From: an uncultured Pseudomonadota bacterium
Lineage (GTDB): Bacteria > UBA10199 > JACPAL01 > GCA-016699445
Reading direction: 5' to 3'
DNA: 34,561 nt
NCBI GenBank assembly: GCA_964637745.1
Contig: CAZWYB010000002.1
Coordinates: forward strand, 1 to 34,561
Shown here: positions 1-34,561 of the stretch, in pieces
How the letters are laid out: each line of letters begins with the position of its first letter
How positions within the stretch are numbered: position 1 is the first letter of the stretch
Notes under the pieces: generated by a model
What the model was told of the DNA's origin: nothing
What the model saw: the letters and a program-made list of their open reading frames with translations, nothing else
Databases searched by the model: none
Made by a program: the position numbers and the translations under genes

Positions 1-139
1 CAGTATTCCGGAAGTAGAAAATCGCTTTGTAATTTACGATAATAAGGGGTTTTCTTCGTTTCGTGAGGGTCCTTTAAAAATCACGCACGTCGGGCCTGTT
101 TCCTTGAGGGAGTGGATTCAAAAGAAAATTGAGGCTTGA

Positions 140-1492
140 TTACTTTTCCGGCCTCATCAACGGGAACAAGATCACATCCCGAATCGACGGCTGATCCGTC
201 AGAACCATCACGAGCCGGTCGATTCCGATCCCCTCGCCGGCCGTGGGCGGCATGCCTTGTTCCAAGGCTCGGATGTAGTCCTCGTCGTAGGGCATCGCCT
301 CTTCGTCGCCCTTCGCGCGCGCCTCGACCTGCTTGCGGAAACGCTCCTTCTGGTCGACCGGATCATTGAGCTCGGAGAAGGCGTTGGCGACTTCCATGCC
401 GGCGACATACAGCTCGAAGCGATCCACGATCTCCGGATCTTTGTCATTCCTCCGCGCGAGCGGTGACTCGGCCAAGGGGTAGGCCGTTACGAAGGTCGGC
501 TGAATCAGACTCTTCTCCCCCACCTTCAACATCTCGTCGTAAGAAATCCTCTTGAAGGGTCCCTGAAAATTCAAGGTGTGGCCTTGATAGACGAATTCCG
601 TCTTGCCGTGGATCTGCCGAGCCAGTTCCGCGAAGAGCTCCTCGGTCAAATCCATCATGTCTTCGAAGGTCGCGTAGGCCTGATAGAATTCGATCATCGT
701 GAATTCGGGGTTGTGTTGCGTCGAGACGCCCTCGTTCCGAAAATTGCGGTTGATCTCGAAGACGCGTTCAAATCCCCCTACAACCAACCTTTTCAAGTAG
801 AGTTCGGGGGCGATGCGCAGATAAAGATCACGGTCGAGGGTGTTGTGATGCGTGACGAACGGCCTTGCAGTCGCACCACCGGCGAGCGTGTGCATCATGG
901 GGGTTTCGACCTCCACGTAGTCGCGCTTCACGAAAAAGTCCCTCAAGCTTTGGATGATCTTCGAACGCTTACAGAAGACCTCTTTCACCTCTTCGTTGGA
1001 GATCAGGTCCAGATAGCGTTGGCGATAGCGGATCTCGACGTCCTGAAGGCCATGCCATTTTTCCGGGAGGGGACGGAGCGACTTGGCGGCGAGACGGATC
1101 TCATGCGCCTTGAGAGTCAATTCATTCGTCTTCGTCCGAAAGAGTTTTCCTTTCACCCAGGCGAAGTCGCCCAAATCGATCATCTTCGTGAGTTCAAAGG
1201 TCTTCGGATCGAGGCTCTTTTCTTCGACGAAGACCTGCAGGGTGCCCGTCCGATCCCTCACCTTCCAAAAGCCGGCCTTGCCGAAGGAGCGCATTAAAAT
1301 GATGCGGCCGGAGATGCAAAAATCGTCTTCGATCTTCTCCACGTCTTCCTTGGATTTGGGGTCGTGGAGATCGAGGATCTGCCGGGCGGTGTGCGAGACG
1401 CGGAGGCCGTTCGGATAAGGTGCGATCCCTTTCTCTTTTAGTTCTGAGAGACGCGCTTGCCTTTGCTGATATTGTTCATCGTCCTGTGACAT
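140..1492 (-). CDS. lysS: Lysine--tRNA ligase, class II
   Basis: The translation shows an N-terminal OB-fold region, class II motif 2 ([20 protein letters not shown]) and motif 3 ([13 protein letters not shown]). The track ORF begins at TTG 1516. I chose ATG 1492 (MSQDDEQ...), which has AAAGG 6 nt upstream. The protein is about 45 aa shorter than typical LysS between motifs 2 and 3. Confidence 0.9.
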
Positions 1493-1607
1493 GACTGCCT
1501 TTCGTAAGATCTTCAACTCCGGAAGTCAACGAATCTTCAGGCATTTTCCCCTTGCCTTTCCGGGATTGGACCCATAAAAACCCATTCCGACCTCAACCCA
1601 TAACTCT

Positions 1608-3569
1608 ATGATCTCCTTCGCTATGATAAAAAAAGTCGATCGCTGGAAAGAGTCTCTGCTCAATTATTTCTTATCCGACTTGGGGATGGATTTGAATCAG
1701 ACCATCTCCCTTCCGCGCGTCTTTTTGAGGTGCGCCTCCCACTACCACACCAAGGTCGCGCTGACGGAGAAGCAGAACGGGCGTTACCAGGGCATCACCT
1801 ACGCCCAACTCGTGGATCAGACAAAAGCCTTCGCCTCGGCCTTGATCGACGTCGGAGTCGACCTGCACGATCGCGTCGCCATCTTTCTCAAGAATTCGCC
1901 CGCCTGGGTCATCTCCGATTTCGGAACGATGTTCGCGGGCGGAGCGACGGTGCCGATCTACGAGACTCTGGTCCCTTCGGCCATCCGCCACATCCTGAAA
2001 GACTCGGGGGCAGTCGGAATCGTGGTCGAGGACAAGGCTCAATTCGAAAAGATCAAGGAGATCTGGCCGGATCTCCCGAGCCTCAAATTCGTCGTCCTTC
2101 GCAAACCGGAAGGCATGACCCTCAAGAAAGATAAAATCCTAAGCTTCGAAGATTTTCTCAAGAAGGGTCAGGAGGCGAACAAGAAAAACCCCTCCGCGGT
2201 CAACAAGCGGCTGGACGAGTTGAAGAGGGACGACATCGCCAGCATCGTCTATACGAGCGGAACAACGGGGGACCCGAAGGGCGTCATGCTGACCCATCGG
2301 AATTTTCTCTCAAACGTCTACGGCGTCACCTCGGTCACCGACGTCAACTCACACGACACAATGCTGTCGATCCTGCCGCTCTCCCATGTCTTCGAACGGA
2401 CGATCGGCTACTATGTTCCGATCCTCTTCGGCGCAACCATCGCCTACGCGGAGAGCATCGACACGGTGGCCAAGAACCTGCAGGAGGTCCGTCCGACGAT
2501 CTGCTGCGCGGTCCCACGCCTCTTTGAAAAGATCTACACGCGGATGGTCAAGAACATGGAGGCTGCGAGCCCGATCAAGAAGCGTCTTTTCAACTGGGCC
2601 CTGTCCGTGGGTCGCCAGGTCTGGGACGACCAGCTCCAAGAACGGAAGGGTACGGCCAAGGATCGACGGCAACGCCATCGGCCGGAAGACCGAAACAGCG
2701 ACTCGGACATCGTCATCAGAAATCCCGGCATGAGACTCGCCTACGCCATGGCGGACAAACTCGTATACAGCAAGCTCCGCCAATCCATGGGCGGACGCCT
2801 TCGCTTCTTCGTCTCGGGGGGCGCGCCGCTCTCTCCGGAACTCATCGATTTCTTCCGAAACCTCAATATCGCAATCTACGAAGGCTACGGCCTCACGGAA
2901 TCCAGCCCCGTGGTCAGCTTCAATTTCGCCAACAAATTCAAGTCCGGCACGGTGGGTAAGCTTCTGCCGCATGTTCAGGTCAGGCTTTCCGGCGAAGGGG
3001 AGATTTTAGTGAAGGGTCCGAACGTCATGATGGGCTATTTCAACAACCCGAAGGCGACGGTCGAATCGGTCGATTCCGAAGGATGGCTCCACACGGGGGA
3101 CGTGGGCGTCTTCGACGACGACAACTATCTCCGCATCACCGACCGCATCAAGGAACTGATCGTGATGAGCAACGGAAAGAACGTCGCGCCTTTGCCGATC
3201 GAGAACAAGCTGACGCAATCGCCCTTGGTCGCCAACGCCATGGTGATCGGCAACAACCGCAAATTCATCGCGGCCCTCCTCTTCCCGAGCCTCCCGGAAC
3301 TCCAGGCGTTGGGGAAAAGCCTGGGGATCAAATCGACCAAGTTCGAAGATCTTTGCAAGGACAAGAAAATCCGCCAACACTTCGAAAAACTGGTGGAGGA
3401 CGTGAACGAGGATCTATCCCGCTACGAGCAGGTAAAGACCTTCGAGCTCGTCCCCGAGGAACTGACCGTCGAGGGCGGGGAGATCACCCCCACCCTCAAA
3501 CTCAAGCGGCGGATTCTGGAGAAGAAGTTCTCAAGCCTGATCGAGGGGATGTTCCGGGAGAAGGAATAG
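1608..3569 (+). CDS. Long-chain acyl-CoA synthetase / AMP-dependent ligase (FadD-like)
   Basis: A 653-aa ORF with the AMP-binding signature YTSGTTGDPKGV, plus GYGLTE, HTGD and a C-terminal PTLKLKR motif. The start is uncertain: ATG 1608 comes from the track, and ATG 1686 (MDLNQT...) is equally plausible. Confidence 0.85.
   Translation: MISFAMIKKVDRWKESLLNYFLSDLGMDLNQTISLPRVFLRCASHYHTKVALTEKQNGRYQGITYAQLVDQTKAFASALIDVGVDLHDRVAIFLKNSPAWVISDFGTMFAGGATVPIYETLVPSAIRHILKDSGAVGIVVEDKAQFEKIKEIWPDLPSLKFVVLRKPEGMTLKKDKILSFEDFLKKGQEANKKNPSAVNKRLDELKRDDIASIVYTSGTTGDPKGVMLTHRNFLSNVYGVTSVTDVNSHDTMLSILPLSHVFERTIGYYVPILFGATIAYAESIDTVAKNLQEVRPTICCAVPRLFEKIYTRMVKNMEAASPIKKRLFNWALSVGRQVWDDQLQERKGTAKDRRQRHRPEDRNSDSDIVIRNPGMRLAYAMADKLVYSKLRQSMGGRLRFFVSGGAPLSPELIDFFRNLNIAIYEGYGLTESSPVVSFNFANKFKSGTVGKLLPHVQVRLSGEGEILVKGPNVMMGYFNNPKATVESVDSEGWLHTGDVGVFDDDNYLRITDRIKELIVMSNGKNVAPLPIENKLTQSPLVANAMVIGNNRKFIAALLFPSLPELQALGKSLGIKSTKFEDLCKDKKIRQHFEKLVEDVNEDLSRYEQVKTFELVPEELTVEGGEITPTLKLKRRILEKKFSSLIEGMFREKE
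3489..3569 (+). repeat. Direct repeat copy A: the functional last 26 codons plus stop of the acyl-CoA ligase gene
   Basis: It aligns without gaps to 4803-4883 (71 of 81 nt identical by my hand alignment). Confidence 0.9.
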
Positions 3570-3576
3570 AATTCCT

Positions 3577-4716
3577 CTACAAACTCCAGAGTTCCTCTAG
3601 AAATGTCTTAACGGGGAGTATTTCGACTTTTCCGACCTTTCGCGGCGCTCGATCCATAGAAACGATGATCTGACGTTTCGGCCTTATGTCTTCCGAAAGG
3701 GCATTGAGCCCCCGAAAATGTCGTTCCGAAACATTTTCACTCCCCTTCACTTCGATCGCCAGCTTATCTCCAACAACGAAATCCACTTCAAAACCTGAAG
3801 TCGACCGCCAAAACGCGAGCGGATCGGATATCTTTCGATAATCCGCCCACGCTCTGAGCTCCGTAAATACGAAATGCTCCAGCGTCTTTCCGAAAAGGTC
3901 CGTCTTCGGAGCGATCCCCTTTCTTCCCGCGAGAACATTACAAACACCGACGTCAAAAAAATAGAATTTAGAAGTCATGATGGCTTTTCGTTTACGAGAC
4001 CGGGTGAACGGCTCAAGAAGACATCCGATCAAGGTATCTTGAAGAATCTGAAAATACTCCGAGATGGTTCGGGGAGGCACCCCGGCGTCGGATGCCATAT
4101 TCGCAAAATTGACCAGTTCCGCATTTGAAAGGGCTGCCGTTTGAAGAAATCTTGAAAAATTTTCAATCTTACGCGTCAGCCCCTCCGCCTGAATCTCTTC
4201 CCTCAGATAGCTCCCCACATAAGCTTTCAGATCCTCTTCCGGATCATTCGAATTGTAGATGGATGGCAGAGATCCATAGTTCAGAATCTTCATCAAATCA
4301 TAGTGAGGGATTTCCGCCGTAACGAGCGGAAAAAGATGGCGCGTCCAGGCTCTCCCCCCCAGGAGATTCGCTCCACCTCTCTTAAGCTTGCGAGCGCTGC
4401 TCCCCGTCAGAATGAAATGGAACCCCTTTTCTTCGATGAGATGATGAACCTCATCCAGAAGCACCGGGAGTTTTTGAATTTCATCGATAATGACCGGGAT
4501 TCCGACCTTGGGAGGCCGAGCAAGCAGTTCCTCCCGAATCATTTGAGGGCGCTGACTGACACGGAGGAACAAATCCGACAGCAACAGATTATAAAACGGG
4601 GATTTCGGAAACGTCTCTTTCAATAAATGTGTCTTTCCCGTCTGACGGGGGCCAAAGACGAAAAGACTTCTTTTCCGAACGTCCTCTTTGAGATTCAGGA
4701 GACGCTGAAAGCGCAT
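3577..4716 (-). CDS. AAA+ ATPase, AAA_14/DUF4143-type
   Basis: Walker A (GPRQTGKTHLL) and Walker B (VIIDEIQKL) are present, and the C-terminal part resembles the DUF4143 region of this family. The track ORF starts at TTG 4752. ATG 4716 (MRFQRLLN...) was chosen as the more typical N-terminus. Confidence 0.75.
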   Translation of the reverse strand: MRFQRLLNLKEDVRKRSLFVFGPRQTGKTHLLKETFPKSPFYNLLLSDLFLRVSQRPQMIREELLARPPKVGIPVIIDEIQKLPVLLDEVHHLIEEKGFHFILTGSSARKLKRGGANLLGGRAWTRHLFPLVTAEIPHYDLMKILNYGSLPSIYNSNDPEEDLKAYVGSYLREEIQAEGLTRKIENFSRFLQTAALSNAELVNFANMASDAGVPPRTISEYFQILQDTLIGCLLEPFTRSRKRKAIMTSKFYFFDVGVCNVLAGRKGIAPKTDLFGKTLEHFVFTELRAWADYRKISDPLAFWRSTSGFEVDFVVGDKLAIEVKGSENVSERHFRGLNALSEDIRPKRQIIVSMDRAPRKVGKVEILPVKTFLEELWSL

Positions 4717-4802
4717 GGAAAGGACGTTAGCAGGGTCTATTTTTAATAGCAATAGTTATGCTGATTATCATGATATTCAGCGTAGCTATGTCGTTCCGGA
4801 AA

Positions 4803-4883
4803 CCCACCCTCAAACTCAAGCGCCGGATCTTGGAAAAGAAGTTCTCCAGCCTGATCGAGGGGATGTTTGGGGAGAAGGAGTGA
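4803..4883 (+). pseudogene. Orphan duplicate of the acyl-CoA ligase 3-prime end (encodes PTLKLKRRILEKKFSSLIEGMFGEKE-stop)
   Basis: This is direct repeat copy B of 3489-3569. Upstream similarity to the ligase gene stops at 4803. Only a 41-codon ORF (ATG 4758) covers it. Confidence 0.8.
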
Positions 4884-4887
4884 CTTC

Positions 4888-7014
4888 TTAACGTGGTATT
4901 TTTTCGAATGAAGGGCACCCCCATCCGACCGGAATCGAGACCGAGTGTCCGCTGTAATCAACGCCCGAGAACGTACACGTCAGATCCGTATCCACGGCAT
5001 TCCCCTTGATGTAAAAACCCTGAGGAGCATAAGAGTCTGGGTTGAAGCCCGTTGGGCTCGTCCTGTCGATCCATTCGACCATCTCAAAACTGTGCCCCTT
5101 GCAATCCACGTGGAACTCCTTGAGGTTCTGAACCCGAATGCCCTGAGCAAAATCGGTGGAGTCGTAGGTCCAACTGCCGGAACCGGCTTCAAAAGTTCCG
5201 GGATGATAGTTTGTTCCATGGCAATATTTGTCATAAGATCCATCGATAAATTTAAATGCCGGGTTATCCGCATCGCTATTATAAGGAGCCTCAATGCGAT
5301 TAGAGTAAATCATGGGAGCCCCTATGATTCTTACCTGCCAAGCCCAATGGTTATGATCACGTACGGCTCCATTGACGGGAATCATTTCAGAATGCCCCGA
5401 GAGAGGAATGTCAAGGAAGCTGGTCCAGTCGTTGAACATGACATAGGTGATCCCCGCCGTGGTCTCACCGCTCAAGACGGTCACTGCGTGGATGGTCTCT
5501 TTGATATCAAAGGGCCGACCTACTTTAACCACAAAATTATGGGTCTCCGGACCCGTTCCCCAAGTGCCGTTCTTGCAAATGTCGTCTCCGCAAATCAATT
5601 CAGTGTAAGGAGCACCCAGCGAAAGCTTGAAGATACTTTTCGCCGTATTGTGCATTCCATATCCTTGCACATTCATGGTGATCGGATCCGTGTCCGAATA
5701 GTCGCAGGCGTAAGACGCGTGGCCGCTGCCGTCTTTCCTAAAGTCATTGGTCCCGCTTTCTACGCAGCTCTTTCCTCCGATCACAGCTTCTGAAGTCGCA
5801 TTCACATAATCAAAACTCACATGAATCTTGCTGTCGACCTTGATCATCGCCTTCACATCCGTCGTAATCTGAACGTGATCCGCCACGACCTGATCACAGA
5901 CGGACCTGGACGTCCCGTCCTCATCCACCACCACCAGGCACACATCGCCGCTGTGGACCAAACTCCGCGTGTAGATCTCTCCCGATGAAGCCGGCAGATC
6001 GATGCGGCAGTCCGGATTCGGCTCGTCCGAGGCCGGCGTCAGGCCACTGATTATGGCGCTCGCCGCCGGATTGGTCATCTTCTTGTAACCGGAATACTTT
6101 CCGGAAGAAGGCGATGAGGCCGGCGTCGCGTAGGGAGCCGCCGGTTTGCGCCACGTAAAATCGCAGTCGTCATCGGTGGCCGTGTTGCCGTTATCGCAGA
6201 CTTTCCCTTCCAGATATTTTTCGTATTCGACATGAACGGGGGTCGAGGGATTCGGATCGATCTCGACGCCATTCGCGGCAGTCACGAGATACCGTTTGTC
6301 GAGGGTCAACTTGCAACCTGTATCCGTCGCCGTTCGATTGAAAAGATTTCCGGCCAGATAAATCGCCTTGACCTTGTCGTCCGTCTTCCATGTGATCTTC
6401 ACCGTTTGTTGTTTAGAGGCCCCGGCCATATCTTCGACTTTGAGATCGAGAGGTGTTGGAGCCGGAGCTCCGGTTGTGCCGGTGGCGCCTGTCGATCCCG
6501 TATCGCCGGTGGCCCCCGTGGAACCCGTCGAACCATCGGCAGCGGGTGTTTCGGAACTTCCCGAGTCGCCCGTGGGTGCGATCACGTCGCTGTCCGTTGC
6601 GCCGGCGCTTCCGGCGCCGGCCATCAGGACTCTCTTCACGGTCATCTTAGAAATCAGAATCGCGTTGCCGGATCCGCCTTGCGACACCACGCGGACATCC
6701 ATCTGATTGCCACTGATCATGGGGAAACTGGGCATGACGAACGTAACGTTGTCGGAACTGCCGTCGTATTGAGAAGCCACCGGAATGCCATGTGTGTTGC
6801 CGGTTCCTTCGATGGAAACGGTATCCCCATCTTCGAACGAGAGACCGGACACCGAACAGGTCACCGTGTCGCCCATCGCCACTGGATTCGGAGTGCAGTT
6901 CCCACCGGCGGCCGATCCCGTCGCTGAAGAGCCTCCTTTAGAACCTTTAGAAGAAGAGCAGGCAACCGTAAGCGTGGAAGCGAGGATGAATAGGCCTATG
7001 ATAATACGTTTCAT
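4888..7014 (-). CDS. Secreted lipoprotein, paralog F of a cysteine-rich family (function unknown)
   Basis: ATG 7014 has GGGGGA 6 nt upstream. The N-terminus has a signal peptide plus lipobox (MKRIIIGLFILASTLTVAC). It shares FNRTATDTGCKLTLDKRYLVT, GTNYH, STDFAQGIRVQ and the C-terminal CTFSGVDYSG...GWGC motifs with the 11075-13210 protein. Confidence 0.8.
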   Translation of the reverse strand: MKRIIIGLFILASTLTVACSSSKGSKGGSSATGSAAGGNCTPNPVAMGDTVTCSVSGLSFEDGDTVSIEGTGNTHGIPVASQYDGSSDNVTFVMPSFPMISGNQMDVRVVSQGGSGNAILISKMTVKRVLMAGAGSAGATDSDVIAPTGDSGSSETPAADGSTGSTGATGDTGSTGATGTTGAPAPTPLDLKVEDMAGASKQQTVKITWKTDDKVKAIYLAGNLFNRTATDTGCKLTLDKRYLVTAANGVEIDPNPSTPVHVEYEKYLEGKVCDNGNTATDDDCDFTWRKPAAPYATPASSPSSGKYSGYKKMTNPAASAIISGLTPASDEPNPDCRIDLPASSGEIYTRSLVHSGDVCLVVVDEDGTSRSVCDQVVADHVQITTDVKAMIKVDSKIHVSFDYVNATSEAVIGGKSCVESGTNDFRKDGSGHASYACDYSDTDPITMNVQGYGMHNTAKSIFKLSLGAPYTELICGDDICKNGTWGTGPETHNFVVKVGRPFDIKETIHAVTVLSGETTAGITYVMFNDWTSFLDIPLSGHSEMIPVNGAVRDHNHWAWQVRIIGAPMIYSNRIEAPYNSDADNPAFKFIDGSYDKYCHGTNYHPGTFEAGSGSWTYDSTDFAQGIRVQNLKEFHVDCKGHSFEMVEWIDRTSPTGFNPDSYAPQGFYIKGNAVDTDLTCTFSGVDYSGHSVSIPVGWGCPSFEKIPR
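6463..6534 (-). repeat. Gly-X-Thr triplet run (8 triplets, GSTGSTGATGDTGSTGATGTTGAP) inside paralog F
   Basis: Read directly from the translation. The DNA has period-9 and period-3 low complexity. Confidence 0.7.
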
Positions 7015-7120
7015 GAGTCCCCCTTGTGTCGGGAGACTTAAATAGCAAGTACCATGCCATGACTCACAAAAAACATACATTTATAAGTATTTAATTTTAT
7101 TAACTATTTTATATGTAAGC

Positions 7121-7169
7121 CACAAAAATTGGTAACAACATGGTCAAATAAAACACATGTTGTTACCAA
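7121..7169 (-). terminator. Rho-independent terminator after the TolB-like gene
   Basis: On the minus strand a perfect 14-bp stem (TTGGTAACAACATG / CATGTTGTTACCAA; 7156-7169 and 7129-7142) encloses a 13-nt loop and is followed by TTTTTGTGG. It sits 9 nt after the stop at 7178. Confidence 0.7.
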
Positions 7170-7177
7170 AAAGAGAG

Positions 7178-8506
7178 TTACATGGGGCATTTGGGAGAAC
7201 CCGCCGGGGCCCAGGCATTGATACCGTTGGTCAGAGCTTGCGCCCCCGTCAGATCGACGTTCATCCAATAGAGCTGGCCCTTGGGGGCTGGGTTCTGCAC
7301 CATCGGGTTTCCCGTGGGAACGATGTAGAAAATCTTACGGCCGTCGCAGGACCACGATGGAGAAACGGCATCCGACTGGGTTTCCTGACAATTCTGGAGC
7401 TTGGCGGTCGTCAGGTCCGAAGGACTCGGGACGGAAAGGTCGCAGACATCGATGCGATAGATCGTGTTGTTCACATTGTTGGGATCCTTCTTGGAAACGG
7501 AATAAGCCACTTTCCCACCATAGGGTGAGAAGGACGGTTCGGTATGCGTAATGAGGTCATTGGGACCGGGATTGGATATTGGATTTGGCGTGAGGTTGAA
7601 AGCATCATCTAAGGTGCCGTCGATCTTATTGATCCAAACATCGATTTCCGAGTTCGCGCTCTGACTGTGCCCCATGGAAAAAAGGATCAAGTTATACAAA
7701 GGATCCGCAGGATTCGTCACGGGAGACGCGGCCACGCCGAAATAATATTCGTTCGGCGTATTGTTCGTCTTTCCCGCGTCCCGCACGACCGTCGACGCAT
7801 TCCCATCGATCGTAAATTTTCTTAAAGTGCAACCGCCGGTGCTGTCATCGGCACTGGCGAGCACGTGGGCGTTATCCGCAAGAGGGACCGCAAAAAATGT
7901 GATCAAAGAATTTTGGACGGATCCCCACGCCGTCGGTTTCCCGATCGGAGCGGTCAAAGAGTTTTTAATATCCAACGAGGCCACGCTAAATCCGTTTTGT
8001 CCGTTGATCTGAACCGAGGCCGAATAAAAGAGTTTCGACGCGTCTGGTGTCATGGCGAGAGTATTCCAGAACGGAAGAGCCATACCGCCGTTTGCGATAA
8101 AGTTTGACAACGGCTTCGGTGCGGATCCTTTCGTATCGCCCCAAAAAAGATTGGCGATCGTCGTGTTGTTGTTCGCGGGATCGACCTTCACGAAGGCGTA
8201 TTCATAATACGAAGGAGCGGGGGGCTGCGTGGTTCCCGATGCTCCGGTGCTACCCGTGTCGCCCGTCGTGCCTGTATCTCCTGAGCCGCCGGTGCCGGTG
8301 GGAACGATTGCCGTCCCCCCTGAGCCTCCCGTCGCTCCCGTCGTCCCTTTCGCACCCGATGCGCCGCTCTTGTTCCCTCCGGCCGTGATGGTATTGCCGG
8401 CGTTCTTGGAACCGCCGCAACCGGAGACGGAGATCATCAGCCCTTGAAAGCCCAGGGCGATTGCAAGCAACAAGACCACGGAGGTTTTCGTTCGATTTGT
8501 TTTCAT
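7178..8506 (-). CDS. TolB/PD40-like beta-propeller lipoprotein
   Basis: ATG 8506 has AAGGAG upstream. A signal peptide ends in the lipobox VSGC. It is followed by a Gly/Thr-rich linker and then PD40-like blades (PSFSPYGGKVAYSV, SPSWSCDGRKIFYIV). Confidence 0.8.
   Translation of the reverse strand: MKTNRTKTSVVLLLAIALGFQGLMISVSGCGGSKNAGNTITAGGNKSGASGAKGTTGATGGSGGTAIVPTGTGGSGDTGTTGDTGSTGASGTTQPPAPSYYEYAFVKVDPANNNTTIANLFWGDTKGSAPKPLSNFIANGGMALPFWNTLAMTPDASKLFYSASVQINGQNGFSVASLDIKNSLTAPIGKPTAWGSVQNSLITFFAVPLADNAHVLASADDSTGGCTLRKFTIDGNASTVVRDAGKTNNTPNEYYFGVAASPVTNPADPLYNLILFSMGHSQSANSEIDVWINKIDGTLDDAFNLTPNPISNPGPNDLITHTEPSFSPYGGKVAYSVSKKDPNNVNNTIYRIDVCDLSVPSPSDLTTAKLQNCQETQSDAVSPSWSCDGRKIFYIVPTGNPMVQNPAPKGQLYWMNVDLTGAQALTNGINAWAPAGSPKCPM
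8228..8368 (-). repeat. Gly/Thr-rich low-complexity linker with Gly-X-Thr triplets (GDTGTTGDTGSTGASGTT)
   Basis: Read from the translation of the TolB-like ORF. Its composition resembles the linker of paralog F. Confidence 0.6.
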
Positions 8507-8530
8507 CTCAATTAAGCTCCTTTTTTATCT

Positions 8531-10948
8531 TTATGGGGCTTGCCAATTGCTGGATGCCGCCTGGTGACAGAATCCAGGCCATGCGTTTCTCCCCTCGCAA
8601 GGCGTGCAATTCCAAGGGATCGTTTGGTCCTTGGACTTTCCATCAAAAAATGTGGCTGTAATCGTGCAAGATCCCGTGTGCTCTCCGGCCGATTCACCTT
8701 TCAGAAGATAAGCCGTCTTTTCGAACATGTCCGCCTTATTGGTCAAATCGCAAGTGGACGCTCCTCCCTTATAGGTGGAGCAAATCTCGGTCTTACCATC
8801 CACCGAATTGAGGGACAGGAAAGCACCATTTTGCTTCCCGCAATCGATCGTCAATCCCGTCACGCCCTTCAAGTTCACCGCATAACTGAAGTCGACATAT
8901 TTATGATGATAGACAGGCAGGTCGTCACAGCTCCCAAAGGTGCTCTCCATGAATTTATCGCATGGGTCGTCAGCGTAGGCATCCCCATAGCACTGATTGT
9001 TTGCCCCCACCTTCGCCGTGGAATCCAGTTCGAAGGCCTCGGCCTTGGACGGATCCGGCGTCCAATCCCACGTCTTCACCCAATCGGGGTCGGTGACATC
9101 GTAAACGGACATCTGTTCCGTCTTGCGGAGGCCGAAGATAAAATGCATGCAGTTCGGCTGCAGAAAAAGCTTCGTGCGGTATTTGGCGAACCCCTGAGTC
9201 TGATCGACGACCCATCCGTCGGCGGAAGGATTTTTAATGAATTCGCTTTCGCTGGCTTCCTTGTAGGAACTGCAGGAGTAGTCCTGCTTGCCGCCGGGCC
9301 CTCCGTTATTGAAATCGAACCAGGCGTCGACCCACGGCACGTGATCCGTACTTCCGAACTGCGACCATTGATTGGTCTGGGGATCCTGCTTCCAGAGACT
9401 GACGTCGCGGGTCACGGACCCCGTCATGTCGACAAGCCCGCCGTCGCCGCAATGTTGATCTGCGTTCTGACACACCTGGGTATAGGTGACATGGCCTTGA
9501 CCATCAACACTCGCCTTATAGGTCCCGCCGGGAATCAAAGTCGCGATCGCTTTGGTCAAAGAGACCTTGAGGGAGGCTTTGGCGTCTTCTTTCGAGGTAA
9601 AACCGGGACACGTCACCGTATAGACCTGGTCCGATTTCTCGAGCGGCGCCGAGAAGGAGCACTCCACATCGTAGGCCGTGTTGCCGCCGGTGGGAAAAGG
9701 CGTCAGCTTGCAGAACTGCCCCTTGTCACCCTCCACGGTCGCCGGCTTTGACTGAGCGGCGCAGGCAAAATGGATGAAGACCGACTGCTTGTAGGGATGA
9801 GGCGACTTGGAAAGCTCGATCGTCGGGTCCGTCGCAAATTTTGTCGCCTTGATCTCCACGTCTTGGGTCTTCACCGTCCAGTTTTGGTCGCCCTTCGCCC
9901 GGTAGGCGATCGTGTACATCGCCTTGTTTTGGGCGTTCAAGGCCTTCGGATCGATCTTCGTGTAAAAGAAATCGGCGGGCTTGTTCAAACCCTGCTGCTG
10001 GTCGACCACATCCACGCGGCACAGGGGCACGGGAGGATTGTTGGGTATTTGGGAGCAGGCCGAGCCGTCCTTGCACTCCATCCCGTTGGCGTAGATCCCC
10101 CACTGGCTCCAAGACGGCATGTTGGGCGTGATGACAGTCTTGCCGTCCTGCGTGACCGCCATGCTGAGACAATTCTGATATTGCTTGTTCGGATCGGGCA
10201 CGGAGACGAACGGCCCATAAACATAGGCCTTGAAGACCGCTCCCTGGCACGACCATTTCATCTGCACGACGCCGTCGCTGTTGGACACCACGTTGGTCCC
10301 GCTGACGTCGCACGTCGGAGGTCCCGCGGGCTGCGGCGGCTGGGGCGGCGTGACGCACGTCCCGCCCTGACAGGTCTGTCCGGCCGCGCAATCGGAGTCC
10401 TGTGTGCATTGAGGCGGAGGATTGTTTTGCGCGAGGCATTGTCCGTTGACGCATGTCTTTCCCGAGGCGCAGTTCGAATTGTCCACGCACTCGGGCGTCG
10501 GCTGGGGATTCGGAGTCGGCGGCGGCGTCCCTCCCCCAGCCCCCGTTCCTCCGGAGGATCCCGTCACGGGGTCCAAATGGAATTTGCAAAGATTTTTCTG
10601 ATTTCGGGTGCCGGCTCCACAGGTGACGATATAATCGCCCGCCGGCATGCCCGGAACCGTCGGACTGACGACCCCCCCTTGGGCATCGCCGCATTGGAAG
10701 GCGTAACTGTCGTTGGCACCTTGAGCCGGATGAAAAAAGCCGGTGCAGTCTTGATCGCAGGCGCCGATTTGAACCTGGATCACCCCGCCACGGGCCACGG
10801 GGCCGGTCGCATAACAATCGGACAAACCGCTCAGATCTTTGGACGCCGCTCCGCCTTGCGAGTTCGCCCCTGGCTTACTCGCACATCCCCCCAAACACCC
10901 CAAAGACACGAACAGACAGAGAACGGCCGCAATAACATTGCGCGTCAT
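8531..10948 (-). CDS. Cysteine-rich lipoprotein, paralog E (function unknown)
   Basis: ATG 10948 has GGGGGGAG upstream. The lipobox is LGGC. The N-terminal domain (ASKDLSGLSDC...CKFHLDPV) is about half identical to that of 11075-13210. It has two CxxDxxCxxGxxCxxGxC modules (10352-10492) and the C-terminal motif CTITATFFDGKSKDQTIPWNC. Confidence 0.85.
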   Translation of the reverse strand: MTRNVIAAVLCLFVSLGCLGGCASKPGANSQGGAASKDLSGLSDCYATGPVARGGVIQVQIGACDQDCTGFFHPAQGANDSYAFQCGDAQGGVVSPTVPGMPAGDYIVTCGAGTRNQKNLCKFHLDPVTGSSGGTGAGGGTPPPTPNPQPTPECVDNSNCASGKTCVNGQCLAQNNPPPQCTQDSDCAAGQTCQGGTCVTPPQPPQPAGPPTCDVSGTNVVSNSDGVVQMKWSCQGAVFKAYVYGPFVSVPDPNKQYQNCLSMAVTQDGKTVITPNMPSWSQWGIYANGMECKDGSACSQIPNNPPVPLCRVDVVDQQQGLNKPADFFYTKIDPKALNAQNKAMYTIAYRAKGDQNWTVKTQDVEIKATKFATDPTIELSKSPHPYKQSVFIHFACAAQSKPATVEGDKGQFCKLTPFPTGGNTAYDVECSFSAPLEKSDQVYTVTCPGFTSKEDAKASLKVSLTKAIATLIPGGTYKASVDGQGHVTYTQVCQNADQHCGDGGLVDMTGSVTRDVSLWKQDPQTNQWSQFGSTDHVPWVDAWFDFNNGGPGGKQDYSCSSYKEASESEFIKNPSADGWVVDQTQGFAKYRTKLFLQPNCMHFIFGLRKTEQMSVYDVTDPDWVKTWDWTPDPSKAEAFELDSTAKVGANNQCYGDAYADDPCDKFMESTFGSCDDLPVYHHKYVDFSYAVNLKGVTGLTIDCGKQNGAFLSLNSVDGKTEICSTYKGGASTCDLTNKADMFEKTAYLLKGESAGEHTGSCTITATFFDGKSKDQTIPWNCTPCEGRNAWPGFCHQAASSNWQAP

Positions 10949-11074
10949 GAGAAACTCCCCCCGGCTTGTGTTGAATAGGAATTATCGGCGAACTCACCGA
11001 CACCGGTTTCGTTTCTAATGGACATTTAAACAAATCTTATCATGAAAATGAGGACTTGCGGGTCTTTATTCCGT

Positions 11075-13210
11075 TCAGCAGCCATGCGGGCTTTCGCTTG
11101 CCCCACAGGTCCACGAAGGGTTCAAGGTGCCGGCTTCTTTTCCGTCATAACCGATGGCGGTAAACGTGCATTCGATATCCGTATTCGATTGATGCCCCTT
11201 CAGCTCAAAATATTGCCAATCATAGGAACGCGGATCATTGGCGTCGAAGAAGACATCGTGATCCAGGCCGTCGGGACAATTCACCCGAATGTCTTTAACG
11301 TGCCTCGCCTGGAACCGGATCCCATAATCGGTGCTGCCGTATTCATACCAACACTCATTGTCCCAGGTAATGTCGCTGTTGCATCCGCTGAAGCCGACAT
11401 ACTTGCAGCTGTGGTGATTGGTCCCGCTGCAACTCCCCCACCAGGTGCCGTCGATCACGTCGAAGCGCACGTTGAAGGGTTTGTCGATCTTTTGGGGAGC
11501 CGTCACGTGGGAGCCGTCGTAGTCGTCAATGATCAGGATCCATTGCGTGGAGTAGTAGTTTCTAGTCATCAGGACGGAGCCGGAGATGGCCTCGCCCGCC
11601 TTCACGTCCACCTTCGGATCGGTCAGATCAAACGACACCGTTCCCCAAAATCCGAAAGGGTTTGAGGACGGATAAAACGTCATCTTCTTGGCCCCCGGAA
11701 TCGTCACATCCGATCCGCTCACCTTATGGAAGACGCTTCCCGCCTTCTCCTCCACCCAACAAGACCGCGAGAACCTTCCCACCATGGAGATATAGCCGGA
11801 CAGATCCAGGTCTTGAGGCGTCGTTCCTCTTTCCGTGGTGTAGTAACCGCCCTCCTGGAGCTTAGCCTGGATGCCTCCGCAAACGAGCTTATAAGTCTTC
11901 GTGTCGCTGCCTCCGGCGCCCGTGGCCGCGATCGTGAACTGGGGCGGAGAGGACGGCGTGAACGCGCAGGCGTTACGCAGATAGCTTCCTTGGCCGTCCA
12001 ACGGTAGCGGGGGGGCGGGCGGCTCGGCGGTCGTACAACCGGTCACCGCGATCGCCGATGCATTCAAGTAATCAAAACTGAGCGTCGCCTTTGGCTCCCG
12101 TTCGCTCGTCAGCCCTACCTTGATGTTTGAAACGGACGGGGCCGGGATATCGAAGTCCTTCTCATCGAACGTCCACACCCCGTCCTTGCCGTGGGCCGCG
12201 AGGATGAATTTGCCCTGGGGAACCAACAAGTCCGTGTAGAAAACGCCCGCGAGCCCGGCCGCTGTGAGATCGATCTTGCAGATCCGGCCTTCGCCCGCGG
12301 TCGGCGCGTAATTTTTACAATTGTCGGTCGAGGTATCGCACTTCTCGCCTTCGGCGAATTTTTTATATTCCGTAGCCCAATTTGGCATCACGGTGGTGAC
12401 GTCGTTGCCGACGTCGGTCGTCACGAGGTAGCGCGTGCCCGTCAGGACGCAGTCCGAATCGGCGACCGTGCGGTTGAAAGGCCCGTAAATATAGGCTTGG
12501 TCGGCATTCTCGATCTTGTAGTTCAGACGGATGGCGTTGAAACGCGCGGTCGGAGAGACGACCTTGCCCGTCGCATCGGGGCCCGTAACGACGAATTTCG
12601 CCGTCGCCGGAAGAGGCGGAGGCGGAACGGCGCAACTGCCGTCCGGTTTGCAAACCTGACCCGAGGGGCAATCGCCGTCGGCATGGCAGACGAAGGGCGG
12701 CGGCGAAGGAGGCGCCACGACCTCCACGCAAGAACCGCCCTGGCATTTCTTGCCCGCGATGCAATCCGAGTCTGCCGCGCATTCGGGGGTCGGAGGAGAC
12801 GGCGGACCGGCCGGGCCCGTATTTCCCGTCGCTCCTTGAGAGGCCGTCACCGGACTCAGATGAATTTTACAGAGAGAGATTGTCGCACCGTCTTTGGCGC
12901 CGCATGTCACCGCGTAATCCCCGGACGGCAGATTGGGGACCGTCACTCCCCCCTGAACGCTGTCGCACAAAAACGCAAAGGAGTCCGGTGCCGATCCGCT
13001 CAAGGGATGAAAAAAACCCGTACAATCCTTCTCGCACTGATCGACGGAGATCGGGACCGATCCTCCGCGAACGACCTCCGCTCCGGAGGCACAATCCGGA
13101 GCGGCGTTTAAATCTTTTGAAGCCGAACCCGTACCGGAACTCCCGTTGGAAGAGCCGCAACCGGCGGACAACAATAGAAAAAAAACGGCGATAATGACGT
13201 TCCGCATCAT
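11075..13210 (-). CDS. Cysteine-rich lipoprotein, paralog D (function unknown)
   Basis: ATG 13210 starts the ORF and the lipobox is LSAGC. It has the N-terminal domain ASKDLNAAPDC...CKIHLSPV, two 4-Cys modules (12632-12784) and the C-terminal motif CTFTAIGYDGKEAGTLNPSWTC. Confidence 0.85.
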   Translation of the reverse strand: MMRNVIIAVFFLLLSAGCGSSNGSSGTGSASKDLNAAPDCASGAEVVRGGSVPISVDQCEKDCTGFFHPLSGSAPDSFAFLCDSVQGGVTVPNLPSGDYAVTCGAKDGATISLCKIHLSPVTASQGATGNTGPAGPPSPPTPECAADSDCIAGKKCQGGSCVEVVAPPSPPPFVCHADGDCPSGQVCKPDGSCAVPPPPLPATAKFVVTGPDATGKVVSPTARFNAIRLNYKIENADQAYIYGPFNRTVADSDCVLTGTRYLVTTDVGNDVTTVMPNWATEYKKFAEGEKCDTSTDNCKNYAPTAGEGRICKIDLTAAGLAGVFYTDLLVPQGKFILAAHGKDGVWTFDEKDFDIPAPSVSNIKVGLTSEREPKATLSFDYLNASAIAVTGCTTAEPPAPPLPLDGQGSYLRNACAFTPSSPPQFTIAATGAGGSDTKTYKLVCGGIQAKLQEGGYYTTERGTTPQDLDLSGYISMVGRFSRSCWVEEKAGSVFHKVSGSDVTIPGAKKMTFYPSSNPFGFWGTVSFDLTDPKVDVKAGEAISGSVLMTRNYYSTQWILIIDDYDGSHVTAPQKIDKPFNVRFDVIDGTWWGSCSGTNHHSCKYVGFSGCNSDITWDNECWYEYGSTDYGIRFQARHVKDIRVNCPDGLDHDVFFDANDPRSYDWQYFELKGHQSNTDIECTFTAIGYDGKEAGTLNPSWTCGASESPHGC

Positions 13211-13285
13211 GATGATTTCACCCTTTATCGTTGTATTTCAACTTATCGGCCGATCGGGGCACCCAAGTTGCCCCGCCTGCCACCC

Positions 13286-14662
13286 TTAAGGGGATGCGTG
13301 AGGGGCGGGCAGGATCCAGTCCGCATGCCCGAACCAGGGATAATCGACCTCGGCGAGATTGATATTGGGGTCGATAAGGGCCTTGGGGAGGCCGAAGTTC
13401 AAGGTGACGGAAGTCTCCGCCTTGATGATGGGGCGCTCCATCCCTTCCGACTGCAGCTTTCTTTTCAAAAATTGAGCGTATTGCCAGATCAGATCCGGTT
13501 TGACGGCCATTTCGTCGATCTGAGAGGGGATCAGGTCCTCGCTCAGATCAATGTCTTTCGTTTCATTTGTCTTAGGGTCGGTCAAAGTCAGACGGATCAG
13601 ACCTTGTTTATGGCGCAGTTTCATCCGCCACGAAAAATAATGCCCCTCTTCCGTCCAGGCGACATCGCCCGCAAAGAGCCAATGCCGTAAAGGGATCAGG
13701 ATCTGCAGCAGGAGATACAGTGAAATCAGGCAGACGGCCAAACTTCCGCCTACCCTTCCCTCCGGCGATCGTTCCCTCGGAATAAACGGAGCGGACGAGC
13801 CGAAAGCTGACCGCAGGCGACCGAAGAAGCGGCGCGGCGTGTCGGGTTCAAGAAAGACGACCGTCGCGGCGATCATCAAGTAAGGAAAGACGCCGATGTG
13901 AAAGAGCCAATTATTCGTCACGTTGAAAAACAGGACGCCGCAAACGGCGAAGGGCCGGGTCTTCTTCCAGCAGAGAAGAAATCCGATCGTCAGATCGAAG
14001 AGGAGCCCTCCGTAACAAAAGAACCAGACGCCCTTCTCCACCCCCAGGAAACTGGCCAGGGTTGAGGTCTCTTGAAGCTGTTGGAGCCAATGCCGGATCG
14101 GCTCCCCATGCAGCCAATCGCGGTTCAGCTTCGCTACGCCGCCGAAGAAATAGACGAGAAAAAATTGGGCGCGAAGGAGAAAGACGTTCCAGAACGGGAC
14201 CCGCCCCGTCGCGACTTGGGGACGACGCCATCCGTCGAGGGAGGCCCATCTCTGGGCGCCCATCGGAATCAACAAGAGAGCGATCAGCGCGGTCAGATAA
14301 TAATGGTTGTTGTAAAGGGTCTTATCGAGAAGAAAAAAGTACAGATAGGAAATAAAAAAAACGACGCCGGCGACCCGATAAAAAAGTCCAAGACAGAGGC
14401 AAAGCGCGGCCAGGGCGATGACCGCTAGATGCCAGTAGATGGCGTTTCCCGGCAAAGGACGCACAAAGGGAAGAAAGGGAAAATGAAAAAAGGGATGGGA
14501 AAAGTACGGCGCCTCATGGATCCAGAATCGGAAGACCTGGTCCACCATGATCGCGCCAAAGAGGATGCGGAAGACGGCCAACGAAGAGGCGTCGACGGGG
14601 CGGTTTAAGAGGCCATTCCATTTCTTAAGGCGTGTGGCCGTCGTTGTGGAAGCCGTCGTCAT
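13286..14662 (-). CDS. Vitamin-K-dependent gamma-carboxylase-like polytopic membrane protein (HTTM/VKGC family)
   Basis: It aligns along its whole length with human GGCX as I remember that sequence: LNRPVDASSLAVFRILFG, FLLDKTLYNNHYYL, VPFWNVFLLRAQFFLVYFFGGVAKLNRDW, WTEEGHYFSWRM, PDLIWQYAQFL and VTLNFG..ALIDPNINL. The track ORF starts at 14728. I chose ATG 14662 because it cuts the overlap with the upstream gene from 104 nt to 38 nt. Confidence 0.85.
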   Translation of the reverse strand: MTTASTTTATRLKKWNGLLNRPVDASSLAVFRILFGAIMVDQVFRFWIHEAPYFSHPFFHFPFLPFVRPLPGNAIYWHLAVIALAALCLCLGLFYRVAGVVFFISYLYFFLLDKTLYNNHYYLTALIALLLIPMGAQRWASLDGWRRPQVATGRVPFWNVFLLRAQFFLVYFFGGVAKLNRDWLHGEPIRHWLQQLQETSTLASFLGVEKGVWFFCYGGLLFDLTIGFLLCWKKTRPFAVCGVLFFNVTNNWLFHIGVFPYLMIAATVVFLEPDTPRRFFGRLRSAFGSSAPFIPRERSPEGRVGGSLAVCLISLYLLLQILIPLRHWLFAGDVAWTEEGHYFSWRMKLRHKQGLIRLTLTDPKTNETKDIDLSEDLIPSQIDEMAVKPDLIWQYAQFLKRKLQSEGMERPIIKAETSVTLNFGLPKALIDPNINLAEVDYPWFGHADWILPAPHASP

Positions 14663-17171
14663 CGCAGTGGAATTTGAATGTATAATTGGTGGTCGGCGGC
14701 GTGCGGTCCTCCATGGCGCACCAGCCATTCACGCAGGTTTGCCCGGCTCCGCAACCCGAATCGCAGGTGGAATTCGTCGATCGCCAATAATGCCCGATGA
14801 GGGTGCACGAAAACTGATCGCCCCAGTCGTCGTCCTGCCCCCCTCTATGGAAGTCAGCAGCCATCGTGCCGTCGAGAGAAGGTTCGAGGTTCGGCTGCTG
14901 GCTGACTGTCGGAGAGCCCTTGTCGCAGGCGGGTTCGATGTGGGTCAGGTTCGTCGCATGCCAATGGAGGGTGGCGGTGACGTGAACGTCCGAATCGTCA
15001 TTGCAATCGCCACCGTCGCCGTTGACCGTATAAAAACCCGGCCCTTCGACATACTCAACCGTAAGCGTCCCCGGCTGGGGCGGCGGGGTCGGAAAGGGAG
15101 CGTAGATGTCGTTCGCAGCCGGAAGAATGGAGCCATCGAGATCCTTCACGACGAACTTATAGCCCGTGCAGGGACTGTTGTTCCTGGGGAGCTTGACGTT
15201 TTCAAGCTTCAGGGTCGAACCGAAGACGCTGACGTCTCCGTTGTTCCCCGTGGGCAAAGCGCCTTTCCAAGGGAAAATGTTGAACACCCCCGAGGTACCG
15301 CAAACGTTGAACTTGTTTCTGTCGAAGGCCTGGATCTCGAGAGACCCAACCCAAGGAACGTCTTTTTGCGCGACCTGATCGTAGTTTCCGGAATTATCGT
15401 CCCTCTTCTTGCTGATCGTGGCCTTGCGCAGGACGCCTCCCGAAAAGGAAAGTTTGCCTTGCTTGCTGCACTGATTCCAATTCCCGCAGGCGTTCGCCGC
15501 CCCGTTCGAGCAATCACAATGCCCCTCATTCCCGTCGAGAGCTCCGTTCTGGAATTGAGGGTATCCGGAACTGGGAGGATCCAACTCCACTTTGTAAGTT
15601 GCATCCTTGGAATCAGCGATACCTAATCCCGTCGCCCAGAATTCGATAACCTGGCTTTTGCTGTTCAAAGGACAATTCATCGTAAAAGACGCCAGATTTC
15701 CAAGCTTATCCGGAGTGTTTCCCGTCGGTGGCTCGCAACCCATGGGGGGCATGATCGGCACCGAAATGTTTTTCCCCGTGGCTGTCACTCGGATCTTCGG
15801 CGCATCGGTCTGTACATCGACGTTTGCGGTGAACGTCACGGGATCCACATCCACGGGATCCGAGTCCACCGCCTTCTCCAAGGTTCCGGCCTTCACATAG
15901 AGATGAAACTTCAATTTGTCCGCCAAAACCCGCGTATAGACAAACCCGCTCTTGACGAAGTGACCGGCCGCGTCCTTGGTCGTCATCACGCAAGCAGGAG
16001 GTTGATCACAAAGAAAGCAGGGCGTCGGCGGCGTGTAGCCGTGGCAATTTGAGCCGTCGTCTTTGCACTTCACCGCCGAATCCATATAAGTCTTCACCGC
16101 ATCATACGGGGCCGTTCCGGAAGTCATATCGCCCCCCAAGTTGGCCGCATTGGACTCGTTGCCGTTCACCAAAAGATACCGCGTATGCCCCAGCCCCCCT
16201 GCGAACATATCGTCGGGCTTGCCCTTGCATTCATCGCCCGGCGTGCCGCCGTCTATCGTAATCCGATAGAAACCGTCCGACCAGATCTGCAGATCGGTAA
16301 TGTCCTTGGCGTTGACCCCCGTCACGTTCCAGCTCACCTTGACCAAGCCCAGCCGCGTGTCGAATTTCTTATCGACGGTGAGGGTCGCATCAAAGGTCCC
16401 CAAAGGCTCGCAGGTCCCGGCGGTACAAGTCGTTTTTGACGAACAATCCGCATCGCTGGTACAGGACTGGGCCACGCAATGTCCTGTCGGAGAGCAGGTC
16501 GTCTTATCCCCCGTCGTACAATCCGCGTCCGTCACGCACTCCAAATCCACGCAGCTTCCCGCCTTGCATTTCTTTCCCGTAATGCAATCCGCGTTCGTCG
16601 TGCACGCCACGGGGCCGGCCGGCGCTGGCGTGCAGGTCCCGGACATGCATTTGTCGCCTGTAGGACAATCGGTATCGCTGGAACAGGTCGCCGTAGAACC
16701 CGTGCCGCCCGTTCCTCCCGCGGCGATCACGCACGAGCCACCCTGAAGGACTTCTCCGGGCGGGCAAGACGTCGTTTGCTGCGTCGGGGGCTTGATCGTG
16801 AATTGATCCGCAAGGATGGTCCTATGGCTGTCGTCGCAATTACCGCCTCCGCAGCAAAAAAGAGTCCCCGTCCCCTGGATCGACGAGGGCATCTGGATAT
16901 CGACGGGCGTATCTTTTGAGTTTGAGGAATCGGGACATTGATCCAAGTAAAATTGCTGTTTGTTCTTTTCGAAAAAGACCGTGCAATTATCGGGGCAGTC
17001 CTTGAGGTTGCATTTGACGGTCGTTCCGACGGCGGCCTGATTGGCATCGCAGGTCGTCAGCGCGCCGAGGTTTTTTGTACCCTTCCCTCCACCACCGCCA
17101 CCTCCCCCACCACCGCAGGAGCTAAGGAGCAAGAGACCGACGAAGAGAGGAAGGATGGCTGGACGGCCCAT
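14625..17171 (-). CDS. Cysteine-rich lipoprotein, paralog C (function unknown)
   Basis: ATG 17171 has AGGAGG 7 nt upstream (the track ORF starts at 17192). The lipobox LSSC is followed by a 10-residue poly-Gly run. About six 4-Cys modules lie at 16410-16766. The family C-terminal motif is present but interrupted by one extra Cys module. Confidence 0.85.
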   Translation of the reverse strand: MGRPAILPLFVGLLLLSSCGGGGGGGGGGKGTKNLGALTTCDANQAAVGTTVKCNLKDCPDNCTVFFEKNKQQFYLDQCPDSSNSKDTPVDIQMPSSIQGTGTLFCCGGGNCDDSHRTILADQFTIKPPTQQTTSCPPGEVLQGGSCVIAAGGTGGTGSTATCSSDTDCPTGDKCMSGTCTPAPAGPVACTTNADCITGKKCKAGSCVDLECVTDADCTTGDKTTCSPTGHCVAQSCTSDADCSSKTTCTAGTCEPLGTFDATLTVDKKFDTRLGLVKVSWNVTGVNAKDITDLQIWSDGFYRITIDGGTPGDECKGKPDDMFAGGLGHTRYLLVNGNESNAANLGGDMTSGTAPYDAVKTYMDSAVKCKDDGSNCHGYTPPTPCFLCDQPPACVMTTKDAAGHFVKSGFVYTRVLADKLKFHLYVKAGTLEKAVDSDPVDVDPVTFTANVDVQTDAPKIRVTATGKNISVPIMPPMGCEPPTGNTPDKLGNLASFTMNCPLNSKSQVIEFWATGLGIADSKDATYKVELDPPSSGYPQFQNGALDGNEGHCDCSNGAANACGNWNQCSKQGKLSFSGGVLRKATISKKRDDNSGNYDQVAQKDVPWVGSLEIQAFDRNKFNVCGTSGVFNIFPWKGALPTGNNGDVSVFGSTLKLENVKLPRNNSPCTGYKFVVKDLDGSILPAANDIYAPFPTPPPQPGTLTVEYVEGPGFYTVNGDGGDCNDDSDVHVTATLHWHATNLTHIEPACDKGSPTVSQQPNLEPSLDGTMAADFHRGGQDDDWGDQFSCTLIGHYWRSTNSTCDSGCGAGQTCVNGWCAMEDRTPPTTNYTFKFHCDDDGFHNDGHTP

Positions 17172-17297
17172 ATCAAGACCTCCTGAAATCAACCCCGGGT
17201 AGTTGTTTTCGGCATGTTACTGGCATGCAGTTTCGTCATCGGTAATTTAAGATGTCATCTTACCAGAACCGAAGGTGGATGAGTGATATTTTTTCAC

Positions 17298-19703
17298 TTA
17301 ATGCCTCGGATGGACTGCGCAGTTGTCATCGTTACCAGGGCATTCTTCCGAGCGCGTTCCAAGGCCGAGGCGTCCATGTCGGAATGTCGGCTCATGATCC
17401 CAACAACTGAACCAAAAACAGCTATGGGACATGACGCAAATTCTTGCGTCACAGTCGGAATATCCATAGGGAAGGGATACGTCGGGATACGAGACAGGAT
17501 CCCACGATTCGCAAACGAGTTGGCAATTCCTTCCCTCGGCTATCTGCCGGTCATCGATGGCGCCCGACCTCGTTTGATAGGTGGCGACGCCGTCGGTTTC
17601 GGAGGGATAGGAAATCGTGTGCCCGCAGGTGGAATACAGCCGTTTGCAATTCTGCGCGTTCGACCAATTCCAATGGTAACGCCTGGCATAAAGCGTGCCC
17701 CAGTTGTCCGTGTTGTCGCATTGATTGCCGCCGGGCCAACCGCCCCCGGCTCCGCCGTTATGGTCGGGGGTATATTGGCAGGCGGCGTTTTGCCACTCGG
17801 AGTTGTAATGCGAGACGGCCGCTGTCCATCCCCGATCCATCGGGTCGGCGCCTCCCTCCAACGACAAATGCGGAGGGAAAGGAAAACTTTTCAGCGACGG
17901 ATCCGACTGAAACAGACTTCCATCCGTATCATGTCCAACTATGGCATATTGCGTGCAATGGTGGGTCCTTCCAAGCCGGACCGGGCCGATCGGAGTGGTC
18001 GTGATCGAGGTCACCACATCACCGGCTCCACACTCCTCGGGAGGCCCATACCCTCCCCTCGTTCCAACCGGAGCAAAGGCCTTCACCTGAAGATCGCGGA
18101 CCCATGGGACAGTCACCGAGCTCTCATCGTGCCAGGATCCGTCATCCATGAGCTTGGAGACCGTACACGCGCGAGTGACGGAGGCATAGAAAGTGAGATC
18201 GACGGGCGTGTTGCAACTTTCCCACCAGTGATCCAAGGATGTCCCGGAGCACGACAACACGCCTCCCGGATCTCGCGCGCCGGGCGCGTAAATTTCGCCG
18301 CCGAGTCTTAAATTCGGTTGAGGGGCCTCGCAGTGGATACGGTATTGTTGCAACACGTTATCGGCGGTGTCCCCCATGGCCATAGCAACGATACTGACCG
18401 TCGCATCCTTTTGAAACGGACAACTTCCCGTGATGCTCGCCCGTCCGTCACTGGAGACGTCGTTCACCATGGTCGTCACGAGGCATCCCATGACCGCCAG
18501 GCGTTGAACAGTATGGGTCGCGTTCGCCTGCAACTCGATCTTGGGCTCGCGATCGCTCACCGTAACGCTAACGCCCGAGAACGACGGACGCTCCAGCGTG
18601 AATTCATGCGTCGTCGACCGCCATGTACCGTCCTCTCCTTGCGCCACCAGGGTATATTTCCCAGGCCACGCCAACTTGACGTAGAACGTCCCGCTCGCGG
18701 CCGACAGCTCCACGCGGCAGAAGGTGGCCGATCGATGCGCGTCGGGATGCCAATCGCGGCAGTTGCCGTCGGCTTCCACGCAGGCAGTCCCCGAATTATA
18801 AGGATGGTACGTGGCATAGACGGGCGCCCCTTCGACCAACGCATGCCCGTTCGGATCGGTCACGAGGCCTTCGTGCGTCGTACCGGTCACGGTCTCGCTG
18901 CAATCCGCCCTCGATGTGGGGAAATAGACGTATTTGGCCCGGAGGGTTCCTCCGCCTTGAATCTGGTAATTGACGTGTGCGAACCCGTAAAGATCGCGAA
19001 TGGCGTCGCTGCCGTCCAAAGAAACGCCGAAGGTCGTCGGCGTCGAAGACGCCTCGCGCACCCCGCAGGTGTGATCGGAGCGGCACACGTTGCCGCCCGT
19101 ACATTCGCTGTCGGCGTGGCAAGAGGTCGGCGTGGGTGTCGGCGTCGTCCCCGCCACACAGCTTCCACTGTGACAGACACGGCCGGACGCGCAATCGGCG
19201 TCGTCCACGCAGGTCGGCGTCGTCGCGCCGGGCGTGCTGTCCGAGGGGCGGATCTCCCCTCCTCCGCCTGCGGAGCACGTCCCCGCGCTGCAGGTCTGGC
19301 CGGCTCCGCAGTCGGTATCGGAGGAACAGGTTGAAGCCGCCCCGGGAACAATCTGGAAATTACGAGCGATCACAAAGGGCCCTTCCGTTCCGCGTCTCCA
19401 AATGAGATCGCCGGTGCCCGTCTGGGCGGGAAGCGTCAACGAAAGGCCGCGGTCGTTTTGATTGCAGTCGACAAAAAATTCCATCCGGCCTCGATCCAAA
19501 AAACAGCGGGAATCGGCGTCGAAATTGTCTTGAGGGCCGCATTGAATCGTCTGACCGGGTGTTCCCGTCGGAGGACACGAAGTCGCCGTTCCTTGAGGGG
19601 ATGTCGACGCCCCGCCGCTTTTTTTGGACGACGCGCAGGCGGCAAGACTGACGATGAATAAAAGAGCCAAAACGGCCCGGAATCTCGCAAGGTGGCACGC
19701 CAT
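17298..19703 (-). CDS. Cysteine-rich lipoprotein, paralog B (function unknown)
   Basis: ATG 19703 starts the ORF and the lipobox is LAAC. The N-terminal domain (CPPTGTPGQTIQC...FFVDC...GDLIWRRG..GPFVI) is clearly similar to that of 19824-22139. Three 4-Cys modules lie at 19065-19328. Confidence 0.85.
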   Translation of the reverse strand: MACHLARFRAVLALLFIVSLAACASSKKSGGASTSPQGTATSCPPTGTPGQTIQCGPQDNFDADSRCFLDRGRMEFFVDCNQNDRGLSLTLPAQTGTGDLIWRRGTEGPFVIARNFQIVPGAASTCSSDTDCGAGQTCSAGTCSAGGGGEIRPSDSTPGATTPTCVDDADCASGRVCHSGSCVAGTTPTPTPTSCHADSECTGGNVCRSDHTCGVREASSTPTTFGVSLDGSDAIRDLYGFAHVNYQIQGGGTLRAKYVYFPTSRADCSETVTGTTHEGLVTDPNGHALVEGAPVYATYHPYNSGTACVEADGNCRDWHPDAHRSATFCRVELSAASGTFYVKLAWPGKYTLVAQGEDGTWRSTTHEFTLERPSFSGVSVTVSDREPKIELQANATHTVQRLAVMGCLVTTMVNDVSSDGRASITGSCPFQKDATVSIVAMAMGDTADNVLQQYRIHCEAPQPNLRLGGEIYAPGARDPGGVLSCSGTSLDHWWESCNTPVDLTFYASVTRACTVSKLMDDGSWHDESSVTVPWVRDLQVKAFAPVGTRGGYGPPEECGAGDVVTSITTTPIGPVRLGRTHHCTQYAIVGHDTDGSLFQSDPSLKSFPFPPHLSLEGGADPMDRGWTAAVSHYNSEWQNAACQYTPDHNGGAGGGWPGGNQCDNTDNWGTLYARRYHWNWSNAQNCKRLYSTCGHTISYPSETDGVATYQTRSGAIDDRQIAEGRNCQLVCESWDPVSYPDVSLPYGYSDCDARICVMSHSCFWFSCWDHEPTFRHGRLGLGTRSEECPGNDDNCAVHPRH

Positions 19704-19823
19704 GAGTTTACCTCAGTGTACCACAGCCTGGAGCGGGGCTGTAGGAGTTTAGATTGTCAAAATTGGGGGCGTTTGAGTTATCGGCTGACAAGACCTGGCC
19801 GGTTGCGTCCTCTGTAAATCGCT

Positions 19824-22139
19824 TTATTGCCAGGCACATTGGGCGGGCGGCTCAAAGTTGGGATTCCGTTTCGTCTGTAAACCGTTACCCGATCCCGTCG
19901 CCTTGCCGTCAGGACCATCCTCGTAACAACTGCACTCCCACTGTTTATGTGGGATGGACACCTCTACCCTCGTTCCGTCGTAGTAGACGGCCCAGAACTG
20001 GCAGGAGAAATCCTGTTTCCAATCGCTCCAATATTTGTTTCGGATTCCATCGTCCGTAATATTGGCGGAAGGCACCGGGATATCGGTCGAAAGGATACCG
20101 CTCTGAGGTCCGTAATTCTTAGGGTCGGGCTTATCCCATTTCGAATAAACGATGATGTCAATGTCCGGCGTCTTTTCTCCCCCCAGGGCCAAACGATCAT
20201 AGGTCGCAATTTCACAATGGTACGCAAAATAACTGAGATGCTGTCCGCTCCAGGACCAAGCAATCGATGAGGACCCGTCGAAACAGGAATGTGTATCCTT
20301 CAGGTTGAGCGTCGGACTCAGGGGAGAGGGAGAAATGCTGAAAGAAGGATTATAAGGATGGCTCACGGGGTCGCTTTGATACGTCTTCCCGTCATAATCC
20401 TTGGCGACGGCGACCCAGCCCGTATGGCCGTAATCCCGATCCGCGACGAACTCCCCATTCCCGTTTTTCTTGGTCACTTCCTCCTTGAGGATCCAAGGAG
20501 CGGACTGCGGCTTGTAATTCGGAGTGAAGAGCGTTTTCTTGGCCATGCTCTTATTTGCGGTCGTGGTACGAACGGAAGAAGGATCCGTCGCTGCATAAAC
20601 GGATAACGAATCCACCCAGACAACTTCCTTGGAGGCAGCCGGTTTGACGGAGACGCCGTCCTTCTGAATGTCATAGGTACGGGAAACAGTCGGATGGAAA
20701 TTGATGGTTCCCGGATAATCACAATTATCCGGATCGTTCGCGGCTCCCGTCCCGGAACACGTTCCCCCTCCCTCGTTCAAGGTCACCGCCGGTTTGTGGA
20801 GGACCACCGAGAACGTATGGGACACGGCATTCTTGGGATCCAAACCGGAAGCAGCGATACCGATCGTCATGTTCGTCGAGAGCAAGCAGGTCGCAGAAAG
20901 CGTGCCGGAACCGTCTTTTGACAACGAGTTGAGCGTGTATTGAATTGAGGGGCAACCGGTCACCGCCGGAACGCTGGAGACGCCCGTATAGGTCGCCTGC
21001 AGGAGGACCTTCGGCTCGTTATAGGACAGGGAGACGGCGGCGTCGACGGTCGGGATATCCGGCGTCAACGTCAGCTCCGCGGTCTTCGTCGTTCCCGCCT
21101 CATCCGTCGCCACGATCACGAACTTTCCGTTTGCAACCAGGAGCCGCGAGGCGAAATCGCCTGCCGCCAGGGGCTTCCCGTTTGCGTCGACCGGATTCAT
21201 CAGACACGTCGGCGCCGCAGGCGCACCGGCTGCCGGCGGGGAAAATCCCTGATAGCAATCATTGGCGTTGACGCACGGCTTGCCCGTGGTCAGACCTTTC
21301 GACTCGGCCTCCTGAAAATTCGTGGACGGCTGCGCCGGCGGAGTGGGAAGAGGTCCAAAATCCCCTCCTCCGGATTTCGCCGGATTGACCGTGAGCCATG
21401 ACGCCGTTTTATCGTCGCCGCAGTTGGTATCCTTATCGCTCCGGTTCCAGGGGCCGACCAAGGCCACCGATTTCAAACCCTGTCCCCCTTCGACGTGAAA
21501 CGTAAAGGTGTAAAGGCCCAATCGGGTTTTGGTCTCTTCTTGGGCCTCGAGAGTCACTTTGAGTTCTTGAGGGGTTCCCGTCGTCGGCGAAGTCGTCCCG
21601 GTCGAACCGGACCCGGATGGAGAAGGCGTCCCGGAAGCCACACACGTTCCGGAGGTCTTGTCGCAAATCCTGCCGCTGGCGCAGTCGGAATCGCTCAAAC
21701 AATTCACCGTGCTCTCCGTGGGAGTCACGGGTTGTCCTCCGGAAGCGGCGGGAGCCGAAGCCGAAGCGGAGGCCGGAGCGATCGTGATCCCCTTTTGAAT
21801 GACGAAGGGCCCCGCCGACCCTTGGCGGAAGATCAAGTCCCCCTTGCCCGCCAGGGCCGGAAGCGTCACTTGAAGACCTTTATCGGTTTCCTGGCAATCG
21901 ACGAACAGCTCTCTCTGCCCCTGATCCAAGAAACACTGGCTGTCGCTCGTGAAGTTGTCGGGTTTCGCGCAGAGGATCTGTTCGCCCGGCGTCGCCGTCG
22001 TGGGACAGGCCGAGAGCGATGCCGTGCCGCCACCGACGGGCGAAGGCCCCTTGTTGGCGGAACCGCCGCCGCAGGAGGCGGCAAACACCAGCACACACGT
22101 CAGGACCAAGACTTTTTGAAACGGGCTATAAAATCTCAT
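19824..22139 (-). CDS. Cysteine-rich lipoprotein, paralog A (function unknown)
   Basis: ATG 22139 starts the ORF and the lipobox is AASC. The N-terminal domain is homologous to paralog B. One 4-Cys module lies at 21642-21701. The C-terminal motif is FSCQFWAVYYDGTRVEVSIPHKQWEC. Confidence 0.85.
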   Translation of the reverse strand: MRFYSPFQKVLVLTCVLVFAASCGGGSANKGPSPVGGGTASLSACPTTATPGEQILCAKPDNFTSDSQCFLDQGQRELFVDCQETDKGLQVTLPALAGKGDLIFRQGSAGPFVIQKGITIAPASASASAPAASGGQPVTPTESTVNCLSDSDCASGRICDKTSGTCVASGTPSPSGSGSTGTTSPTTGTPQELKVTLEAQEETKTRLGLYTFTFHVEGGQGLKSVALVGPWNRSDKDTNCGDDKTASWLTVNPAKSGGGDFGPLPTPPAQPSTNFQEAESKGLTTGKPCVNANDCYQGFSPPAAGAPAAPTCLMNPVDANGKPLAAGDFASRLLVANGKFVIVATDEAGTTKTAELTLTPDIPTVDAAVSLSYNEPKVLLQATYTGVSSVPAVTGCPSIQYTLNSLSKDGSGTLSATCLLSTNMTIGIAASGLDPKNAVSHTFSVVLHKPAVTLNEGGGTCSGTGAANDPDNCDYPGTINFHPTVSRTYDIQKDGVSVKPAASKEVVWVDSLSVYAATDPSSVRTTTANKSMAKKTLFTPNYKPQSAPWILKEEVTKKNGNGEFVADRDYGHTGWVAVAKDYDGKTYQSDPVSHPYNPSFSISPSPLSPTLNLKDTHSCFDGSSSIAWSWSGQHLSYFAYHCEIATYDRLALGGEKTPDIDIIVYSKWDKPDPKNYGPQSGILSTDIPVPSANITDDGIRNKYWSDWKQDFSCQFWAVYYDGTRVEVSIPHKQWECSCYEDGPDGKATGSGNGLQTKRNPNFEPPAQCAWQ

Positions 22140-22196
22140 GGGTTGCTAGAGTTATCGACAGGCCTAATCCCTCCGGTTGCTAAAGGGATTTTACCA

Positions 22197-23322
22197 TCAG
22201 TCCGGCAGGGTGTCATCCGCCTTGGCCGTCGGGCCCTTAAGCAGATAAATGCGGATGAATTCGTCCAAGTCGCCGTTCAAGACGCGGTCGGGGTCACCGA
22301 CTTCGTAACCGGTGCGGTGATCCTTGATGAGACGGTAAGGGGCCAAGACGTAGGAGCGGATCTGGGGGCCCCAGGCGATGTCACTCTTTCCAGCCTCGAT
22401 CTTTTCCTTTTCCTGGTTCTTTTTCTCCAACTCCCGCTCATACAGGCGGGCCTTGAGGATCTTCATGGCCGTGTCGCGGTTCCGGTGCTGGGAGCGCTCG
22501 TTCTGACAGGCGACGACGATGCCGGTGGGCAGGTGCGTGATCCGGACGGCGGAATCGGTCTTGTTGACCTTCTGGCCTCCGGCACCGGAGGACCGAAAGG
22601 TGTCGATGCGGAGATCGGTTTCCTTCACCTCGATTTCGATGTCGTCCTCCACGTCCGGAAGAACGAAAACGGACGCGAAGGATGTGTGCCTCCGTTTGTT
22701 GGCATCGAAGGGCGAGATGCGCACGAGGCGATGGACGCCGATCTCGGCCTTCAGATAACCGTAGGCATAAGGCCCCTCGACCATCATCGTCACGGAGCGG
22801 AAGCCCGCCTGGTCGCCCGGTGTAAAATCCAGGACCTCGTTCTTGTAGCCGTGTCGATCCGCCCACATGCGGAACATGCGGAGGAGCATCTCGGCCCAGT
22901 CGCAGGACTCAGTCCCGCCGGCGCCGGCGTTGATCGAAAGGATGGCGTTTTTGGCGTCGTTCTCTGCGGAGAGCATCTGGCGGAATTCCAGATCATCCAA
23001 ATCCTTTTCCAGCTGTTCGATCTTGCCGCGCGCCTCCGCCTCGATCTCCGGGTCCGGACCTTCCTGCAAAAGTTCGACGCAGGATCCGAGATCGGCGAGC
23101 CCCTTTTCGATTTTCTCGTCTTGGGCGACGGTCTGTTTGAGGGCGTTGAGTTCCCTGAGTGTCAAGCCGGCCGCACGCGGTTCGTTCCAAAATCCTTCGG
23201 CCTGCGATTGGTTTTCCATTTCCCGGAGCCGGTCCTTCTTTCGGGGGATGTCAAAGCCGCCTCCGAAGCGGTTCGGACTTGGTCTTCAACTCCTCTAATC
23301 TTTCTTTAATTTCTTTTGCCAT
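22197..23322 (-). CDS. prfB: Peptide chain release factor 2, requiring a programmed +1 ribosomal frameshift
   Basis: Frame 0 runs from ATG 23322 and encodes MAKEIKERLEELKTKSEPLRRRL before the in-frame TGA at 23251-23253. The +1 frame continues as DIPRKKDRLREMENQ... into the 340-aa track ORF, which carries the RF2 SPF and GGQ motifs. The total is about 374 aa. Confidence 0.92.
23250..23265 (-). promoter_or_regulatory. RF2 autoregulatory +1 frameshift site (CGG AGG CGG CTT TGA C)
   Basis: The canonical CTT TGA C slippery/stop context is present, with an internal Shine-Dalgarno-like GGAGG three nt upstream of CTT. Confidence 0.9.
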
Positions 23323-23386
23323 GGTTTACGACTTCGTCTCCAACCATTCCCGCGTCCACCCGTCTTCGACGGGTACCCGGACTTGG

Positions 23387-24928
23387 TCATCGCCTCAGCG
23401 TTACCAGACCTAGCGCCGCAACACAACACCAAGCGAAGACGTCTCCAAAATGCGTGTACAGCGAGATCGGGCCACCGACCGGCACGTCCGCCGTGATCGC
23501 CGCCTCCTGAAAGAGGGGCGCCTCGGCGATGACCTCGCCCGTGGGGCTGAAGAATCCGGTCCGGCCCGTGTTCGTCGCCCGGGCCATCGAGCGTCGGTTC
23601 TCGATCGCGCGGTACCGCGAAAAATCGAAGTGCTGGTAGATGGCGGACGAGCCCTCGTACCAGCCGTCGTTGGTGACGTTGATCAGGAAATCGGCGCCCT
23701 TTCGCGTGAACAGGCGTGAGATCTCGGAAAACAGATCTTCATAACAGATCGTAACGCCGAACTTCGTCCCCGCCGCCGTCATCACGTTGAATTCCTTTCC
23801 CGCCGTGAAGCTGCTCACGGAGGGAGCGACCTTCGAGAGAAAGAAGAAGACGCGCGCGAGAGGGACGTATTCGCCCATCGGCACCAGGTGAACCTTGTGA
23901 TAGTGGTCCGCGATGAAGCCGCCCGGCTCGATCAAAAAGGCGCTGTTGTGAAGGGCGAAATCACCCGGCTTCTCCGGCAAGGGCGGGGGCCAGTCCTCGG
24001 GAATCACGCCGTCATAGCTGACGGCGCCCATCAGGATCGGCTTCTTCACCTCCCCGATCTCCTCGATCTTTACGATGTCGGGTGGAATAACGGCCGGAAA
24101 GGCGGCCTCCGGCCAGACAATGAGATTGGGTGATGCCTCTTCGGCCCGATCGGTCAACTCCCGGTGTTTTTGGATGATCTCGGGCATCTTCTCGTCGATC
24201 CATTTCTCATCCTGAGGGATGTTTCCCTGAACCATCGAGACCTTGAGCGTCCGCAGACCGGCGACGACCGACCGCACCTGCGAAAGCCGAACCTTGCCGT
24301 AAACCACCGCTGCGAGGAGGGCGACGGTGAAAAGCGCCGCCAACCGCGTCGGCGGAGGCGTTTCGCGCCGGCCTTTGACCCAGATCCAAACCTCCCCTCC
24401 GAGGACGTTCGCCAGCAGGATCAAAAAGAGGAGACCGGAGACTCCCGTCACGTCCAACATCTGGAGGAGCTCCAGGTGCCCGCTCTGGCTGTAGGCAAGG
24501 TTCGCCCACGAAAAACCGCCGAAGGGAAAGTAGTTTCTTAGGAATTCAAAACCGATCCAAGAAAGCGTGAAGGTGATCCAAAGCGGAATCTTTTCCGAGG
24601 CCAAGCGGACCGCCGTCCCGCACACGGCCGCCGGAAAGAGGGAGACCAAGACGACCAAAATCATAAGTCCGCCCGCACTGTCCCACGCGGAGACTTCCCC
24701 GTAACGATGCAGGGCGATGAAGATCCAATAAAGCGAGAAACCGAAGTGCGCACAGCCGAACGCGAATCCCCGCAAGACTCCCTGCCTCGCCGTGGCGTTT
24801 CGAAGCGAGAGAAACAGAGGAATCAACGCCACCCAGGCGAAGTAACCCAGATCGGGCCATCGGTGTCCGGAGAAGGCGACCGGGAGGCTGAACGCCGAAA
24901 GAATTCCGGAGAGAAGGGCCGCCGTCAT
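23387..24928 (-). CDS. lnt: Apolipoprotein N-acyltransferase
   Basis: A multi-TM N-terminal half is followed by a CN-hydrolase domain (VWPEAAF, GVTICYE). ATG 24928 (MTAALLSG...) was chosen because it overlaps the ybeY stop by 1 nt (TGATG). The track ORF extends to 25003. Confidence 0.88.
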   Translation of the reverse strand: MTAALLSGILSAFSLPVAFSGHRWPDLGYFAWVALIPLFLSLRNATARQGVLRGFAFGCAHFGFSLYWIFIALHRYGEVSAWDSAGGLMILVVLVSLFPAAVCGTAVRLASEKIPLWITFTLSWIGFEFLRNYFPFGGFSWANLAYSQSGHLELLQMLDVTGVSGLLFLILLANVLGGEVWIWVKGRRETPPPTRLAALFTVALLAAVVYGKVRLSQVRSVVAGLRTLKVSMVQGNIPQDEKWIDEKMPEIIQKHRELTDRAEEASPNLIVWPEAAFPAVIPPDIVKIEEIGEVKKPILMGAVSYDGVIPEDWPPPLPEKPGDFALHNSAFLIEPGGFIADHYHKVHLVPMGEYVPLARVFFFLSKVAPSVSSFTAGKEFNVMTAAGTKFGVTICYEDLFSEISRLFTRKGADFLINVTNDGWYEGSSAIYQHFDFSRYRAIENRRSMARATNTGRTGFFSPTGEVIAEAPLFQEAAITADVPVGGPISLYTHFGDVFAWCCVAALGLVTLRR

Positions 24929-25374
24929 CAATCTGTCCTGGCCTTCCCGGCCTTCCTGGCGGCTTTCTCCGCCAAAGCCAAAAGCTCGTTGGTCTTCCGC
25001 CACATCCGGTCCCGGTCCTTCTTCTTTTTATCCCGGTATCCCAGGAGGTGGAGCAGGCCGTGAATGGCCAGGATGATCATTTCCGTCCGGGTCGCATGGC
25101 CCTGTTCCCTTGCCTGACGTCTCGCGGTGTCCGCGGAGATGAGAACATCCCCCAAAACTCCCCTTTCCTTCATTTCGAACGCGATCACATCCGTTGCATA
25201 ATCGTGGCGAAGATATTTTGCGTTATAGCGCCGGATCGCCGCGTCCGAAACGAAAAGAAAATTGACCTCCTGATCGTCGACACCCAAAGACGCGATGATC
25301 TTTCGCAAGGAGGCGCGCAGGCCCTTGACGGGGATTCTCACGGACGGATTCTGATTTTGAATCGTAATCGTCAT
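24928..25374 (-). CDS. ybeY: rRNA maturation endoribonuclease YbeY
   Basis: 148 aa with the zinc-binding motif HGLLHLLGY. Its start overlaps the upstream kinase stop (ATGA). Confidence 0.9.
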   Translation of the reverse strand: MTITIQNQNPSVRIPVKGLRASLRKIIASLGVDDQEVNFLFVSDAAIRRYNAKYLRHDYATDVIAFEMKERGVLGDVLISADTARRQAREQGHATRTEMIILAIHGLLHLLGYRDKKKKDRDRMWRKTNELLALAEKAARKAGKARTD

Positions 25375-26921
25375 GAAGAAGAGACTTTCGGCCCTTTTGA
25401 AGGGGACGCTGGGAGATCCGCACGGAAAGTCGCTGTGAAAAGCGCCCCCTTCCCCGGTTCGCTTTTCGCGGTGATCGTCCCCCCATGGTTCTGAAGAATC
25501 AGCCTGCAGACGGCGAGCCCCACGCCCGAGCCTCCCGTCTTCCAGACGCCCCGTTGCGTCGCCTGGCCGAACATTTCAAAGATCTTCTGATGATCCTCGG
25601 GGTTGATCCCGACTCCGTCGTCCTCGACCTCGATTGTGATTTGCTCTTTTGAAGACGCAAGCGCGACGTGAATCTTTCCTTTTTGATCGGTGAACTTGAC
25701 GGCGTTGCTCAGCAGATTGATCATCACTTGCTTGATCTTATCCGCATCGCAGACCGCGTAAAGAGGGCGATCGGGAAGTTCCAGCGTGAATTGAATTTGC
25801 TTCCCCGCAATATCGGGCTTCATCACCTCGCAGGCCTCCCGGACGACTTCCGCCATATCGGCCCTTTCGAAGACCATCTGCATCTTTCCCGCCTCCAGGC
25901 GCGAGTAATCGAGGACATTGTTGATGAGGCGGGCCAGCCGGTCGATGTTCCTCTTCGTAATCGTAAGCGTCTCTCTCTGGCCCTCGTTGATGGGCCCGTC
26001 TATGCCGTCCAAGAGGATGTCGATTCCGGACTTCATGGAAGACAGCGGGGTCCTGAGTTCATGGGACACCATGGAGACGAAGGACGACTTCATCTGGTTT
26101 ACGCGCTGCAGCTCTTCGTTCGCACGCCTCACTTGCTCCTCGGTGTGCTTCCGTTCCGTGATGTCGACGACGGAACTGATGACGAAGGCCCCTTCATCGG
26201 TTTCCATGGGATTCAAACCGATCTCGACCGGAAATTCGCTGCCGTCCTTCCTCCGGCCGAAGAGATCGCGTCCGGCGCCCATCGCGCGGGTCTGGGGATC
26301 TTGGAAAAAATCACGACGGTATTCGGGATGCCTCGCCCGGAACCTTTGAGGGACCATCATGTCGATGGAGCGTCCGACAAGCTCCTCCTTTTCATATCCG
26401 AACATCTTCTCGATCTGCGAATTGGCAAGGATGATCTTCCCCTCGTCGTCCACCATGATCATGCCGTTGGGAGCCGCTTCGAACGTCATTCGGAAACGCA
26501 TCTCGCTGCGCTTCAGTTGCGCCTCGTTCTTGATCGCCTTCAATTGGGCGGGGTTTGGAAAAGAAAGGGCGTCGGGAAGAAACGGCCAGATCGCGAAGGC
26601 CGTCGCGATGGAAACGAGCGCCGTCAACGCCTTAACGACCCCTTCGAGCCGGTAGGCTCCGTTCCACGTGGTCCAGACGGCCATAATGTGCGTGGTCCCA
26701 CAGGCAAAGATGAACGTGGCGAAGAGAACGAAGATCCAGCGGAAGGGAACGTCCTTCCGTTTCGTGATGAAGTAAAACAACGTGAGAGGGATCGAGTAAT
26801 AGGCGAGCGTGATGACGATGTCCGACGCCACATGCAGCCAAAGGATTTCCGGCTTCCAAAAATAGCAATGCCCGTGGGGCATGAAGTCGGCCGTAAAGAG
26901 ATTTTTGAGGAAATCGATCAT
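25371..26921 (-). CDS. Sensor histidine kinase: ethylene-binding-domain-like 3-TM sensor, PAS, HisKA, HATPase
   Basis: The kinase boxes are present: H-box HELRTPLSS, N-box NLLSNAVKFT, G1 DDGVGI and G2 GGSGVGLA. Residues 30-115 align without gaps across helices 1-2 to Arabidopsis ETR1 residues 21-106 as remembered. The ATGA overlap with the upstream gene stop supports the start. Confidence 0.88.
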   Translation of the reverse strand: MIDFLKNLFTADFMPHGHCYFWKPEILWLHVASDIVITLAYYSIPLTLFYFITKRKDVPFRWIFVLFATFIFACGTTHIMAVWTTWNGAYRLEGVVKALTALVSIATAFAIWPFLPDALSFPNPAQLKAIKNEAQLKRSEMRFRMTFEAAPNGMIMVDDEGKIILANSQIEKMFGYEKEELVGRSIDMMVPQRFRARHPEYRRDFFQDPQTRAMGAGRDLFGRRKDGSEFPVEIGLNPMETDEGAFVISSVVDITERKHTEEQVRRANEELQRVNQMKSSFVSMVSHELRTPLSSMKSGIDILLDGIDGPINEGQRETLTITKRNIDRLARLINNVLDYSRLEAGKMQMVFERADMAEVVREACEVMKPDIAGKQIQFTLELPDRPLYAVCDADKIKQVMINLLSNAVKFTDQKGKIHVALASSKEQITIEVEDDGVGINPEDHQKIFEMFGQATQRGVWKTGGSGVGLAVCRLILQNHGGTITAKSEPGKGALFTATFRADLPASPSKGPKVSSS

Positions 26922-29047
26922 AGACGGCGGACGTTCTTGGGAGGAATCTTCGAAATCTCCTTGGGAACCGCTTCCTTGAGGGAATCCTCGCGAAGCGGTT
27001 TTGAGTGCGAATATTTATCGGCTTCGGCCGTGTCTTCCTGAATCGGCGAGACCGCTTTATCGCGGGCGGCCTTCTCCGCCTCGTCGGGAGGGTATTCGAT
27101 CCTCTGGTGATAGATCCCCATCAGAACCCGAAGAAAGCTTTTTGCGATCGTGTGAAGGTCCTTGAGCGTCAGCTCGCACTCGTCCAGCTGGCCGTCGATG
27201 AAGTTCTTGTTGATCATGTTGCGGACGACCTCCTCCAAACGGGCGGGAGAACGGTCCTTCAGGGCCCGCGTCGCCGCCTCCACGGTGTCCGCCAAAAGGA
27301 TGATGCCGGCCTCGCGCGTCTGCGGCTTGGGGCCGGGATAGCGGTAGTCGCGCTCCTCGACCACGTGCATCTCCGGATCCTCCTTCTCCTTCGCCTTGTT
27401 GTAGAAGTAGGTGATCAGCTTGGTGCCCTGATGCTGGGGGATGATGTCCGTGATCCGCTGGGGGAGCTTGGCCTCCCGCGCCATCTCCAGGCCGTCTTTG
27501 ACATGCGAAGAGATGATCAGGGCGCTCATGGAAGGCGCGAGGCTCGCGTGCTTGTCTTCCGCCCCGGCGGCCGATTGATTTTCGATGAAATACGTCGCCT
27601 TCTTCATCTTGCCGATGTCGTGAAAATAGGACGCGACGCGGGCGAAGAGGGAATCGGCGCCGATCGCCTCGGAGGCCGCCTCCGCCAACGTCCCGACCAT
27701 GTGGCTGTGATGATAGGTCCCCGGCGCGCGGACGATCATCTCCCGGAGCAACGGATGATTCAGGCTTCCGTATTCCAGGAGCTTCACCGGCGTCAGGTAG
27801 TTGAAGAGGGATTCGAAGACGGGCATGATGATCATGACGAGCACGGCACTCAACACGCCGCCCGCGAAGGCCAGGATGGCGCGAAGGAAGAGCTCTTCGG
27901 CGTTGGTTGCGCCCGTGAGGCTCGTGACGTTCATCATATCGAGTCCCAGACTGACGACGGCGTTGAGCGCGCCCAATTCAAGCCCCACGCGAAGAAGCTG
28001 CCCGCGGGTGCGCACGCCCGACATGAAAGCGATGCTCAAGACGCAGCCCACGAAATAATACAAGGTATAGTTGAGACTTCCCTGCGCGAGGATGCCCGCC
28101 ATGGCCGCGCTCACGGGGGCGAAAAGCATGGCCATCGGAAGCGGCAGCACGAGCCTGACCATCATCGTTCCGAAGGCGATCGGAATGAGCCCGTAAAAGG
28201 AGTTCATGGGGATGTCGACCGGCAACAGGCCGCGAATGGCCCCGAACGTGAAGAGCGAGATTCTTTCGACAAGGATCAAGGTGACGAGCAAGACGCCCAA
28301 GAAAACCAGATCCCGCGGACGAAGCTCCAACTTCGGAAAGGCCCGGTTGAGGACGAAAAAGAAGGTGACAAGAAAAATGAAGATGAAGAAAAAGGTCCCG
28401 ACGAACCGGGTGCGGCTGAAGGCCCTGTTCTTTTCCTTCCGGATCCCCTCGATCACCTTGAGGTGCCAAGGCTCGAAATGATCCCCGCTTCGGATGATGG
28501 ACTCTCCGGCTTGCACCTTGATCACGACGGGTTTGACGCTTTCCACGGCGTCTTCCTGAAGCTTTTTCGTCTCCGACTCGTTATAGATGAGCGTCGGCCT
28601 GATCTCGTTTCGTTGATTCGACTTCGCCCAACGCGCCTGCGCCTCGGCAACGGACAAGATAGTGCTGAAATCCTTCAAAATCAGCTTCGGCGCGTCGGGA
28701 TGCCTCAAGAGGTGGATCTGAAGGCCCCGGTCCTTCCAGGGGTCCAATTCGCTCCGATTTCCAATGATCTTTTCGCGGCCGAAGCCGGCATCGTCCCAAT
28801 CATAGACGGGCAGGACCGATTTCATGGCCTCCTGCTTCAAGTGCTCGGTCGTCTCTTCGTCGAAGATTTCGTAGTCCTTGTCGGCACGGATGTCCTGGTG
28901 GGCGATGCGCCCGATTTCAATGCCCGTGGGCAGCTGTCCTCCTGAAAAATTGATGAGGAGGGCCACCACCAAAGACAGGATCAAGAGACCGACGCCCTGG
29001 AACAACAACGCATGCTGTCCGACCAGTTCTTCAATGTTTTTTTTCAT
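26918..29047 (-). CDS. 7TM-receptor HD/HDIG phosphohydrolase (YqfF/PgpH family)
   Basis: A large N-terminal extracytoplasmic region is followed by 7 TM helices and an HD domain (HHSHMVG, YFHDIGKMK). It occupies the conserved position between phoH and ybeY. Confidence 0.85.
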   Translation of the reverse strand: MKKNIEELVGQHALLFQGVGLLILSLVVALLINFSGGQLPTGIEIGRIAHQDIRADKDYEIFDEETTEHLKQEAMKSVLPVYDWDDAGFGREKIIGNRSELDPWKDRGLQIHLLRHPDAPKLILKDFSTILSVAEAQARWAKSNQRNEIRPTLIYNESETKKLQEDAVESVKPVVIKVQAGESIIRSGDHFEPWHLKVIEGIRKEKNRAFSRTRFVGTFFFIFIFLVTFFFVLNRAFPKLELRPRDLVFLGVLLVTLILVERISLFTFGAIRGLLPVDIPMNSFYGLIPIAFGTMMVRLVLPLPMAMLFAPVSAAMAGILAQGSLNYTLYYFVGCVLSIAFMSGVRTRGQLLRVGLELGALNAVVSLGLDMMNVTSLTGATNAEELFLRAILAFAGGVLSAVLVMIIMPVFESLFNYLTPVKLLEYGSLNHPLLREMIVRAPGTYHHSHMVGTLAEAASEAIGADSLFARVASYFHDIGKMKKATYFIENQSAAGAEDKHASLAPSMSALIISSHVKDGLEMAREAKLPQRITDIIPQHQGTKLITYFYNKAKEKEDPEMHVVEERDYRYPGPKPQTREAGIILLADTVEAATRALKDRSPARLEEVVRNMINKNFIDGQLDECELTLKDLHTIAKSFLRVLMGIYHQRIEYPPDEAEKAARDKAVSPIQEDTAEADKYSHSKPLREDSLKEAVPKEISKIPPKNVRRL

Positions 29048-29999
29048 TTCTGGCTACCTCATAGGCTTTCACGATCTCGGAAACGAGCGGATGACGGACG
29101 ACGTCTTCTTGGGTGAAGTATTGAAAGCCGATCCCGGGAATGTTCTGAAGGATCCTCTCGGCCTCGATCAATCCCGAGAGTTTTCCCGCCGGTAGGTCCA
29201 CTTGGGTGACGTCGCCGGTGACGACGGCCTTGGAATCGAAACCGAGCCGCGTCAAAAACATCTTCATCTGTTCGCTGGTGCAGTTCTGCGCCTCGTCCAG
29301 GATGACGAAGGATCCGTTGAGCGTCCTCCCGCGCATGAAGGCGAGCGGGGCGATCTCGATGACCCCCGTCTCGGTGAGTTTGACGATCTTCTCATAGTCC
29401 ATCATGTCGTAGAGGGCGTCGTAGAGGGGCCTCAGATACGGGCTCACCTTGTCGTACATGTCGCCGGGCAGGAATCCCAACTTCTCCCCCGCTTCGACGG
29501 CGGGTCGAGCGAGAATAATGCGGCTGACTTGTTTCTTCAGAAGCGCGATCACCGCCATGGCCACAGCCAGATAAGTCTTGCCGGTTCCCGCGGGTCCGAC
29601 ACCGAAAACCAAGTCGTGCTTCCGGATCGCGTCCATGTAAGCGCGTTGGTGGAGTCCTTTGGGGATCACCACTTTGTTGCGGCTCGGGATGAAGATCGTG
29701 TCTTCGAGGAGGTCCTGAAGGTTCGCGGCCTGGTTGGACGAGAAGACTCGGATCGCCTGCTCGACGTCCTGTCCGTACACCGGCATCCCTTTTTTCAGCA
29801 TGCTGTAAAGCTCGAGCAGGATTTTCTCCACGAGCTTGGCCTGCACGTCCGTGCCCTTGATGCTGACGTCGGTGCCGCGGACGTCGATCTGGACCCCCAG
29901 CCTCTTCTCCAAGGATCGGAGGTGCTCGTCTTGAACCCCGAAGAGATTTCGGGCGAGTTCATTGTTGTCGAACCGAAGCTTTTTTGCCGTTTCGCCCAT
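29031..29999 (-). CDS. phoH: PhoH-like ATPase (YbeZ)
   Basis: Walker A GPAGTGKTYLA, ILDEAQN, and a KH-like N-terminal region. It overlaps the downstream gene start by 17 nt. Confidence 0.9.
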   Translation of the reverse strand: MGETAKKLRFDNNELARNLFGVQDEHLRSLEKRLGVQIDVRGTDVSIKGTDVQAKLVEKILLELYSMLKKGMPVYGQDVEQAIRVFSSNQAANLQDLLEDTIFIPSRNKVVIPKGLHQRAYMDAIRKHDLVFGVGPAGTGKTYLAVAMAVIALLKKQVSRIILARPAVEAGEKLGFLPGDMYDKVSPYLRPLYDALYDMMDYEKIVKLTETGVIEIAPLAFMRGRTLNGSFVILDEAQNCTSEQMKMFLTRLGFDSKAVVTGDVTQVDLPAGKLSGLIEAERILQNIPGIGFQYFTQEDVVRHPLVSEIVKAYEVARNEKKH

Positions 30000-30008
30000 G
30001 CCGTTGCC

Positions 30009-30422
30009 CTAACGAGGGGCCGCTCCTCCCGCTCCTTTCTTGCCGGCCGCCGGCGGAGGGGTCTCGGCGGACACGTGCACCTTGAACTCCCTCCGGCGTC
30101 CGGAATTGTCGTAGTCGATCAGGAAAATTTCCTGCCAGGGTTCGATCAGCATCTTCATTTTTTCAAATGGCATCGCGAGCGACTTAGGCAGGAGGGTTCG
30201 GATGAGTCCCGTTGCGATATGAGGTTCCAGGGCCTTCTTCACTTCGTCCAGACGTTCCGCGGAATCGAAAACCGCCAGCCCCGCCCCGGGATTCGAAATC
30301 ACGATCGTTGCGGTACCGTTCTCCGTATTCGCCTCCTTAACGACCCGGCGGACCTCATGAATGATCTTCAAGATGTCCAAACCCTTGGTCGTGTCGACGA
30401 AGAAGTTCTTCAATAAGATCAT
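30009..30422 (-). CDS. Small conserved protein, possibly a divergent YjbQ/UPF0047-like fold
   Basis: The 137-aa ORF starts at ATG 30422 and ends 9 nt before phoH. The C-terminal PWQEIFLIDYDNSGRRREFKVHV resembles the YjbQ GTWQ...R.R motif, but the conserved His residues are not evident. Confidence 0.6.
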   Translation of the reverse strand: MILLKNFFVDTTKGLDILKIIHEVRRVVKEANTENGTATIVISNPGAGLAVFDSAERLDEVKKALEPHIATGLIRTLLPKSLAMPFEKMKMLIEPWQEIFLIDYDNSGRRREFKVHVSAETPPPAAGKKGAGGAAPR

Positions 30423-30433
30423 ATTAAAGATAC

Positions 30434-30470
30434 CACAAAAACAAAACCCCGCACCCGATCGGGTTTGGGG
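30434..30470 (-). terminator. Terminator-like hairpin plus U-tract immediately upstream of the YjbQ-like start
   Basis: The minus strand reads CCCCAAACCCGATCGGGTGCGGGG followed by TTTTGTTTTTGTG. That gives 4+4 GC-rich bp around a 2x2 internal loop, with a GAUC loop. The role is unclear (attenuator or end of an unannotated transcript). Confidence 0.4.
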
Positions 30471-30625
30471 ACGCGAAAAGGCTACTGCTTTCAGGGAGTT
30501 ATGTCAAAAAAATATTTTGACCTCAGAGAAATGAAATCGATCTCAGAAACCAGGCATCGGCGTTTGCTATAGCAAGAGACGTGCTCAAATAACTAAATAA
30601 ATCTTAGGCCTTACAGACATAGTGT

Positions 30626-30654
30626 TTGACTTTGTCCCGTCGGATGGAGAAAAT
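30626..30654 (+). promoter_or_regulatory. Candidate sigma-70-type promoter for the riboswitch leader
   Basis: TTGACT (30626-30631), a 17-nt spacer, then GAAAAT (30649-30654). This would put the transcription start about 30-40 nt before the aptamer. It is a pattern match only. Confidence 0.3.
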
Positions 30655-30694
30655 CTATCCAACTCGAAGTACAAAGGAGAACACCGAGTTCTTG

Positions 30695-30765
30695 AAAAAG
30701 GCAAACCCGTCGTGAGGCGGGGACGCAAAGCTTCTGGTCTCATTCGCCGACGTTAAAGAGGCGGA
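30695..30765 (+). promoter_or_regulatory. GEMM-I (c-di-GMP-I class) riboswitch aptamer
   Basis: The RNA reads AGGCAAA-CCCGUC-GUGA-GGCGGG-GACGCAAAGCU. This matches the remembered V. cholerae Vc2 core GGGCAAA-CCAUUC-GAAA-GAGUGG-GACGCAAAGCC position for position, with a 6-bp stem capped by a GNRA tetraloop. A second hairpin follows (GCUUCU...AGAGGC). The outer boundaries are approximate. Confidence 0.8.
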
Positions 30766-30817
30766 TGAGGCAGCAGGGCTGCCAAGGGAAGAAACGACTG
30801 ATCGTTTTCTATGGCAG

Positions 30818-30858
30818 CCCATCTCTCGGCAAAAGGCCGGAGGTGGGTTTTTTATTTT
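30818..30858 (+). terminator. Intrinsic terminator forming the riboswitch expression platform
   Basis: CCCATCTC-t-CGGC aaaag GCCG-GAGGTGGG gives 12 bp with one bulge and one G-U pair, followed by TTTTTTATTTT. The T-tract ends 18 nt before ATG 30876. Confidence 0.8.
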
Positions 30859-30875
30859 GGACAAACGGAGGCCTT

Positions 30876-33518
30876 ATGAACATCTCGTTGAAGACGGTGC
30901 TCTTACCGATCGTCATCTTCATCAACTTTCTTGGGGCCTCGGTGTCCTTTGCGGCGAGTCTCGGAACCGGAAGGGTGACTGATGTGACGGCCGGTGATAA
31001 CGGGTGTAAGACGGTCAGCGGCGATTCAACGCAGTTCTACAACGTCCAGCAATCAAAAACCTATAAGGTCACCTTGAGTAACGTAACGGAGTGCTCAGGC
31101 GGCACGATTGGCATCCTGGTCAAGAATACGGACAACGGCAACCAATGCCTGACGGCATCATCGGGATCCTCCTCCGGCACCTATACTTTTACGGTCACGA
31201 TGCCGCCGGACGCCTGCAATACCTATCCGATCCAGTATTGCGTCACCGCGTGCAAAGCCTCCACGGGTTTCTTAGCCACCCGGTCCGATGGAGGGGGTTT
31301 TGGCGCCCATCTGAGGGCCGGTAATTTTGATGCGGATTGCAATTATCTTTCACAGGATACGGATTGTACGGGCCATCAAGACGGCGATCCCTGTGACGAC
31401 GGTAACGCCTGTACAACGGATGATCAGTATCAAAACGGAATCTGCGTCGGAAGCCCTCTAAATTGCGATGATTCCAATGCTTGCACCACGGATAGATGCG
31501 ATCAAACAGCGGGTTGTATCCATACCGACGTCGTGTGCTTGACCGATGACAACGATGCCTGCACGACAAACGGCTATTGCGACAAACAAACAGGGTGCGT
31601 CAACCCGACCCCCATCAGTTGCGATGATCAGGACGTTTGCACCCTTGATAGCTGCAATCCCGCCACCGGATGCCTCAATGTGAAGGATACCTGCGACGAC
31701 CATATTGAATGCACGGCGGATAGCTGTGTCCAAGGACAAGGGTGTCTACACGTTCCTGAGAACAGTTCCTGCGATGACAAGAATCCTTGCACTAAGGATA
31801 TTTGCGACCCCCAAGTCGGCTGCCGACATGAGCCAGTTGAGGTGGGAACGGTTTGTCGCGAGGCGGCCGGGGATTGCGACGTCGCCGAGATGTGCGACGG
31901 TACGGGCGCGCCCTGTCCTCAAGATTCTTTCAAGCCGGTGGATGCGGTTTGCCGTCCTGCAGCCGGGGAGTGCGACAAAGCCGAGACATGCACGGGGTCT
32001 TCGCCCCTCTGTCCCGCGGACGCGGTAAAGCCCGCGGAGACGTCCTGCGGCGATGACGGCAATGTCTGTACTCGTGACATCTGCGACGGCAGCAGCGTCA
32101 GTTGCACGCACCCAGCCGGCAATGGAGGGACCGTCTGCCGTCAGGCCTCTGATCTTTGCGATCAGAATGCGCTCTGTACGGGGACAAGTTCCGTTTGTCC
32201 TTCCAATCCTTTTAAACCCGCCAGCGTCGTTTGCCGAGGGGCTCACGGCGTTTGTGATACGCCCGAAAGTTGCACGGGGTCCTCGGCGGCCTGTCCGGCG
32301 GATGCGTTTCTACCGAATACGGTGACGTGTCGTCCCTCGGCCGGTGTGTGCGACACGCCCGAATCCTGCACGGGCAACGGCCCCGATTGTCCGAACGATG
32401 TCTTTAAACCTTCGACGACGGTCTGTCGTCCCGCGGCGGGGGAATGCGACGTGCCGGACAACTGCTCCGGGCTGGGAGCCGCCTGCACCGATGACGCTAA
32501 GAAGGCTCCCAACACAGCTTGCACCGATGACGGCATTTTCTGCACGGCTGATCTCTGCGATGGGACGCACGACGCCTGCCAACATCCGACGGCGCCGAAG
32601 GACGGCGTAGTTTGCGACGACAGCAACGCATGTACTCAGACGGATCTTTGCCAAAGTGGCTCCTGCGTCGGATCAAACCGCATCCCGGGCGTTGTCTCGG
32701 GAATGAAATACTATGATGCCAACGCCAACGGCCAATGGGATTCAGGGGAGGTCGGGATCGGATCTTGGAGTATCTCTTATAGCGGCCCTGTCTCGGCTAC
32801 AGAGCTCACCAATGCCGGCGGTCTCTTCTCAAATTCCTTGGCAAACGGGGCGTACACCTTTAAGGAAATGACTTCTTCGGGATGGCAACAGACCGGAAAC
32901 CTGATCAATCAGACTTCCGTCAGTCAGACCGGAACCCCCCTCGGCAACGCCTCCTGCCAACTCAAAGGAGATAAGTCCTATTCGTGTCAGGTGGCCGAGT
33001 GCAACACGGTGGCGGGGGTCGATTTCGGCAACCTCTGTCTCGGCTCCGGAGGCGGTCTGACGCTGGGCTTCTGGTCGAACAAGAACGGACAGGCTCTTTT
33101 TTCAAATAGCGATCTGGCGGCGATGGTCGGTTTAAATCTCCGCAATGCGAACGGCAGCGCATTTGATCCAACAAGTTACACCGCGTTTAGAAACTGGATT
33201 CTGAGCGCTACGGCAACGAATATGGCCAACATGCTGTCGGCCCAATTGGCGGCGATGAAATTGAACGTCCGCCATAATTTCGTCTCGGGGAACGCCCTCA
33301 TCTACGCACCCGGCGCCAACAGCGCGAACGGCAACGGGTACGCGACGGTCAATGCCGTGATGGCCGAGGCGGACGCCTCCCTCGCGGCGAACGGGAATAC
33401 GGTCAAGTCGGACGCAACACGGTCCTACCAGGAGGCATTGAAAAATGCCCTGGACAACGCGAACAACAATAGGAATTTCGTTCAGGCGGGCCCTAACTCC
33501 TGCGGCCCACATCTTTGA
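30876..33518 (+). CDS. Secreted multi-repeat cysteine-rich protein (CTDC-like and disintegrin-like repeats, SdrD-B/Cna-B-like domain, unknown C-terminal domain)
   Basis: ATG 30876 has GGAGG 5 nt upstream and opens a classical signal peptide (MNISLKTVLLPIVIFINFLGASVSFAAS). The track ORF start at 30765 would read through the terminator. Confidence 0.85.
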   Translation: MNISLKTVLLPIVIFINFLGASVSFAASLGTGRVTDVTAGDNGCKTVSGDSTQFYNVQQSKTYKVTLSNVTECSGGTIGILVKNTDNGNQCLTASSGSSSGTYTFTVTMPPDACNTYPIQYCVTACKASTGFLATRSDGGGFGAHLRAGNFDADCNYLSQDTDCTGHQDGDPCDDGNACTTDDQYQNGICVGSPLNCDDSNACTTDRCDQTAGCIHTDVVCLTDDNDACTTNGYCDKQTGCVNPTPISCDDQDVCTLDSCNPATGCLNVKDTCDDHIECTADSCVQGQGCLHVPENSSCDDKNPCTKDICDPQVGCRHEPVEVGTVCREAAGDCDVAEMCDGTGAPCPQDSFKPVDAVCRPAAGECDKAETCTGSSPLCPADAVKPAETSCGDDGNVCTRDICDGSSVSCTHPAGNGGTVCRQASDLCDQNALCTGTSSVCPSNPFKPASVVCRGAHGVCDTPESCTGSSAACPADAFLPNTVTCRPSAGVCDTPESCTGNGPDCPNDVFKPSTTVCRPAAGECDVPDNCSGLGAACTDDAKKAPNTACTDDGIFCTADLCDGTHDACQHPTAPKDGVVCDDSNACTQTDLCQSGSCVGSNRIPGVVSGMKYYDANANGQWDSGEVGIGSWSISYSGPVSATELTNAGGLFSNSLANGAYTFKEMTSSGWQQTGNLINQTSVSQTGTPLGNASCQLKGDKSYSCQVAECNTVAGVDFGNLCLGSGGGLTLGFWSNKNGQALFSNSDLAAMVGLNLRNANGSAFDPTSYTAFRNWILSATATNMANMLSAQLAAMKLNVRHNFVSGNALIYAPGANSANGNGYATVNAVMAEADASLAANGNTVKSDATRSYQEALKNALDNANNNRNFVQAGPNSCGPHL
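31392..31844 (+). repeat. Six tandem ~25-aa repeats CDDxNxCTxDxCxxxxGC (Dictyostelium CTDC / Myxococcus Cys-rich-repeat-like)
   Basis: Read from the translation (aa 210-360 of the track ORF). Three more copies are interspersed downstream, up to 32672. Confidence 0.8.
31845..32495 (+). repeat. Seven tandem ~30-aa repeats CRxxxGxCDxxExCxGxSxxCPxDxxxP (ADAM/disintegrin-like)
   Basis: Read from the translation, for example VCRPAAGECDKAETCTGSSPLCPADAVKP and TCRPSAGVCDTPESCTGNGPDCPNDVFKP. Confidence 0.8.
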
Positions 33519-33554
33519 TGCGTTTTATCGGGGCGGCCCTGATCCTGATCGAGG

Positions 33555-34334
33555 CTAAAAAGTTGGATTCGCCGGAAGAGAGGCCGGAACGGACAAATCC
33601 CCTGCAGACGCGAAGGGAAGGAAAGTAAGGTCGTCGATTGAGAGCCCTGCCCCAAGGCACTCTGCGAGATCCGCTCTGTTTCCGGTCGAGATCAAGGCAC
33701 AGACGTCGGAGAAACTTTTTTCAAAACCGAACGAGGTAACATTTTGTGCGTCGACAGTCCCATTCCAAAAGTCTTGATCCTCAAGGAACCGGTTGAAAAA
33801 ATGAAGGGTGCCATCCGGGACATCGTTTAAGTCGTCGCTCGCCCGCAAAGCCGTAGACGCAATGAGGGTCTTGAGAGCGCTGTCCTCCGGACCTTTCTGT
33901 GTGAAAAAAGAATGGCCGGAGACAGACTCTCCGCTTTCAGCATGAAAGTGAGCGAAGAGCTCGGACGATTGATCCTGCGTGTTCTGATAATCGTAGGTCT
34001 GAACGATGGTGACGCCTCCGAGTTCCGTGCTGAAAATGGCCAGCTGTCCGGTCCCAGAACTGGCCGTGGTCGGGAAGGAGGAAAAAAACCCAGCCAAGCG
34101 CGTCTTCGTTATCCCCTGATCCTGGACCCAAATACGAAAACAGATCGGAAGGAAGGCGGTATTGCCGGAGCACCCAAGCTTGCGACCGTTCGAGTCCGGG
34201 TAATCGGAAAAATCAATCTTGACGTCCAAGGTCCCCGTCCCGGGAGGCTCCTTCAGAATCCTTCGCGTGAGTGTCCTTGTCTGCGCGCTCGCCGGAATAT
34301 TGAATTGACGAAGCGGGCTGATGAAGGCCGTCAA
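33555..34334 (-). CDS. Hypothetical protein
   Basis: A 259-aa ORF beginning at TTG. The frame is open upstream to 34463 but has no ATG, GTG or TTG there. I saw no signal peptide and no recognisable motif. It is convergent with the repeat protein gene. Confidence 0.45.
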   Translation of the reverse strand: MTAFISPLRQFNIPASAQTRTLTRRILKEPPGTGTLDVKIDFSDYPDSNGRKLGCSGNTAFLPICFRIWVQDQGITKTRLAGFFSSFPTTASSGTGQLAIFSTELGGVTIVQTYDYQNTQDQSSELFAHFHAESGESVSGHSFFTQKGPEDSALKTLIASTALRASDDLNDVPDGTLHFFNRFLEDQDFWNGTVDAQNVTSFGFEKSFSDVCALISTGNRADLAECLGAGLSIDDLTFLPFASAGDLSVPASLPANPTF

Positions 34335-34514
34335 CGCGGCGTTAAAATTCTGAAAGTGATCGCCGCAAGCTCCGATCTCATTTGAAAATTCGCCCCCCGC
34401 TCCAACAAAGGCGGCTTGAGAAGAACTCGTCGGCTCATGGGCGATCTTGAAGACGCTAAAAAATCATTAATTATCTAAAATTCCTGTTTTCTCTCAGAAA
34501 ACAATATGACTGAC

Positions 34515-34553
34515 CCGGGACATGGGTAACATTTTGGACCGGGGACATGGGTG
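34515..34553. repeat. Two copies of GGGACATGGGTRAC spaced 25 nt apart at the window edge
   Basis: 34515-34528 reads GGGACATGGGTAAC and 34540-34553 reads GGGACATGGGTGAC. The window ends at 34561, so any further copies cannot be seen. Confidence 0.5.
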
Positions 34554-34561
34554 ACGCTTTC

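Follow-up and report, generated by a model that had tools for sequence, protein, structure and literature searches.

A one-gene PDC-S01 cassette between two allele-like copies of an acyl-CoA ligase 3′ end, and its probable arrival by recombinase-free, homology-anchored recombination

The stretch of DNA analysed here (the window) comprises 34,561 nt of a contig from an uncultured Pseudomonadota bacterium. In it, a gene for an ATPase-nuclease of the candidate defence family PDC-S01 lies between two 81-nt copies of the 3′ end of an acyl-CoA ligase gene. It is probable that this gene came from a related species as a recombinase-free, one-gene cassette together with a foreign ligase end, and that recombination anchored by homology to the ligase gene put it in place. 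The features of the locus are as follows.

1608 to 3569, forward strand: long-chain acyl-CoA ligase of 653 aa, intact, the target gene whose 3′ end is duplicated (Pfam AMP-binding, 5.8e-87; AMP-binding_C_3, 6.6e-16)
3489 to 3569, forward strand: repeat copy A, read from the sequence as the final 26 ligase codons and a TAG stop, beginning at the conserved PTLKLKRR motif
3570 to 3576, no strand: 7-nt spacer, read from the sequence, separating the stop codons of the ligase gene and of the convergent ATPase gene; the 3′ boundary of the cassette
3577 to 4716, reverse strand: AAA+ ATPase/wHTH/PD-(D/E)xK nuclease gene, 379 aa from the ATG at 4716, PDC-S01 candidate defence family
4717 to 4802, reverse strand: 5′ region of the cassette, 86 nt, putative promoter/operator of its own
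4803 to 4883, forward strand: repeat copy B, a ligase 3′ end left as an orphan, with a TGA stop and with the native downstream sequence after it
4888 to 7080, reverse strand: convergent gene of 730 aa without a Pfam match

An earlier note on this DNA had described copies A and B as differing at 10 of 81 nt, which was confirmed exactly (88% identity; 1314 nt from copy A to copy B), and its account of the codons was reproduced by codon comparison. Eight sense codons differ, of which seven are synonymous (cgg/cgc, att/atc, ctg/ttg, gag/gaa, tca/tcc, ttc/ttt, and gaa/gag) and one replaces R with G, and the stop codon is TAG in copy A and TGA in copy B. The longest identical blocks are only 20 nt. 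When the surroundings of the two copies were compared, no similarity was detected beyond the 81 nt, either upstream or downstream; copy B is preceded by cassette sequence and not by ligase sequence. No further occurrence of the 81-mer was found elsewhere in the 2.5-Mb MAG. The flank-to-flank alignment score at the ATPase locus is 119, against a shuffle maximum of 26, and ranks 4th among 1431 ORFs of the genome. A complete ligase gene followed, beyond the cargo, by an orphaned gene end is the layout of 3′-end displacement.

Between the repeats lies an insert of 1233 nt (3570-4802). The description of a 1.3-kb cassette carrying only a DUF4143-type ATPase held up, in that the putative promoter/operator and a single 379-aa gene occupy the space between the copies and the AAA_14+DUF4143 gene is the only convincing gene there; its longest ORF starts at TTG 4752. 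The 5′ region contains the palindromes GCTGATTATCATGATATTCAGC (4760-4781) and AGCAATAGTTATGCT (4748-4762) and an inverted repeat, I1, at 4752-4789. In addition, a block of the form ...GCT(a/g)tATATCATGATAATCAGC..., with TTGACA before it, is also present upstream of homologs in other phyla (L068, L070, L072, L073, L158, and L160), and the region may thus act as an operator. The gap on the 3′ side is tight in three other cassettes (7-16 nt in C16, L068, and L078) and reaches 30 nt in C23, and the 5′ gap of the cassettes is 70-100 nt as against 7-16 nt at the 3′ end. A cassette of 79% identity at a different site in genome G001 shows homology that begins 65 nt before the start codon and ends 1 nt after the stop codon. 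Judged by this tight 3′ gap, the 5′ side of 70-100 nt, the conserved putative operator inside, and the bounded homology in G001, the cassette is a discrete unit. Neither a tyrosine nor a serine recombinase was found in or near it, in agreement with the absence of an integrase claimed previously; the MAG has a single tyrosine recombinase, encoded on a different contig (C104). No tRNA was found at the cassette, and among 13 repeat pairs no shared target motif or terminal inverted repeats could be seen by eye. The GC content is 48% in the cassette and 57% in the ligase; composition is weak evidence of foreignness, since the dip runs on into the 3′ half of the downstream gene.

With regard to the cargo, an N-terminal P-loop domain matches Pfam AAA_14 (1.5e-19; 70.7 bits versus a cut-off of 27) and the C-terminal part matches DUF4143 (2.1e-29; 102.7 bits versus 28.1), a domain that has been classed as PD-(D/E)XK (PMC3424549). 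PADLOC yielded a PDC-S01 match (PDLC04790, 8.9e-51) as well as matches to six more PDC-S01 models. The protein has conserved Walker A (GPRQTGKT) and Walker B (IIDE) motifs; G27 and K28 of Walker A, D78-E79 of Walker B, and the nuclease motif E310-V311-D312...E322-x-K324 are invariant among 34 homologs, and T26 is nearly so. The AlphaFold model has a pLDDT of 90.5 and a pTM of 0.91. A fold search with this model returned only generic AAA+/STAND/initiator matches (TM at most 0.39) and no full-length analogue, and sequence searches of the PDB and of NCBIfam gave no match. On the strength of its domains and profile matches, the protein is a member of PDC-S01 (AAA_14 + DUF4143, COG1373), for which an anti-phage role is a candidate function. 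PDC-S01 has been reported to rank fourth in frequency among prokaryotic "defence" systems and to have crossed between domains several times, but it is a candidate only, and validation was reported as pending for most PDCs (PMC12988326). The nearest homologs of the ATPase (67-74% aa identity) occur in Planctomycetia, Thermodesulfobacteriota, Omnitrophota, and Elusimicrobiota, which speaks for a foreign origin of the gene.

The interpretation draws on the distribution of the differences between the two copies. If 10 substitutions are placed at random on the 81-mer, the probability of at most one nonsynonymous codon is 4e-5 to 1.8e-4 (kappa 1-4), and it is lower still when the stop is required to stay a stop. 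Under a lenient null, in which the intact copy changes only synonymously while the orphan changes neutrally at the same rate, 64% of the changes are expected to be nonsynonymous and the probability of at most one of eight is 0.0046. The pN/pS ratio between the copies is 0.04, with a pS of 0.40. The synonymous bias is therefore not due to chance; it had been named in advance as the property whose loss on realignment would count against the idea, and it persisted on recomputation. Because the differences are so strongly biased to synonymous sites, duplication in situ followed by neutral decay of the orphan is disfavoured, as had been argued in the earlier note. Copies A and B are instead read as alleles of the ligase 3′ end that have both evolved as coding sequence, and since they differ in the way two working alleles do, the ATPase gene probably arrived with a ligase end of its own.

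A similar pattern was observed at two other loci. In the C16 paralog, a 26-nt repeat of the end of an M20 peptidase gene, including its stop, differs only in synonymous codons (AGA/CGT, TTT/TTC, and TGC/TGT), and the repeat copies at the L068 homolog locus show three synonymous changes and one conservative change. Pooled over the window locus, C16, and L068, the ratio of synonymous to nonsynonymous changes is 13:2 (P=9e-5). However, the bias is not general across the family. The repeat copies of C23 differ by 10 synonymous changes, 14 nonsynonymous changes, and one frameshift, the ratios are 2:3 in L207a and 1:1 in L195, and in L191 lineage-specific bases are common to both repeat copies, a pattern of the in-situ duplication type. 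The family thus includes more than one route or age class.

Copy A uses codons that are rare in the genome (ATT 0.21, TCA 0.07) where copy B uses preferred ones; the summed log2(A/B) codon usage is -3.7 and rests on seven codons. This is a weak hint that copy A is the incoming, foreign allele and copy B the displaced native one. The ligase ends of relatives are equally distant from both copies, so that the native copy is not distinguished by this comparison.

In the proposed route, PDC-S01 cassettes would enter genomes without an integrase or transposase and would leave a long direct repeat of variable length. As this repeat would be made from the target, usually a gene end or junction, both neighbouring genes would stay intact. 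The window cassette would already have been joined to the ligase end of a related donor species, with about 88% nucleotide identity in that segment, and either a circle could have been installed by a single crossover or a linear piece by homology-facilitated illegitimate recombination. Because RecA-type crossing-over within the repeat would have had identical blocks of only 20 nt to work with, which is short, a long anchor must be assumed upstream in the ligase gene. Copy A, the incoming end, would now complete the ligase, and the native end (copy B) would have been pushed downstream as an orphan. At the window locus, we infer which enzymes were involved, that there was a donor, and that A is the foreign copy and B the native one. 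Host recombination is favoured as the driving force of entry, and the cassette's own nuclease may help insertion.

Comparison with relatives bears on whether the ATPase is an ancestral neighbour of the ligase, which the earlier note had taken it not to be. Ligase orthologs of 71-76% aa identity adjoin the same class II aaRS gene in relatives, and the ATPase is absent within 0.9-1.5 kb downstream of the ligase in all four nearest orthologs (L007, L008, L009, and L026), consistent with that claim. The 730-aa gene was likewise absent from the same interval in all relatives compared. The genes found downstream of the relatives' ligase encode a cytochrome c peroxidase, a PP2C-like phosphatase, an unknown protein, and an OmpA-family protein; those of L007, L008, and L009 all differ from one another. 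Since the downstream genes differ in every relative examined, synteny at the ligase locus is uninformative with respect to an empty site. In such a site, the stop of the 730-aa gene would lie 4 nt from the ligase stop. No ligase homolog above 76% aa identity and no ATPase homolog above 74% was present in metagenome contigs or in 5.8e9 protein clusters. A species-level empty site and a donor were not found because nothing closer than 76% is in the databases, and with neither of them in any collection, we infer the arrival with a foreign ligase end. Short contigs of 1.3-1.4 kb (L158-L160) were considered as circles and rejected, as they lack terminal repeats and are just short contigs.

Empty sites were seen for other cassettes. 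The coaC|coaB cassette of the complete genome G004 (L191) has a precise empty site, with one 43-46-nt target copy, in the congener G001. At the level of gene order, three sister genomes (G002, G003, and G005) have astA directly after the M20 gene, at exactly the position of the cassette in C16. No such site was seen for the C23 cassette, where the one ortholog is followed by a different gene.

DUF4143 cassettes with host-gene 3′ ends recur, as the earlier note had proposed they might: in the same MAG (C16 and C23), in a related complete genome, and across phyla. Flanking repeats were detected at 3 of 5 testable DUF4143 genes of the MAG and at 22 of 1426 other ORFs (1.5%; Fisher 4.6e-5), the background being taken from this one genome and the flank lengths being slightly different from those used for G004. 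In G004, a complete related genome, 5 of 21 DUF4143 copies have repeats that score above every mismatched control, and 9 of 74 homolog loci across phyla have flanking repeats above all 600 controls. The repeats differ in sequence and length from site to site (26, 81, and 240 nt in this genome; 28-82 nt elsewhere). Relatives carry 22-26 PDC-S01 copies per 1.7-2.9 Mb genome. Recent copying within the genome was rejected for G004, since the nearest paralogs of its 21 copies are only 34-57% identical. The same MAG also has single-gene cassettes without DUF4143, C45 and C62, which carry a membrane protein and a thioesterase-like protein and are associated with displaced gene ends; this points towards a general, host-driven route.

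Several other explanations were weighed. It is distinctly unlikely that the cassette entered in situ 81 nt before the ligase stop with a long target duplication, the initially identical copies then diverging in place. Such duplication is the published footprint of restriction-modification units (PMC2853133), other family members have near-identical copies (81/82 nt in L113 and 59/61 nt in L143), and the lineage-specific bases common to both copies in L191 are of this type. In the window, however, decay of the orphan predicts about 64% nonsynonymous changes, whereas one of eight was seen, a stop changed to another stop was kept, and pS has reached 0.40; the bias in C16 and L068 is of the same kind. 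Somewhat less improbable, but still rather unlikely, is the view that PDC-S01 genes are autonomous one-gene mobile elements with the ATPase-nuclease as their own mobility enzyme, the repeat being a by-product or the captured host gene end serving as a portable homology ("att") site. In the latter case, the cassette would leave the genome in circular form and integrate again into that host gene in related species, which would explain heteroallelic repeats such as those of the window. The far greater frequency of flanking repeats around this family than around other genes, the sharp boundaries of the unit, the intact nuclease and ATPase motifs, the 22-26 copies per genome in relatives, and the proposal of double-strand breakage as a common cause for restriction-modification units (PMC2853133) all fit an autonomous element. 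On the other hand, the divergence of the 21 G004 copies gives no sign of recent copying within the genome, unrelated single genes in the MAG bear the same footprint, and terminal inverted repeats and a shared target motif are lacking.

Another possible origin is an integrase-driven integrative element restoring the 3′ end of the ligase (attL/attR), of which the cassette would be a satellite mobilised in trans or a remnant whose integrase was deleted. Although a direct repeat of a gene 3′ end, with an element-borne copy completing the gene, is the classic layout of integrative elements, and the identical 20-nt block at the start of the repeat could be a core, this origin is very improbable: the one tyrosine recombinase of the MAG lies outside the cassette on another contig, repeat sequence and length change with each cassette, and the insert holds nothing beyond a promoter and a gene except 7 nt. 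Of the two analogies drawn in the earlier note, homology-facilitated recombination is a better fit than an att-site-restoring integrase element. Finally, the MAG is fragmented (299 contigs, 83% complete) and copies A and B resemble the alleles of two strains, as a chimeric contig of two co-occurring strains would have them. An assembly artefact is nevertheless barely credible, as the junction of cassette and copy B is unique sequence, at most 20 bases in a row are identical between the copies (below usual assembly k-mers), and the same architecture recurs in a complete genome assembled as one contig and across many independent assemblies.

If the cassette did arrive by homology-anchored recombination, one route of spread becomes readable for this family, namely a bare promoter-plus-gene unit that travels without a recombinase, attached to a foreign end of the neighbouring gene. 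The locus also separates two processes with the same footprint, duplication of the target on the spot and homology-anchored displacement of a gene end, which can be told apart by a simple test on sequence, namely whether the repeat copies are biased towards synonymous differences. In this way, an unexplained observation on restriction-modification systems, now 25 years old, is extended to a very large gene family.

That observation is the insertion of restriction-modification units with long target duplication (Nobusato et al. 2000, cited in Furuta, Abe & Kobayashi 2010, PMC2853133), which in the latter work was defined by a direct repeat of more than 30 bp flanking an insert of less than 20 kb. 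Together with the 3′-end displacement of Rhs and T6SS loci, it is the nearest published precedent. The window has an 81-nt repeat around its 1233-nt insert, with no other mobility gene in or beside it. Both cases involve a nuclease-encoding unit without transposase or integrase and variable, long (>30 bp), target-made direct repeats, often over a gene 3′ end; single-gene examples (mcrA) are known, and relatives have empty sites with one target copy, as in L191 and G001. In contrast to the restriction and modification gene pair, the cargo in the window is one ATPase-nuclease gene without a methyltransferase, and its repeat copies are not a fresh duplication but alleles that differ at 40% of synonymous sites. 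The literature on long target duplication makes no mention of the DUF4143/PDC-S01 family, the literature found that names DUF4143 does not treat its mobility, and in the papers found on PDC-S01 the family is treated as a defence candidate without description of its mode of movement.

Integrase-driven integrative elements and CIMEs are alike in that a direct repeat of a gene 3′ end flanks the insert and the element-side copy keeps the gene intact, but the window element is 1.2 kb long, has one gene and no integrase, and its repeat differs by site; related cassettes share no att core, their repeats being unrelated in sequence and 26 to 240 nt long. Homology-facilitated illegitimate recombination has also been given as the cause of 3′-end displacement in Rhs, CDI, and T6SS effector-immunity loci (Kirchberger et al. 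2017, PMC5361080). In those loci, the incoming end differs in function, specifying a new toxin domain, and is accompanied by the matching immunity gene, whereas in the window it codes for the same tail of the protein as before and the ATPase gene has no relation to the ligase. The layout is nonetheless alike: homology-anchored DNA brings a new gene end and cargo and leaves the old end orphaned downstream, without a dedicated recombinase.

The 3′ end of the acyl-CoA ligase gene is present twice in the window, and the two copies bracket a single ATPase gene as follows:

1608-3569, + strand: AMP-binding (long-chain acyl-CoA) ligase gene, 653 aa
3489-3569: repeat copy A, the final 81 nt of the ligase gene
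Directly after the ligase stop, on the cassette side: 7-nt spacer
3577-4716, - strand: 379-aa ATPase gene (AAA_14 + DUF4143), convergent with the ligase gene
Between the ATPase start and copy B: 86-nt upstream region with two overlapping palindromes, 4748-4781
4803-4883: repeat copy B, 1314 nt downstream of copy A

The insert between the copies comprises only 1233 nt (3570-4802). When aligned, the copies show 10 mismatches over 81 positions, and their likeness ends sharply at each side; seven codon differences are synonymous, one replaces R with G, and copy A ends in the stop codon TAG, copy B in TGA. These positions and figures are all as the earlier note had reported them, and the 81-mer has no further occurrence elsewhere in the MAG.

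When 10 random substitutions were put on the 81-mer (kappa 1-4), one or no nonsynonymous codon resulted in 4e-5 to 1.8e-4 of trials. A more generous null, in which the intact copy changes synonymously only and the orphan drifts, predicts 64% nonsynonymous changes, against 1 of 8 observed (P=0.0046). This synonymous bias (P<=0.0046 under either null; pN/pS 0.04, pS 0.40) indicates that both copies diverged as coding sequence, which bears out the proposal of two alleles under coding constraint. Simple on-the-spot duplication followed by decay at the window locus is a poor fit to the bias. A 41-codon ORF in frame with copy B (MLIIMIFSVAMSFRK-PTLKLK...; window 4759-4883, + strand), whose start lies inside the cassette promoter region, is most likely accidental.

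The longest ORF of the ATPase gene starts at a TTG at 4752, and homolog alignments begin at M13. Its product matches seven PADLOC PDC-S01 models. Walker A residues G27 and K28 and Walker B D78-E79 are invariant in 34 homologs, with T26 nearly so, and the nuclease signature E310-V-D312...E322-x-K324 is likewise invariant; DUF4143 is by classification a PD-(D/E)XK nuclease domain (PMC3424549). The AlphaFold model is confident (pLDDT 90.5), and its fold neighbours in the PDB are generic AAA+/STAND/initiator ATPases only (RuvB, CED-4/Apaf-1, RFC, Orc1/Cdc6, DnaA). The palindrome block (...ATATCATGATAATCAGC..., often with TTGACA before it) is kept ahead of homologs in other phyla and is therefore part of the cassette, where it probably serves as an autoregulatory operator. 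Two repeat-less paralogs of the MAG have their own tandem palindromic 23-30-nt pair just upstream of the start codon (L003 2638-2690 and L005 1416-1477); every cassette seems to have a private operator. No tRNA, terminator-like site or recombinase was found in the cassette, and the single tyrosine recombinase of the MAG lies on another contig (C104), in keeping with the earlier statement that no integrase is present. Evidence from GC content is weak.

The window corresponds to contig C2 of a MAG of 2.5 Mb (299 contigs, 83% complete). The nearest genomes come from the same family but from different genera, and their ligases are 71-75% identical to the one in the window. The best metagenome contig has a ligase of 76% identity, and none closer was found among 5.8e9 protein clusters. 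The aaRS-ligase pair is conserved in relatives, and the examined genes downstream of the ligase all differ. At the four closest ligase loci (L007, L008, L009 and L026), the downstream DNA examined contains no ATPase gene; the ATPase is thus not an ancestral neighbour, and its earlier reading as a probable newcomer is supported. Elsewhere in the window, GC-rich 27-nt repeat units (TCCGGTxxxGCCGGTGGCxCCxGTxGA-like; 6469-6573 and 8240-8344) are common to a 730-aa and a 442-aa gene on the - strand, the former without a Pfam hit; these units may code for low-complexity linkers in large proteins that are secreted or exposed at the surface.

DUF4143 cassettes flanked by host-gene 3′ ends, whose recurrence the earlier note proposed to check, do recur both in the MAG and in other genomes. 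In the MAG, the 500-nt flanks of each ORF of at least 150 aa were aligned to each other, and only 25 of 1431 ORFs reached the score threshold of 32; of the five DUF4143 genes that could be tested, three were in this set (Fisher P=4.6e-5, the background rate being that of one genome). The cassette on contig C16 has an M20 peptidase gene on one side and astA on the other; its 26-nt repeat is the peptidase gene end with the stop, the three codons that differ between the copies are all synonymous, and in three sister genomes astA directly follows the peptidase gene, an empty site at the level of gene order. The remaining case is the following:

G000:C23:6483-8388 (L148 3484-5389): cassette with a 240-nt repeat (89% identity) after a radical-SAM methylthiotransferase gene

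At this locus synonymous and nonsynonymous changes occur side by side (10 and 14, with one frameshift), and the last 11 codons of the intact gene come from cassette sequence; the orphan has a different tail and stop, probably the native ones.

Across GTDB genomes of many phyla, 9 of 74 testable homolog loci have flank repeats (15-82 nt) above all 600 mismatched-pair controls. Tight cases read repeat, 70-100 nt, gene, 7-16 nt, repeat. At L068, a locus in another phylum, a gene end including the stop is duplicated with three synonymous changes and one conservative change. Overall, synonymous bias between repeat copies is strong at three loci and absent at others.

Genomes of the same order contain up to 22-26 DUF4143 genes (G001, G004, G008, G009, G011 and G012; 1.7-2.9 Mb), a family that is very large but non-clonal for such small genomes. 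In the complete genome G004 (2.75 Mb), tight repeats of 28-62 nt occur at 5 of 21 copies. For its coaC/coaB cassette, the congener G001 has a precise empty site with a single 43-46-nt target copy; since both repeats have G004-specific bases in common, this event looks like duplication on the spot. Another G004 cassette has a 79% DNA-identical counterpart at a different site in G001. Homology between the two sets in only 65 nt before the start and ends 1 nt after the stop, which indicates that the mobile unit consists of nothing but a promoter and its gene. Each G004 copy has 34-57% identity to the paralog closest to it, so the copies were gained independently rather than multiplied inside the genome. 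Two G004 cassettes with flanking repeats lie within 6 kb of each other at L207 (G004:C1:1045660-1057861), which may be a local insertion hotspot; the syntenic G001 stretch (C7, about 139.2-140.6 kb) has a DUF4143-domain match, and one of the two cassettes has a G001 homolog elsewhere (C5) without a repeat.

A displaced-gene-end footprint also surrounds two unrelated single-gene inserts of the MAG:

C45 4598-5209 (G000:C45:4514-5292): 203-aa predicted membrane-protein gene, tightly bracketed by a 75-nt repeat
C62 10527-11009 (G000:C62:10454-11086), - strand: 160-aa thioesterase-like gene between two 81-nt copies

The C45 repeat is the 3′ end of the upstream 384-aa gene, and its orphan copy has four synonymous and three nonsynonymous changes (one to a stop) plus an indel. 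The C62 repeats, 86% identical, are the 3′ end of a 141-aa gene, with four synonymous and seven nonsynonymous changes. The strong enrichment of flank repeats around the DUF4143 nuclease family and the sharp ends of the cassette unit would suit a self-promoted mechanism driven by that family, yet the equal footprint at these inserts and the lack of recent within-genome copying, as seen in the distant G004 paralogs, make such a mechanism rather improbable. For these same two reasons, host recombination acting on cargo is favoured.

The simplest account of the window would be that the cassette first sat downstream of the ligase gene in a related species. Transfer would have carried it together with that species' ligase end, and fixation by recombination anchored in ligase homology would have displaced the native end. 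Such recombination could be a crossover of the Campbell type, with the incoming DNA as a circle, or illegitimate recombination facilitated by homology, which has been put forward to explain displaced ends at Rhs/T6SS loci (PMC5361080). Since copy B has codons preferred in the host and copy A rare ones (ATC 0.74 vs ATT 0.21; TCC 0.31 vs TCA 0.07), codon usage gives slight support to B as the native end and A as the incoming one. The repeat begins at a highly conserved PTLKLKRR motif, where 20 identical bases are common to both alleles, a plausible crossover or junction point.

Members of the DUF4143 family behave as one-gene cassettes that lack a recombinase and leave long repeats derived from the target. 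The same footprint is known from restriction-modification units, where it is called 'insertion with long target duplication' (PMC2853133); the window differs in that its repeat is heteroallelic, which adds a second layer to that pattern.

Follow-up and report, generated by a model that had tools for sequence, protein, structure and literature searches.

The locus described here raises the question of whether a bacterial VKGC-type (vitamin K carboxylase-like) enzyme modifies the lipoproteins among which it is encoded. Hundreds of bacterial species from many phyla encode VKGC-type enzymes; in the literature cited here, none of these enzymes is reported to have a native protein substrate, and the only bacterial VKGC substrate named there is a small-molecule intermediate, that of MloH. 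The lineage studied here is unusual in that a VKGC-type gene recurs among genes of a single family of secreted proteins, in an operon-like layout. This arrangement offers a concrete, clonable candidate substrate for a bacterial VKGC-type enzyme, and near-identical loci with and without the enzyme provide a natural control. Were the enzyme to carboxylate the lipoprotein referred to below as F-type, a native protein substrate would be known for a bacterial VKGC ortholog for the first time. Taken on their own, the lipoproteins form a family that has not been described before, and their multi-domain fold is well predicted.

The window (the whole stretch of DNA analysed, 34,561 nucleotides) holds eight consecutive co-directional minus-strand ORFs at 4888-22139 (Table 1), a layout already described in an earlier note made from the sequence alone. 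The array is composed of six family paralogs, one VKGC-type enzyme (also termed HTTM below, after its membrane domain), and one unrelated lipoprotein (B). By eye, the N-terminal hydrophobic segment ends in a lipobox-like x-x-[GAS]-C in seven of the eight proteins (TVAC, VSGC, LGGC, SAGC, LSSC, LAAC, and, in H, AASC), in agreement with the seven signal peptides with lipobox that the note had counted. Likely starts of A and F are at 7014 (MKRIII...) and 17171, respectively, the longest ORFs not being favoured. With its start at ATG 14662, which gives the 458-aa product on record, the enzyme gene and the end of F share 38 nt, so that the overlap reported earlier with the 3' end of the upstream paralog holds; an alternative start at 14728 would give 480 aa and a 104-nt overlap. 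The neighbouring prfB has a frameshift site (CTTTGAC) at 23250-23256. Promoter and terminator scans of the region returned counts equal to the shuffled expectation and are thus uninformative on operon structure; we infer co-transcription of the array genes.

Table 1. Features of the array and its borders within the window.
Feature	Position	Strand	Description
acs (acyl-CoA synthetase)	1608..3569	+	conserved right border of the slot
AAA ATPase	3577-4752		between acs and A in the window
paralog A	4888..7014	-	708 aa from ATG 7014; A-type ortholog, G-x-T linker
lipoprotein B	7178..8506	-	442 aa, outside the family; two PD40-like repeat motifs
paralog C	8531..10948	-	805 aa, D/G-type; nearest to D
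paralog D	11075..13210	-	711 aa, D/G-type; protein chosen for modelling
VKGC-type enzyme	13286..14662	-	458 aa; HTTM membrane domain and VKGC lumenal domain
paralog F	14625..17171	-	848 aa from ATG 17171; F-type ortholog
paralog G	17298..19703	-	801 aa, D/G-type; three 4-Cys mini-modules
paralog H	19824..22139	-	771 aa, Cys-rich lipoprotein of the D/G type; opens the array, adjoins prfB
prfB (release factor 2)	22197..23321	-	conserved left border of the slot
lnt	23387-25003		

All-vs-all BLASTP joined the six large proteins into one network with E values of 1e-18 to 1e-47 (A-D 3e-18, C-D 2e-44, D-G 1e-33, F-G 2e-24, G-H 1e-47), and a profile built from the globular parts of the six recovered all of them at 1e-155 to 1e-182, which bears out the earlier claim of six diverged paralogs. 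The family HMM scored H at 4.5e-138 and C at 2.2e-95. At the DNA level, no repeats were found among the paralogs other than one chance-like 31-nt pair; recent duplication or gene conversion is thereby ruled out, and the duplications are old, as had been suggested. Family members are defined by a full-length match to the ~500-aa core profile, together with its invariant Cys pattern and a C-terminal hairpin. The family was found by exhaustive HMMER search, word-indexed searches, whether started from D or from a family profile of 26 sequences, having returned the query only, probably due to low-complexity words swamping the candidate list. It is rare: 73 matches were obtained at E<=1e-3 in 1.84 billion representative proteins, six of them from the window, and the other 67 representatives, with E values down to 1e-4, were mostly matched full length. 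Matches to patterns from the family alignments in genome and metagenome contigs were unconfirmed by tblastn. Outside the window, family genes lie in loci L001, L004, L006-L011, L013, L095, and L096. Pfam and NCBIfam hold no model over the ~500-aa core, their matches being confined to the linker modules, and a fold search of the PDB returned generic Ig-like strings; identity with a known family was accordingly rejected, and the earlier description of the family as uncharacterised stands. The lipoprotein family is previously undescribed, rare, and lineage-restricted, and the six-paralog array shows the family expanding in the window genome.

The shared architecture outlined in the note is equally apparent in the family alignments, and includes: (i) an N-terminal Cys-containing domain, (ii) a 4-Cys or G-x-T linker, (iii) the core motifs FNRT, RYLVT, CRIDL, and FYTR, and (iv) a C-terminal hairpin, C-[TQ]-[FLI]...[YFW]-D-G...C, of which the C-terminus of G is a variant (C.L.C.S.D...YGY..C). 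A strict regular expression for the 4-Cys mini-modules detected none in A, one in H, and two in each of the paralogs C, D, F, and G; with less strict copies included, the count rises to three for G and to about five to six for F, which has the most modules. The linkers of A and B are G-x-T, and A is without mini-modules. These modules (C..D.DC..G..C..G.C) match TIGR04201 Myxo_Cys_RPT and Pfam DUF7107, but the two models cover the linker alone, are met with nowhere in A, and have their curated cut-off passed by G only (28.1 bits against a TIGR04201 cut-off of 25). The motifs CRIDL, FYTR, and the C-terminal C.F...YDG...W.C are those of no described family. Following the lipid Cys, the paralogs contain 16 (A), 38 (C), 30 (D), 48 (F), 40 (G), and 22 (H) Cys residues, and this even number in every paralog is as expected for fully disulfide-bonded extracytoplasmic proteins.

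The AlphaFold2 model of D (66 sequences, pLDDT 81.2) is nearly all beta and consists of a string of Ig/FN3-like beta-sandwiches, for which Foldseek returned generic Ig/FN3/MG-domain strings only. Its best matches, multi-Ig envelope proteins (A2M MG-domain lipoproteins, the Sap S-layer protein, and large repeat adhesins), are likewise beta-sandwich strings, some of them lipid-anchored, but TM-scores were 0.09-0.20 and there is no sequence similarity. The CxEQ thioester motif is absent from every paralog and no A2M Pfam match was obtained, which rules out an alpha-2-macroglobulin (thioester) reading and leaves only resemblance of a generic kind in the MG/Ig-like fold. Glu is scarce in the window paralogs, each of which has 18-29; no Glu is conserved across the family or specific to its HTTM-linked members, and no Gla-like or propeptide-like segment was found in the family. 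Each lipoprotein would comprise a lipid anchor, an Ig-like domain at the N-terminus, a linker that is flexible and contains knottin-like 4-Cys modules or else G-x-T repeats, and some five beta-sandwich domains. Such a build would fit an extended envelope or surface protein (adhesin, surface layer) diversifying by old duplication.

The enzyme matches the HTTM domain PF05090 over profile positions 1-258 of 259 (3e-80, 270 bits versus a cut-off of 27.7) and the VKGC lumenal domain PF22777 over positions 4-150 of 152 (1.2e-43, 149 bits versus a cut-off of 27.7), confirming its earlier assignment as a VKGC/HTTM enzyme. Using phmmer, human VKGC cryo-EM chains were matched at E 5e-59 over residues 15-452, with the same two domains and with the equivalents of seven active-site residues (N159, H160, K218, W223, D263, N290, and F299) identical. 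In human VKGC, K218 is the catalytic Lys, H160, F299, N159, and W223 serve in CO2 trapping and substrate carboxylate binding, Y395 binds the substrate Glu, and the 393-404 segment is needed for gamma-carboxylation (PMC12647623, PMC13486548). Judged by this alignment, the window enzyme is a VKGC-type protein with conserved catalytic residues, and its active site would, by homology, be extracytoplasmic, on the side of its secreted neighbours. It differs from human VKGC in that it stops at about human residue 504, the C-terminal ~250 residues being missing, and in that Y395 is replaced by His, with a Tyr one position later. Around the 393-404 motif, W390, T391, S398, W399, and M401 are kept, whereas G393, D400, and H404 are not. 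The His at Y395 and the partly kept motif would count against a carboxylation link. Further differences are that the neighbours of the enzyme show no recognisable Gla domain or propeptide, and that no VKOR gene is visible within the window. A CxxC motif is absent from the enzyme, whose six Cys residues all lie within hydrophobic segments; lack of the motif rules out a thiol-oxidoreductase reading.

In one lineage, the family occupies the slot after prfB, with acs as the far border of the slot on contigs long enough to include it. Window prfB is 73-76% identical to prfB in L001, L006, L008, L011, and L095, where a family gene comes next, either directly or with one or two small genes in between, which in L011/L012 are a toxin-antitoxin pair and in L008 a 379-aa ORF and MazE. 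Window acs is 72-75% identical to acs in L001, L006, L008, and L011, and lysS is found on the far side of acs in the window, L001, and L006. Other contents of the slot are PemK/MazE pairs and nucleotidyltransferase-like ORFs. The best matches of F outside the window are L011_p2, L006_p1, L008_p2, and L001_p1, and those of A are L008_p3, L011_p3, and L006_p2; an A-type gene closes the slot in relatives. The ancestral core of the slot may have consisted of an F-type gene, an enzyme cassette, and an A-type gene, to which the window genome would have added four D/G-type paralogs and the PD40-like lipoprotein.

The same slot contains family member(s) together with HTTM in L001 and L011/L012. In three loci (the window, L001, and L011/L012), HTTM lies directly downstream of the F-type ortholog on the same strand, the junction being a 38-nt overlap, a 5-nt gap, and a 77-nt gap, respectively; HTTM identity among these loci is 52-54%, similar to that of Lnt (49-58%). 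HTTM is flanked by family genes in a fourth locus, L013/L014, and in L013 HTTM, MauG, and UbiA-FAD stand together among family genes. Enzymes are located between family genes in five of the six cassette loci (the window, L006, L008, L011/L012, and L013), the exception being L001. L006 and L008, which have no HTTM, carry a MauG-like di-haem peroxidase (CCP_MauG) at the same position, accompanied in L008 by a UbiA-FAD_binding_4 fusion and in L006 by a squalene-hopene-cyclase-like protein, with no UbiA-FAD. DNA of L008 and L011 is 79-90% identical, and the difference between them is exactly HTTM versus the CCP_MauG and UbiA-FAD_binding_4 cassette. Within the sequence available, HTTM is absent from seven of the 11 family loci with usable flanks, and the family is absent from all 80 HTTM loci of other phyla. 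Pairwise HTTM identities are star-like, at 52-54% within the lineage and to outsiders alike, and so speak neither for nor against vertical inheritance of the enzyme; all HTTM-linked loci may stem from one ancestral insertion and hence be non-independent observations.

The note had proposed that HTTM matures the Cys-rich lipoproteins, and that the two should co-occur in related genomes. Of this, the adjacency stands, as it recurs in four loci, with linkage in L001, L011/L012, and L013/L014 in addition to the window, but no general rule emerges across loci. Given the seven HTTM-free family loci, the L008/L011 swap, the absence of the family from HTTM loci elsewhere, and the lack of a conserved Glu, the enzyme is not an obligatory maturation factor; L008 is without HTTM despite paralogs close to those of L011, indicating that the family functions without the enzyme. 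A lineage-restricted, facultative link between enzyme and family is partly supported, facultative and lineage-specific modification of the lipoproteins by the enzyme is plausible, and we infer that the lipoproteins are candidate bacterial protein substrates of the VKGC enzyme class.

Our working interpretation, offered tentatively and with rather less than even confidence, is that the region is an expanded lipoprotein cluster in which the VKGC-type enzyme facultatively modifies one or more co-encoded lipoproteins, the F-type protein being the first candidate. By homology to human VKGC, the active site and lumenal domain of the enzyme would be directed toward the periplasm, where reduced menaquinone and O2 would be used to generate a strong base. 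The target would most likely be one or more of the co-encoded lipoproteins, while still tethered to the inner membrane, with the F-type protein as prime candidate. Carboxylation of an acidic residue is the most probable form that the modification would take. Being facultative, this modification would tune the properties of the protein rather than be required for folding.

For the comparison with known systems, the Leptospira ortholog, a bacterial member of the same enzyme family, is said to have epoxidase activity and no carboxylase activity. SdpB carries an HTTM domain. Bacillus subtilis SdpA/SdpB, needed to process SdpC, resemble the arrangement proposed here in that the gene of a membrane protein lies beside that of a secreted signal-peptide protein for whose maturation it is needed (PMC6818787); unlike the window, this system yields a 42-aa toxin from SdpC and has no lipoproteins, lumenal VKGC domain, or paralog array. 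The gene of the Leptospira VKGC ortholog has been noted (PMC4555120). MloH, a bacterial VKGC ortholog of malonomycin biosynthesis, carboxylates an aspartyl, non-Glu substrate of its own cluster (PMC12647623; bioRxiv 10.64898/2026.08.19.745780) and is a precedent for a bacterial HTTM protein acting on a specific substrate, although that substrate is a polyketide-peptide intermediate, whereas the window neighbours are 700-850-aa lipoproteins.

It is a real, if somewhat doubtful, possibility that the enzyme is a mere passenger. The slot after prfB would then be a hypervariable island with the lipoprotein family as regular occupant, in which HTTM, MauG, UbiA-FAD, toxin-antitoxin, and ATPase genes come and go without acting on the lipoproteins, and the enzyme would act either on a general substrate whose gene lies elsewhere or on the quinone pool, as in most other bacteria. 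Among species-representative genomes of many phyla, at least 535 loci have a gene that combines HTTM with the lumenal domain, and clustering of the neighbours of 80 unrelated HTTM loci revealed no family common to more than eight of them. As HTTM elsewhere has no recurrent neighbour, its adjacency to the lipoproteins is specific to this lineage rather than a general habit of the enzyme, a point that speaks for the working interpretation. The family's absence from HTTM loci of other phyla, the HTTM-free majority of family loci, the PemK/MazE pairs and nucleotidyltransferase-like ORFs housed in the slot, the clean cassette swap separating L008 from L011, and the missing conserved Glu all agree with such a passenger. 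Against it stand the constant position and orientation of the enzyme after the F-type ortholog in three loci at 52-54% HTTM and about 52% Lnt identity, the placement of the cassette between family genes, and not at the island edge, in five of six loci, and the grouping of HTTM, MauG, and UbiA-FAD among family genes in L013.

The same grouping invites a different view, which we consider quite improbable, namely that HTTM and the UbiA-FAD fusion belong, with the MauG-like peroxidase, to one periplasmic module based on quinones or prenyl lipids, which would serve oxidative folding, cross-linking, or glycosylation of the Cys-rich lipoproteins, and not carboxylation. Such a module might draw on quinol, O2, or peroxide, or else produce a donor that is prenyl-linked. 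All three enzymes occur in L013, two in L008, and CCP_MauG in L006, at the same cluster position; the paralogs offer 16-48 disulfide-forming Cys; some relatives of HTTM carry a fused DCC thiol-disulfide oxidoreductase domain (P0103; bioRxiv 10.64898/2026.08.19.745780); and viral VKGC-like domains have been proposed as epoxidases coupled to other enzymes (PMC13486548). The window, however, has HTTM only, with neither MauG nor UbiA-FAD, and its enzyme has no CxxC and keeps its six Cys in hydrophobic segments. Moreover, the enzyme retains H160, F299, N159, and W223, which in human VKGC act in CO2 trapping and substrate carboxylate binding, and possesses the lumenal domain that is missing from truncated viral epoxidases (PMC12647623, PMC13486548). 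Facultative modification of the lipoproteins, our preferred interpretation, can also be extended to a bolder one, which we regard as unlikely: the lineage would have a vitamin-K (menaquinone)-dependent protein modification in which the enzyme, on the periplasmic side of the inner membrane, carboxylates Asp/Glu of the F-type lipoprotein, and perhaps of its paralogs, to give Ca2+- or mineral-binding surface proteins, with the MauG-like peroxidase and UbiA-FAD, which take the same position in relatives, as alternative or complementary modifiers of the same substrates.

Lipoprotein B, which lies outside the family, had been called TolB-like in the earlier note, and this proved weak. PD40 scored 16.8 bits versus a Pfam cut-off of 20.9 (E 0.0067), and the TolB models scored 21 bits versus cut-offs of 343 (TIGR02800) and 405 (PRK01029), with ~70 residues covered; B being TolB is ruled out by equivalog scores this far under cut-off and by the partial coverage. 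A PDB sequence search with B returned no match, and its single-sequence AlphaFold2 model (pLDDT 32) was unusable. The two PD40-like motifs of B, PSFSPYGGKVAY and PSWSCDGRKIFY, can be aligned with a PD40 protein.

In the ORF listing, positions 4888-22139 of the window are occupied by eight minus-strand genes in succession (A to H), flanked on one side by prfB, lnt, a histidine kinase gene, the gene of a 7TMR-HD protein and phoH, and on the opposite side by an AAA ATPase gene, an acyl-CoA synthetase gene (acs) and lysS. The longest ORFs of A and F begin at 7080 and 17192 (TTG); both add residues ahead of what is otherwise a normal signal peptide, which makes 7014 and 17171 the likelier starts.

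Features of the window (positions in nt)
Feature	Position	Strand	Assignment
A	4888-7014	-	paralog
B	7178-8506	-	lipoprotein outside the family
C	8531-10948	-	paralog
D	11075-13210	-	paralog
E	13286-14662	-	HTTM/VKGC-type enzyme
F	14625-17171	-	paralog
G	17298-19703	-	paralog
H	19824-22139	-	paralog
prfB frameshift site	23250-23256	-	programmed +1 site, CTT TGA C
ORF	24928-25374		probably ybeY
Kinase gene	25371-26921	-	PAS-histidine kinase
Cys-rich protein gene	30765-33518	+	secreted 917-aa protein

Gene E encodes the VKGC/HTTM enzyme that the earlier note had placed within the array, with matches to the HTTM membrane domain (3e-80), the VKGC lumenal domain (1.2e-43) and, across nearly its full length, human VKGC cryo-EM chains (5e-59). 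In the alignment to human VKGC, for which the roles of residues have been described (PMC12647623, PMC13486548), the equivalents of N159, H160, K218, W223, D263, N290, and F299 are all identical in E, Y395 is replaced by His with Tyr as the next residue, the 393-404 segment is kept in part only, and E ends near human residue 504. E contains no CxxC motif, and its six Cys all lie in hydrophobic segments. Given both domain matches and the nearly end-to-end human alignment, E is a full-length bacterial VKGC-type enzyme, in contrast to the truncated epoxidase form of giant viruses (PMC13486548), and adds a new member to a family already known. Its start overlaps the 3' end of F, as had been noted, by 38 nt (458-aa product on record).

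All-vs-all BLASTP joined A, C, D, F, G, and H in one network (A-D 3e-18, C-D 2e-44, D-G 1e-33, G-H 1e-47, F-G 2e-24), confirming that the six large proteins are paralogs. Pairwise identities are 20-37%, and with the exception of one 31-nt pair no DNA-level repeats were found across the 17 kb, so the duplications are old, in agreement with what had been proposed. The common architecture described earlier was also recovered: a lipobox is followed by an N-terminal Cys-containing domain (with an IPT/TIG match in two relatives), a linker of 4-Cys modules (G-x-T repeats instead in A), a core of approximately 500 aa that contains FNR, RYLV, CRIDL, and FYTR motifs, and a Cys hairpin at the C-terminus. 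TIGR04201 and DUF7107 fit the modules of the linker, the curated cut-off being passed by G only. Past the lipid-modified Cys, Cys counts are even in 6/6 paralogs (16, 38, 30, 48, 40, 22), a pattern that would be expected of fully disulfide-bonded extracytoplasmic proteins.

An exhaustive HMMER search of 1.84 billion representative proteins, using a profile of the globular parts of the paralogs, returned 73 family proteins at E<=1e-3, including the window's own six; most matches are full length, in 650-800-aa proteins likewise starting with a lipobox. The family had not been recognised from sequence, and a Pfam scan of 66 members found no model over the core, while an NCBIfam search returned the repeat model only. 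The AlphaFold2 model of D (66 sequences) is nearly all beta with a mean pLDDT of 81, and all its Foldseek matches in the PDB were proteins built as chains of Ig, FN3 or MG domains, namely titin, MAG, alpha-2-macroglobulins, the Sap S-layer protein and repeat adhesins (TM-scores 0.09-0.20). The thioester motif is absent from the paralogs. Rare, absent from curated libraries, and with a well predicted Ig-like multi-domain fold, the family is new; its modelled fold class suggests an extended protein of the envelope or surface.

Family loci were retrieved on the longest available contigs, each of which was scanned with the family HMM and the window proteins. A backbone of phoH / 7TMR-HD / ybeY / lnt / prfB / slot / acs / lysS, the slot being variable in content, is common to one lineage, with identities to the window of 73-76% (prfB), about 72-75% (lysS and acs), and 49-58% (Lnt).

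Gene order at family loci (fam, family gene; HTTM, VKGC-type enzyme gene)
Locus	Gene order
Window slot	H G F HTTM D C B A
L001 slot	fam HTTM
L011/L012 slot	PemK MazE fam fam HTTM fam
L008 slot	fam fam; UbiA-FAD_binding_4 + CCP_MauG (other strand); fam
L006 slot	fam; squalene-hopene-cyclase-like protein + CCP_MauG (other strand); fam
L095 slot	one fam
L013 (GCA_036274695.1)	fam, fam, UbiA-FAD (opposite strand), CCP_MauG, HTTM, fam
L014	HTTM, then fam

HTTM or MauG is present in 5/6 prfB-slot loci. No such enzyme lies within 10 kb of the family genes at L007, L009, L010, L096, and the short L004. In relatives, other enzymes stand where the window has HTTM (L008 8565-12259; L013 6256-9975; L006 12039-15685): a MauG-like di-haem cytochrome c peroxidase and a UbiA prenyltransferase-FAD_binding_4 fusion in L008 and L013, grouped with HTTM in the latter, and a squalene-hopene-cyclase-like protein in place of the fusion in L006.

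Ortholog groups were read from the best-hit table of family proteins. F-type members (window F, L001_p1, L011_p2, L006_p1, L008_p2) are always directly upstream of the enzyme cassette, A-type members (window A, L011_p3, L008_p3, L006_p2) are always the final gene ahead of acs, and the D/G-type (window D, C, G, H) is similar to family members at other genomic positions. From these fixed positions, the ancestral order is F-type, cassette, A-type, to which four D/G-type copies and B have been added in the window genome. At L001 and L011, too, HTTM comes next after the F-type gene in the same orientation, with gaps of 5 nt and 77 nt, and the HTTM proteins of the window, L001, and L011 are only 52-54% identical. 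Apart from a single segment, L011 and L008 are colinear, with 79-90% DNA identity. That segment carries HTTM in L011 and MauG with UbiA-FAD in L008, and it also takes in the final ~160 codons of paralog 2; family proteins therefore persist, almost unchanged, with or without HTTM. The recombination breakpoint of this cassette swap falls within paralog 2 (L011 9041-11229 vs L008 7761-12766), whose final ~160 residues differ entirely; in L011 they form a 'G-type' C-terminus (C.L.C.S.D...YGY..C..C), as in window G and the listed protein P0130.

Sampling one genome per species gave at least 535 VKGC-type loci from many phyla, including Chloroflexota, Acidobacteriota, Verrucomicrobiota, Nitrospinota, Planctomycetota, Bacteroidota, and Myxococcota. 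Among the best 80 of these, which were examined for neighbours, a family member, MauG or UbiA-FAD was found in 0/80, and no neighbour family was common to more than 8/80. The association is consequently limited to one lineage and, as no gene habitually neighbours the enzyme elsewhere, specific within it.

The functional link between HTTM and the lipoproteins put forward in the earlier note, and the co-occurrence expected with it, hold in part: adjacency is recurrent, tight, and fixed in position within one lineage and is seen at 4/11 family loci with usable flanks, but it is missing from the other 7/11 and from every enzyme locus sampled elsewhere. Comparative support is real but limited, and we tentatively favour a putative action of the enzyme on the co-encoded lipoproteins, F-type first. 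That the enzyme is an unrelated passenger of a variable island is only a little less probable, compatible with the loci that lack HTTM but less readily with its fixed place behind the F-type gene. A redox or lipid module that the enzyme would form jointly with MauG and UbiA-FAD, and that would not be a carboxylation system, is unlikely; the three genes do stand together at L013, but the window has neither MauG nor UbiA-FAD.

In an alignment of 22 members to the family HMM, made to look for a substrate signature, no column contained Glu in at least half of the HTTM-linked proteins; conserved acidic columns are Asp, and are conserved equally in members without HTTM. The six window paralogs are strikingly Glu-poor and Asp-rich (18-29 Glu vs 49-77 Asp each) and contain no Gla-like segment. 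The lack of a conserved Glu column and of a Gla-like segment weakens a classical gamma-glutamyl reading; a few non-conserved sites or, by analogy with MloH, an Asp target would still be compatible with this result. In family members of several other loci (L004, L009), Glu and Asp numbers are similar.

Outside the prfB slot, a giant gene for a Ser/Thr-kinase-GAF-sigma54-activator fusion of 1330-1430 aa (L004 485-4633; L007 14271-18560; L010 14064-18047) neighbours the family gene at three loci, which hints at sigma54-dependent control of the family. At L004 it sits immediately upstream of the family gene, on the opposite strand, and a 109-aa ORF follows the family gene; at L007 and L010 the two are separated by a pair of unannotated ORFs (270-380 aa).

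Lipoprotein B carries two PD40-like motifs that align to a PD40 protein of L002, encoded upstream of an unrelated HTTM gene. All model scores of B fall far under cut-offs, a PDB sequence search with it gave no match, and its single-sequence AlphaFold2 model was unusable (pLDDT 32). The designation 'TolB-like' is not warranted, and 'PD40-repeat-containing' is the most that holds. B shares a G-S/T-T-G linker with its neighbour A although it lies outside the family, the near-identical low-complexity stretch GSTGATGDTGSTGA[ST]GTT spanning residues 183-203 of A (730-aa ORF numbering) and 73-93 of B. In the unrelated genome of L002 (GCA_974054335.1; 8211-11860), 26 nt separate a PD40/Tricorn-type beta-propeller gene from the VKGC-type gene downstream of it, whose product is 51% identical to E. 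This was the sole other propeller-HTTM pairing seen; BLASTP of 80 other HTTM loci with the L002 propeller protein and B revealed none.

The prfB leader comprises 25 codons from the ATG at 23321 and is followed by the frameshift site; the 340-aa ORF from 23219 is the downstream frame only. The PAS-histidine kinase gene, located between the 7TMR-HD gene and the probable ybeY, is absent at the corresponding position in L001, L006, L011, and L095. The secreted 917-aa protein is unrelated to the lipoprotein family and extremely Cys-rich, and it matches Dictyostelium CTDC repeats (1e-20), disintegrin-like repeats (2e-20) and, weakly, an SdrD B-like domain.

What the first reader, a model, noticed from the sequence alone, without database searches (positions are those of the whole stretch)
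13286..14662. Bacterial protein aligning across both the membrane and lumenal regions of metazoan gamma-glutamyl carboxylase, with key catalytic positions retained
Similarity goes beyond a generic HTTM domain. The protein matches human GGCX (remembered sequence) from LLNRPTDPASLAVFRFLFG through FLLDKTSWNNHSYL (here FLLDKTLYNNHYYL, keeping the His equivalent to H160). It continues through FIAGVKKLDADW (here FGGVAKLNRDW, keeping the Lys equivalent to the proposed catalytic base K218) and into the lumenal part (WTNGLYGYSWDMM vs WTEEGHYFSWRM; ADMLKQYATCL vs PDLIWQYAQFL; VSINDRFQQRIFDPRVDI vs VTLNFGLPKALIDPNINL). Bacterial orthologs are known (for example Leptospira), but their substrates are not. 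Here the gene is embedded among secreted Cys-rich proteins, and that offers candidate substrates. None of the neighbours has an obvious Gla-type Glu-rich domain or propeptide, so a different chemistry is possible, such as quinone epoxidation coupled to another oxidation.
Basis: partly seen in the sequence, partly recalled or inferred. Interest (0 to 1): 0.8.

Follow-up and report, generated by a model that had tools for sequence, protein, structure and literature searches.

The report
Bacterial vitamin K carboxylase homolog
This gene encodes a bacterial relative of the human blood-clotting enzyme gamma-glutamyl carboxylase that keeps the quinone chemistry site but lacks the part that grips clotting-factor-type substrates; thousands of bacteria carry such genes, so it is a typical member of a known but functionally unsolved family.

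Summary
The ORF at 13286-14662(-) (458 aa, or 480 aa from 14728) matches Pfam HTTM (3e-80) and VKGC_lumenal_dom (1e-43). It aligns with human GGCX residues 50-504 (7e-59). Its AlphaFold model matches only GGCX structures (TM 0.84). Human N159, H160, K218, D222, W223, D263, N290, F299 and M401 are all retained.

It is not an unusual bacterial protein. More than 2,200 database proteins and at least 577 species genomes carry the same two-domain architecture. The protein ends at about human residue 510, so it lacks clamp B and the C-terminal domain, which form half of the propeptide cleft. The Glu-anchoring Tyr395 is His, and the propeptide-contact residues are not conserved.

The idea that the flanking lipoproteins are substrates has little support. 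The lipoprotein/VKGC pairing recurs only in one syntenic relative. It is absent from 160 other VKGC loci and from four other lipoprotein loci.

Best reading: an inner-membrane enzyme with a periplasm-facing active site that uses menaquinol and O2 to generate a strong base, possibly for carboxylation, acting on an unknown substrate that is not of the Gla type.

Verdict: a new member of a known kind, of modest interest.

The parts
13286..14662 (-). VKGC-like (HTTM + clamp A) inner-membrane protein. It is 458 aa from the ATG at 14662. An alternative upstream ATG at 14728 gives 480 aa.
   Evidence: ORF list; P0001 is a 100% match; Pfam; PDB phmmer; AF2 model and Foldseek.
13841..14605 (-). HTTM transmembrane domain (residues 42-296 in 480-aa numbering). 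It contains N141/H142 (human N159/H160; H142 codon 14303-14305), K200 (human K218; codon 14129-14131), D204/W205 (D222/W223), D245 (D263), N272 (N290) and F281 (F299).
   Evidence: Pfam PF05090, E 3e-80. Residue map read from the HMMER alignment. Conservation in 120 homologs for all of these except N272, which is invariant (as N250) in the 29-sequence alignment.
13301..13741 (-). Last TM helix plus the periplasmic 'lumenal' domain, equivalent to human LL9 loop and clamp A (residues 330-476). The protein stops at about human residue 510, so clamp B and the C-terminal domain are absent.
   Evidence: Pfam PF22777, E 1.2e-43. Alignment ends at human 504. R513 lies in clamp B according to PMC12647623.
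14625..17192 (-). Cys-rich lipoprotein paralog C (848-855 aa), directly upstream. Its last 38 nt overlap the VKGC start at 14662. It is the positional ortholog of the single lipoprotein upstream of VKGC in L001.
   Evidence: best reciprocal match to L001 7854-9992; 5-nt gap in L001.
11075..13210 (-). Cys-rich lipoprotein paralog D (711 aa), 75 nt downstream of VKGC.
   Evidence: The AF2 model is all-beta but of low confidence (pLDDT 61.7).
8531..10948 (-). Cys-rich lipoprotein paralog E (805 aa).
17298..19703 (-). Cys-rich lipoprotein paralog B (801 aa).
19824..22139 (-). Cys-rich lipoprotein paralog A (771 aa).
4888..7080 (-). Lipoprotein paralog F (708-730 aa). It has fewer Cys residues and no Cys-rich repeats.
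7178..8506 (-). A 442-aa lipoprotein with weak TolB/PD40 beta-propeller similarity, sitting inside the lipoprotein array. It is unrelated to the paralog family.
   Evidence: No homolog in any other locus held.

Best explanation
[quoted passage not shown] It is a polytopic inner-membrane enzyme. Its N-terminus is cytoplasmic, it has nine TM helices like GGCX, and its active site lies at the periplasmic face of the membrane.

Shown: the fold, the domain architecture, and full retention of two residue sets. The first set is what human GGCX uses to bind and deprotonate vitamin K hydroquinone (K218, D263, W223, N290). The second set forms the CO2/acid-substrate pocket (N159, H160, F299, M401, and the W390/W399 of loop LL9).

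Inferred: the enzyme binds menaquinol, the bacterial vitamin K2 hydroquinone. It reacts it with O2 to give the epoxide and a transient strong base. It uses that base to remove a proton from a carbon acid held at the periplasmic interface, probably followed by CO2 addition.

It is not a propeptide-directed Gla-forming carboxylase. Clamp B and the C-terminal domain are missing, Tyr395 is His, and the propeptide contacts are not conserved. The substrate pocket carries bacteria-specific residues that are nearly invariant across phyla. The substrate is therefore more likely a common molecule or motif than the lineage-specific lipoproteins that flank the gene here. Those lipoproteins are co-transcribed neighbours of unproven relevance.
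For: Pfam HTTM at 3e-80 and VKGC_lumenal_dom at 1e-43.

Human GGCX is the only PDB hit: 7e-59 by sequence, and TMq 0.84 at E 1e-25 by structure.

Counts among 120 homologs: N159 120/120, H160 119, K218 120, D222 120, W223 118, D263 120, F299 119, H381 120, W390 120, W399 120, M401 118. N290 corresponds to N272, which is invariant in the 29-sequence alignment.

The roles of these residues in GGCX are taken from PMC12647623 and PMC13486548.

The N-terminal 43 residues hold 8 K/R and no D/E, which fits the positive-inside rule.

The model shows nine long helices followed by a beta-rich C-terminal domain.

The window protein keeps the region aligned to human ~374-418, which the truncated giant-virus 'epoxidase-only' homologs lack. 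This is compatible with a coupled substrate reaction.

Bacteria-specific pocket residues: E at the N392 position 117/120, H at Y395 110/120, K at M402 113/120, K at R406 116/120.

Outside one clade, no conserved protein neighbour was found among 160 loci.
Against: No activity was measured. Everything beyond family membership is inferred by homology.

The Leptospira ortholog was reported to epoxidise vitamin K without carboxylating Glu peptides (Rishavy et al. 2005, cited from memory, not checked here). Carboxylation may therefore not occur.

The quinone type and oxygen lifestyle of this organism are unknown, because only a 34.5-kb contig is available.

No VKOR or DsbB gene lies in the window to recycle an epoxide.

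The overlapping, conserved lipoprotein-VKGC gene pair leaves a functional link open.
Confidence: 0.7

Rival explanations
1. One reading: the enzyme post-translationally modifies the flanking Cys-rich, Asp-rich surface lipoproteins, for example by carboxylating Asp/Glu or by another base-driven reaction. In particular it would act on the paralog encoded directly upstream, while that protein is still tethered to the inner membrane by its N-terminal lipid and Gly/Ser linker.
For: The VKGC gene sits inside a co-directional array of six paralogs. The upstream paralog overlaps the VKGC start by 38 nt. In the syntenic relative L001, a single family member ends 5 nt before the VKGC start, and it is the best match of that same upstream paralog. 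The lipoproteins are exported, carry lipoboxes with flexible linkers, and are Asp-rich (49-77 Asp against 18-29 Glu). MloH gives a precedent for Asp carboxylation by a bacterial VKGC homolog.
Against: The only recurrence is in one related lineage in which the whole region is collinear, with housekeeping proteins 73-84% identical. It is therefore not independent evidence. No family member lies within 10 kb of VKGC homologs in 80 species genomes or 80 metagenome loci. Four other contexts of the lipoprotein family lack any HTTM gene within the flank held, which is at most 10 kb a side and less where the contig ends. There is no invariant Asp or Glu and no propeptide-like motif in the family alignments; the invariant residues are mostly Cys (with a few Gly/Pro/Leu/Arg). 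The enzyme's pocket residues are conserved across phyla that lack these lipoproteins.
Confidence: 0.12
2. Epoxidase only. The protein oxidises menaquinol to the epoxide, or otherwise consumes O2 and quinol, without modifying any second substrate. It would serve quinone-pool, redox or oxygen management, as proposed for the Leptospira ortholog and the truncated giant-virus 'VKE' proteins.
For: The quinol-deprotonation residues are fully conserved. Most genomes show no conserved partner or substrate gene. The Glu-anchoring Tyr395 and the propeptide exosite are lost. There is a viral precedent and a Leptospira precedent (cited from memory).
Against: Unlike the viral proteins, this family keeps loop LL9 and clamp A. 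The CO2/acid pocket residues N159, H160 and F299, and four bacteria-specific pocket residues, are nearly invariant. That is hard to explain if nothing binds there.
Confidence: 0.15
3. A generic DoxX/SURF4-like membrane protein, or an inactive relic with no quinone chemistry. This is the JGI-style annotation given to some homologs.
For: Some homologs carry the automatic name 'uncharacterized membrane protein YphA (DoxX/SURF4 family)'. There is no NCBIfam hit.
Against: The full-length match is to GGCX only, by both sequence and structure. All catalytic positions are retained. Strong purifying conservation is seen across phyla.
Confidence: 0.03

Closest known systems
Human/metazoan gamma-glutamyl carboxylase (GGCX/VKGC; PDB 9BVK, 9L21, 9WF3 and others)
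   Same: The nine-helix HTTM membrane domain, loop LL9 and clamp A. About 30% identity over human residues 50-504. N159, H160, K218, D222, W223, D263, N290, F299, H381, W390, W399 and M401 are identical.
   Different: There is no counterpart of human residues ~505-758 (clamp B jelly-roll and C-terminal domain). Y395 is His, M402 is Lys and R406 is Lys. The propeptide contacts Y415, Y425, F431 and R436 are not conserved, and C450 is Phe. No Gla-domain substrate is encoded nearby.
Widespread bacterial HTTM + VKGC_lumenal_dom proteins (annotated 'HTTM domain-containing protein' or 'vitamin K-dependent gamma-carboxylase')
   Same: Same architecture, length (about 420-510 aa) and invariant residues, at 40-53% identity. 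The family is found in Chloroflexota, Nitrospinota, Myxococcota, Acidobacteriota, Verrucomicrobiota, Bacteroidota, Planctomycetota and others. The window protein is a plain member.
   Different: Only the gene neighbourhood differs. Here it is a lineage-specific lipoprotein array. Bacteroidota have an imelysin-VKGC-TonB receptor triad, and most other lineages have no conserved neighbour.
Leptospira VKGC ortholog (Rishavy et al. 2005; cited from memory; its existence is noted in PMC4555120)
   Same: A bacterial VKGC homolog with no known Gla substrates.
   Different: It was reported as epoxidase-active and carboxylase-inactive, and thought to have been acquired by horizontal transfer. The present family is broadly bacterial.
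MloH of Streptomyces (malonomycin biosynthesis; Law et al. 2018, as cited)
   Same: A bacterial VKGC-related enzyme that shows this chemistry can carboxylate a non-Glu carbon acid (the Asp alpha-carbon).
   Different: MloH sits in a PKS/NRPS cluster and has an HTTM region fused to a DUF5819-like region. The window has no biosynthetic cluster and a clamp A domain instead.
HTTM-DCC1 proteins with a DUF5819 partner (bioRxiv 10.64898/2026.08.19.745780), and giant-virus VKE/VKED epoxidase-desaturases next to VKOR (PMC13486548)
   Same: An HTTM core with the K218 equivalent. They are proposed to have non-Gla functions.
   Different: Those proteins lack the VKGC lumenal domain (the viral ones lack human residues 374-418) or replace it with DCC1/DUF5819. 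The window protein keeps LL9 and clamp A, and has no DCC1, desaturase or VKOR neighbour.

Membership tests
VKGC/HTTM family (Pfam PF05090 + PF22777) | HTTM domain above the Pfam gathering score | tested here: met
   270 bits against a cut-off of 27.7, E 3e-80, profile positions 1-258 of 259.
VKGC/HTTM family (Pfam PF05090 + PF22777) | VKGC lumenal domain (loop LL9 and clamp A) above the gathering score | tested here: met
   149 bits against a cut-off of 27.7, E 1.2e-43, profile positions 4-150 of 152.
VKGC/HTTM family (Pfam PF05090 + PF22777) | Three-dimensional fold of GGCX | tested here: met
   AF2 model with pLDDT 89.4. Foldseek against the PDB finds only GGCX entries significant: TMq 0.70-0.84, E 6e-15 to 8e-26.
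VKGC/HTTM family (Pfam PF05090 + PF22777) | Quinol-deprotonation site: K218, D263, W223, N290 | tested here: met
   K200, D245, W205 and N272 in the window protein. Counts among 120 homologs are 120, 120 and 118 for the first three. N272 is invariant in the 29-sequence alignment.
VKGC/HTTM family (Pfam PF05090 + PF22777) | CO2/acid pocket: N159, H160, F299, M401 | tested here: met
   N141, H142, F281 and M369 in the window protein. Counts among 120 homologs are 120, 119, 119 and 118.
Gla-forming, propeptide-directed gamma-glutamyl carboxylase (metazoan GGCX function) | Clamp B jelly-roll and C-terminal domain completing the propeptide cleft (human ~505-758) | tested here: not met
   The protein ends 6 residues after the position aligned with human 504. 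Longer homologs add TM helices, not clamp B.
Gla-forming, propeptide-directed gamma-glutamyl carboxylase (metazoan GGCX function) | Glu/dipeptide anchor Tyr395, with R436, H440 and R406 | tested here: not met
   Y395 is H363 in the window protein, and His in 110 of 120 homologs. R436 is E406, H440 is K410 and R406 is K374.
Gla-forming, propeptide-directed gamma-glutamyl carboxylase (metazoan GGCX function) | Propeptide-contact residues Y415, Y425, L426, V430, F431 | tested here: not met
   These are L382, D392, I393, I400 and P401 in the window protein, and the positions vary across the family.
Gla-forming, propeptide-directed gamma-glutamyl carboxylase (metazoan GGCX function) | Substrate proteins with a propeptide and a Gla domain | tested here: not met
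   No Gla-domain hit appears in any window protein scanned against Pfam. Only the 34.5-kb window could be searched.
Gla-forming, propeptide-directed gamma-glutamyl carboxylase (metazoan GGCX function) | Vitamin K epoxidase and carboxylase activity; a VKOR partner to recycle the epoxide | not testable with these tools
No VKOR or DsbB domain lies in the window, and the rest of the genome is not available.
MloH-type natural-product carboxylase | Location in a PKS/NRPS biosynthetic cluster | tested here: not met
   The neighbours are lipoproteins, PrfB, Lnt, YbeY, PhoH, an acyl-CoA-ligase-like AMP-binding enzyme and AsnS. There are no PKS or NRPS domains.
Imelysin-VKGC-TonB receptor triad (Bacteroidota) | An adjacent Peptidase_M75 imelysin gene and a TonB-dependent receptor gene | tested here: not met
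   The triad is present in 6-7 Bacteroidota/Rhodothermota loci and absent from the window.
HTTM-DCC1 / DUF5819 system | A C-terminal DCC1-like domain and an adjacent DUF5819 protein | tested here: not met
   There is no DCC1 (PF04134) or DUF5819 hit in the protein or its neighbours.

The most novel reading that the evidence does not exclude
In this lineage, the VKGC-like enzyme and the lipoprotein encoded directly upstream form a dedicated modification pair, and the six-paralog array is a set of further clients. The enzyme would use menaquinol and O2 to carboxylate, or otherwise base-activate, Asp or Glu residues of surface lipoproteins at the periplasmic face of the inner membrane before Lol export. 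These would be the first protein substrates known for a bacterial vitamin K-type carboxylase.
Probability: 0.1. Interest if true: 0.8.

Novelty: new member of a known kind. Interest (0 to 1): 0.3.

Why it matters
[quoted passage not shown] This makes the family one of the larger groups of enzymes with clear chemistry and no known purpose, and recent structural papers call it a possibly ancient CO2-fixing strategy. This window does not solve that question.

Three useful points came out of the analysis. First, the catalytic core is invariant across phyla. Second, loop LL9, which forms the substrate pocket, carries its own bacteria-specific invariant residues (Glu, His, Lys, Lys in place of human N392, Y395, M402, R406), while the propeptide exosite is absent. 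This argues for a shared substrate that is not of the Gla type. Third, the only robustly conserved neighbourhood is the imelysin/TonB-receptor triad of Bacteroidota, which is probably a better entry point for experiments than the lipoprotein array seen here.

Tried and rejected
1. The search for homologous proteins with lipoprotein alignments A2 and A5 returned only the first query sequence. The family size came instead from the full HMMER scan.

2. The look-up of encoding contigs found nothing on record for P0001 and P0127.

3. I tested whether genes adjacent to VKGC homologs are generally enriched for lipoproteins. The raw count was 11/55 against 32/470 (Fisher p = 0.003). However, 7 of the 11 belong to the single Bacteroidota imelysin cluster. 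Without them the rate equals background, so I rejected this as a general trend.

4. The AMP-binding gene near VKGC in L025 and L164 is only about 30% identical to the window's. This is generic family similarity, not conserved linkage.

5. The PD40/TolB-like lipoprotein at 7178-8506 has no homolog in any other locus held. That includes the PD40/Tricorn gene upstream of VKGC homolog P0007.

6. The AF2 model of lipoprotein D was of low confidence (pLDDT 61.7). Its Foldseek hits are generic Ig/FN3-like arrays with TM scores of 0.1-0.2. I used them only to say the protein is all-beta with tandem beta-sandwich domains.

7. The promoter and terminator scan was no different from shuffled sequence.

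8. The organism could not be named, because the sources give no name. Lnt and the lipoboxes indicate a bacterium that makes triacylated lipoproteins, as diderms typically do.

Full report
**1. Observation**

The window carries an ORF at 13286..14728 on the minus strand, 480 aa long. The database version, P0001, is 100% identical, comes from an NCBI contig of 34,561 bp (the whole window), and starts at the second ATG at 14662, giving 458 aa.

Pfam gives HTTM (PF05090) at E 3e-80 over residues 42-296, and VKGC_lumenal_dom (PF22777) at E 1.2e-43 over residues 330-476. phmmer against all PDB chains finds only human gamma-glutamyl carboxylase, at E 7e-59. Query residues 36-474 align with human 50-504.

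An AlphaFold2 model built on 29 homologs is confident (pLDDT 89.4, pTM 0.89). It shows nine long helices followed by a beta-containing C-terminal domain. In the PDB, Foldseek matches only GGCX entries (TMq up to 0.84, E 1e-25, 30-31% identity). The next hit has E 0.5.

**2. Residue-level check**

I took residue roles from the cryo-EM paper PMC12647623 and from PMC13486548, and read the HMMER alignment. In 480-aa numbering, the mapping is:

- N159/H160 → N141/H142
- K218 → K200
- D222/W223 → D204/W205
- D263 → D245
- N290 → N272
- F299 → F281
- H381 → H349
- W390 → W358
- W399 → W367
- M401 → M369

Among 120 bacterial homologs, every mapped position except N272 is conserved in 118-120 sequences; N272 is invariant in the 29-sequence alignment. 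The would-refute condition of misaligned K218 or H160 is therefore not met.

The residues human GGCX uses to hold its substrates are a different matter. Y395, the Glu/dipeptide anchor, is H363 here, and His in 110 of 120 homologs. M402 is K370, R406 is K374, R436 is E406 and H440 is K410. The propeptide contacts Y415, Y425, L426, V430 and F431 become L382, D392, I393, I400 and P401, and these positions vary across the family.

The protein stops 6 residues after the position aligned with human 504. R513 of the clamp B bridge helix lies beyond that point. Clamp B and the C-terminal domain are therefore absent, which removes half of the propeptide cleft plus the stabilising helices. Longer homologs of about 600-646 aa extend with hydrophobic helices, not with clamp B.

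Unlike the truncated giant-virus 'epoxidase' homologs, which lack human residues 374-418, this protein keeps loop LL9 and clamp A.

**3. How common it is**

The protein search returned 2,239 proteins at E ≤ 1e-10 among the candidates scored. All 120 listed carry both Pfam domains, at 40-53% identity. The hosts include Chloroflexota, Nitrospinota, Myxococcota (Nannocystis), Hydrogenedentota, Verrucomicrobiota, Acidobacteriota, Actinomycetota, Bacteroidota (Pontibacter, Fulvivirga), Planctomycetota and even a Nitrosotenuis archaeon.

The literature already states that GGCX-like enzymes are broadly conserved in bacteria and cites MloH as a characterised example. Similarity that goes 'beyond a generic HTTM domain' is thus the norm for a large, already recognised bacterial family.

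**4. Neighbourhood**

The gene lies in a co-directional, tightly packed run on the minus strand. The order is:

- PhoH
- 7TMR-HD
- an ETR1_N histidine kinase
- YbeY
- Lnt
- PrfB
- lipoprotein paralogs A, B and C
- VKGC
- lipoprotein paralogs D and E
- a TolB-like lipoprotein
- lipoprotein paralog F
- an AAA/DUF4143 gene

An AMP-binding enzyme (plus strand) and AsnS follow.

The six paralogs are 708-855 aa and 18-30% identical to one another. Each has a lipobox and a Gly/Ser linker. Most have Cys-rich repeats (weak TIGR04201 and DUF7107 hits), and all have a large all-beta C-terminal part. They contain 17-49 Cys residues and are richer in Asp than in Glu. Paralog C overlaps the VKGC start codon by 38 nt.

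**5. Is the lipoprotein link conserved?**

The closest relative, P0002 (53% identity, a JGI contig held as L001), shows the same backbone. Its order is PhoH, 7TMR-HD, YbeY, Lnt, PrfB, one 713-aa lipoprotein, VKGC, AMP-binding, then AsnS. The lipoprotein ends 5 nt before the VKGC start. That lipoprotein is the best match of window paralog C, which is the paralog directly upstream of VKGC.

However, the whole region is collinear, and housekeeping proteins are 73-84% identical between the two. This is one lineage, not an independent recurrence.

A profile of the lipoprotein family finds no member within 10 kb of VKGC homologs in 80 species genomes or in 80 metagenome loci.

A full HMMER scan of 1.84 billion representative proteins shows the family is tiny, with about 45-50 full-length representatives. 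The remaining hits match only the Cys repeats.

Four other genomic contexts of family members (L166, L167, L168-170, L171-172) hold no HTTM gene within the flank held for each locus, at most 10 kb a side and less where the contig ends. Several instead sit next to a large Ser/Thr-kinase/sigma-54-activator regulator.

The family alignments have no invariant Asp or Glu and no propeptide-like motif. The invariant positions are mostly Cys (with a few Gly/Pro/Leu/Arg).

From the enzyme's side, neighbours of VKGC homologs are heterogeneous. The only robust pattern is imelysin-VKGC-TonB receptor in Bacteroidota and Rhodothermota, and two loci have DCC1-like neighbours. An apparent enrichment of lipoproteins next to VKGC genes disappears once the imelysin cluster is counted once.

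**6. Mechanism**

Membership in the VKGC family is established. By homology, the enzyme should sit in the inner membrane with its N-terminus in the cytoplasm. The first 43 residues hold 8 K/R and no D/E, and the GGCX topology is known. The K200/D245/W205/N272 quinol site and the N141/H142/F281 pocket should lie at the periplasmic interface.

The likely cofactor is menaquinol. The likely chemistry is O2-dependent epoxidation, generating a strong base that deprotonates a bound carbon acid. The retained CO2 pocket makes carboxylation plausible. These steps are inferred, not shown.

The near-invariance across phyla of the bacteria-specific pocket residues (E360, H363, K370, K374), together with the lack of conserved partner genes, suggests a common substrate. 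That fits better than lineage-specific lipoproteins. The overlapping gene pair still leaves a small probability that the lipoproteins are clients in this lineage.

Two rivals remain: an epoxidase-only redox role, and, very unlikely, an inactive membrane protein.

**7. Comparison and novelty**

The protein is the same as GGCX in fold and catalytic core. It differs in lacking clamp B and the C-terminal domain, the Tyr395 anchor, and the propeptide exosite.

It is a plain member of the widespread bacterial HTTM + VKGC_lumenal family. It is not of the MloH type (no biosynthetic cluster), not of the HTTM-DCC1/DUF5819 type, and not part of the imelysin triad.

The window holds no VKOR or DsbB gene, and the rest of the genome is unavailable.

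Verdict: a new member of a known kind. The window-specific feature, the lipoprotein array, is real but lineage-specific and of unproven relevance. Interest is modest at 0.3. The most novel reading not excluded, that the lipoproteins are the first bacterial VKGC protein substrates, has a probability of about 0.1.

Noticed in passing
L056, L060, L067, L068, L072, L080 (about 8800-13800 in each), plus L069 (imelysin only): In Bacteroidota and Rhodothermota, the VKGC-like gene lies in a conserved triad: an imelysin (Peptidase_M75) lipoprotein, the VKGC-like gene, then a TonB-dependent receptor, with gaps of 2-60 nt. This is the only robustly conserved neighbourhood found for the family. It hints at a link with metal or iron uptake or with the outer membrane.
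   Followed up: partly
window 4888-7080, 8531-10948, 11075-13210, 14625-17192, 17298-19703, 19824-22139 (all minus strand): Six divergent tandem paralogs of a very small lipoprotein family, with about 45-50 full-length representatives among 1.84 billion proteins. The syntenic relative L001 has a single copy. Elsewhere, family members sit beside Ser/Thr-kinase + sigma-54-activator regulators of 1380-1430 aa (L166, L168-170).
   Followed up: partly
window 30765-33518 (+): A 917-aa protein with Dicty_CTDC repeats and disintegrin-like Cys-rich repeats (Pfam E about 1e-20 for each). It is another Cys-rich, probably secreted protein on the same contig.
   Followed up: no
window 25371-26921 (-): A histidine kinase with an ethylene-receptor-like N-terminal domain (ETR1_N, E 1.5e-40) plus PAS. 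It is inserted between YbeY and the 7TMR-HD gene, whereas in the syntenic locus L001 those two genes are adjacent.
   Followed up: no
P0007 and P0030 (L162 10001-11860): Long-form VKGC homologs of about 600-646 aa extend beyond clamp A with several extra hydrophobic helices rather than a clamp B domain. P0007 lies 26 nt downstream of a PD40/Tricorn-like protein and next to an ECF sigma factor gene.
   Followed up: partly
P0060, P0072, P0099 (one Nitrospinales contig of 204,375 bp): Three VKGC-like paralogs, 42-47% identical to the query, are encoded on a single contig. Some bacteria therefore keep several copies.
   Followed up: no
window 13286-14662, residues E360, H363, K370, K374 (480-aa numbering): Loop LL9, which forms the Glu pocket in human GGCX, carries bacteria-specific residues that are nearly invariant in 120 homologs from many phyla: E 117, H 110, K 113 and K 116. 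This suggests a shared substrate that is not of the Gla type.
   Followed up: partly

Follow-up and report, generated by a model that had tools for sequence, protein, structure and literature searches.

In the present study, a gene encoding a sensor histidine kinase of 516 amino acids was analyzed in a window of 34,561 nucleotides (the whole stretch of DNA examined), and the protein is likely to be a bacterial sensor histidine kinase of the ethylene-receptor type that forms a homodimer in the inner membrane and acts by the mechanism proposed in the Discussion. Judged by Pfam and by alignment, its first 120 residues are a genuine ETR1-type ethylene-binding domain, for which the binding of copper and ethylene is predicted, and the PAS domain that follows is of the FixL/DosP (haem-PAS) type.

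Results

Gene organization and kinase core

The gene, its kinase domains and its neighbors are as follows.

25371..26921, minus strand: whole gene, sensor histidine kinase, 516 amino acids, ATG start, ETR1_N - PAS - HisKA - HATPase_c without receiver (open reading frame list, Pfam)
25887..26093, minus strand: HisKA dimerization/phosphoacceptor domain, residues 277-345 (Pfam E=3e-18)
26061-26063, minus strand: H287, the phosphorylatable His, in the H-box SHELRTPL
25419..25748, minus strand: HATPase_c catalytic domain, residues 392-501 (Pfam E=3.6e-30; HK853-like fold)
26918..29047, minus strand: upstream neighbor, a 7TM-HD (PgpH-like) protein that is separate from the sensor and marks one border of the insertion site (Pfam; synteny in the related loci L086-L088)
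24928..25374, minus strand: downstream neighbor, the ybeY endoribonuclease gene, the other border of the insertion site (Pfam; synteny)

By its motifs and Pfam matches, the protein is a complete class-I (HisKA) histidine kinase, in which all of the ATP-binding boxes are present (N box at 402-410, G1 DDGVGI at 434, F box FEMFGQ at 448 and G2 GGSGVGLA at 463). The AlphaFold2 (AF2) model has a mean pLDDT of 81.8, and a Foldseek search with it showed that the PAS-DHp-CA fold resembles those of YF1 and HK853. An exact-sequence look-up of the kinase returned no record.

The gene sits within the conserved yjbQ-phoH-pgpH-ybeY-lnt operon, and synteny with L086-L088 identifies it as a lineage-specific insertion. 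Its start codon shares the sequence ATGA with the stop codon of the pgpH-like gene upstream, and its own stop codon overlaps the ATG of ybeY in the same way, giving 4-bp overlaps on both sides. A promoter and terminator scan of positions 22000-31000 found sites no more frequently than in shuffled sequence, with no sign of a promoter of its own. Because the GC content of the gene (0.563) matches that of the window (0.565), recent horizontal acquisition was rejected on composition. The arrangement departs from the classical two-component pairing, as the adjoining genes are pgpH-like and ybeY and no cognate regulator lies beside the kinase. The original prediction had stated that no response regulator is encoded in the window, and this was borne out: a scan of the 19 other large open reading frames revealed no receiver domain, and four receiver proteins searched against the 34.5-kb window by tblastn gave only noise (E>2).

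Ethylene-binding domain

The features of the N-terminal, membrane-embedded part are listed below.

26847..26921, minus strand: N-terminal segment, predicted periplasmic, residues 1-25, a short amphipathic helix (2-10) followed by the motif of the next line
26865-26876, minus strand: motif P-H16-G-H-C19-Y-F-W, upstream of helix 1 and outside the Pfam ETR1_N model
26562..26846, minus strand: ETR1_N ethylene-binding domain, three transmembrane helices, residues 26-120 (Pfam, hydropathy, AF2)
26688..26702, minus strand: C74-G-T-T-H78 in helix 2, counterparts of C65/H69, which are the Cu(I) ligands in ETR1 (alignments)
26475..26561, minus strand: helical linker between TM3 and the PAS domain, residues 121-149 (AF2 helix 124-149)

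A histidine kinase with an ETR1-type domain had been proposed at 26547-26921, where the open reading frame reads as quoted in that proposal and corresponds to residues 1-125. Residues 26-120 match the Pfam model ETR1_N (PF25487) at E=1.5e-40, covering model positions 2-96 of 97, with a score of 137.8 bits against a curated gathering cut-off of 27. In the same Pfam scan, this score exceeded those of AzoEtr1 (132 bits) and of the N-terminus of AtETR1 (116.5 bits). The AtETR1 sequence used here is recognized as ETR1_N, and its numbering fits the published positions of alleles and mutants.

Residues were mapped with a MAFFT alignment of 156 sequences, including the 154 nearest homologues, and with a second alignment (A1). 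D34, Y41, I44, P45, I71, C74 and H78 align with D25, Y32, I35, P36, I62, C65 and H69 of AtETR1 at a constant offset of 9; thus, the register originally proposed for D34, Y41, I71, C74 and H78 was upheld, and in particular the correspondence of C74 and H78 to the Cu(I) ligands holds in the alignment to ETR1. Wang et al. reportedly identified, in 2006, these seven AtETR1 residues as required for ethylene binding. Published work confirms that there are seven essential residues and names D25, C65 and H69. In helix 3, K97 aligns with K91 of ETR1, a Lys implicated in receptor output; here the offset is 6, because the loop between helices 2 and 3 is three residues shorter. Each of these eight residues is kept in 151-154 of the 154 nearest homologues (K97 in 153), and the Cys, Gly and His of C74-G-T-T-H78 are present in all 154.

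Hydropathy peaks at about residues 31-52, 58-82 and 94-115 agree with AF2 helices at about 24-54, 61-86 and 90-119. The positive-inside rule would place the basic loop TKRKDVPFR (53-61) and the C-terminus in the cytoplasm and the N-terminus outside. A PDB sequence search with residues 1-140 gave 0 matches at E<=10, and hence no solved ETR1_N structure from which the site geometry might be taken; Foldseek of the full AF2 model matched PAS-kinase and kinase-core structures only, leaving the membrane domain unmatched. This absence from the PDB makes small bacterial members reasonable targets for structure determination.

Upstream of helix 1, H16 and C19 are invariant among the nearest homologues (154/154) and G17 is nearly so (152/154). 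The HGxC motif was also found in AzoEtr1 and in members from Acaryochloris, Pseudanabaena, Rhizobium and Blastomonas; in the alignments, it was seen neither in a Deinococcus member nor in plant ETR1. Residues 13-21 have a pLDDT below 50 in the AF2 monomer model.

FixL/DosP-type PAS domain

26136..26498, minus strand: PAS domain, FixL/DosP (haem-PAS) type, residues 142-262 (PDB phmmer, ungapped residue map)
26328-26330, minus strand: H198, aligned with the proximal His200 of BjFixL (ungapped map)
26268-26270, minus strand: R218, aligned with the distal Arg220 of BjFixL, 20 residues past the His (ungapped map)

A phmmer search of the PDB matched the haem domains of FixL with E values between 2e-18 and 1e-15 (8js5, 2e-18; 1dp6, 1e-17) and DosP at 3e-16, the next cofactor class being that of MmoS at 3e-7. 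Haem-PAS domains of FixL or DosP/EcDOS made up 13 of the top 14 matches, with 10jx as the remaining one. Aligned without gaps, the PAS domain shares 27% identity with the haem domain of BjFixL, and the hydrophobic pocket is conservatively kept. H198, which is at least 90% conserved in alignment A2, opens the F-alpha helix of the AF2 model (198-207); the FG loop is of low confidence. In EcDOS, the distal Arg is R97.

In the FixL/DosP cluster of PAS domains (cluster 3), haem binding has been found to depend primarily on the F-alpha His, and approximately 40% of the members are without haem ligation (Xing et al. 2023, PMC10468136). In the present protein, the BjFixL haem propionate contacts R206, H214 and I215 are replaced by D204, R212 and A213. 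Given these different contacts and the share of the cluster that does not ligate haem, the PAS domain probably, not certainly, carries haem b on H198. Since the proximal His and the distal Arg are both kept, the protein may read two gases. The kinase was rejected as an orthologue of FixL: it scored 145.7 bits with the NCBIfam model NF041777 (sens_FixL_Rhizob), against an equivalog cut-off of 850, and the window holds no receiver gene.

Family breadth and relatives

Residues 1-125 were used in a phmmer search of 1.84 billion proteins, with counts given as cluster representatives. The search returned 8,672 representatives at E<=1e-3, of which 1,830 remained at E<=1e-30. Thousands of the homologues share the start Met of the present protein, and the nearest relatives most often have the layout ETR1_N-(PAS)-kinase. 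The domain is therefore common in bacteria, and the present kinase is an ordinary member of the family with a FixL-like PAS domain as its twist; the earlier view of such domains as documented in cyanobacteria and predicted in scattered other bacteria is too narrow. A scan of GTDB species representatives revealed no orthologue, the best full-length matches being 26-40% identical; these matches were picked in part through the peptide HGHCYFWK and are biased for that motif. At least 8 of the 23 other ETR1_N-bearing matches also carry the His(+20)Arg motif in a PAS domain. A literature search found no paper describing the combination of ETR1_N with a FixL-type PAS domain.

The nearest relative of both halves is a split locus of Deltaproteobacteria bacterium GWA2_45_12 (L081, OGP09078.1), which shares the HGHCYFW motif and the His/Arg pair of the PAS domain. 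There, a 193-aa ETR1_N gene, 67% identical to the present domain, lies 2 bp upstream of a kinase gene, P0090, which has 62% identity across the PAS-kinase region; two receiver genes come after it. This split arrangement was seen in four independent assemblies. The two loci differ in several respects. The single gene of the window is represented by two in L081, whose ETR1_N protein has a coiled-coil tail of about 60 aa, and P0090 possesses two transmembrane helices of its own, which flank only a short outside loop, as well as a long coiled linker that Pfam did not confirm as HAMP. The two receiver genes of L081 encode single-domain proteins, whereas none is found near the present gene, and L081 lies in a ruvAB-side context with a GC content of 0.45. 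Comparison of the two loci places the junction between the stand-alone ETR1_N-like part and the P0090-like part in the linker 121-149. Together, the fused and split versions provide genetic evidence for the ability of ETR1_N to act on a kinase in trans, and they supply candidate receiver partners.

Discussion

Beyond the original prediction, the analysis brought to light the FixL/DosP-like PAS domain, the invariant HGxC motif before helix 1 and the location of the gene in a housekeeping operon. The bare assignment of the domain adds little, since a Pfam model exists, the members number in the thousands and a proteobacterial receptor of the same layout has already been validated. This receptor is AzoEtr1 from the alphaproteobacterium Azospirillum brasilense Sp7 (OH82_RS30505), which binds 14C-ethylene and loses function in the D35A and C75A mutants (PLoS Genet 2025, PMC11819568), so that bacterial domains outside the cyanobacteria can no longer be called largely untested, as they had been. 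For both AzoEtr1(1-130) (PMC11819568) and SynEtr1(1-130) (PMC6682694), binding of 14C-ethylene and loss of function or binding in Cys/Asp mutants have been reported.

AzoEtr1 resembles the present protein in its ETR1_N - PAS - HisKA - HATPase_c layout (525 versus 516 aa), its non-cyanobacterial origin, its HGxC motif, its D/C/H/K positions and its three transmembrane helices; the two proteins are 50% identical in the ethylene-binding domain and 31% identical from end to end. However, its PAS domain is of the PAS_4 type without the FixL His/Arg pair found here, which rules out a FixL-type PAS domain in AzoEtr1. In addition, a receiver gene overlaps the stop codon of the AzoEtr1 kinase, whereas the present gene lies in the phoH-ybeY operon with no regulator nearby, and AzoEtr1 has been tested experimentally, whereas ethylene binding by the present protein is predicted.

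SynEtr1 (slr1212, Synechocystis PCC 6803) and other receptors of cyanobacteria (GeiEtr1/2) have the bacterial-type domain with a single N-terminal Cys, as seen here, and SynEtr1 is likewise a histidine kinase with phosphotransfer output; the present domain shares 49% identity with one from the cyanobacterium Acaryochloris. SynEtr1 also provides a precedent for a second sensory input, light, in one protein (PMC6682694), although its second sensor is a cyanobacteriochrome GAF/PAS module and not a FixL-type PAS domain. The plant subfamily-1 receptors ETR1 and ERS1 of Arabidopsis share the homologous three-helix Cu(I)/ethylene domain (37% identical for ETR1), followed by a histidine-kinase core. 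They differ in having a GAF domain after the sensor and two N-terminal disulfide Cys residues (C4, C6), and the PAS domain in place of GAF, together with the single Cys in HGxC, marks the present protein as a bacterial-type and not a plant-type receptor. In addition, ETR1 has a receiver domain and the plant receptors signal via CTR1/EIN2, whereas the present type would act by phosphotransfer. With FixL of Bradyrhizobium japonicum and Sinorhizobium meliloti and with DosP/EcDOS, the protein shares the PAS His, the Arg at +20 and the hydrophobic pocket, and the DHp-CA part of FixL/YF1 resembles its kinase core; in contrast, FixL has another N-terminus, a fixJ neighbor that is missing here and propionate-binding residues that are not kept, and the haem of the present protein is predicted.

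Herein, we propose the following mechanism. Cu(I) would be held by C74 and H78 of helix 2 within the three transmembrane helices, with D34 (helix 1) and K97 (helix 3) positioning these ligands, and membrane-permeant ethylene would bind to the Cu(I). The signal might then travel from TM3 through the continuous helical linker 121-149 to the cytoplasmic PAS domain, and from there through a long signaling helix to DHp, altering the autophosphorylation of H287 by the ATPase domain. A response regulator from another part of the genome would receive the phosphoryl group. Haem b on H198 would add the status of O2 (or CO/NO) to the ethylene signal in the same polypeptide. In plants, ethylene switches receptor output off, and in FixL, O2 switches the kinase off.

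Several other explanations were weighed against this mechanism. The domain might be a real, copper-loaded ETR1_N whose physiological ligand is not ethylene, such as CO, other alkenes or alkynes, or copper/redox status. The Cu(I) of ETR1 has a weak affinity for CO and for olefins besides ethylene, the host appears to belong to an uncultured lineage of groundwater type, represented solely by metagenomes that include one from groundwater and not obviously plant-associated, and the invariant periplasmic HGxC, which plant receptors do not have, suggests additional metal chemistry. Nevertheless, microbes of anoxic soils and sediments produce ethylene, none of the residues on which ethylene binding by ETR1 depends has been lost, and both tested bacterial members, each with HGxC (checked for AzoEtr1), bind ethylene, so that we regard a ligand other than ethylene as unlikely.

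It is improbable, too, that the protein is a FixL-like haem oxygen sensor in which the ETR1_N helices serve mainly as a membrane anchor and dimerization module. The cytoplasmic part does align end to end with FixL-type kinases (sens_FixL_Rhizob covers 133-507) and matches FixL haem-PAS structures, and the kinase of the closest relative is anchored in the membrane by itself, ETR1_N being a separate protein. However, a mere anchor would not be expected to keep the eight residues from D34 to K97 named above almost without exception, and the split relative retains its ETR1_N gene, ligands intact, directly beside the kinase, which argues for a sensing partnership. As for chance similarity of hydrophobic helices, or an open reading frame that is not a real gene, nothing in favor of this explanation was found and its probability is negligible: the strength of the match to a curated model, the thousands of homologues sharing the same Met and the conserved residues refute it, and the intact frame, translationally coupled boundaries, complete kinase core and GC content close to that of the window also speak against it.

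Within the ethylene-receptor reading, we put forward only tentatively that the kinase is a two-metal, two-gas integrator in a single polypeptide, in which the membrane Cu(I) would read ethylene, the FixL-type haem would read O2 (or CO/NO) and both signals would converge on the one kinase, with HGxC as a bacterial-specific copper-acquisition site or second metal site. The pairing of ETR1_N with a His/Arg PAS domain recurs in uncultured bacteria, as in the relatives counted above, and is also found in the two-gene version. Ethylene build-up combined with the loss of O2 is the signature of waterlogged or anoxic sediment, so that a sensor of this kind would be a bacterial analogue of flooding perception in plants. 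As a compact 516-aa example with a single PAS domain, the protein, if such integration is real, might provide a tractable system for revealing how two gas signals are combined.

Results

The original prediction had placed an ethylene-receptor-type binding domain at window 26547-26921. This interval corresponds to codons 1-125 of the minus-strand ORF 25371..26921, and the peptide quoted from it is found in that ORF as written.

Features of the window kinase and of a related split locus
25371..26921, minus strand: window kinase ORF, ATG start, 516 aa
26865-26876, minus strand: H16-C19 of P-H16-G-H-C19-Y-F-W, just before helix 1, upstream of the Pfam ETR1_N boundary
Residues 26-120, minus strand: ETR1_N (PF25487, "Ethylene receptor 1-like, N-terminal domain"; Pfam)
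About residues 142-260, minus strand: PAS (Pfam)
Residues 277-345, minus strand: HisKA (Pfam)
Residues 392-501, minus strand: HATPase_c (Pfam)
L081 9417-12397 (Deltaproteobacteria bacterium GWA2_45_12): split sensor locus with an ETR1_N gene, the kinase P0090 and two receivers

The Pfam match to ETR1_N (E=1.5e-40, 137.8 bits, model positions 2-96 of 97) lies well above the gathering score of 27, and the same kind of scan gave 132 bits for AzoEtr1, the receptor of Azospirillum brasilense. The Arabidopsis ETR1 sequence used here is not a database record, and we take it as a lead; its N-terminus scored 116.5 bits with the ETR1_N model, and its numbering matches the published mutant positions. Two MAFFT alignments were used, one of the window domain with this sequence and 154 bacterial homologues, and the other of five sequences, including AzoEtr1 as read from plasmid p1 of A. 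brasilense Sp7. Window D34, Y41, I44, P45, I71, C74 and H78 align with ETR1 D25, Y32, I35, P36, I62, C65 and H69; thus, the predicted constant offset of 9 holds from D34 through H78, and the pairing of C74/H78 with C65/H69 is preserved. K97 aligns with ETR1 K91 at an offset of 6, because the loop between helices 2 and 3 is shorter by three residues in the window domain. All eight aligned positions are kept in 151-154 of the 154 nearest homologues, and the AzoEtr1 counterparts of these ETR1 positions include D35, C75, H79 and K98 (PMC11819568). On sequence grounds, an ethylene-receptor-type binding domain is confirmed in the window kinase, with a likeness far beyond chance.

Hydropathy, together with the positive-inside rule applied to the basic loop 53-61, indicates that the domain spans the membrane with three helices and has its N-terminus outside, and the AlphaFold2 model (mean pLDDT 81.8) places helices at 24-54, 61-86 and 90-119. 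By this topology, the H-G-x-C motif preceding helix 1 is predicted to be periplasmic. Like C74 and H78, H16 and C19 are invariant (154/154) among the nearest homologues. AzoEtr1 has the motif too, as do plasmid-borne members of Acaryochloris, Pseudanabaena, Rhizobium and Blastomonas, which were retrieved without the motif as a search criterion; among the sequences compared, a divergent Deinococcus member and plant ETR1 lack it. For cyanobacterial receptors, the single Cys has been noted as a possible disulfide equivalent, in passages that make no mention of the invariant His (PMC6682694). The motif, a low-confidence part of the AlphaFold2 monomer model, may be a copper-acquisition, second metal or disulfide site.

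The PAS domain resembles those of haem sensors. In a PDB search with residues 123-276, 13 of the 14 top matches were haem domains of FixL (best 8js5, E=2e-18, and 1dp6, E=1e-17) or DosP/EcDOS (3e-16 to 4e-15), the other being a multi-sensor kinase entry without annotation; among other cofactor classes, FAD-binding MmoS came next, at only E=3e-7. The domain aligns with BjFixL over 139 residues without gaps (27% identity), pairing H198 with the proximal His200, and R218 with the distal Arg220. Substitutions in the hydrophobic pocket are conservative; the propionate contacts R206, H214 and I215 become D, R and A. In the AlphaFold2 model, the F-alpha helix starts at H198; confidence within the domain is lowest in the FG loop, as is expected for an apo prediction. 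FixL and DosP share one PAS cluster, in which the F-alpha His, present in about 60%, is the primary determinant of haem binding (Xing et al. 2023, PMC10468136). By this published criterion, the window PAS is predicted to bind haem. The NCBIfam equivalog for FixL (145.7 bits vs 850) shows that the kinase is no FixL orthologue.

The PAS of AzoEtr1 is of the PAS_4 type and lacks this His/Arg pair, and haem is not mentioned for that receptor (PMC11819568). No published account of an ethylene-binding domain combined with a haem-PAS turned up in literature searches. Of the best full-length matches, 23 carry ETR1_N, and at least 8 of these have the His(+20)Arg motif, which only 6 of the nearest 150 ETR1_N representatives have; as judged from this motif, the pairing of ETR1_N with a FixL-type PAS recurs among bacterial proteins.

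A split counterpart was observed in Deltaproteobacteria bacterium GWA2_45_12. Its kinase P0090 is the best match to the cytoplasmic part of the window kinase (62% identity over 72% of the query). In place of ETR1_N, P0090 has its own pair of membrane helices and a long coiled linker, without a Pfam HAMP call; its PAS is FixL-like. A separate 193-aa ETR1_N gene lies upstream, its stop codon 2 bp before the P0090 start, and two single-domain receiver genes follow in convergent orientation, an arrangement identical in four independent assemblies. Of known proteins, the stand-alone one, which has a coiled-coil tail, is closest to the window domain (67% over 135 aa), and it shares the HGHCYFW motif and all ligands with it. 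The window kinase matches a fusion of the first ~135 residues of this protein with about residues 184-551 of P0090, the junction falling in the helical linker. This fused/split pair provides independent evidence that the ETR1_N module and the FixL-like kinase work together; presumably, the module can also act in trans.

The kinase gene lies in the order yjbQ - phoH - pgpH-like - kinase - ybeY - lnt - prfB, with its start overlapping the stop of the 7TM-HD (PgpH-like) gene and its stop overlapping the ybeY start, each by ATGA, and is probably co-transcribed with this housekeeping operon; promoter and terminator signals were not above background. Among three contigs selected by their PgpH-like protein (63-67% identity), two (L086 and L088) show the same order without the kinase, and in the third (L087) ybeY directly follows the PgpH-like gene; the kinase is therefore a lineage-specific insertion. 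The GC content of the gene equals that of the window, and the insertion is therefore not recent. As originally predicted, no response regulator is encoded here: a receiver domain was detectable neither anywhere in the 34.5 kb nor, by Pfam scan, in the 516-aa kinase itself.

Other features of the window were also observed. As listed, the ORFs of ybeY and lnt share 76 bp (24928-25003), and the lnt GTG start at 25003 is probably over-extended. In prfB, the canonical programmed +1 frameshift site, CTTTGAC after GGAGG, lies at about 23220-23300 (minus strand), upstream of ORF 22197-23219; thus, the 340-aa ORF listed covers release factor 2 only from the frameshift onwards. Between prfB and an AMP-binding gene lies a block of roughly 19 kb (3577-22139) that the syntenic relative L088 lacks. 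It contains six paralogous ORFs of 700-855 aa (22-36% identical to one another) and an ORF of 442 aa, all without Pfam match; these flank a strong HTTM/vitamin-K-dependent gamma-carboxylase-like gene (13286-14728), and an AAA_14/DUF4143 ATPase gene (3577-4752) lies in the same block. A Cys-rich 917-aa ORF (30765-33518, plus strand) carries Dictyostelium-type CTDC and disintegrin-like repeats, a eukaryote-like set unusual for a bacterial contig.

Discussion

The window kinase is a correctly identified further member of a known, widespread and experimentally anchored family. When residues 1-125 were used to query 1.84 billion representative proteins, phmmer returned 8,672 homologues at E<=1e-3 (6,491 at <=1e-10; 1,830 at <=1e-30), the closest at 54-66% identity. 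Among 98 of the nearest representatives surveyed with Pfam, all carried ETR1_N, 73 a kinase ATPase domain, about 47 a PAS, 10 a receiver and 4 a GAF, which makes ETR1_N-(PAS)-kinase the standard arrangement in bacteria. In plasmids, tblastn located ETR1_N in Azospirillum, Rhizobium, Novosphingobium, Blastomonas, Rhodovastum, Eleftheria and Deinococcus, as well as several cyanobacteria. Such proteins, with varied partner domains, are already described from many proteobacteria and cyanobacteria (PMC7700396). Ethylene binding has been demonstrated for Synechocystis SynEtr1 (PMC6682694), and in 2025 for AzoEtr1, a 525-aa ETR1_N-PAS-kinase (PMC11819568). The identity of AzoEtr1 to the window kinase is 50% for the binding domain and 31% for the full-length protein.

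The established mechanism of the family most likely applies. Cu(I) would be held by C74/H78 in helix 2 and would bind ethylene; the signal would pass from TM3 through the helical linker and PAS to the DHp-CA core, where H287 would be autophosphorylated and the phosphoryl group transferred to an unlinked regulator, with the PAS probably adding a haem-based O2/CO/NO input. We infer copper, ethylene and haem binding, together with the direction of regulation and the regulon. What is added here to the known family is modest: a FixL-type PAS, a split homologue and an operon insertion. Plant ETR1/ERS1 are reported to be Ca2+-permeable in a 2025 preprint (bioRxiv 10.1101/2025.10.20.683334). If this permeability were general to the three-helix domain, bacterial ETR1_N proteins, including the stand-alone forms, might conduct ions.

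Follow-up and report, generated by a model that had tools for sequence, protein, structure and literature searches.

Cyclic-dinucleotide riboswitches of the GEMM-I type are exemplified by Vc2 from Vibrio cholerae, whose highly conserved positions have been compiled (PMC3764141) and whose ligand contacts map to positions G20, A47, and C92 (PMC3764141; PMC4744006). In Clostridioides difficile, class I c-di-GMP riboswitches function as transcriptional OFF switches, one of which precedes a gene listed as encoding a calcium-binding adhesion protein (PMC11477304). The G20A mutant of Vc2 binds cGAMP, and A14 constitutes a ligand contact in the Gs1761 RNA. GEMM-Ib RNAs selective for cGAMP carry an adenine at position 20, and their Geobacter representatives have been reported as ON switches upstream of genes for extracellular electron transfer. 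A further variant class, c-di-GMP-I-GGC, was reportedly described by Weinberg and coworkers in PNAS in 2017; we know of no ligand for it.

The element analyzed here is located on a stretch of 34,561 nucleotides (the window), which constitutes an entire NCBI metagenome-assembled contig from an uncultured bacterium. Alignment and folding models suggest that it is a c-di-GMP riboswitch controlling the gene of a secreted cysteine-rich repeat protein by transcription attenuation, most likely as an OFF switch, a reading to which a probability of about 0.72 is assigned. It is very likely that the element combines a GEMM-I aptamer and a platform of the terminator type. The analysis establishes family membership by covariance-model score, which bases occupy the contact positions, that three alternative helices exist and are significant, and which way the predicted shift goes; the ligand, the kinetics, and how large the effect would be in vivo are inferred. 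The leader region is the divergent intergenic space between yjbQ (30009-30422, minus strand, start at 30422), the neighbor upstream of the riboswitch, and an open reading frame of 880 codons (30876-33518, plus strand), the ATG of which (30876-30878) follows a GGAGG ribosome-binding site (30867-30871) and opens a frame extending to 33518. A consensus scan of the region retrieved a candidate sigma-70-like promoter on the plus strand (30626-30654; TTGACT, 17 nt, GAAAAT) with 9 of 12 consensus matches, a score at which 0.7 sites are expected by chance in the region; it hints at a transcript start near 30661. The idea that the terminator described below serves an upstream gene was rejected since yjbQ lies divergently on the opposite strand.

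The 880-residue product starts with a segment resembling a signal peptide (MNISLKTVLLPIVIFINFLGASVSFA/AS); it further comprises cysteine-rich repeats, a domain weakly similar to SdrD-B, and a C-terminal region without assignment. Pfam matches were obtained for Dicty_CTDC (6.7e-21) and Disintegrin (1e-20), with SdrD_B (2e-3) remaining below the cut-off, and searches of this product against NCBIfam and PDB gave no match. Its repeats are common to thousands of proteins; the exact protein sequence was found on this contig only. The protein may be an adhesin. The GC content of the gene region (0.52–0.60) does not set it apart from its neighbors, and the LysS and PhoH proteins encoded in the window are 75–89% identical to proteins from metagenome-assembled genomes (MAGs) and 65–73% identical to proteins labelled ‘Deltaproteobacteria bacterium’. 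Elsewhere in the window (4888-22139, minus strand), six large open reading frames (442–855 codons) match no significant Pfam family and at most DUF7107 below the cut-off, three of them displaying weak matches to Myxo_Cys_RPT (TIGR04201). They flank a gene resembling HTTM/vitamin-K-dependent gamma-carboxylases (13286-14728), and the region may be a cluster in which genes for secreted cysteine-rich proteins are grouped with that of an enzyme modifying them; the Rfam scan of the whole window placed no riboswitch before these frames. Likewise on the minus strand, a histidine kinase gene (25371-26921; ETR1_N, PAS, HisKA, and HATPase domains, with an ethylene-receptor-like N-terminal domain) lies between pgpH and lnt, whereas four relatives (L137–L140) possess the operon yjbQ-phoH-pgpH-ybeY-lnt-prfB. 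Among the listed open reading frames of at least 80 codons, no ybeY candidate was found between pgpH and lnt of the window.

The initial annotation of this DNA had proposed a GEMM-I-type cyclic-dinucleotide aptamer upstream of the gene for the repeat protein, and both the assignment and the placement, which is within the 5′ leader, have been borne out. A covariance-model scan of the whole window (Rfam cmscan) yielded RF03167 (c-di-GMP-I-GGC, clan CL00126) at 30691-30787 on the plus strand, at 70.9 bits against a gathering score of 59 (E = 4.9e-15). This is the sole GEMM-clan match in the window, and nothing else in the leader reached a meaningful score. A second family of clan CL00126—presumably RF01051—exceeds its own gathering score on the same bases and is hidden by clan competition. 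The aptamer lies in sense orientation, with 88 nt between its end and the ATG at 30876, and shares its 3′ strand with the expression platform. Folded in isolation, 30691-30787 adopts a minimum free energy (MFE) structure of −41.4 kcal/mol (z = −4.1) that is identical to the consensus fold of the family, and none of 200 shuffled sequences folds as well.

In the Rfam alignment, P1 (CUUG/CAAG) is formed by 30691-30694 and 30783-30786, its 3′ strand reaching to 30786/7. J1/2 (30695-30700) ends with G30700, the equivalent of G20 in Vc2, and leads into the P2 helix (30701-30726), which carries C30724 (C44). J2/3 supplies A47-A49 (30727-30729), P3 pairs 30729-30739 with 30769-30780 and bears an upper 12-bp extension, and J3/1 consists of G30781 and C30782 (C92). 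The three-helix junction is thus complete, with P1, a P2 hairpin closed by a GNRA-type GUGA loop, and a P3 helix from which A30772 and G30773 (G83) bulge out unpaired. The core had been likened to Vc2 almost position for position; indeed, Vc2 numbering carries over to the 5′ half at a constant offset of 30680, without insertions or deletions from G20 to A49. All motifs quoted in support of that likeness, and of the pairings discussed below, are found where they had been placed on the plus strand: GGCAAACC at 30700-30707, GGACGCAAAGC at 30721-30731, GGCAGC at 30769-30774, GCTGCC at 30778-30783, GGGCTGCC at 30776-30783, and GGCAGCCC at 30813-30820. Likewise confirmed is the 6-bp stem (30706-30711/30716-30721, including one G·U pair) with its GUGA loop (30712-30715).

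The bases of the window agree with the conserved set of Vc2 (PMC3764141) at G20, C22, A23, A25, G32, A35, G42, C44, G45, A47-A49, G83, and C92, the offset being fixed in the 5′ half. Hence, the ligand-contact bases G30700, A30727, and C30782 (G20, A47, and C92, respectively) are all present, together with A30728, A30729, C30724, and G30773 (A48, A49, C44, and G83, respectively). The tertiary contact between the GNRA loop and an 11-nt receptor in P3, as found in Vc2, has no counterpart: P3 is a continuous helix (UCUCAUUCGCC/GGCGGAUGAGG) devoid of a receptor of the CCUAAG/UAUGG type. This receptor is also absent from GYRA-loop aptamers of other genomes, and its absence is a subtype feature that provides no ground for exclusion from GEMM-I.

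The expression platform begins within the aptamer itself. An intrinsic terminator had been predicted to follow the aptamer, with its 5′ arm at 30818-30825 and a T-run at 30848-30858, and a strong one is found there (30818-30858, plus strand; −23.6 kcal/mol, z = −4.5). Its stem of 12 bp is composed of 8 bp (30818-30825/30840-30847), a bulged U30826, and 4 bp (30827-30830/30836-30839) below an AAAAG loop, and its tail is the U6AU4 tract UUUUUUAUUUU (30848-30858). A simple terminator scanner found nothing at 30818-30858, probably because of the bulged uridine. Upstream of the terminator, a linker hairpin of 7 bp with a CUGA loop (30791-30808) appears in the MFE structures of transcripts ending at 30811 and 30820; it separates the aptamer from the complementary strand and becomes the apical part of an antiterminator hairpin. 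The pairing of GGGCUGCC with GGCAGCCC suggested for this antiterminator is real and extends by one base pair, GGGCUGCC(A)/(U)GGCAGCCC. Its 5′ strand GGGCUGCCA (30776-30784) is a perfect 9-nt complement of its 3′ strand UGGCAGCCC (30812-30820), the helix belongs to the MFE structure once transcribed, and it overlaps the terminator base, the last three cytidines of UGGCAGCCC (30818-30820) also serving as the lowest part of the 5′ arm of the terminator.

The 5′ strand of the antiterminator is made up of the last five nucleotides of the P3 3′ strand (30776-30780), G30781, C30782 (C92), and the first two nucleotides of the P1 3′ strand (30783-84). In other words, it is the ligand pocket itself, and pairing and pocket formation are mutually exclusive. 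A search of both strands of the 34.5-kb window finds the corresponding 9-mer TGGCAGCCC at two places only, namely the two partner strands, where 0.17 occurrences are expected. Among 120 GEMM-I aptamers from other genomes—which serve as background for this feature only, the diversity of their platforms making a crude ON/OFF classification uninformative about polarity—not one is followed within 160 nt by a complement of at least 9 nt to its own 3′ end. A translational mechanism was considered as well and rejected, since the GGAGG ribosome-binding site is located downstream of the terminator and participates in no competing helix.

Folding of growing transcripts indicates how these helices might succeed one another. 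In the series of MFE structures, the aptamer persists up to 30811, is replaced by the antiterminator once 30820 has been made, and does not return through 30847. In the antiterminator state, the terminator lacks its bottom CCC:GGG pairs, leaving three unpaired guanosines between the hairpin and the U-tract. Pair probabilities in the unconstrained ensemble are 0.00 for P1 and 0.97–1.00 for the antiterminator core (30781-84:30812-15), and those of the three bottom terminator pairs vary with the transcript end from 0.08 to 0.94. Enforcing the aptamer as a stand-in for bound ligand raises these bottom pairs to 0.96–1.00.

According to the proposed mechanism, the aptamer (30691-30787) would be made first and, being the MFE structure until about 30811, would leave the ligand time to bind while about 25 nt more are transcribed. 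In the absence of c-di-GMP, the newly synthesized UGGCAGCCC would then invade the aptamer and pair with GGGCUGCCA, that is, with the base of P3, with C92, and with the first nucleotides of the 3′ strand of P1. The resulting 9-bp helix would cap the 30791-30808 hairpin and hold the three cytidines of the terminator stem bottom; the shortened terminator hairpin would come to lie 3 nt from the U-tract, and polymerase would read through into the gene. Upon binding of c-di-GMP, G30700 would engage one guanine and C30782 the other, with A30727 stacked between them, locking P1 and P3. The strand 30812-30820 would thereby be left free, the full 12-bp terminator would form beside the U-tract, and transcription would stop. 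Since the antiterminator 5′ strand belongs to the aptamer, ligand binding is predicted to remove the competitor of the terminator and OFF polarity is expected, a direction that the models make probable.

Within the folding model, the direction of this shift—ligand favoring the complete terminator—appears robust; its amplitude does not. Antiterminator and terminator contest only 3 bp, and in some transcript contexts the equilibrium model predicts that the terminator forms to a substantial extent even when no ligand is bound, with bottom pairs reaching 0.85–0.94. In the same model, the aptamer state becomes dominant only if granted a bonus of about 8–10 kcal/mol, which exceeds a simple RT ln([L]/Kd) at micromolar ligand concentrations. 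The switch must therefore be kinetic or make use of tertiary contacts outside the energy model.

The opposite polarity had been put forward, as speculation, in the initial annotation. There, a GGCAGC/GCUGCC hairpin (30769-30783) was taken to act as an anti-antiterminator, and c-di-GMP was proposed to free GGGCUGCC for pairing with GGCAGCCC, which would disrupt the terminator and switch the gene on. The two hexamers are indeed complementary, and adhesins are commonly induced by high c-di-GMP, for example via the class II riboswitches of C. difficile. The hairpin of the two hexamers is also the MFE structure of 30769-30860 folded in isolation, but only under this condition, in which the 5′ half of P3 has been cut away; its probability amounts to 4e-3 at aptamer length and falls to between 5e-10 and 4e-6 in longer transcripts, with 1e-6 or less for the full leader. 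Moreover, the ON assignment rested on an aptamer closing helix ending near 30766-30770, whereas the Rfam alignment and the MFE structure both place the P1 3′ strand at 30783-30786/7. Nucleotides 30769-30780 belong to P3, C30782 is C92, and 30783-86 are part of P1, so the bases of the supposed anti-antiterminator and the antiterminator 5′ strand (30776-30784) are integral to the ligand-bound aptamer. Ligand would thus sequester GGGCUGCC rather than release it, and the full terminator is what forms when the aptamer is enforced (0.96–1.0), which makes an ON switch improbable. It is likewise conceivable that the element does not switch at all, being a constitutive attenuator or a recently acquired, decaying leader, with the gene regulated elsewhere. 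The notable terminator formation in the absence of ligand in equilibrium folding would fit such an element, as would the lack of an orthologous copy in four syntenic relatives and two protein homologues, which leaves purifying selection not demonstrable. Against this stand the intactness of every conserved core base and the perfect 9-nt complement, which joins precisely the 3′ end of the aptamer to the base of the terminator and would hardly arise by chance. In addition, the aptamer, antiterminator, and full-terminator states are nearly isoenergetic (−75.3 versus −75.9 kcal/mol), as expected of a working switch, with the proviso that the aptamer energy of this comparison is to be disregarded, two P1 pairs (30693-30785 and G30694-A30784) being shifted by one. 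A non-switching leader accordingly appears unlikely, and the OFF switch remains the preferred reading.

A different objection concerns the ligand. RF03167 is the best-scoring Rfam model, position 91 is a guanosine, which recurs in the RF03167 consensus and among the contacts G74-C75-C76 of the Geobacter cGAMP riboswitch, and the GUGA loop lacks an 11-nt tetraloop receptor; the element might thus be a specificity variant sensing something other than c-di-GMP, either as a member of c-di-GMP-I-GGC or as a cGAMP or promiscuous sensor. The letters ‘GGC’ we take to denote positions 20, 47, and 92 in the sense of Weinberg and coworkers (2017), in agreement with the printed RF03167 model consensus. 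This consensus (...GGGACGCGAAgCc...) shows G in upper case at model position 37, the column of A47, whereas the window reads ...GGGACGCAAAGCU... and A30727 constitutes a mismatch; the triad is G-A-C instead of the G-G-C that defines the class. The meaning of the label was calibrated by scanning one genome per species for AAAGGCAAACC-N12-GGGACGC[A/G]AAGC-N30-60-GCTGCC, which retrieved at least 119 stretches from many phyla. Among the matches listed, 121 out of 121 aptamers possess A47, and GCUGCC (with G91) is frequent across many phyla. Rfam classified 19 of the 121, 11 as RF03167 and 8 as RF01051, nearly every one with a second clan family above threshold. The RF03167 label was attached to all eight GYRA-loop (GUGA or GCGA) aptamers and to three of the 11 with a GAAA loop; canonical A47 aptamers for which it won, at 59–78 bits, are those of L011, L012, L017, L030, L033, L061, L065, L094, L100, and L105. 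The label therefore goes with a GYRA loop and the absence of a receptor despite A47, and tracks the no-receptor subtype rather than the binding site. A genuine G47 variant was sought and found at none of 140 loci; viral contigs contain one exact match, which Rfam does not recognize as a riboswitch. RF03167 as best match is hence not diagnostic here, and the window element, judged by its bases, is a canonical G-A-C aptamer. Given that position 20 is a guanosine (G30700), in contrast to the adenosine of GEMM-Ib, c-di-GMP is favored over cGAMP. A specificity variant is thus of low probability, and c-di-GMP is with good confidence the predicted ligand.

For automatic annotation, it follows that the c-di-GMP-I-GGC variant class will be over-called, and that a best match to this Rfam family does not provide evidence for altered specificity. 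A more speculative proposal, less likely still than the rivals weighed above, is that the window aptamer (no receptor, G91, a GUGA loop), despite its canonical triad, and the many canonical-triad aptamers filed by Rfam as c-di-GMP-I-GGC might together form a functional subclass differing in ligand selectivity or kinetics. Such a subclass could, for example, be cGAMP-promiscuous or possess a much weaker, faster-exchanging c-di-GMP site, and would in the present case repress a secreted cysteine-rich protein at high signal.

Related leaders were sought at several levels. The two best full-length homologues of the 880-residue protein for which DNA is available (P0014 and P0020, about 41–42% identity) have no GEMM element upstream, and four relatives sharing the yjbQ-phoH-pgpH-ybeY-lnt-prfB synteny (PhoH 82–85% identical) have other genes in the corresponding place, where a riboswitch is likewise absent. 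In another MAG, a 6S RNA gene (RF00013, 56.8 bits; L002, 2522-2694, plus strand) is located about 300 nt upstream of P0020. A metagenome scan for the aptamer core together with GGGCUGCC and GGCAGCCC returned 15 matches, none of them related to the window in platform sequence. As no orthologous leader was found at syntenic loci, next to protein homologues, or in metagenomes, both the platform and this copy of the aptamer are without covariation support. By reading of their sequences, six of the 15 metagenomic leaders form the terminator directly from GGGCUGCC and GGCAGCCC followed by a U-tract, which corresponds to ON logic, and another six place the complement within the terminator 5′ arm and loop, corresponding to OFF logic like that of the window element.

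Two metagenomic GEMM-I leaders, L122 and L136, present the GGCAGCCC complement, then CCCUCCG ... CGGAGG and an AUG, but lack a U-tract, which suggests a translational platform sequestering the Shine-Dalgarno sequence on the same aptamer 3′ strand. Seven loci (L126, L128, L129, L131 at 4229-4570, L132, L135, and L074, the last from a Solibacteraceae MAG) have in common a c-di-GMP-I aptamer whose terminator is of the direct-competition (ON) type. All seven contain a conserved open reading frame of 10 codons about 40 nt downstream, occurring with synonymous codon differences and in the versions MKANFAVIWV, MKENYAVIWI, MKENYGVIWI, MKEMYGVIWV, and MKATFAVIWI. At six of these loci, the next open reading frame encodes a RiPP-precursor-like peptide of about 30–34 residues in which the motif LNEL..IEELE.K(I/L)(A/S)PS is conserved while the tail varies; L074 has a different 30-residue frame in its place. 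At L131, the next gene encodes a protein of 837 residues with an HD-GYP-type HD domain, a GAF domain, and a GGDEF domain.

The proposed riboswitch would add the gene of a secreted cysteine-rich disintegrin/Dicty-repeat protein, from an uncultured ‘Deltaproteobacteria’-type lineage, to the c-di-GMP regulon. OFF polarity predicts that the protein is made at low c-di-GMP, which is the less intuitive direction ahead of an adhesin-like protein and argues against a simple reading as a biofilm adhesin.

The element thus shares features with each of the systems introduced above. With Vc2 (crystal structures 3IRW/3MXH; RF01051), it has in common the three-helix architecture, J1/2 and J2/3 cores that are identical (GGCAAACC ... 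GGGACGCAAAGC) and free of indels between G20 and A49, the ligand contacts G20/A47/C92, and the bases of the interhelical C44-G83 pair. It differs from Vc2 in having a GUGA instead of a GAAA loop, a continuous P3 without the 11-nt tetraloop receptor and with a longer upper extension, and an intrinsic terminator as expression platform. Position 91 is a guanosine in the window and, presumably, an adenosine in Vc2. Like the class I riboswitches of Clostridioides difficile (Cd1 in the flgB leader, and those in the CD2797 and ppep-1 leaders), the element couples a GEMM-I aptamer to an intrinsic terminator such that ligand would promote termination, and some of the genes under class I control in that organism encode surface- or adhesion-related proteins (PMC11477304). 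However, those riboswitches reside in Bacillota and not in a lineage labelled ‘Deltaproteobacteria’, their platform sequence and cargo are unrelated, and the OFF polarity of the window element is a predicted one. The c-di-GMP-I-GGC class (RF03167) supplies the best model and resembles the element in its receptor-free, GYRA-type shape and in GCUGCC at the 3′ junction; in contrast to this class, the element retains A30727 in place of the defining G at A47. The 3′,3′-cGAMP riboswitches of Geobacter (GEMM-Ib; Gs1761, PDB 4YAZ) display the same fold, G-C-C at the J3/1-P1 junction, a terminator platform, and a deltaproteobacterial-type setting. They carry an adenosine (A14 in Gs1761) where the window has G30700, the G20 equivalent, and the element described here, located before the gene of a cysteine-rich repeat protein, is predicted to switch OFF.

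Follow-up and report, generated by a model that had tools for sequence, protein, structure and literature searches.

A putative c-di-GMP riboswitch-controlled secreted protein with a stalk of CTDC-like and disintegrin-arm-like repeats from an uncultured Pseudomonadota bacterium

The cysteine-rich tandem repeats of TraA from Myxococcus xanthus, a protein with a PA14-like head, a TIGR04201 stalk and a MYXO-CTERM tag, have been proposed to form a rigid stalk for surface presentation of the head (PMC3325183). The CTDC proteins of Dictyostelium, for example the PA14-plus-repeat proteins PsiA/DicA1, have extracellular and signalling roles, are secreted and carry tandem arrays of a 24-residue, four-cysteine repeat behind a head domain. 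In the disintegrin-like domain of ADAM proteins and P-III venom metalloproteinases, the Ca2+-site-III motif CD(X)2(E/D)XCXG(X)4C(X)2(D/N) holds a Ca2+ that is buried, EDTA-resistant and rigidifying (PMC4885070). The B repeats of staphylococcal SdrD and UafA are Ca2+-dependent stalk domains of the Cna-B type. With respect to regulation, two reports describe the adhesin CD2831 and the protease Zmp1 of Clostridioides difficile as controlled by c-di-GMP riboswitches (PMC6447587, PMC6366702).

Here, a gene from an uncultured Pseudomonadota bacterium is compared with these systems. The stretch of DNA analysed, referred to below as the window, comprises 34,561 nucleotides (contig CAZWYB010000002.1 of assembly GCA_964637745.1, positions 1 to 34,561 of the forward strand). 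Its RF-2 shows no more than 76% identity to any sequence of the searched collection, with 'Deltaproteobacteria bacterium' metagenome-assembled genomes as the nearest named relatives, which places it in an uncultured lineage. Our reading, to which we assign a probability of roughly 0.6, is that the gene encodes a c-di-GMP-controlled, Sec-secreted, non-enzymatic surface or extracellular-matrix protein organised as head, stalk and base. The coding sequence and its leader have the following features:

30626..30654, plus strand: weak sigma-70-like promoter candidate, TTGACT-17-GAAAAT, with 9/12 matches; the count of such sites is not above that in shuffled sequence.
30691..30787, plus strand: c-di-GMP class I (GEMM-I) aptamer, matched by RF03167 over its full length (1-80/80).
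30775..30822, plus strand: alternative hairpin between GGGCUGCC (the 3' strand of the aptamer) and GGCAGCCC, predicted at -25.9 kcal/mol.
30818..30858, plus strand: intrinsic-terminator-like hairpin CCCAUCUC..GAGGUGGG, with inner CGGC/GCCG and a U tract at 30848-30858.
30867..30871, plus strand: Shine-Dalgarno sequence GGAGG, 4 nt ahead of the ATG, read from the sequence.
30876..33518, plus strand: coding sequence of 880 aa plus stop, identical to protein P0001 in an NCBI-derived collection.

The open reading frame itself extends over 30765..33518 on the plus strand. The true start was placed at ATG 30876 because this codon is preceded by GGAGG and opens a signal-peptide-like N terminus (MNISLKTVLLPIVIFINFLGASVSFA, followed by AS); the alternative upstream ATG at 30765 falls within the riboswitch aptamer. 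The initial annotation had proposed a cyclic-dinucleotide riboswitch upstream of the gene, and Rfam bore this out with a score of 70.9 bits against a cut-off of 59 (RF03167, clan CL00126; E = 4.9e-15) for an aptamer that ends 88 nt ahead of the start codon. Among the Rfam models, the c-di-GMP-I-GGC variant fits best. Its consensus has G (CGCGAAGC) at a position where the aptamer core of the window has A (CGCAAAGC), as is also the case at related loci with a canonical class I aptamer. The ligand would be c-di-GMP.

Within the leader, the alternative hairpin competes both with the aptamer and with the base of the terminator-like hairpin, for which the predicted energy is -20.4 kcal/mol in full and -11.2 kcal/mol once the competing hairpin occupies the CCC. 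These alternative pairings lean towards an OFF switch, in which ligand binding would promote termination. An OFF switch would be at odds with simple induction of the protein by c-di-GMP; production would then take place at low c-di-GMP, a poor fit for a biofilm-matrix component.

Rfam was used to search related loci of other lineages for riboswitches, and all counts are taken from it; a strict aptamer regular expression caught only 2 of the 11 riboswitches found by Rfam and so was not used. In six of the 80 related loci, the module gene is immediately preceded by a c-di-GMP riboswitch on its own strand, as in the window. Four of these are class I (L016, L042, L054 and L076) and two are class II-GAG (L009 and L028), and the hosts belong to the Gemmatimonadales (two), Dissulfurispiraceae, Methylococcales, Limnocylindria and Acidimicrobiales. 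Two of these loci, L016 and L054, have separate riboswitches for the module gene and for a convergent gene that encodes an S8 protease. That only six of the 80 relatives carry the riboswitch counts against the main reading. The likeness to CD2831 and Zmp1 lies in secreted surface proteins and adjacent proteases under c-di-GMP riboswitches; by contrast, the proteins and lineages are unrelated, and the window protein has no sortase signal.

The protein encoded at this locus was divided as follows:

30876..30953, plus strand: signal peptide, aa 1-26, with an n-region that carries Lys, a hydrophobic core and a putative cleavage site between SFA and AS.
30954..31364, plus strand: N-terminal domain, aa 27-163, with 7-8 Cys; no family match.
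31365..31823, plus strand: CTDC-like units 1-6, in tandem, four-Cys, aa 164-316 (Pfam and Cys spacing).
31854..32021, plus strand: arm-like units R1 and R2, aa 327-382 (Pfam and regular expression), both with the full Ca2+-site-III consensus.
32046..32105, plus strand: CTDC-like unit 7, aa 391-410 (Cys spacing), from which the conserved junction C.HPAGNGGTVCR leads into the next unit.
32136..32495, plus strand: arm-like units R3-R6, aa 421-540 (regular expression, PDB sequence match, AF2 pLDDT 96 and Foldseek).
32520..32666, plus strand: CTDC-like units 8 and 9, aa 549-597 (Cys spacing and regular expression).
32685..33041, plus strand: SdrD-B/Cna-B-type beta sandwich, aa 604-722 (sub-threshold Pfam, AF2 and Foldseek).
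33042..33515, plus strand: C-terminal helical domain, aa 723-880, bracketed by C721 and C876 (AF2 model and conservation).

The signal peptide was called by inspection of the sequence alone. For the N-terminal domain there was no significant Pfam match, no PDB sequence match and no relative in a metagenome scan, and the domain is not similar to the one at the N terminus of L016, a riboswitch-linked relative. Pfam detected no protease domain, M12B (reprolysin) included, and no ADAM_CR domain across the 880 residues, and the HExxH motif is also absent, in agreement with the earlier remark that no metalloprotease is attached.

The nine CTDC-like repeats first proposed were recovered by Cys spacing and regular expression, with starts at aa 173, 197, 221, 249, 273, 299, 391, 549 and 580, the first of which is degenerate and has three Cys. 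Pfam Dicty_CTDC (PF00526) matched in five stretches with 74.2 bits against a cut-off of 27 (E = 6.7e-21), the best spanning positions 1-24 of 24. Interleaving of the two types extends over nt 31854-32666, consistent with the earlier estimate of 31845-32672, and the junction that follows CTDC-like unit 7 recurs in ∼15 homologues. The window protein thus shares with the Dictyostelium proteins a 24-residue four-Cys repeat above the Pfam threshold, a presumed secreted state and tandem arrays behind a head domain. It differs in its bacterial host, in the lack of a detectable PA14 head, in the interleaving of its units with a second repeat type and in a special junction variant, C.HPAGNAGTVCR, ahead of each arm-type run.

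That second type matched Pfam Disintegrin (PF00200) in six stretches, with 74.7 bits against a cut-off of 35.1 (E = 1e-20), so that both repeat families score above their curated cut-offs. Six units, not the seven counted originally, were identified by Pfam and by regular expression and Cys spacing, with starts at aa 327, 359, 421, 453, 485 and 517; at aa 155-173, a 'CTG' stretch considered as a further unit fails on spacing and goes unrecognised by Pfam. Of the 75 profile positions, the best stretch covers just the C-terminal 31 (45-75 here and 46-75 in L017). The units are 24 residues long at a spacing of ∼32 residues, which leaves no room for the first 44 positions of the profile. The Ca2+-site-III consensus is kept in five of the six (aa 334, 366, 460, 492 and 524), with R3 having Ala in place of the Glu/Asp. 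The Ca2+-site-II consensus of the Ds subdomain, XCGN(X)3EXGEXCD, has no match anywhere in the protein. Nor is there an RGD/KGD-type integrin-binding loop: the six loops read REAAGD, RPAAGE, RQASDL, RGAHGV, RPSAGV and RPAAGE, and the sole KGD (aa 697) sits in the sandwich domain.

Further support for the likeness to ADAM and reprolysin proteins was obtained at the level of sequence and predicted fold. A PDB sequence search returned atragin (3k7l, E = 2.2e-5) and RVV-X (2e3x, E = 8.1e-5), with ∼21 of 40 residues identical to atragin in FKPASVVCRGAHGVCDTPESCTGSSAACPADAFLPNTVTC. The AF2 model of aa 383-548 has a pLDDT of 96, and when it was compared with the PDB by Foldseek, the top 42 matches were all P-III venom metalloproteinases, ADAMs or disintegrins, with a best E of 5e-3. 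Local superpositions fell within 1.2-2.7 Å over 42-62 residues, including 42 columns at 1.2 Å and 48% identity with 3k7n and 62 columns at 2.4 Å and 40% identity with 3k7l. Across 1,481 bacterial units, the consensus is C-R-a-a-A-G-v-C-D-V-A-E-t-C-T-G-s-S-a-a-C-P-a-D with a period of 32, and D8 (99%), E11 (95%), G15 (99%), P21 (98%) and D23 (90%) are conserved; this consensus is the Ca2+-site-III motif of the ADAM/P-III arm. Thus, the disintegrin signature of the initial annotation stands as far as the Ca2+-site-III part of the arm is concerned, but not as a whole disintegrin domain, an RGD-type loop or Ca2+ site II. The unit is equal to the Ca2+-site-III part of the 'arm' (Da) subdomain, and the 'Disintegrin' label of public annotation misleads as to the function of the bacterial repeats. 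The two systems share the motif CRxxxxxCDxxExCxGxSxxCPxD and probably the same role as a rigid arm stabilised by Ca2+ and disulfides. By contrast, the window protein iterates its partial segment six times, has neither the Ds subdomain nor the cysteine-rich 'hand', and belongs to a set of repeats that are bacterial and widespread in bacteria.

The idea that the protein is built from eukaryote-like modules did not survive and is an artefact of Pfam family naming. At least 2,637 significant matches to repeat-bearing proteins, mostly bacterial, were found among 8,000 scored candidates. The named sources are nearly all bacterial genomes or metagenome-assembled genomes (Binatia, Limnocylindrales, Myxococcota and 'Deltaproteobacteria'), copy numbers reach 20 for the arm type and 32 for the CTDC type, dozens of different partner domains are attached, and the two repeats occur together in many of the 120 best bacterial matches. 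The other papers found mention bacterial 'disintegrin' Pfam matches in passing; a 2026 preprint that links cysteine-rich repeats with gene transfer deals with another repeat, with six Cys and ending in CC, and mentions neither disintegrin nor CTDC families, so it was set aside. The repeats are an ordinary member of a known, large and almost undiscussed class of bacterial stalk modules.

This distribution makes it very improbable that the modules came by recent transfer from an animal or an amoeba and still serve a function directed at eukaryotes, for example the binding of integrin-like receptors. In favour of such a transfer are 40 residues with ∼50% identity to the disintegrin-like domains of venom metalloproteinases, the definition of both Pfam families on eukaryotic proteins and one match (P0046) from a eukaryotic transcriptome. 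The partial profile coverage, with none of Ds, Ca2+ site II, an RGD-type loop or an M12B protease, also argues against transfer, as does the ordinary bacterial contig, with its Shine-Dalgarno sequence, riboswitch and uniform composition; moreover, the equivalent loop in ADAMs is buried and unavailable for binding (PMC4885070). It is somewhat less improbable, though still unlikely, that the likeness is a chance or convergent one between small Cys-rich, Ca2+-binding hairpins of no shared ancestry. The units are short (24-32 aa), their conserved positions are mostly Cys, Gly, Pro and Asp, and the best Foldseek E value is modest. The conserved ADAM/P-III pattern has three disulfides inside Da and further links to Ds and Cw; in one of them the loop Cys468 bonds with Cys499, which is outside the segment equivalent to the unit (PMC4885070), and the disulfide pattern here cannot be the same because each unit has four Cys and neither a Ds nor a Cw partner. 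Against convergence, the identity reaches into non-structural flanks (FK.A before the unit and F..N...C after it), CR.saGvC, which opens the next unit, can be aligned with CQnnqGyC in the Cw segment of the venom enzymes, and the full 17-residue Ca2+-site motif is reproduced; the Pfam E value of 1e-20 and the restriction of the top 42 fold matches to one protein superfamily point the same way.

An SdrD-B/Cna-B-like domain had been placed after the repeats, and the predicted fold upholds this, though SdrD_B (PF17210) scored 18.6-21.3 bits, below its cut-off of 29.7. The homologous sandwich domains of L076 and L022 pass that cut-off with 43 and 40 bits. The AF2 model of the base has a pLDDT of 94.4, and Foldseek matched the sandwich to UafA (3irp, E = 4.1e-6) and SdrD (10ps, 4jdz and 8vdk, E = 2e-4 to 8e-4), with B regions overall at 4e-6 to 1e-3. 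These B repeats are the best structural matches of aa 604-722, which also contain an EF-hand-like loop of the DxNxNGxxDxxE type (DANANGQWDSGE, aa 614-625). Unlike SdrD and UafA, the window protein has a single copy of the sandwich, no LPXTG and no A-region ligand-binding domain, and the helical domain always stands behind the sandwich.

The unassigned C terminus, previously estimated at about 200 aa, is ∼160 aa long. The helical domain gave no match in Pfam or NCBIfam and no fold or sequence match in the PDB; PDB profile-search hits were to de novo designed helical proteins and were dismissed as spurious. It was found in 1,512 cluster representatives, at the C terminus in all of them, and the base-module family accounts for 380 stretches in GTDB representative genomes. 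In an alignment of 121 sequences, S788, Q790 and R849 are strictly invariant, and W733, N735 and N863-865 are near-invariant. Cys721 and Cys876 are co-conserved in 104 of the 121, which suggests that they form a disulfide. A Cys-Gln thioester domain (GN[LV]C[LV]G with the invariant Gln of MLSAQ) was considered and rejected, given this pairing of Cys721 with Cys876, the absence of a Foldseek thioester match to the helical part and the fit of short Spy0125 matches (67-69 columns) to the sandwich.

The invariant Ser, Gln and Arg mean that the helical domain could instead be catalytic or ligand-binding. On this view, the protein would be a secreted enzyme or effector with a catalytic or toxic helical domain, the repeats and sandwich would be mere spacers, and the riboswitch would govern an activity rather than a structure. 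Consistent with this, the invariant and near-invariant residues lie in the sole part conserved throughout the family, and the convergent neighbours in L016 and L054 are secreted enzymes, namely S8 proteases under riboswitch control. We nevertheless consider it improbable, given that no enzyme family was matched in Pfam, NCBIfam or the PDB, that variable N-terminal heads are the usual sign of a presented functional end, and that an anchoring or basal role is suited by the position of the helical domain in the relatives P0010 and P0028. In these two, a Gly-Cys/TM/Arg-rich sorting tail (named as the TIGR03382 family by JGI) directly follows the helical domain, from which the base is placed next to the cell. 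The window protein ends 4 residues past Cys876 with no sorting tag and may therefore simply be released.

The non-enzymatic surface or matrix reading would work as follows. Transcription would be gated by the class I c-di-GMP riboswitch and then the intrinsic terminator. The head would be the lineage-specific N-terminal domain of ∼140 aa. The stalk would consist of 15 four-cysteine mini-modules over ∼430 aa, nine of the CTDC type and six of the arm (Da) Ca2+-site-III type, and may be a stiff rod held together by disulfides and, in all arm-type units but one of the six, by a single buried Ca2+ per unit; the stalk is not taken to be an integrin-binding element. The base, a two-domain conserved core of a widespread family, would comprise the SdrD-B-type sandwich with its EF-hand-like loop and then the helical domain, closed by Cys721-Cys876, and may serve to attach or assemble the protein, either at the cell envelope or in the matrix. 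The roles of binding head and anchoring base are presumed from position, because neither domain has a recognisable family or fold match. By analogy, this head/Cys-rich stalk/C-terminal base logic resembles that of TraA, as does the sorting tail of P0010 and P0028, whereas the repeat families differ, Pfam gives no PA14 match, the window protein has no sorting tail, and an NCBIfam search of it found no family at E ≤ 1 (covering TIGR04201 and MYXO-CTERM if these are in that release). The earlier description as an adhesin or matrix protein is a reasonable one from architecture and regulation.

Given that the repeats are common in bacteria, the less expected parts of the protein are its uncharacterised tail domain and the recurrent control of this domain by c-di-GMP riboswitches. 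Two linked readings are put forward tentatively, as possible rather than probable. In the first, the sandwich and the 160-aa helical domain form a previously undescribed secreted family, spanning many bacterial phyla and some archaeal metagenome-assembled genomes, that has been brought under c-di-GMP riboswitches, of two classes unrelated to each other, on repeated and independent occasions. In the second, the 32-residue four-Cys bacterial unit is the evolutionary building block of the animal ADAM Da/Cw arm, a proposal made because the venom-enzyme sequence past the unit can be aligned to the opening residues of a second one. Equating the bacterial unit with the Ca2+-site-III arm segment suggests for it a concrete structural role, a rigid Ca2+/disulfide rod, and would give a handle on the origin of the animal ADAM disintegrin-like domain. 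The unannotated helical domain, as the conserved core of ∼1,500 protein clusters, is the more useful lead. If the first reading is true, this domain would have a specific task in the c-di-GMP surface programme, for example anchoring or assembling an envelope or matrix polymer. With a c-di-GMP riboswitch ahead of the module gene in seven lineages or more, the helical-domain protein is a candidate new output of c-di-GMP signalling.

The cyclic-dinucleotide riboswitch noticed in the initial annotation was recovered by Rfam as an aptamer at 30691..30787. Given that the first ATG of the listed open reading frame, 30765..33518 (+), falls within this aptamer, and that the ATG at 30876 has GGAGG four bases to its 5' side and, by inspection, opens a typical putative signal peptide, the start originally placed at 30876 was retained, giving a product of 880 residues (the window protein). 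An identical, unnamed protein is present on an NCBI record. The window is a complete contig of 34,561 bases from an uncultured lineage placed near "Deltaproteobacteria" MAGs. The leader is arranged as follows.

30691..30787 (+), c-di-GMP riboswitch aptamer
30775-30822, competing hairpin built from the 3' strand of the aptamer (-25.9 kcal/mol)
30818-30847, hairpin (-20.4 kcal/mol), 3' of the aptamer and followed by a U tract, the Shine-Dalgarno sequence, and the ATG

Because the competing hairpin uses the 3' strand of the aptamer and weakens the terminator by taking three of its G-C pairs, the folded, ligand-bound aptamer should, in this model, favor the full terminator and act as an OFF switch. 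This polarity is held tentatively, since the residual hairpin (-11.2 kcal/mol) is still stable. The best Rfam model for the aptamer was the c-di-GMP-I-GGC variant, from which a single conserved core position differs, where the window has the canonical class I base. Two aptamers at related loci were also assigned to this variant (L054, 8720..8802 (-); L042, 5326..5405 (+)). All three carry CGCAAAGC where the consensus of the GGC model is CGCGAAGC, and aligned canonical class I aptamers likewise have CGCAAAGC; the GGC assignment may rest on other features.

Both repeat families named in the initial annotation exceeded their Pfam cut-offs in the window protein, with 74.2 bits against 27 for Dicty_CTDC and 74.7 bits against 35.1 for Disintegrin; no NCBIfam family was matched. 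Cys spacing resolved 15 four-Cys units.

CTDC-like units (nine), first residues 173, 197, 221, 249, 273, 299, 391, 549, and 580
Disintegrin-like units (six), first residues 327, 359, 421, 453, 485, and 517

The number of CTDC-like units is that first reported, and the disintegrin-like units are one fewer than the seven claimed. The two types are interleaved over nucleotides 31854-32666, in agreement with the original coordinates. Relatives of the N-terminal domain were not detected in Pfam, PDB sequences, or a metagenome scan. This domain apparently contains 7 Cys if Cys164 is counted in the first CTDC-like unit. Three Cys in the C-terminal sandwich (residues 694, 704, and 709; nucleotides 32955..33002) lack conservation across the family, in which the aligned positions are mostly gaps, Val/Ile, and gaps, respectively. 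Given these two observations, some cysteines of the window protein may be unpaired or paired across domains.

The likeness to the ADAM/reprolysin disintegrin-like domain proved well founded, within limits. The Disintegrin match spans only profile positions 45-75 of 75. The consensus of 1,481 units taken from the 119 best homologues reads C-R-a-a-A-G-v-C-D-V-A-E-t-C-T-G-s-S-a-a-C-P-a-D, with a dominant repeat period of 32 and near-invariant R1, G5, D8, E11, G15, P21, and D23. In Ca2+ site III of ADAMs, Asp, Glu/Asp, and Asp side chains hold a buried, EDTA-resistant Ca2+ (PMC4885070); the bacterial unit is an exact match to this motif, which is retained in five of the window protein's six units. 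A phmmer search of PDB sequences matched atragin (E = 2.2e-5), RVV-X (8.1e-5), and ecarin, with approximately half of 40 residues identical in the venom-enzyme alignment, flanking non-Cys positions included; the same alignment extends into the apparent start of a second unit in the venom enzymes. An AF2 model of residues 383-548 (pLDDT 96; alignment of 44 repeat segments) was compared with the PDB using Foldseek, and the top 42 matches comprised only P-III venom metalloproteinases, ADAM22/10/17, and disintegrins. Global E-values were modest (best, 5e-3); locally, the superpositions were tight, over 42 columns at 1.2 A and over 62 at 2.4 A. Pure convergence is unlikely in view of the identity in the flanks, the full Ca2+ motif, and fold matches exclusively to one superfamily type (venom enzymes, ADAMs, and disintegrins).

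Pfam and motif searches of the window protein found neither the shoulder subdomain (Ds) nor Ca2+ site II, and neither the cysteine-rich "hand" nor a protease, bearing out the earlier statement that no metalloprotease domain is attached; an RGD-type loop was not found in its units. Therefore, the bacterial unit is homologous to a single sub-segment of the disintegrin-like domain of ADAMs and is not itself a disintegrin domain: compared with ADAMs and P-III venom enzymes, it is the Ca2+-site-III segment alone. By analogy, it would be a structural rather than a binding element, given that the corresponding ADAM loop is buried.

The description of these modules as eukaryote-like did not hold. In a word-limited protein search that scored 8,000 candidates, at least 2,637 were significant matches, and those with names were nearly all bacterial (Candidatus Binatia, Limnocylindrales, Sorangium, Archangium, and "Deltaproteobacteria"). 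In many of the best 120 matches the two repeat types occur together, and copy numbers reach 20 for the arm type (disintegrin-like) or 32 for the CTDC type. Partner domains are diverse (subtilase, beta-helix, VWA, metallophosphoesterase, lamin-tail, Big_1, F5/8-C, dockerin, and DUF11), and a conserved junction, C.HPAGNAGTVCR, recurs where a CTDC unit meets the next arm-type unit. Given this abundance, co-occurrence, partner diversity, and recurring junction, the two modules are a common bacterial stalk kit, and the window protein adds one more to a large bacterial class with PF00200 and PF00526 repeats that is already annotated. Recent transfer from a eukaryote, of which the window protein shows no sign, is unlikely given the bacterial abundance of the repeats and the partial nature of the domain. 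One strong match, P0046, came from a eukaryotic transcriptome (EukProt) and combines 10 arm-type repeats with legume-lectin-type domains; it may be truly eukaryotic or a bacterial contaminant.

The full-length proteins closest to the window protein (P0014, P0020, P0057, P0010, and P0028) have the sandwich and a highly conserved tail in common and differ in their N-terminal domains. With the tail as query, a word-limited search returned 416 proteins, and an exhaustive one, over 1.84 billion cluster representatives, returned 1,512 matches, in all of which the helical domain lies at the extreme C terminus. Among GTDB representative genomes, 380 module stretches were found in many bacterial phyla and in MAGs labeled Methanomicrobiales, Methanoregula, and Nitrosopumilaceae. 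Five archaeal-labeled loci (L022, L023, L032, L044, and L068; labels Methanospirillum, Methanomicrobiales, Methanoregulaceae, Methanoregula, and Nitrosopumilaceae) are 44-49% identical; unless these contigs are misbinned, the module spans the bacteria-archaea boundary.

The sandwich and helical domain were modeled by AF2 with a pLDDT of 94.4. The proposed SdrD-B/Cna-B-like domain is upheld by the fold similarity of the sandwich to UafA and SdrD B regions (E = 4e-6 to 1e-3), despite a sub-threshold Pfam SdrD_B score (18.6 bits); the sandwich contains an EF-hand-like loop, DANANGQWDSGE. The seven-helix domain has no model in Pfam or NCBIfam and no PDB match by fold or sequence profile. In 121 module sequences, Ser788, Gln790, and Arg849 are invariant, and with such residues the domain may be catalytic or an effector. 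Cys721 and Cys876 probably form a disulfide, given that they bracket the helical domain and are co-conserved in 104 of the 121. A typical family member (410-550 residues) comprises a signal peptide, variable head, sandwich, and helical domain, and only 1 of 75 such genes from representative genomes has Cys-rich repeats (L017, Byssovorax). The window protein represents this family in a version extended by a stalk.

An Rfam scan of 80 related loci (~790 kb) yielded 11 c-di-GMP riboswitches. Of these, six are immediately upstream of the module gene on the same strand, 19-296 nucleotides from its first ATG, and five are nearby on the opposite strand.

Class I, upstream of the module gene: L016, L042, L054, and L076
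Class II-GAG, upstream of the module gene: L009 and L028
L016 6844..8494 (-) and L054 6842..8802 (-), convergent S8 subtilisin-like proteases, each behind its own class I riboswitch
L036 9125..9227 (-), L039 8669..8795 (-), and L078 7745..7861 (-), opposite-strand class I riboswitches in Pyrinomonadaceae, 2-2.5 kb downstream of the module gene

On a rough estimate that assumes a few riboswitches per genome, chance alone would give fewer than one placement directly upstream of the module gene. Two opposite-strand cases were inspected, L016 and L054, and in both the riboswitch (70.2 and 70.7 bits, respectively) precedes the convergent S8 subtilase gene; because module gene and protease each have their own riboswitch, both are under c-di-GMP control. 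None of the six relatives with an upstream riboswitch has Cys-rich repeats. Thus, the regulatory link goes with the conserved C-terminal module rather than with the repeats.

Other genes in the window are as follows.

4888..13210 and 14625..22139 (-), neighbors of the gamma-carboxylase homologue
13286..14728 (-), bacterial homologue of vitamin K-dependent gamma-carboxylase (HTTM, 270 bits; VKGC_lumenal_dom, 149 bits)
25371..26921 (-), histidine kinase with ethylene-receptor-type N-terminal domain (ETR1_N, 137.8 bits) and PAS
26918..29047 (-), adjoining 7TM-HD (PgpH-type) phosphohydrolase
33555..34334 (-), convergent downstream ORF of 259 residues with a TTG start, towards the contig end at 34561, which leaves little upstream sequence in which to recognize a riboswitch like those of the convergent genes in L016 and L054; no Pfam match

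The gamma-carboxylase homologue adjoins three paralogous Cys-rich putative lipoproteins (49, 42, and 24 Cys) with lipobox-like N termini and only weak DUF7107 matches; four more large ORFs nearby had no Pfam match. Judged from sequence, it would add a further extracellular modification enzyme of animal type to a genome with many Cys-rich secreted proteins. The kinase and phosphohydrolase are signaling genes close to the riboswitch-controlled gene.

Descriptions of the bacterial unit as the ADAM Ca2+-site-III segment, of the helical C-terminal domain as its own family, or of the repeated coupling of that family to two c-di-GMP riboswitch classes were not found in the literature consulted. The following arrangement is proposed around what was observed, namely the architecture, the family matches, and the recurrence of the riboswitch. 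The window protein would be exported by Sec. The C-terminal module would serve as an anchoring base; in P0010 and P0028, the module directly precedes a membrane-sorting tail. The 15 units, putatively stabilized by disulfides and Ca2+, would form a stiff rod holding the N-terminal domain at its far end, an arrangement equivalent to the scheme of head, stalk, and anchor put forward for TraA (PMC3325183). Expression level would be set by c-di-GMP through transcription termination, with the polarity tentatively predicted from the leader. In Clostridioides difficile, surface proteins and neighboring proteases are placed under c-di-GMP riboswitches (PMC6447587 and PMC6366702), and such control resembles the pairs of module gene and S8 protease. 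Together, these features would be consistent with an adhesin or matrix role for the window protein.
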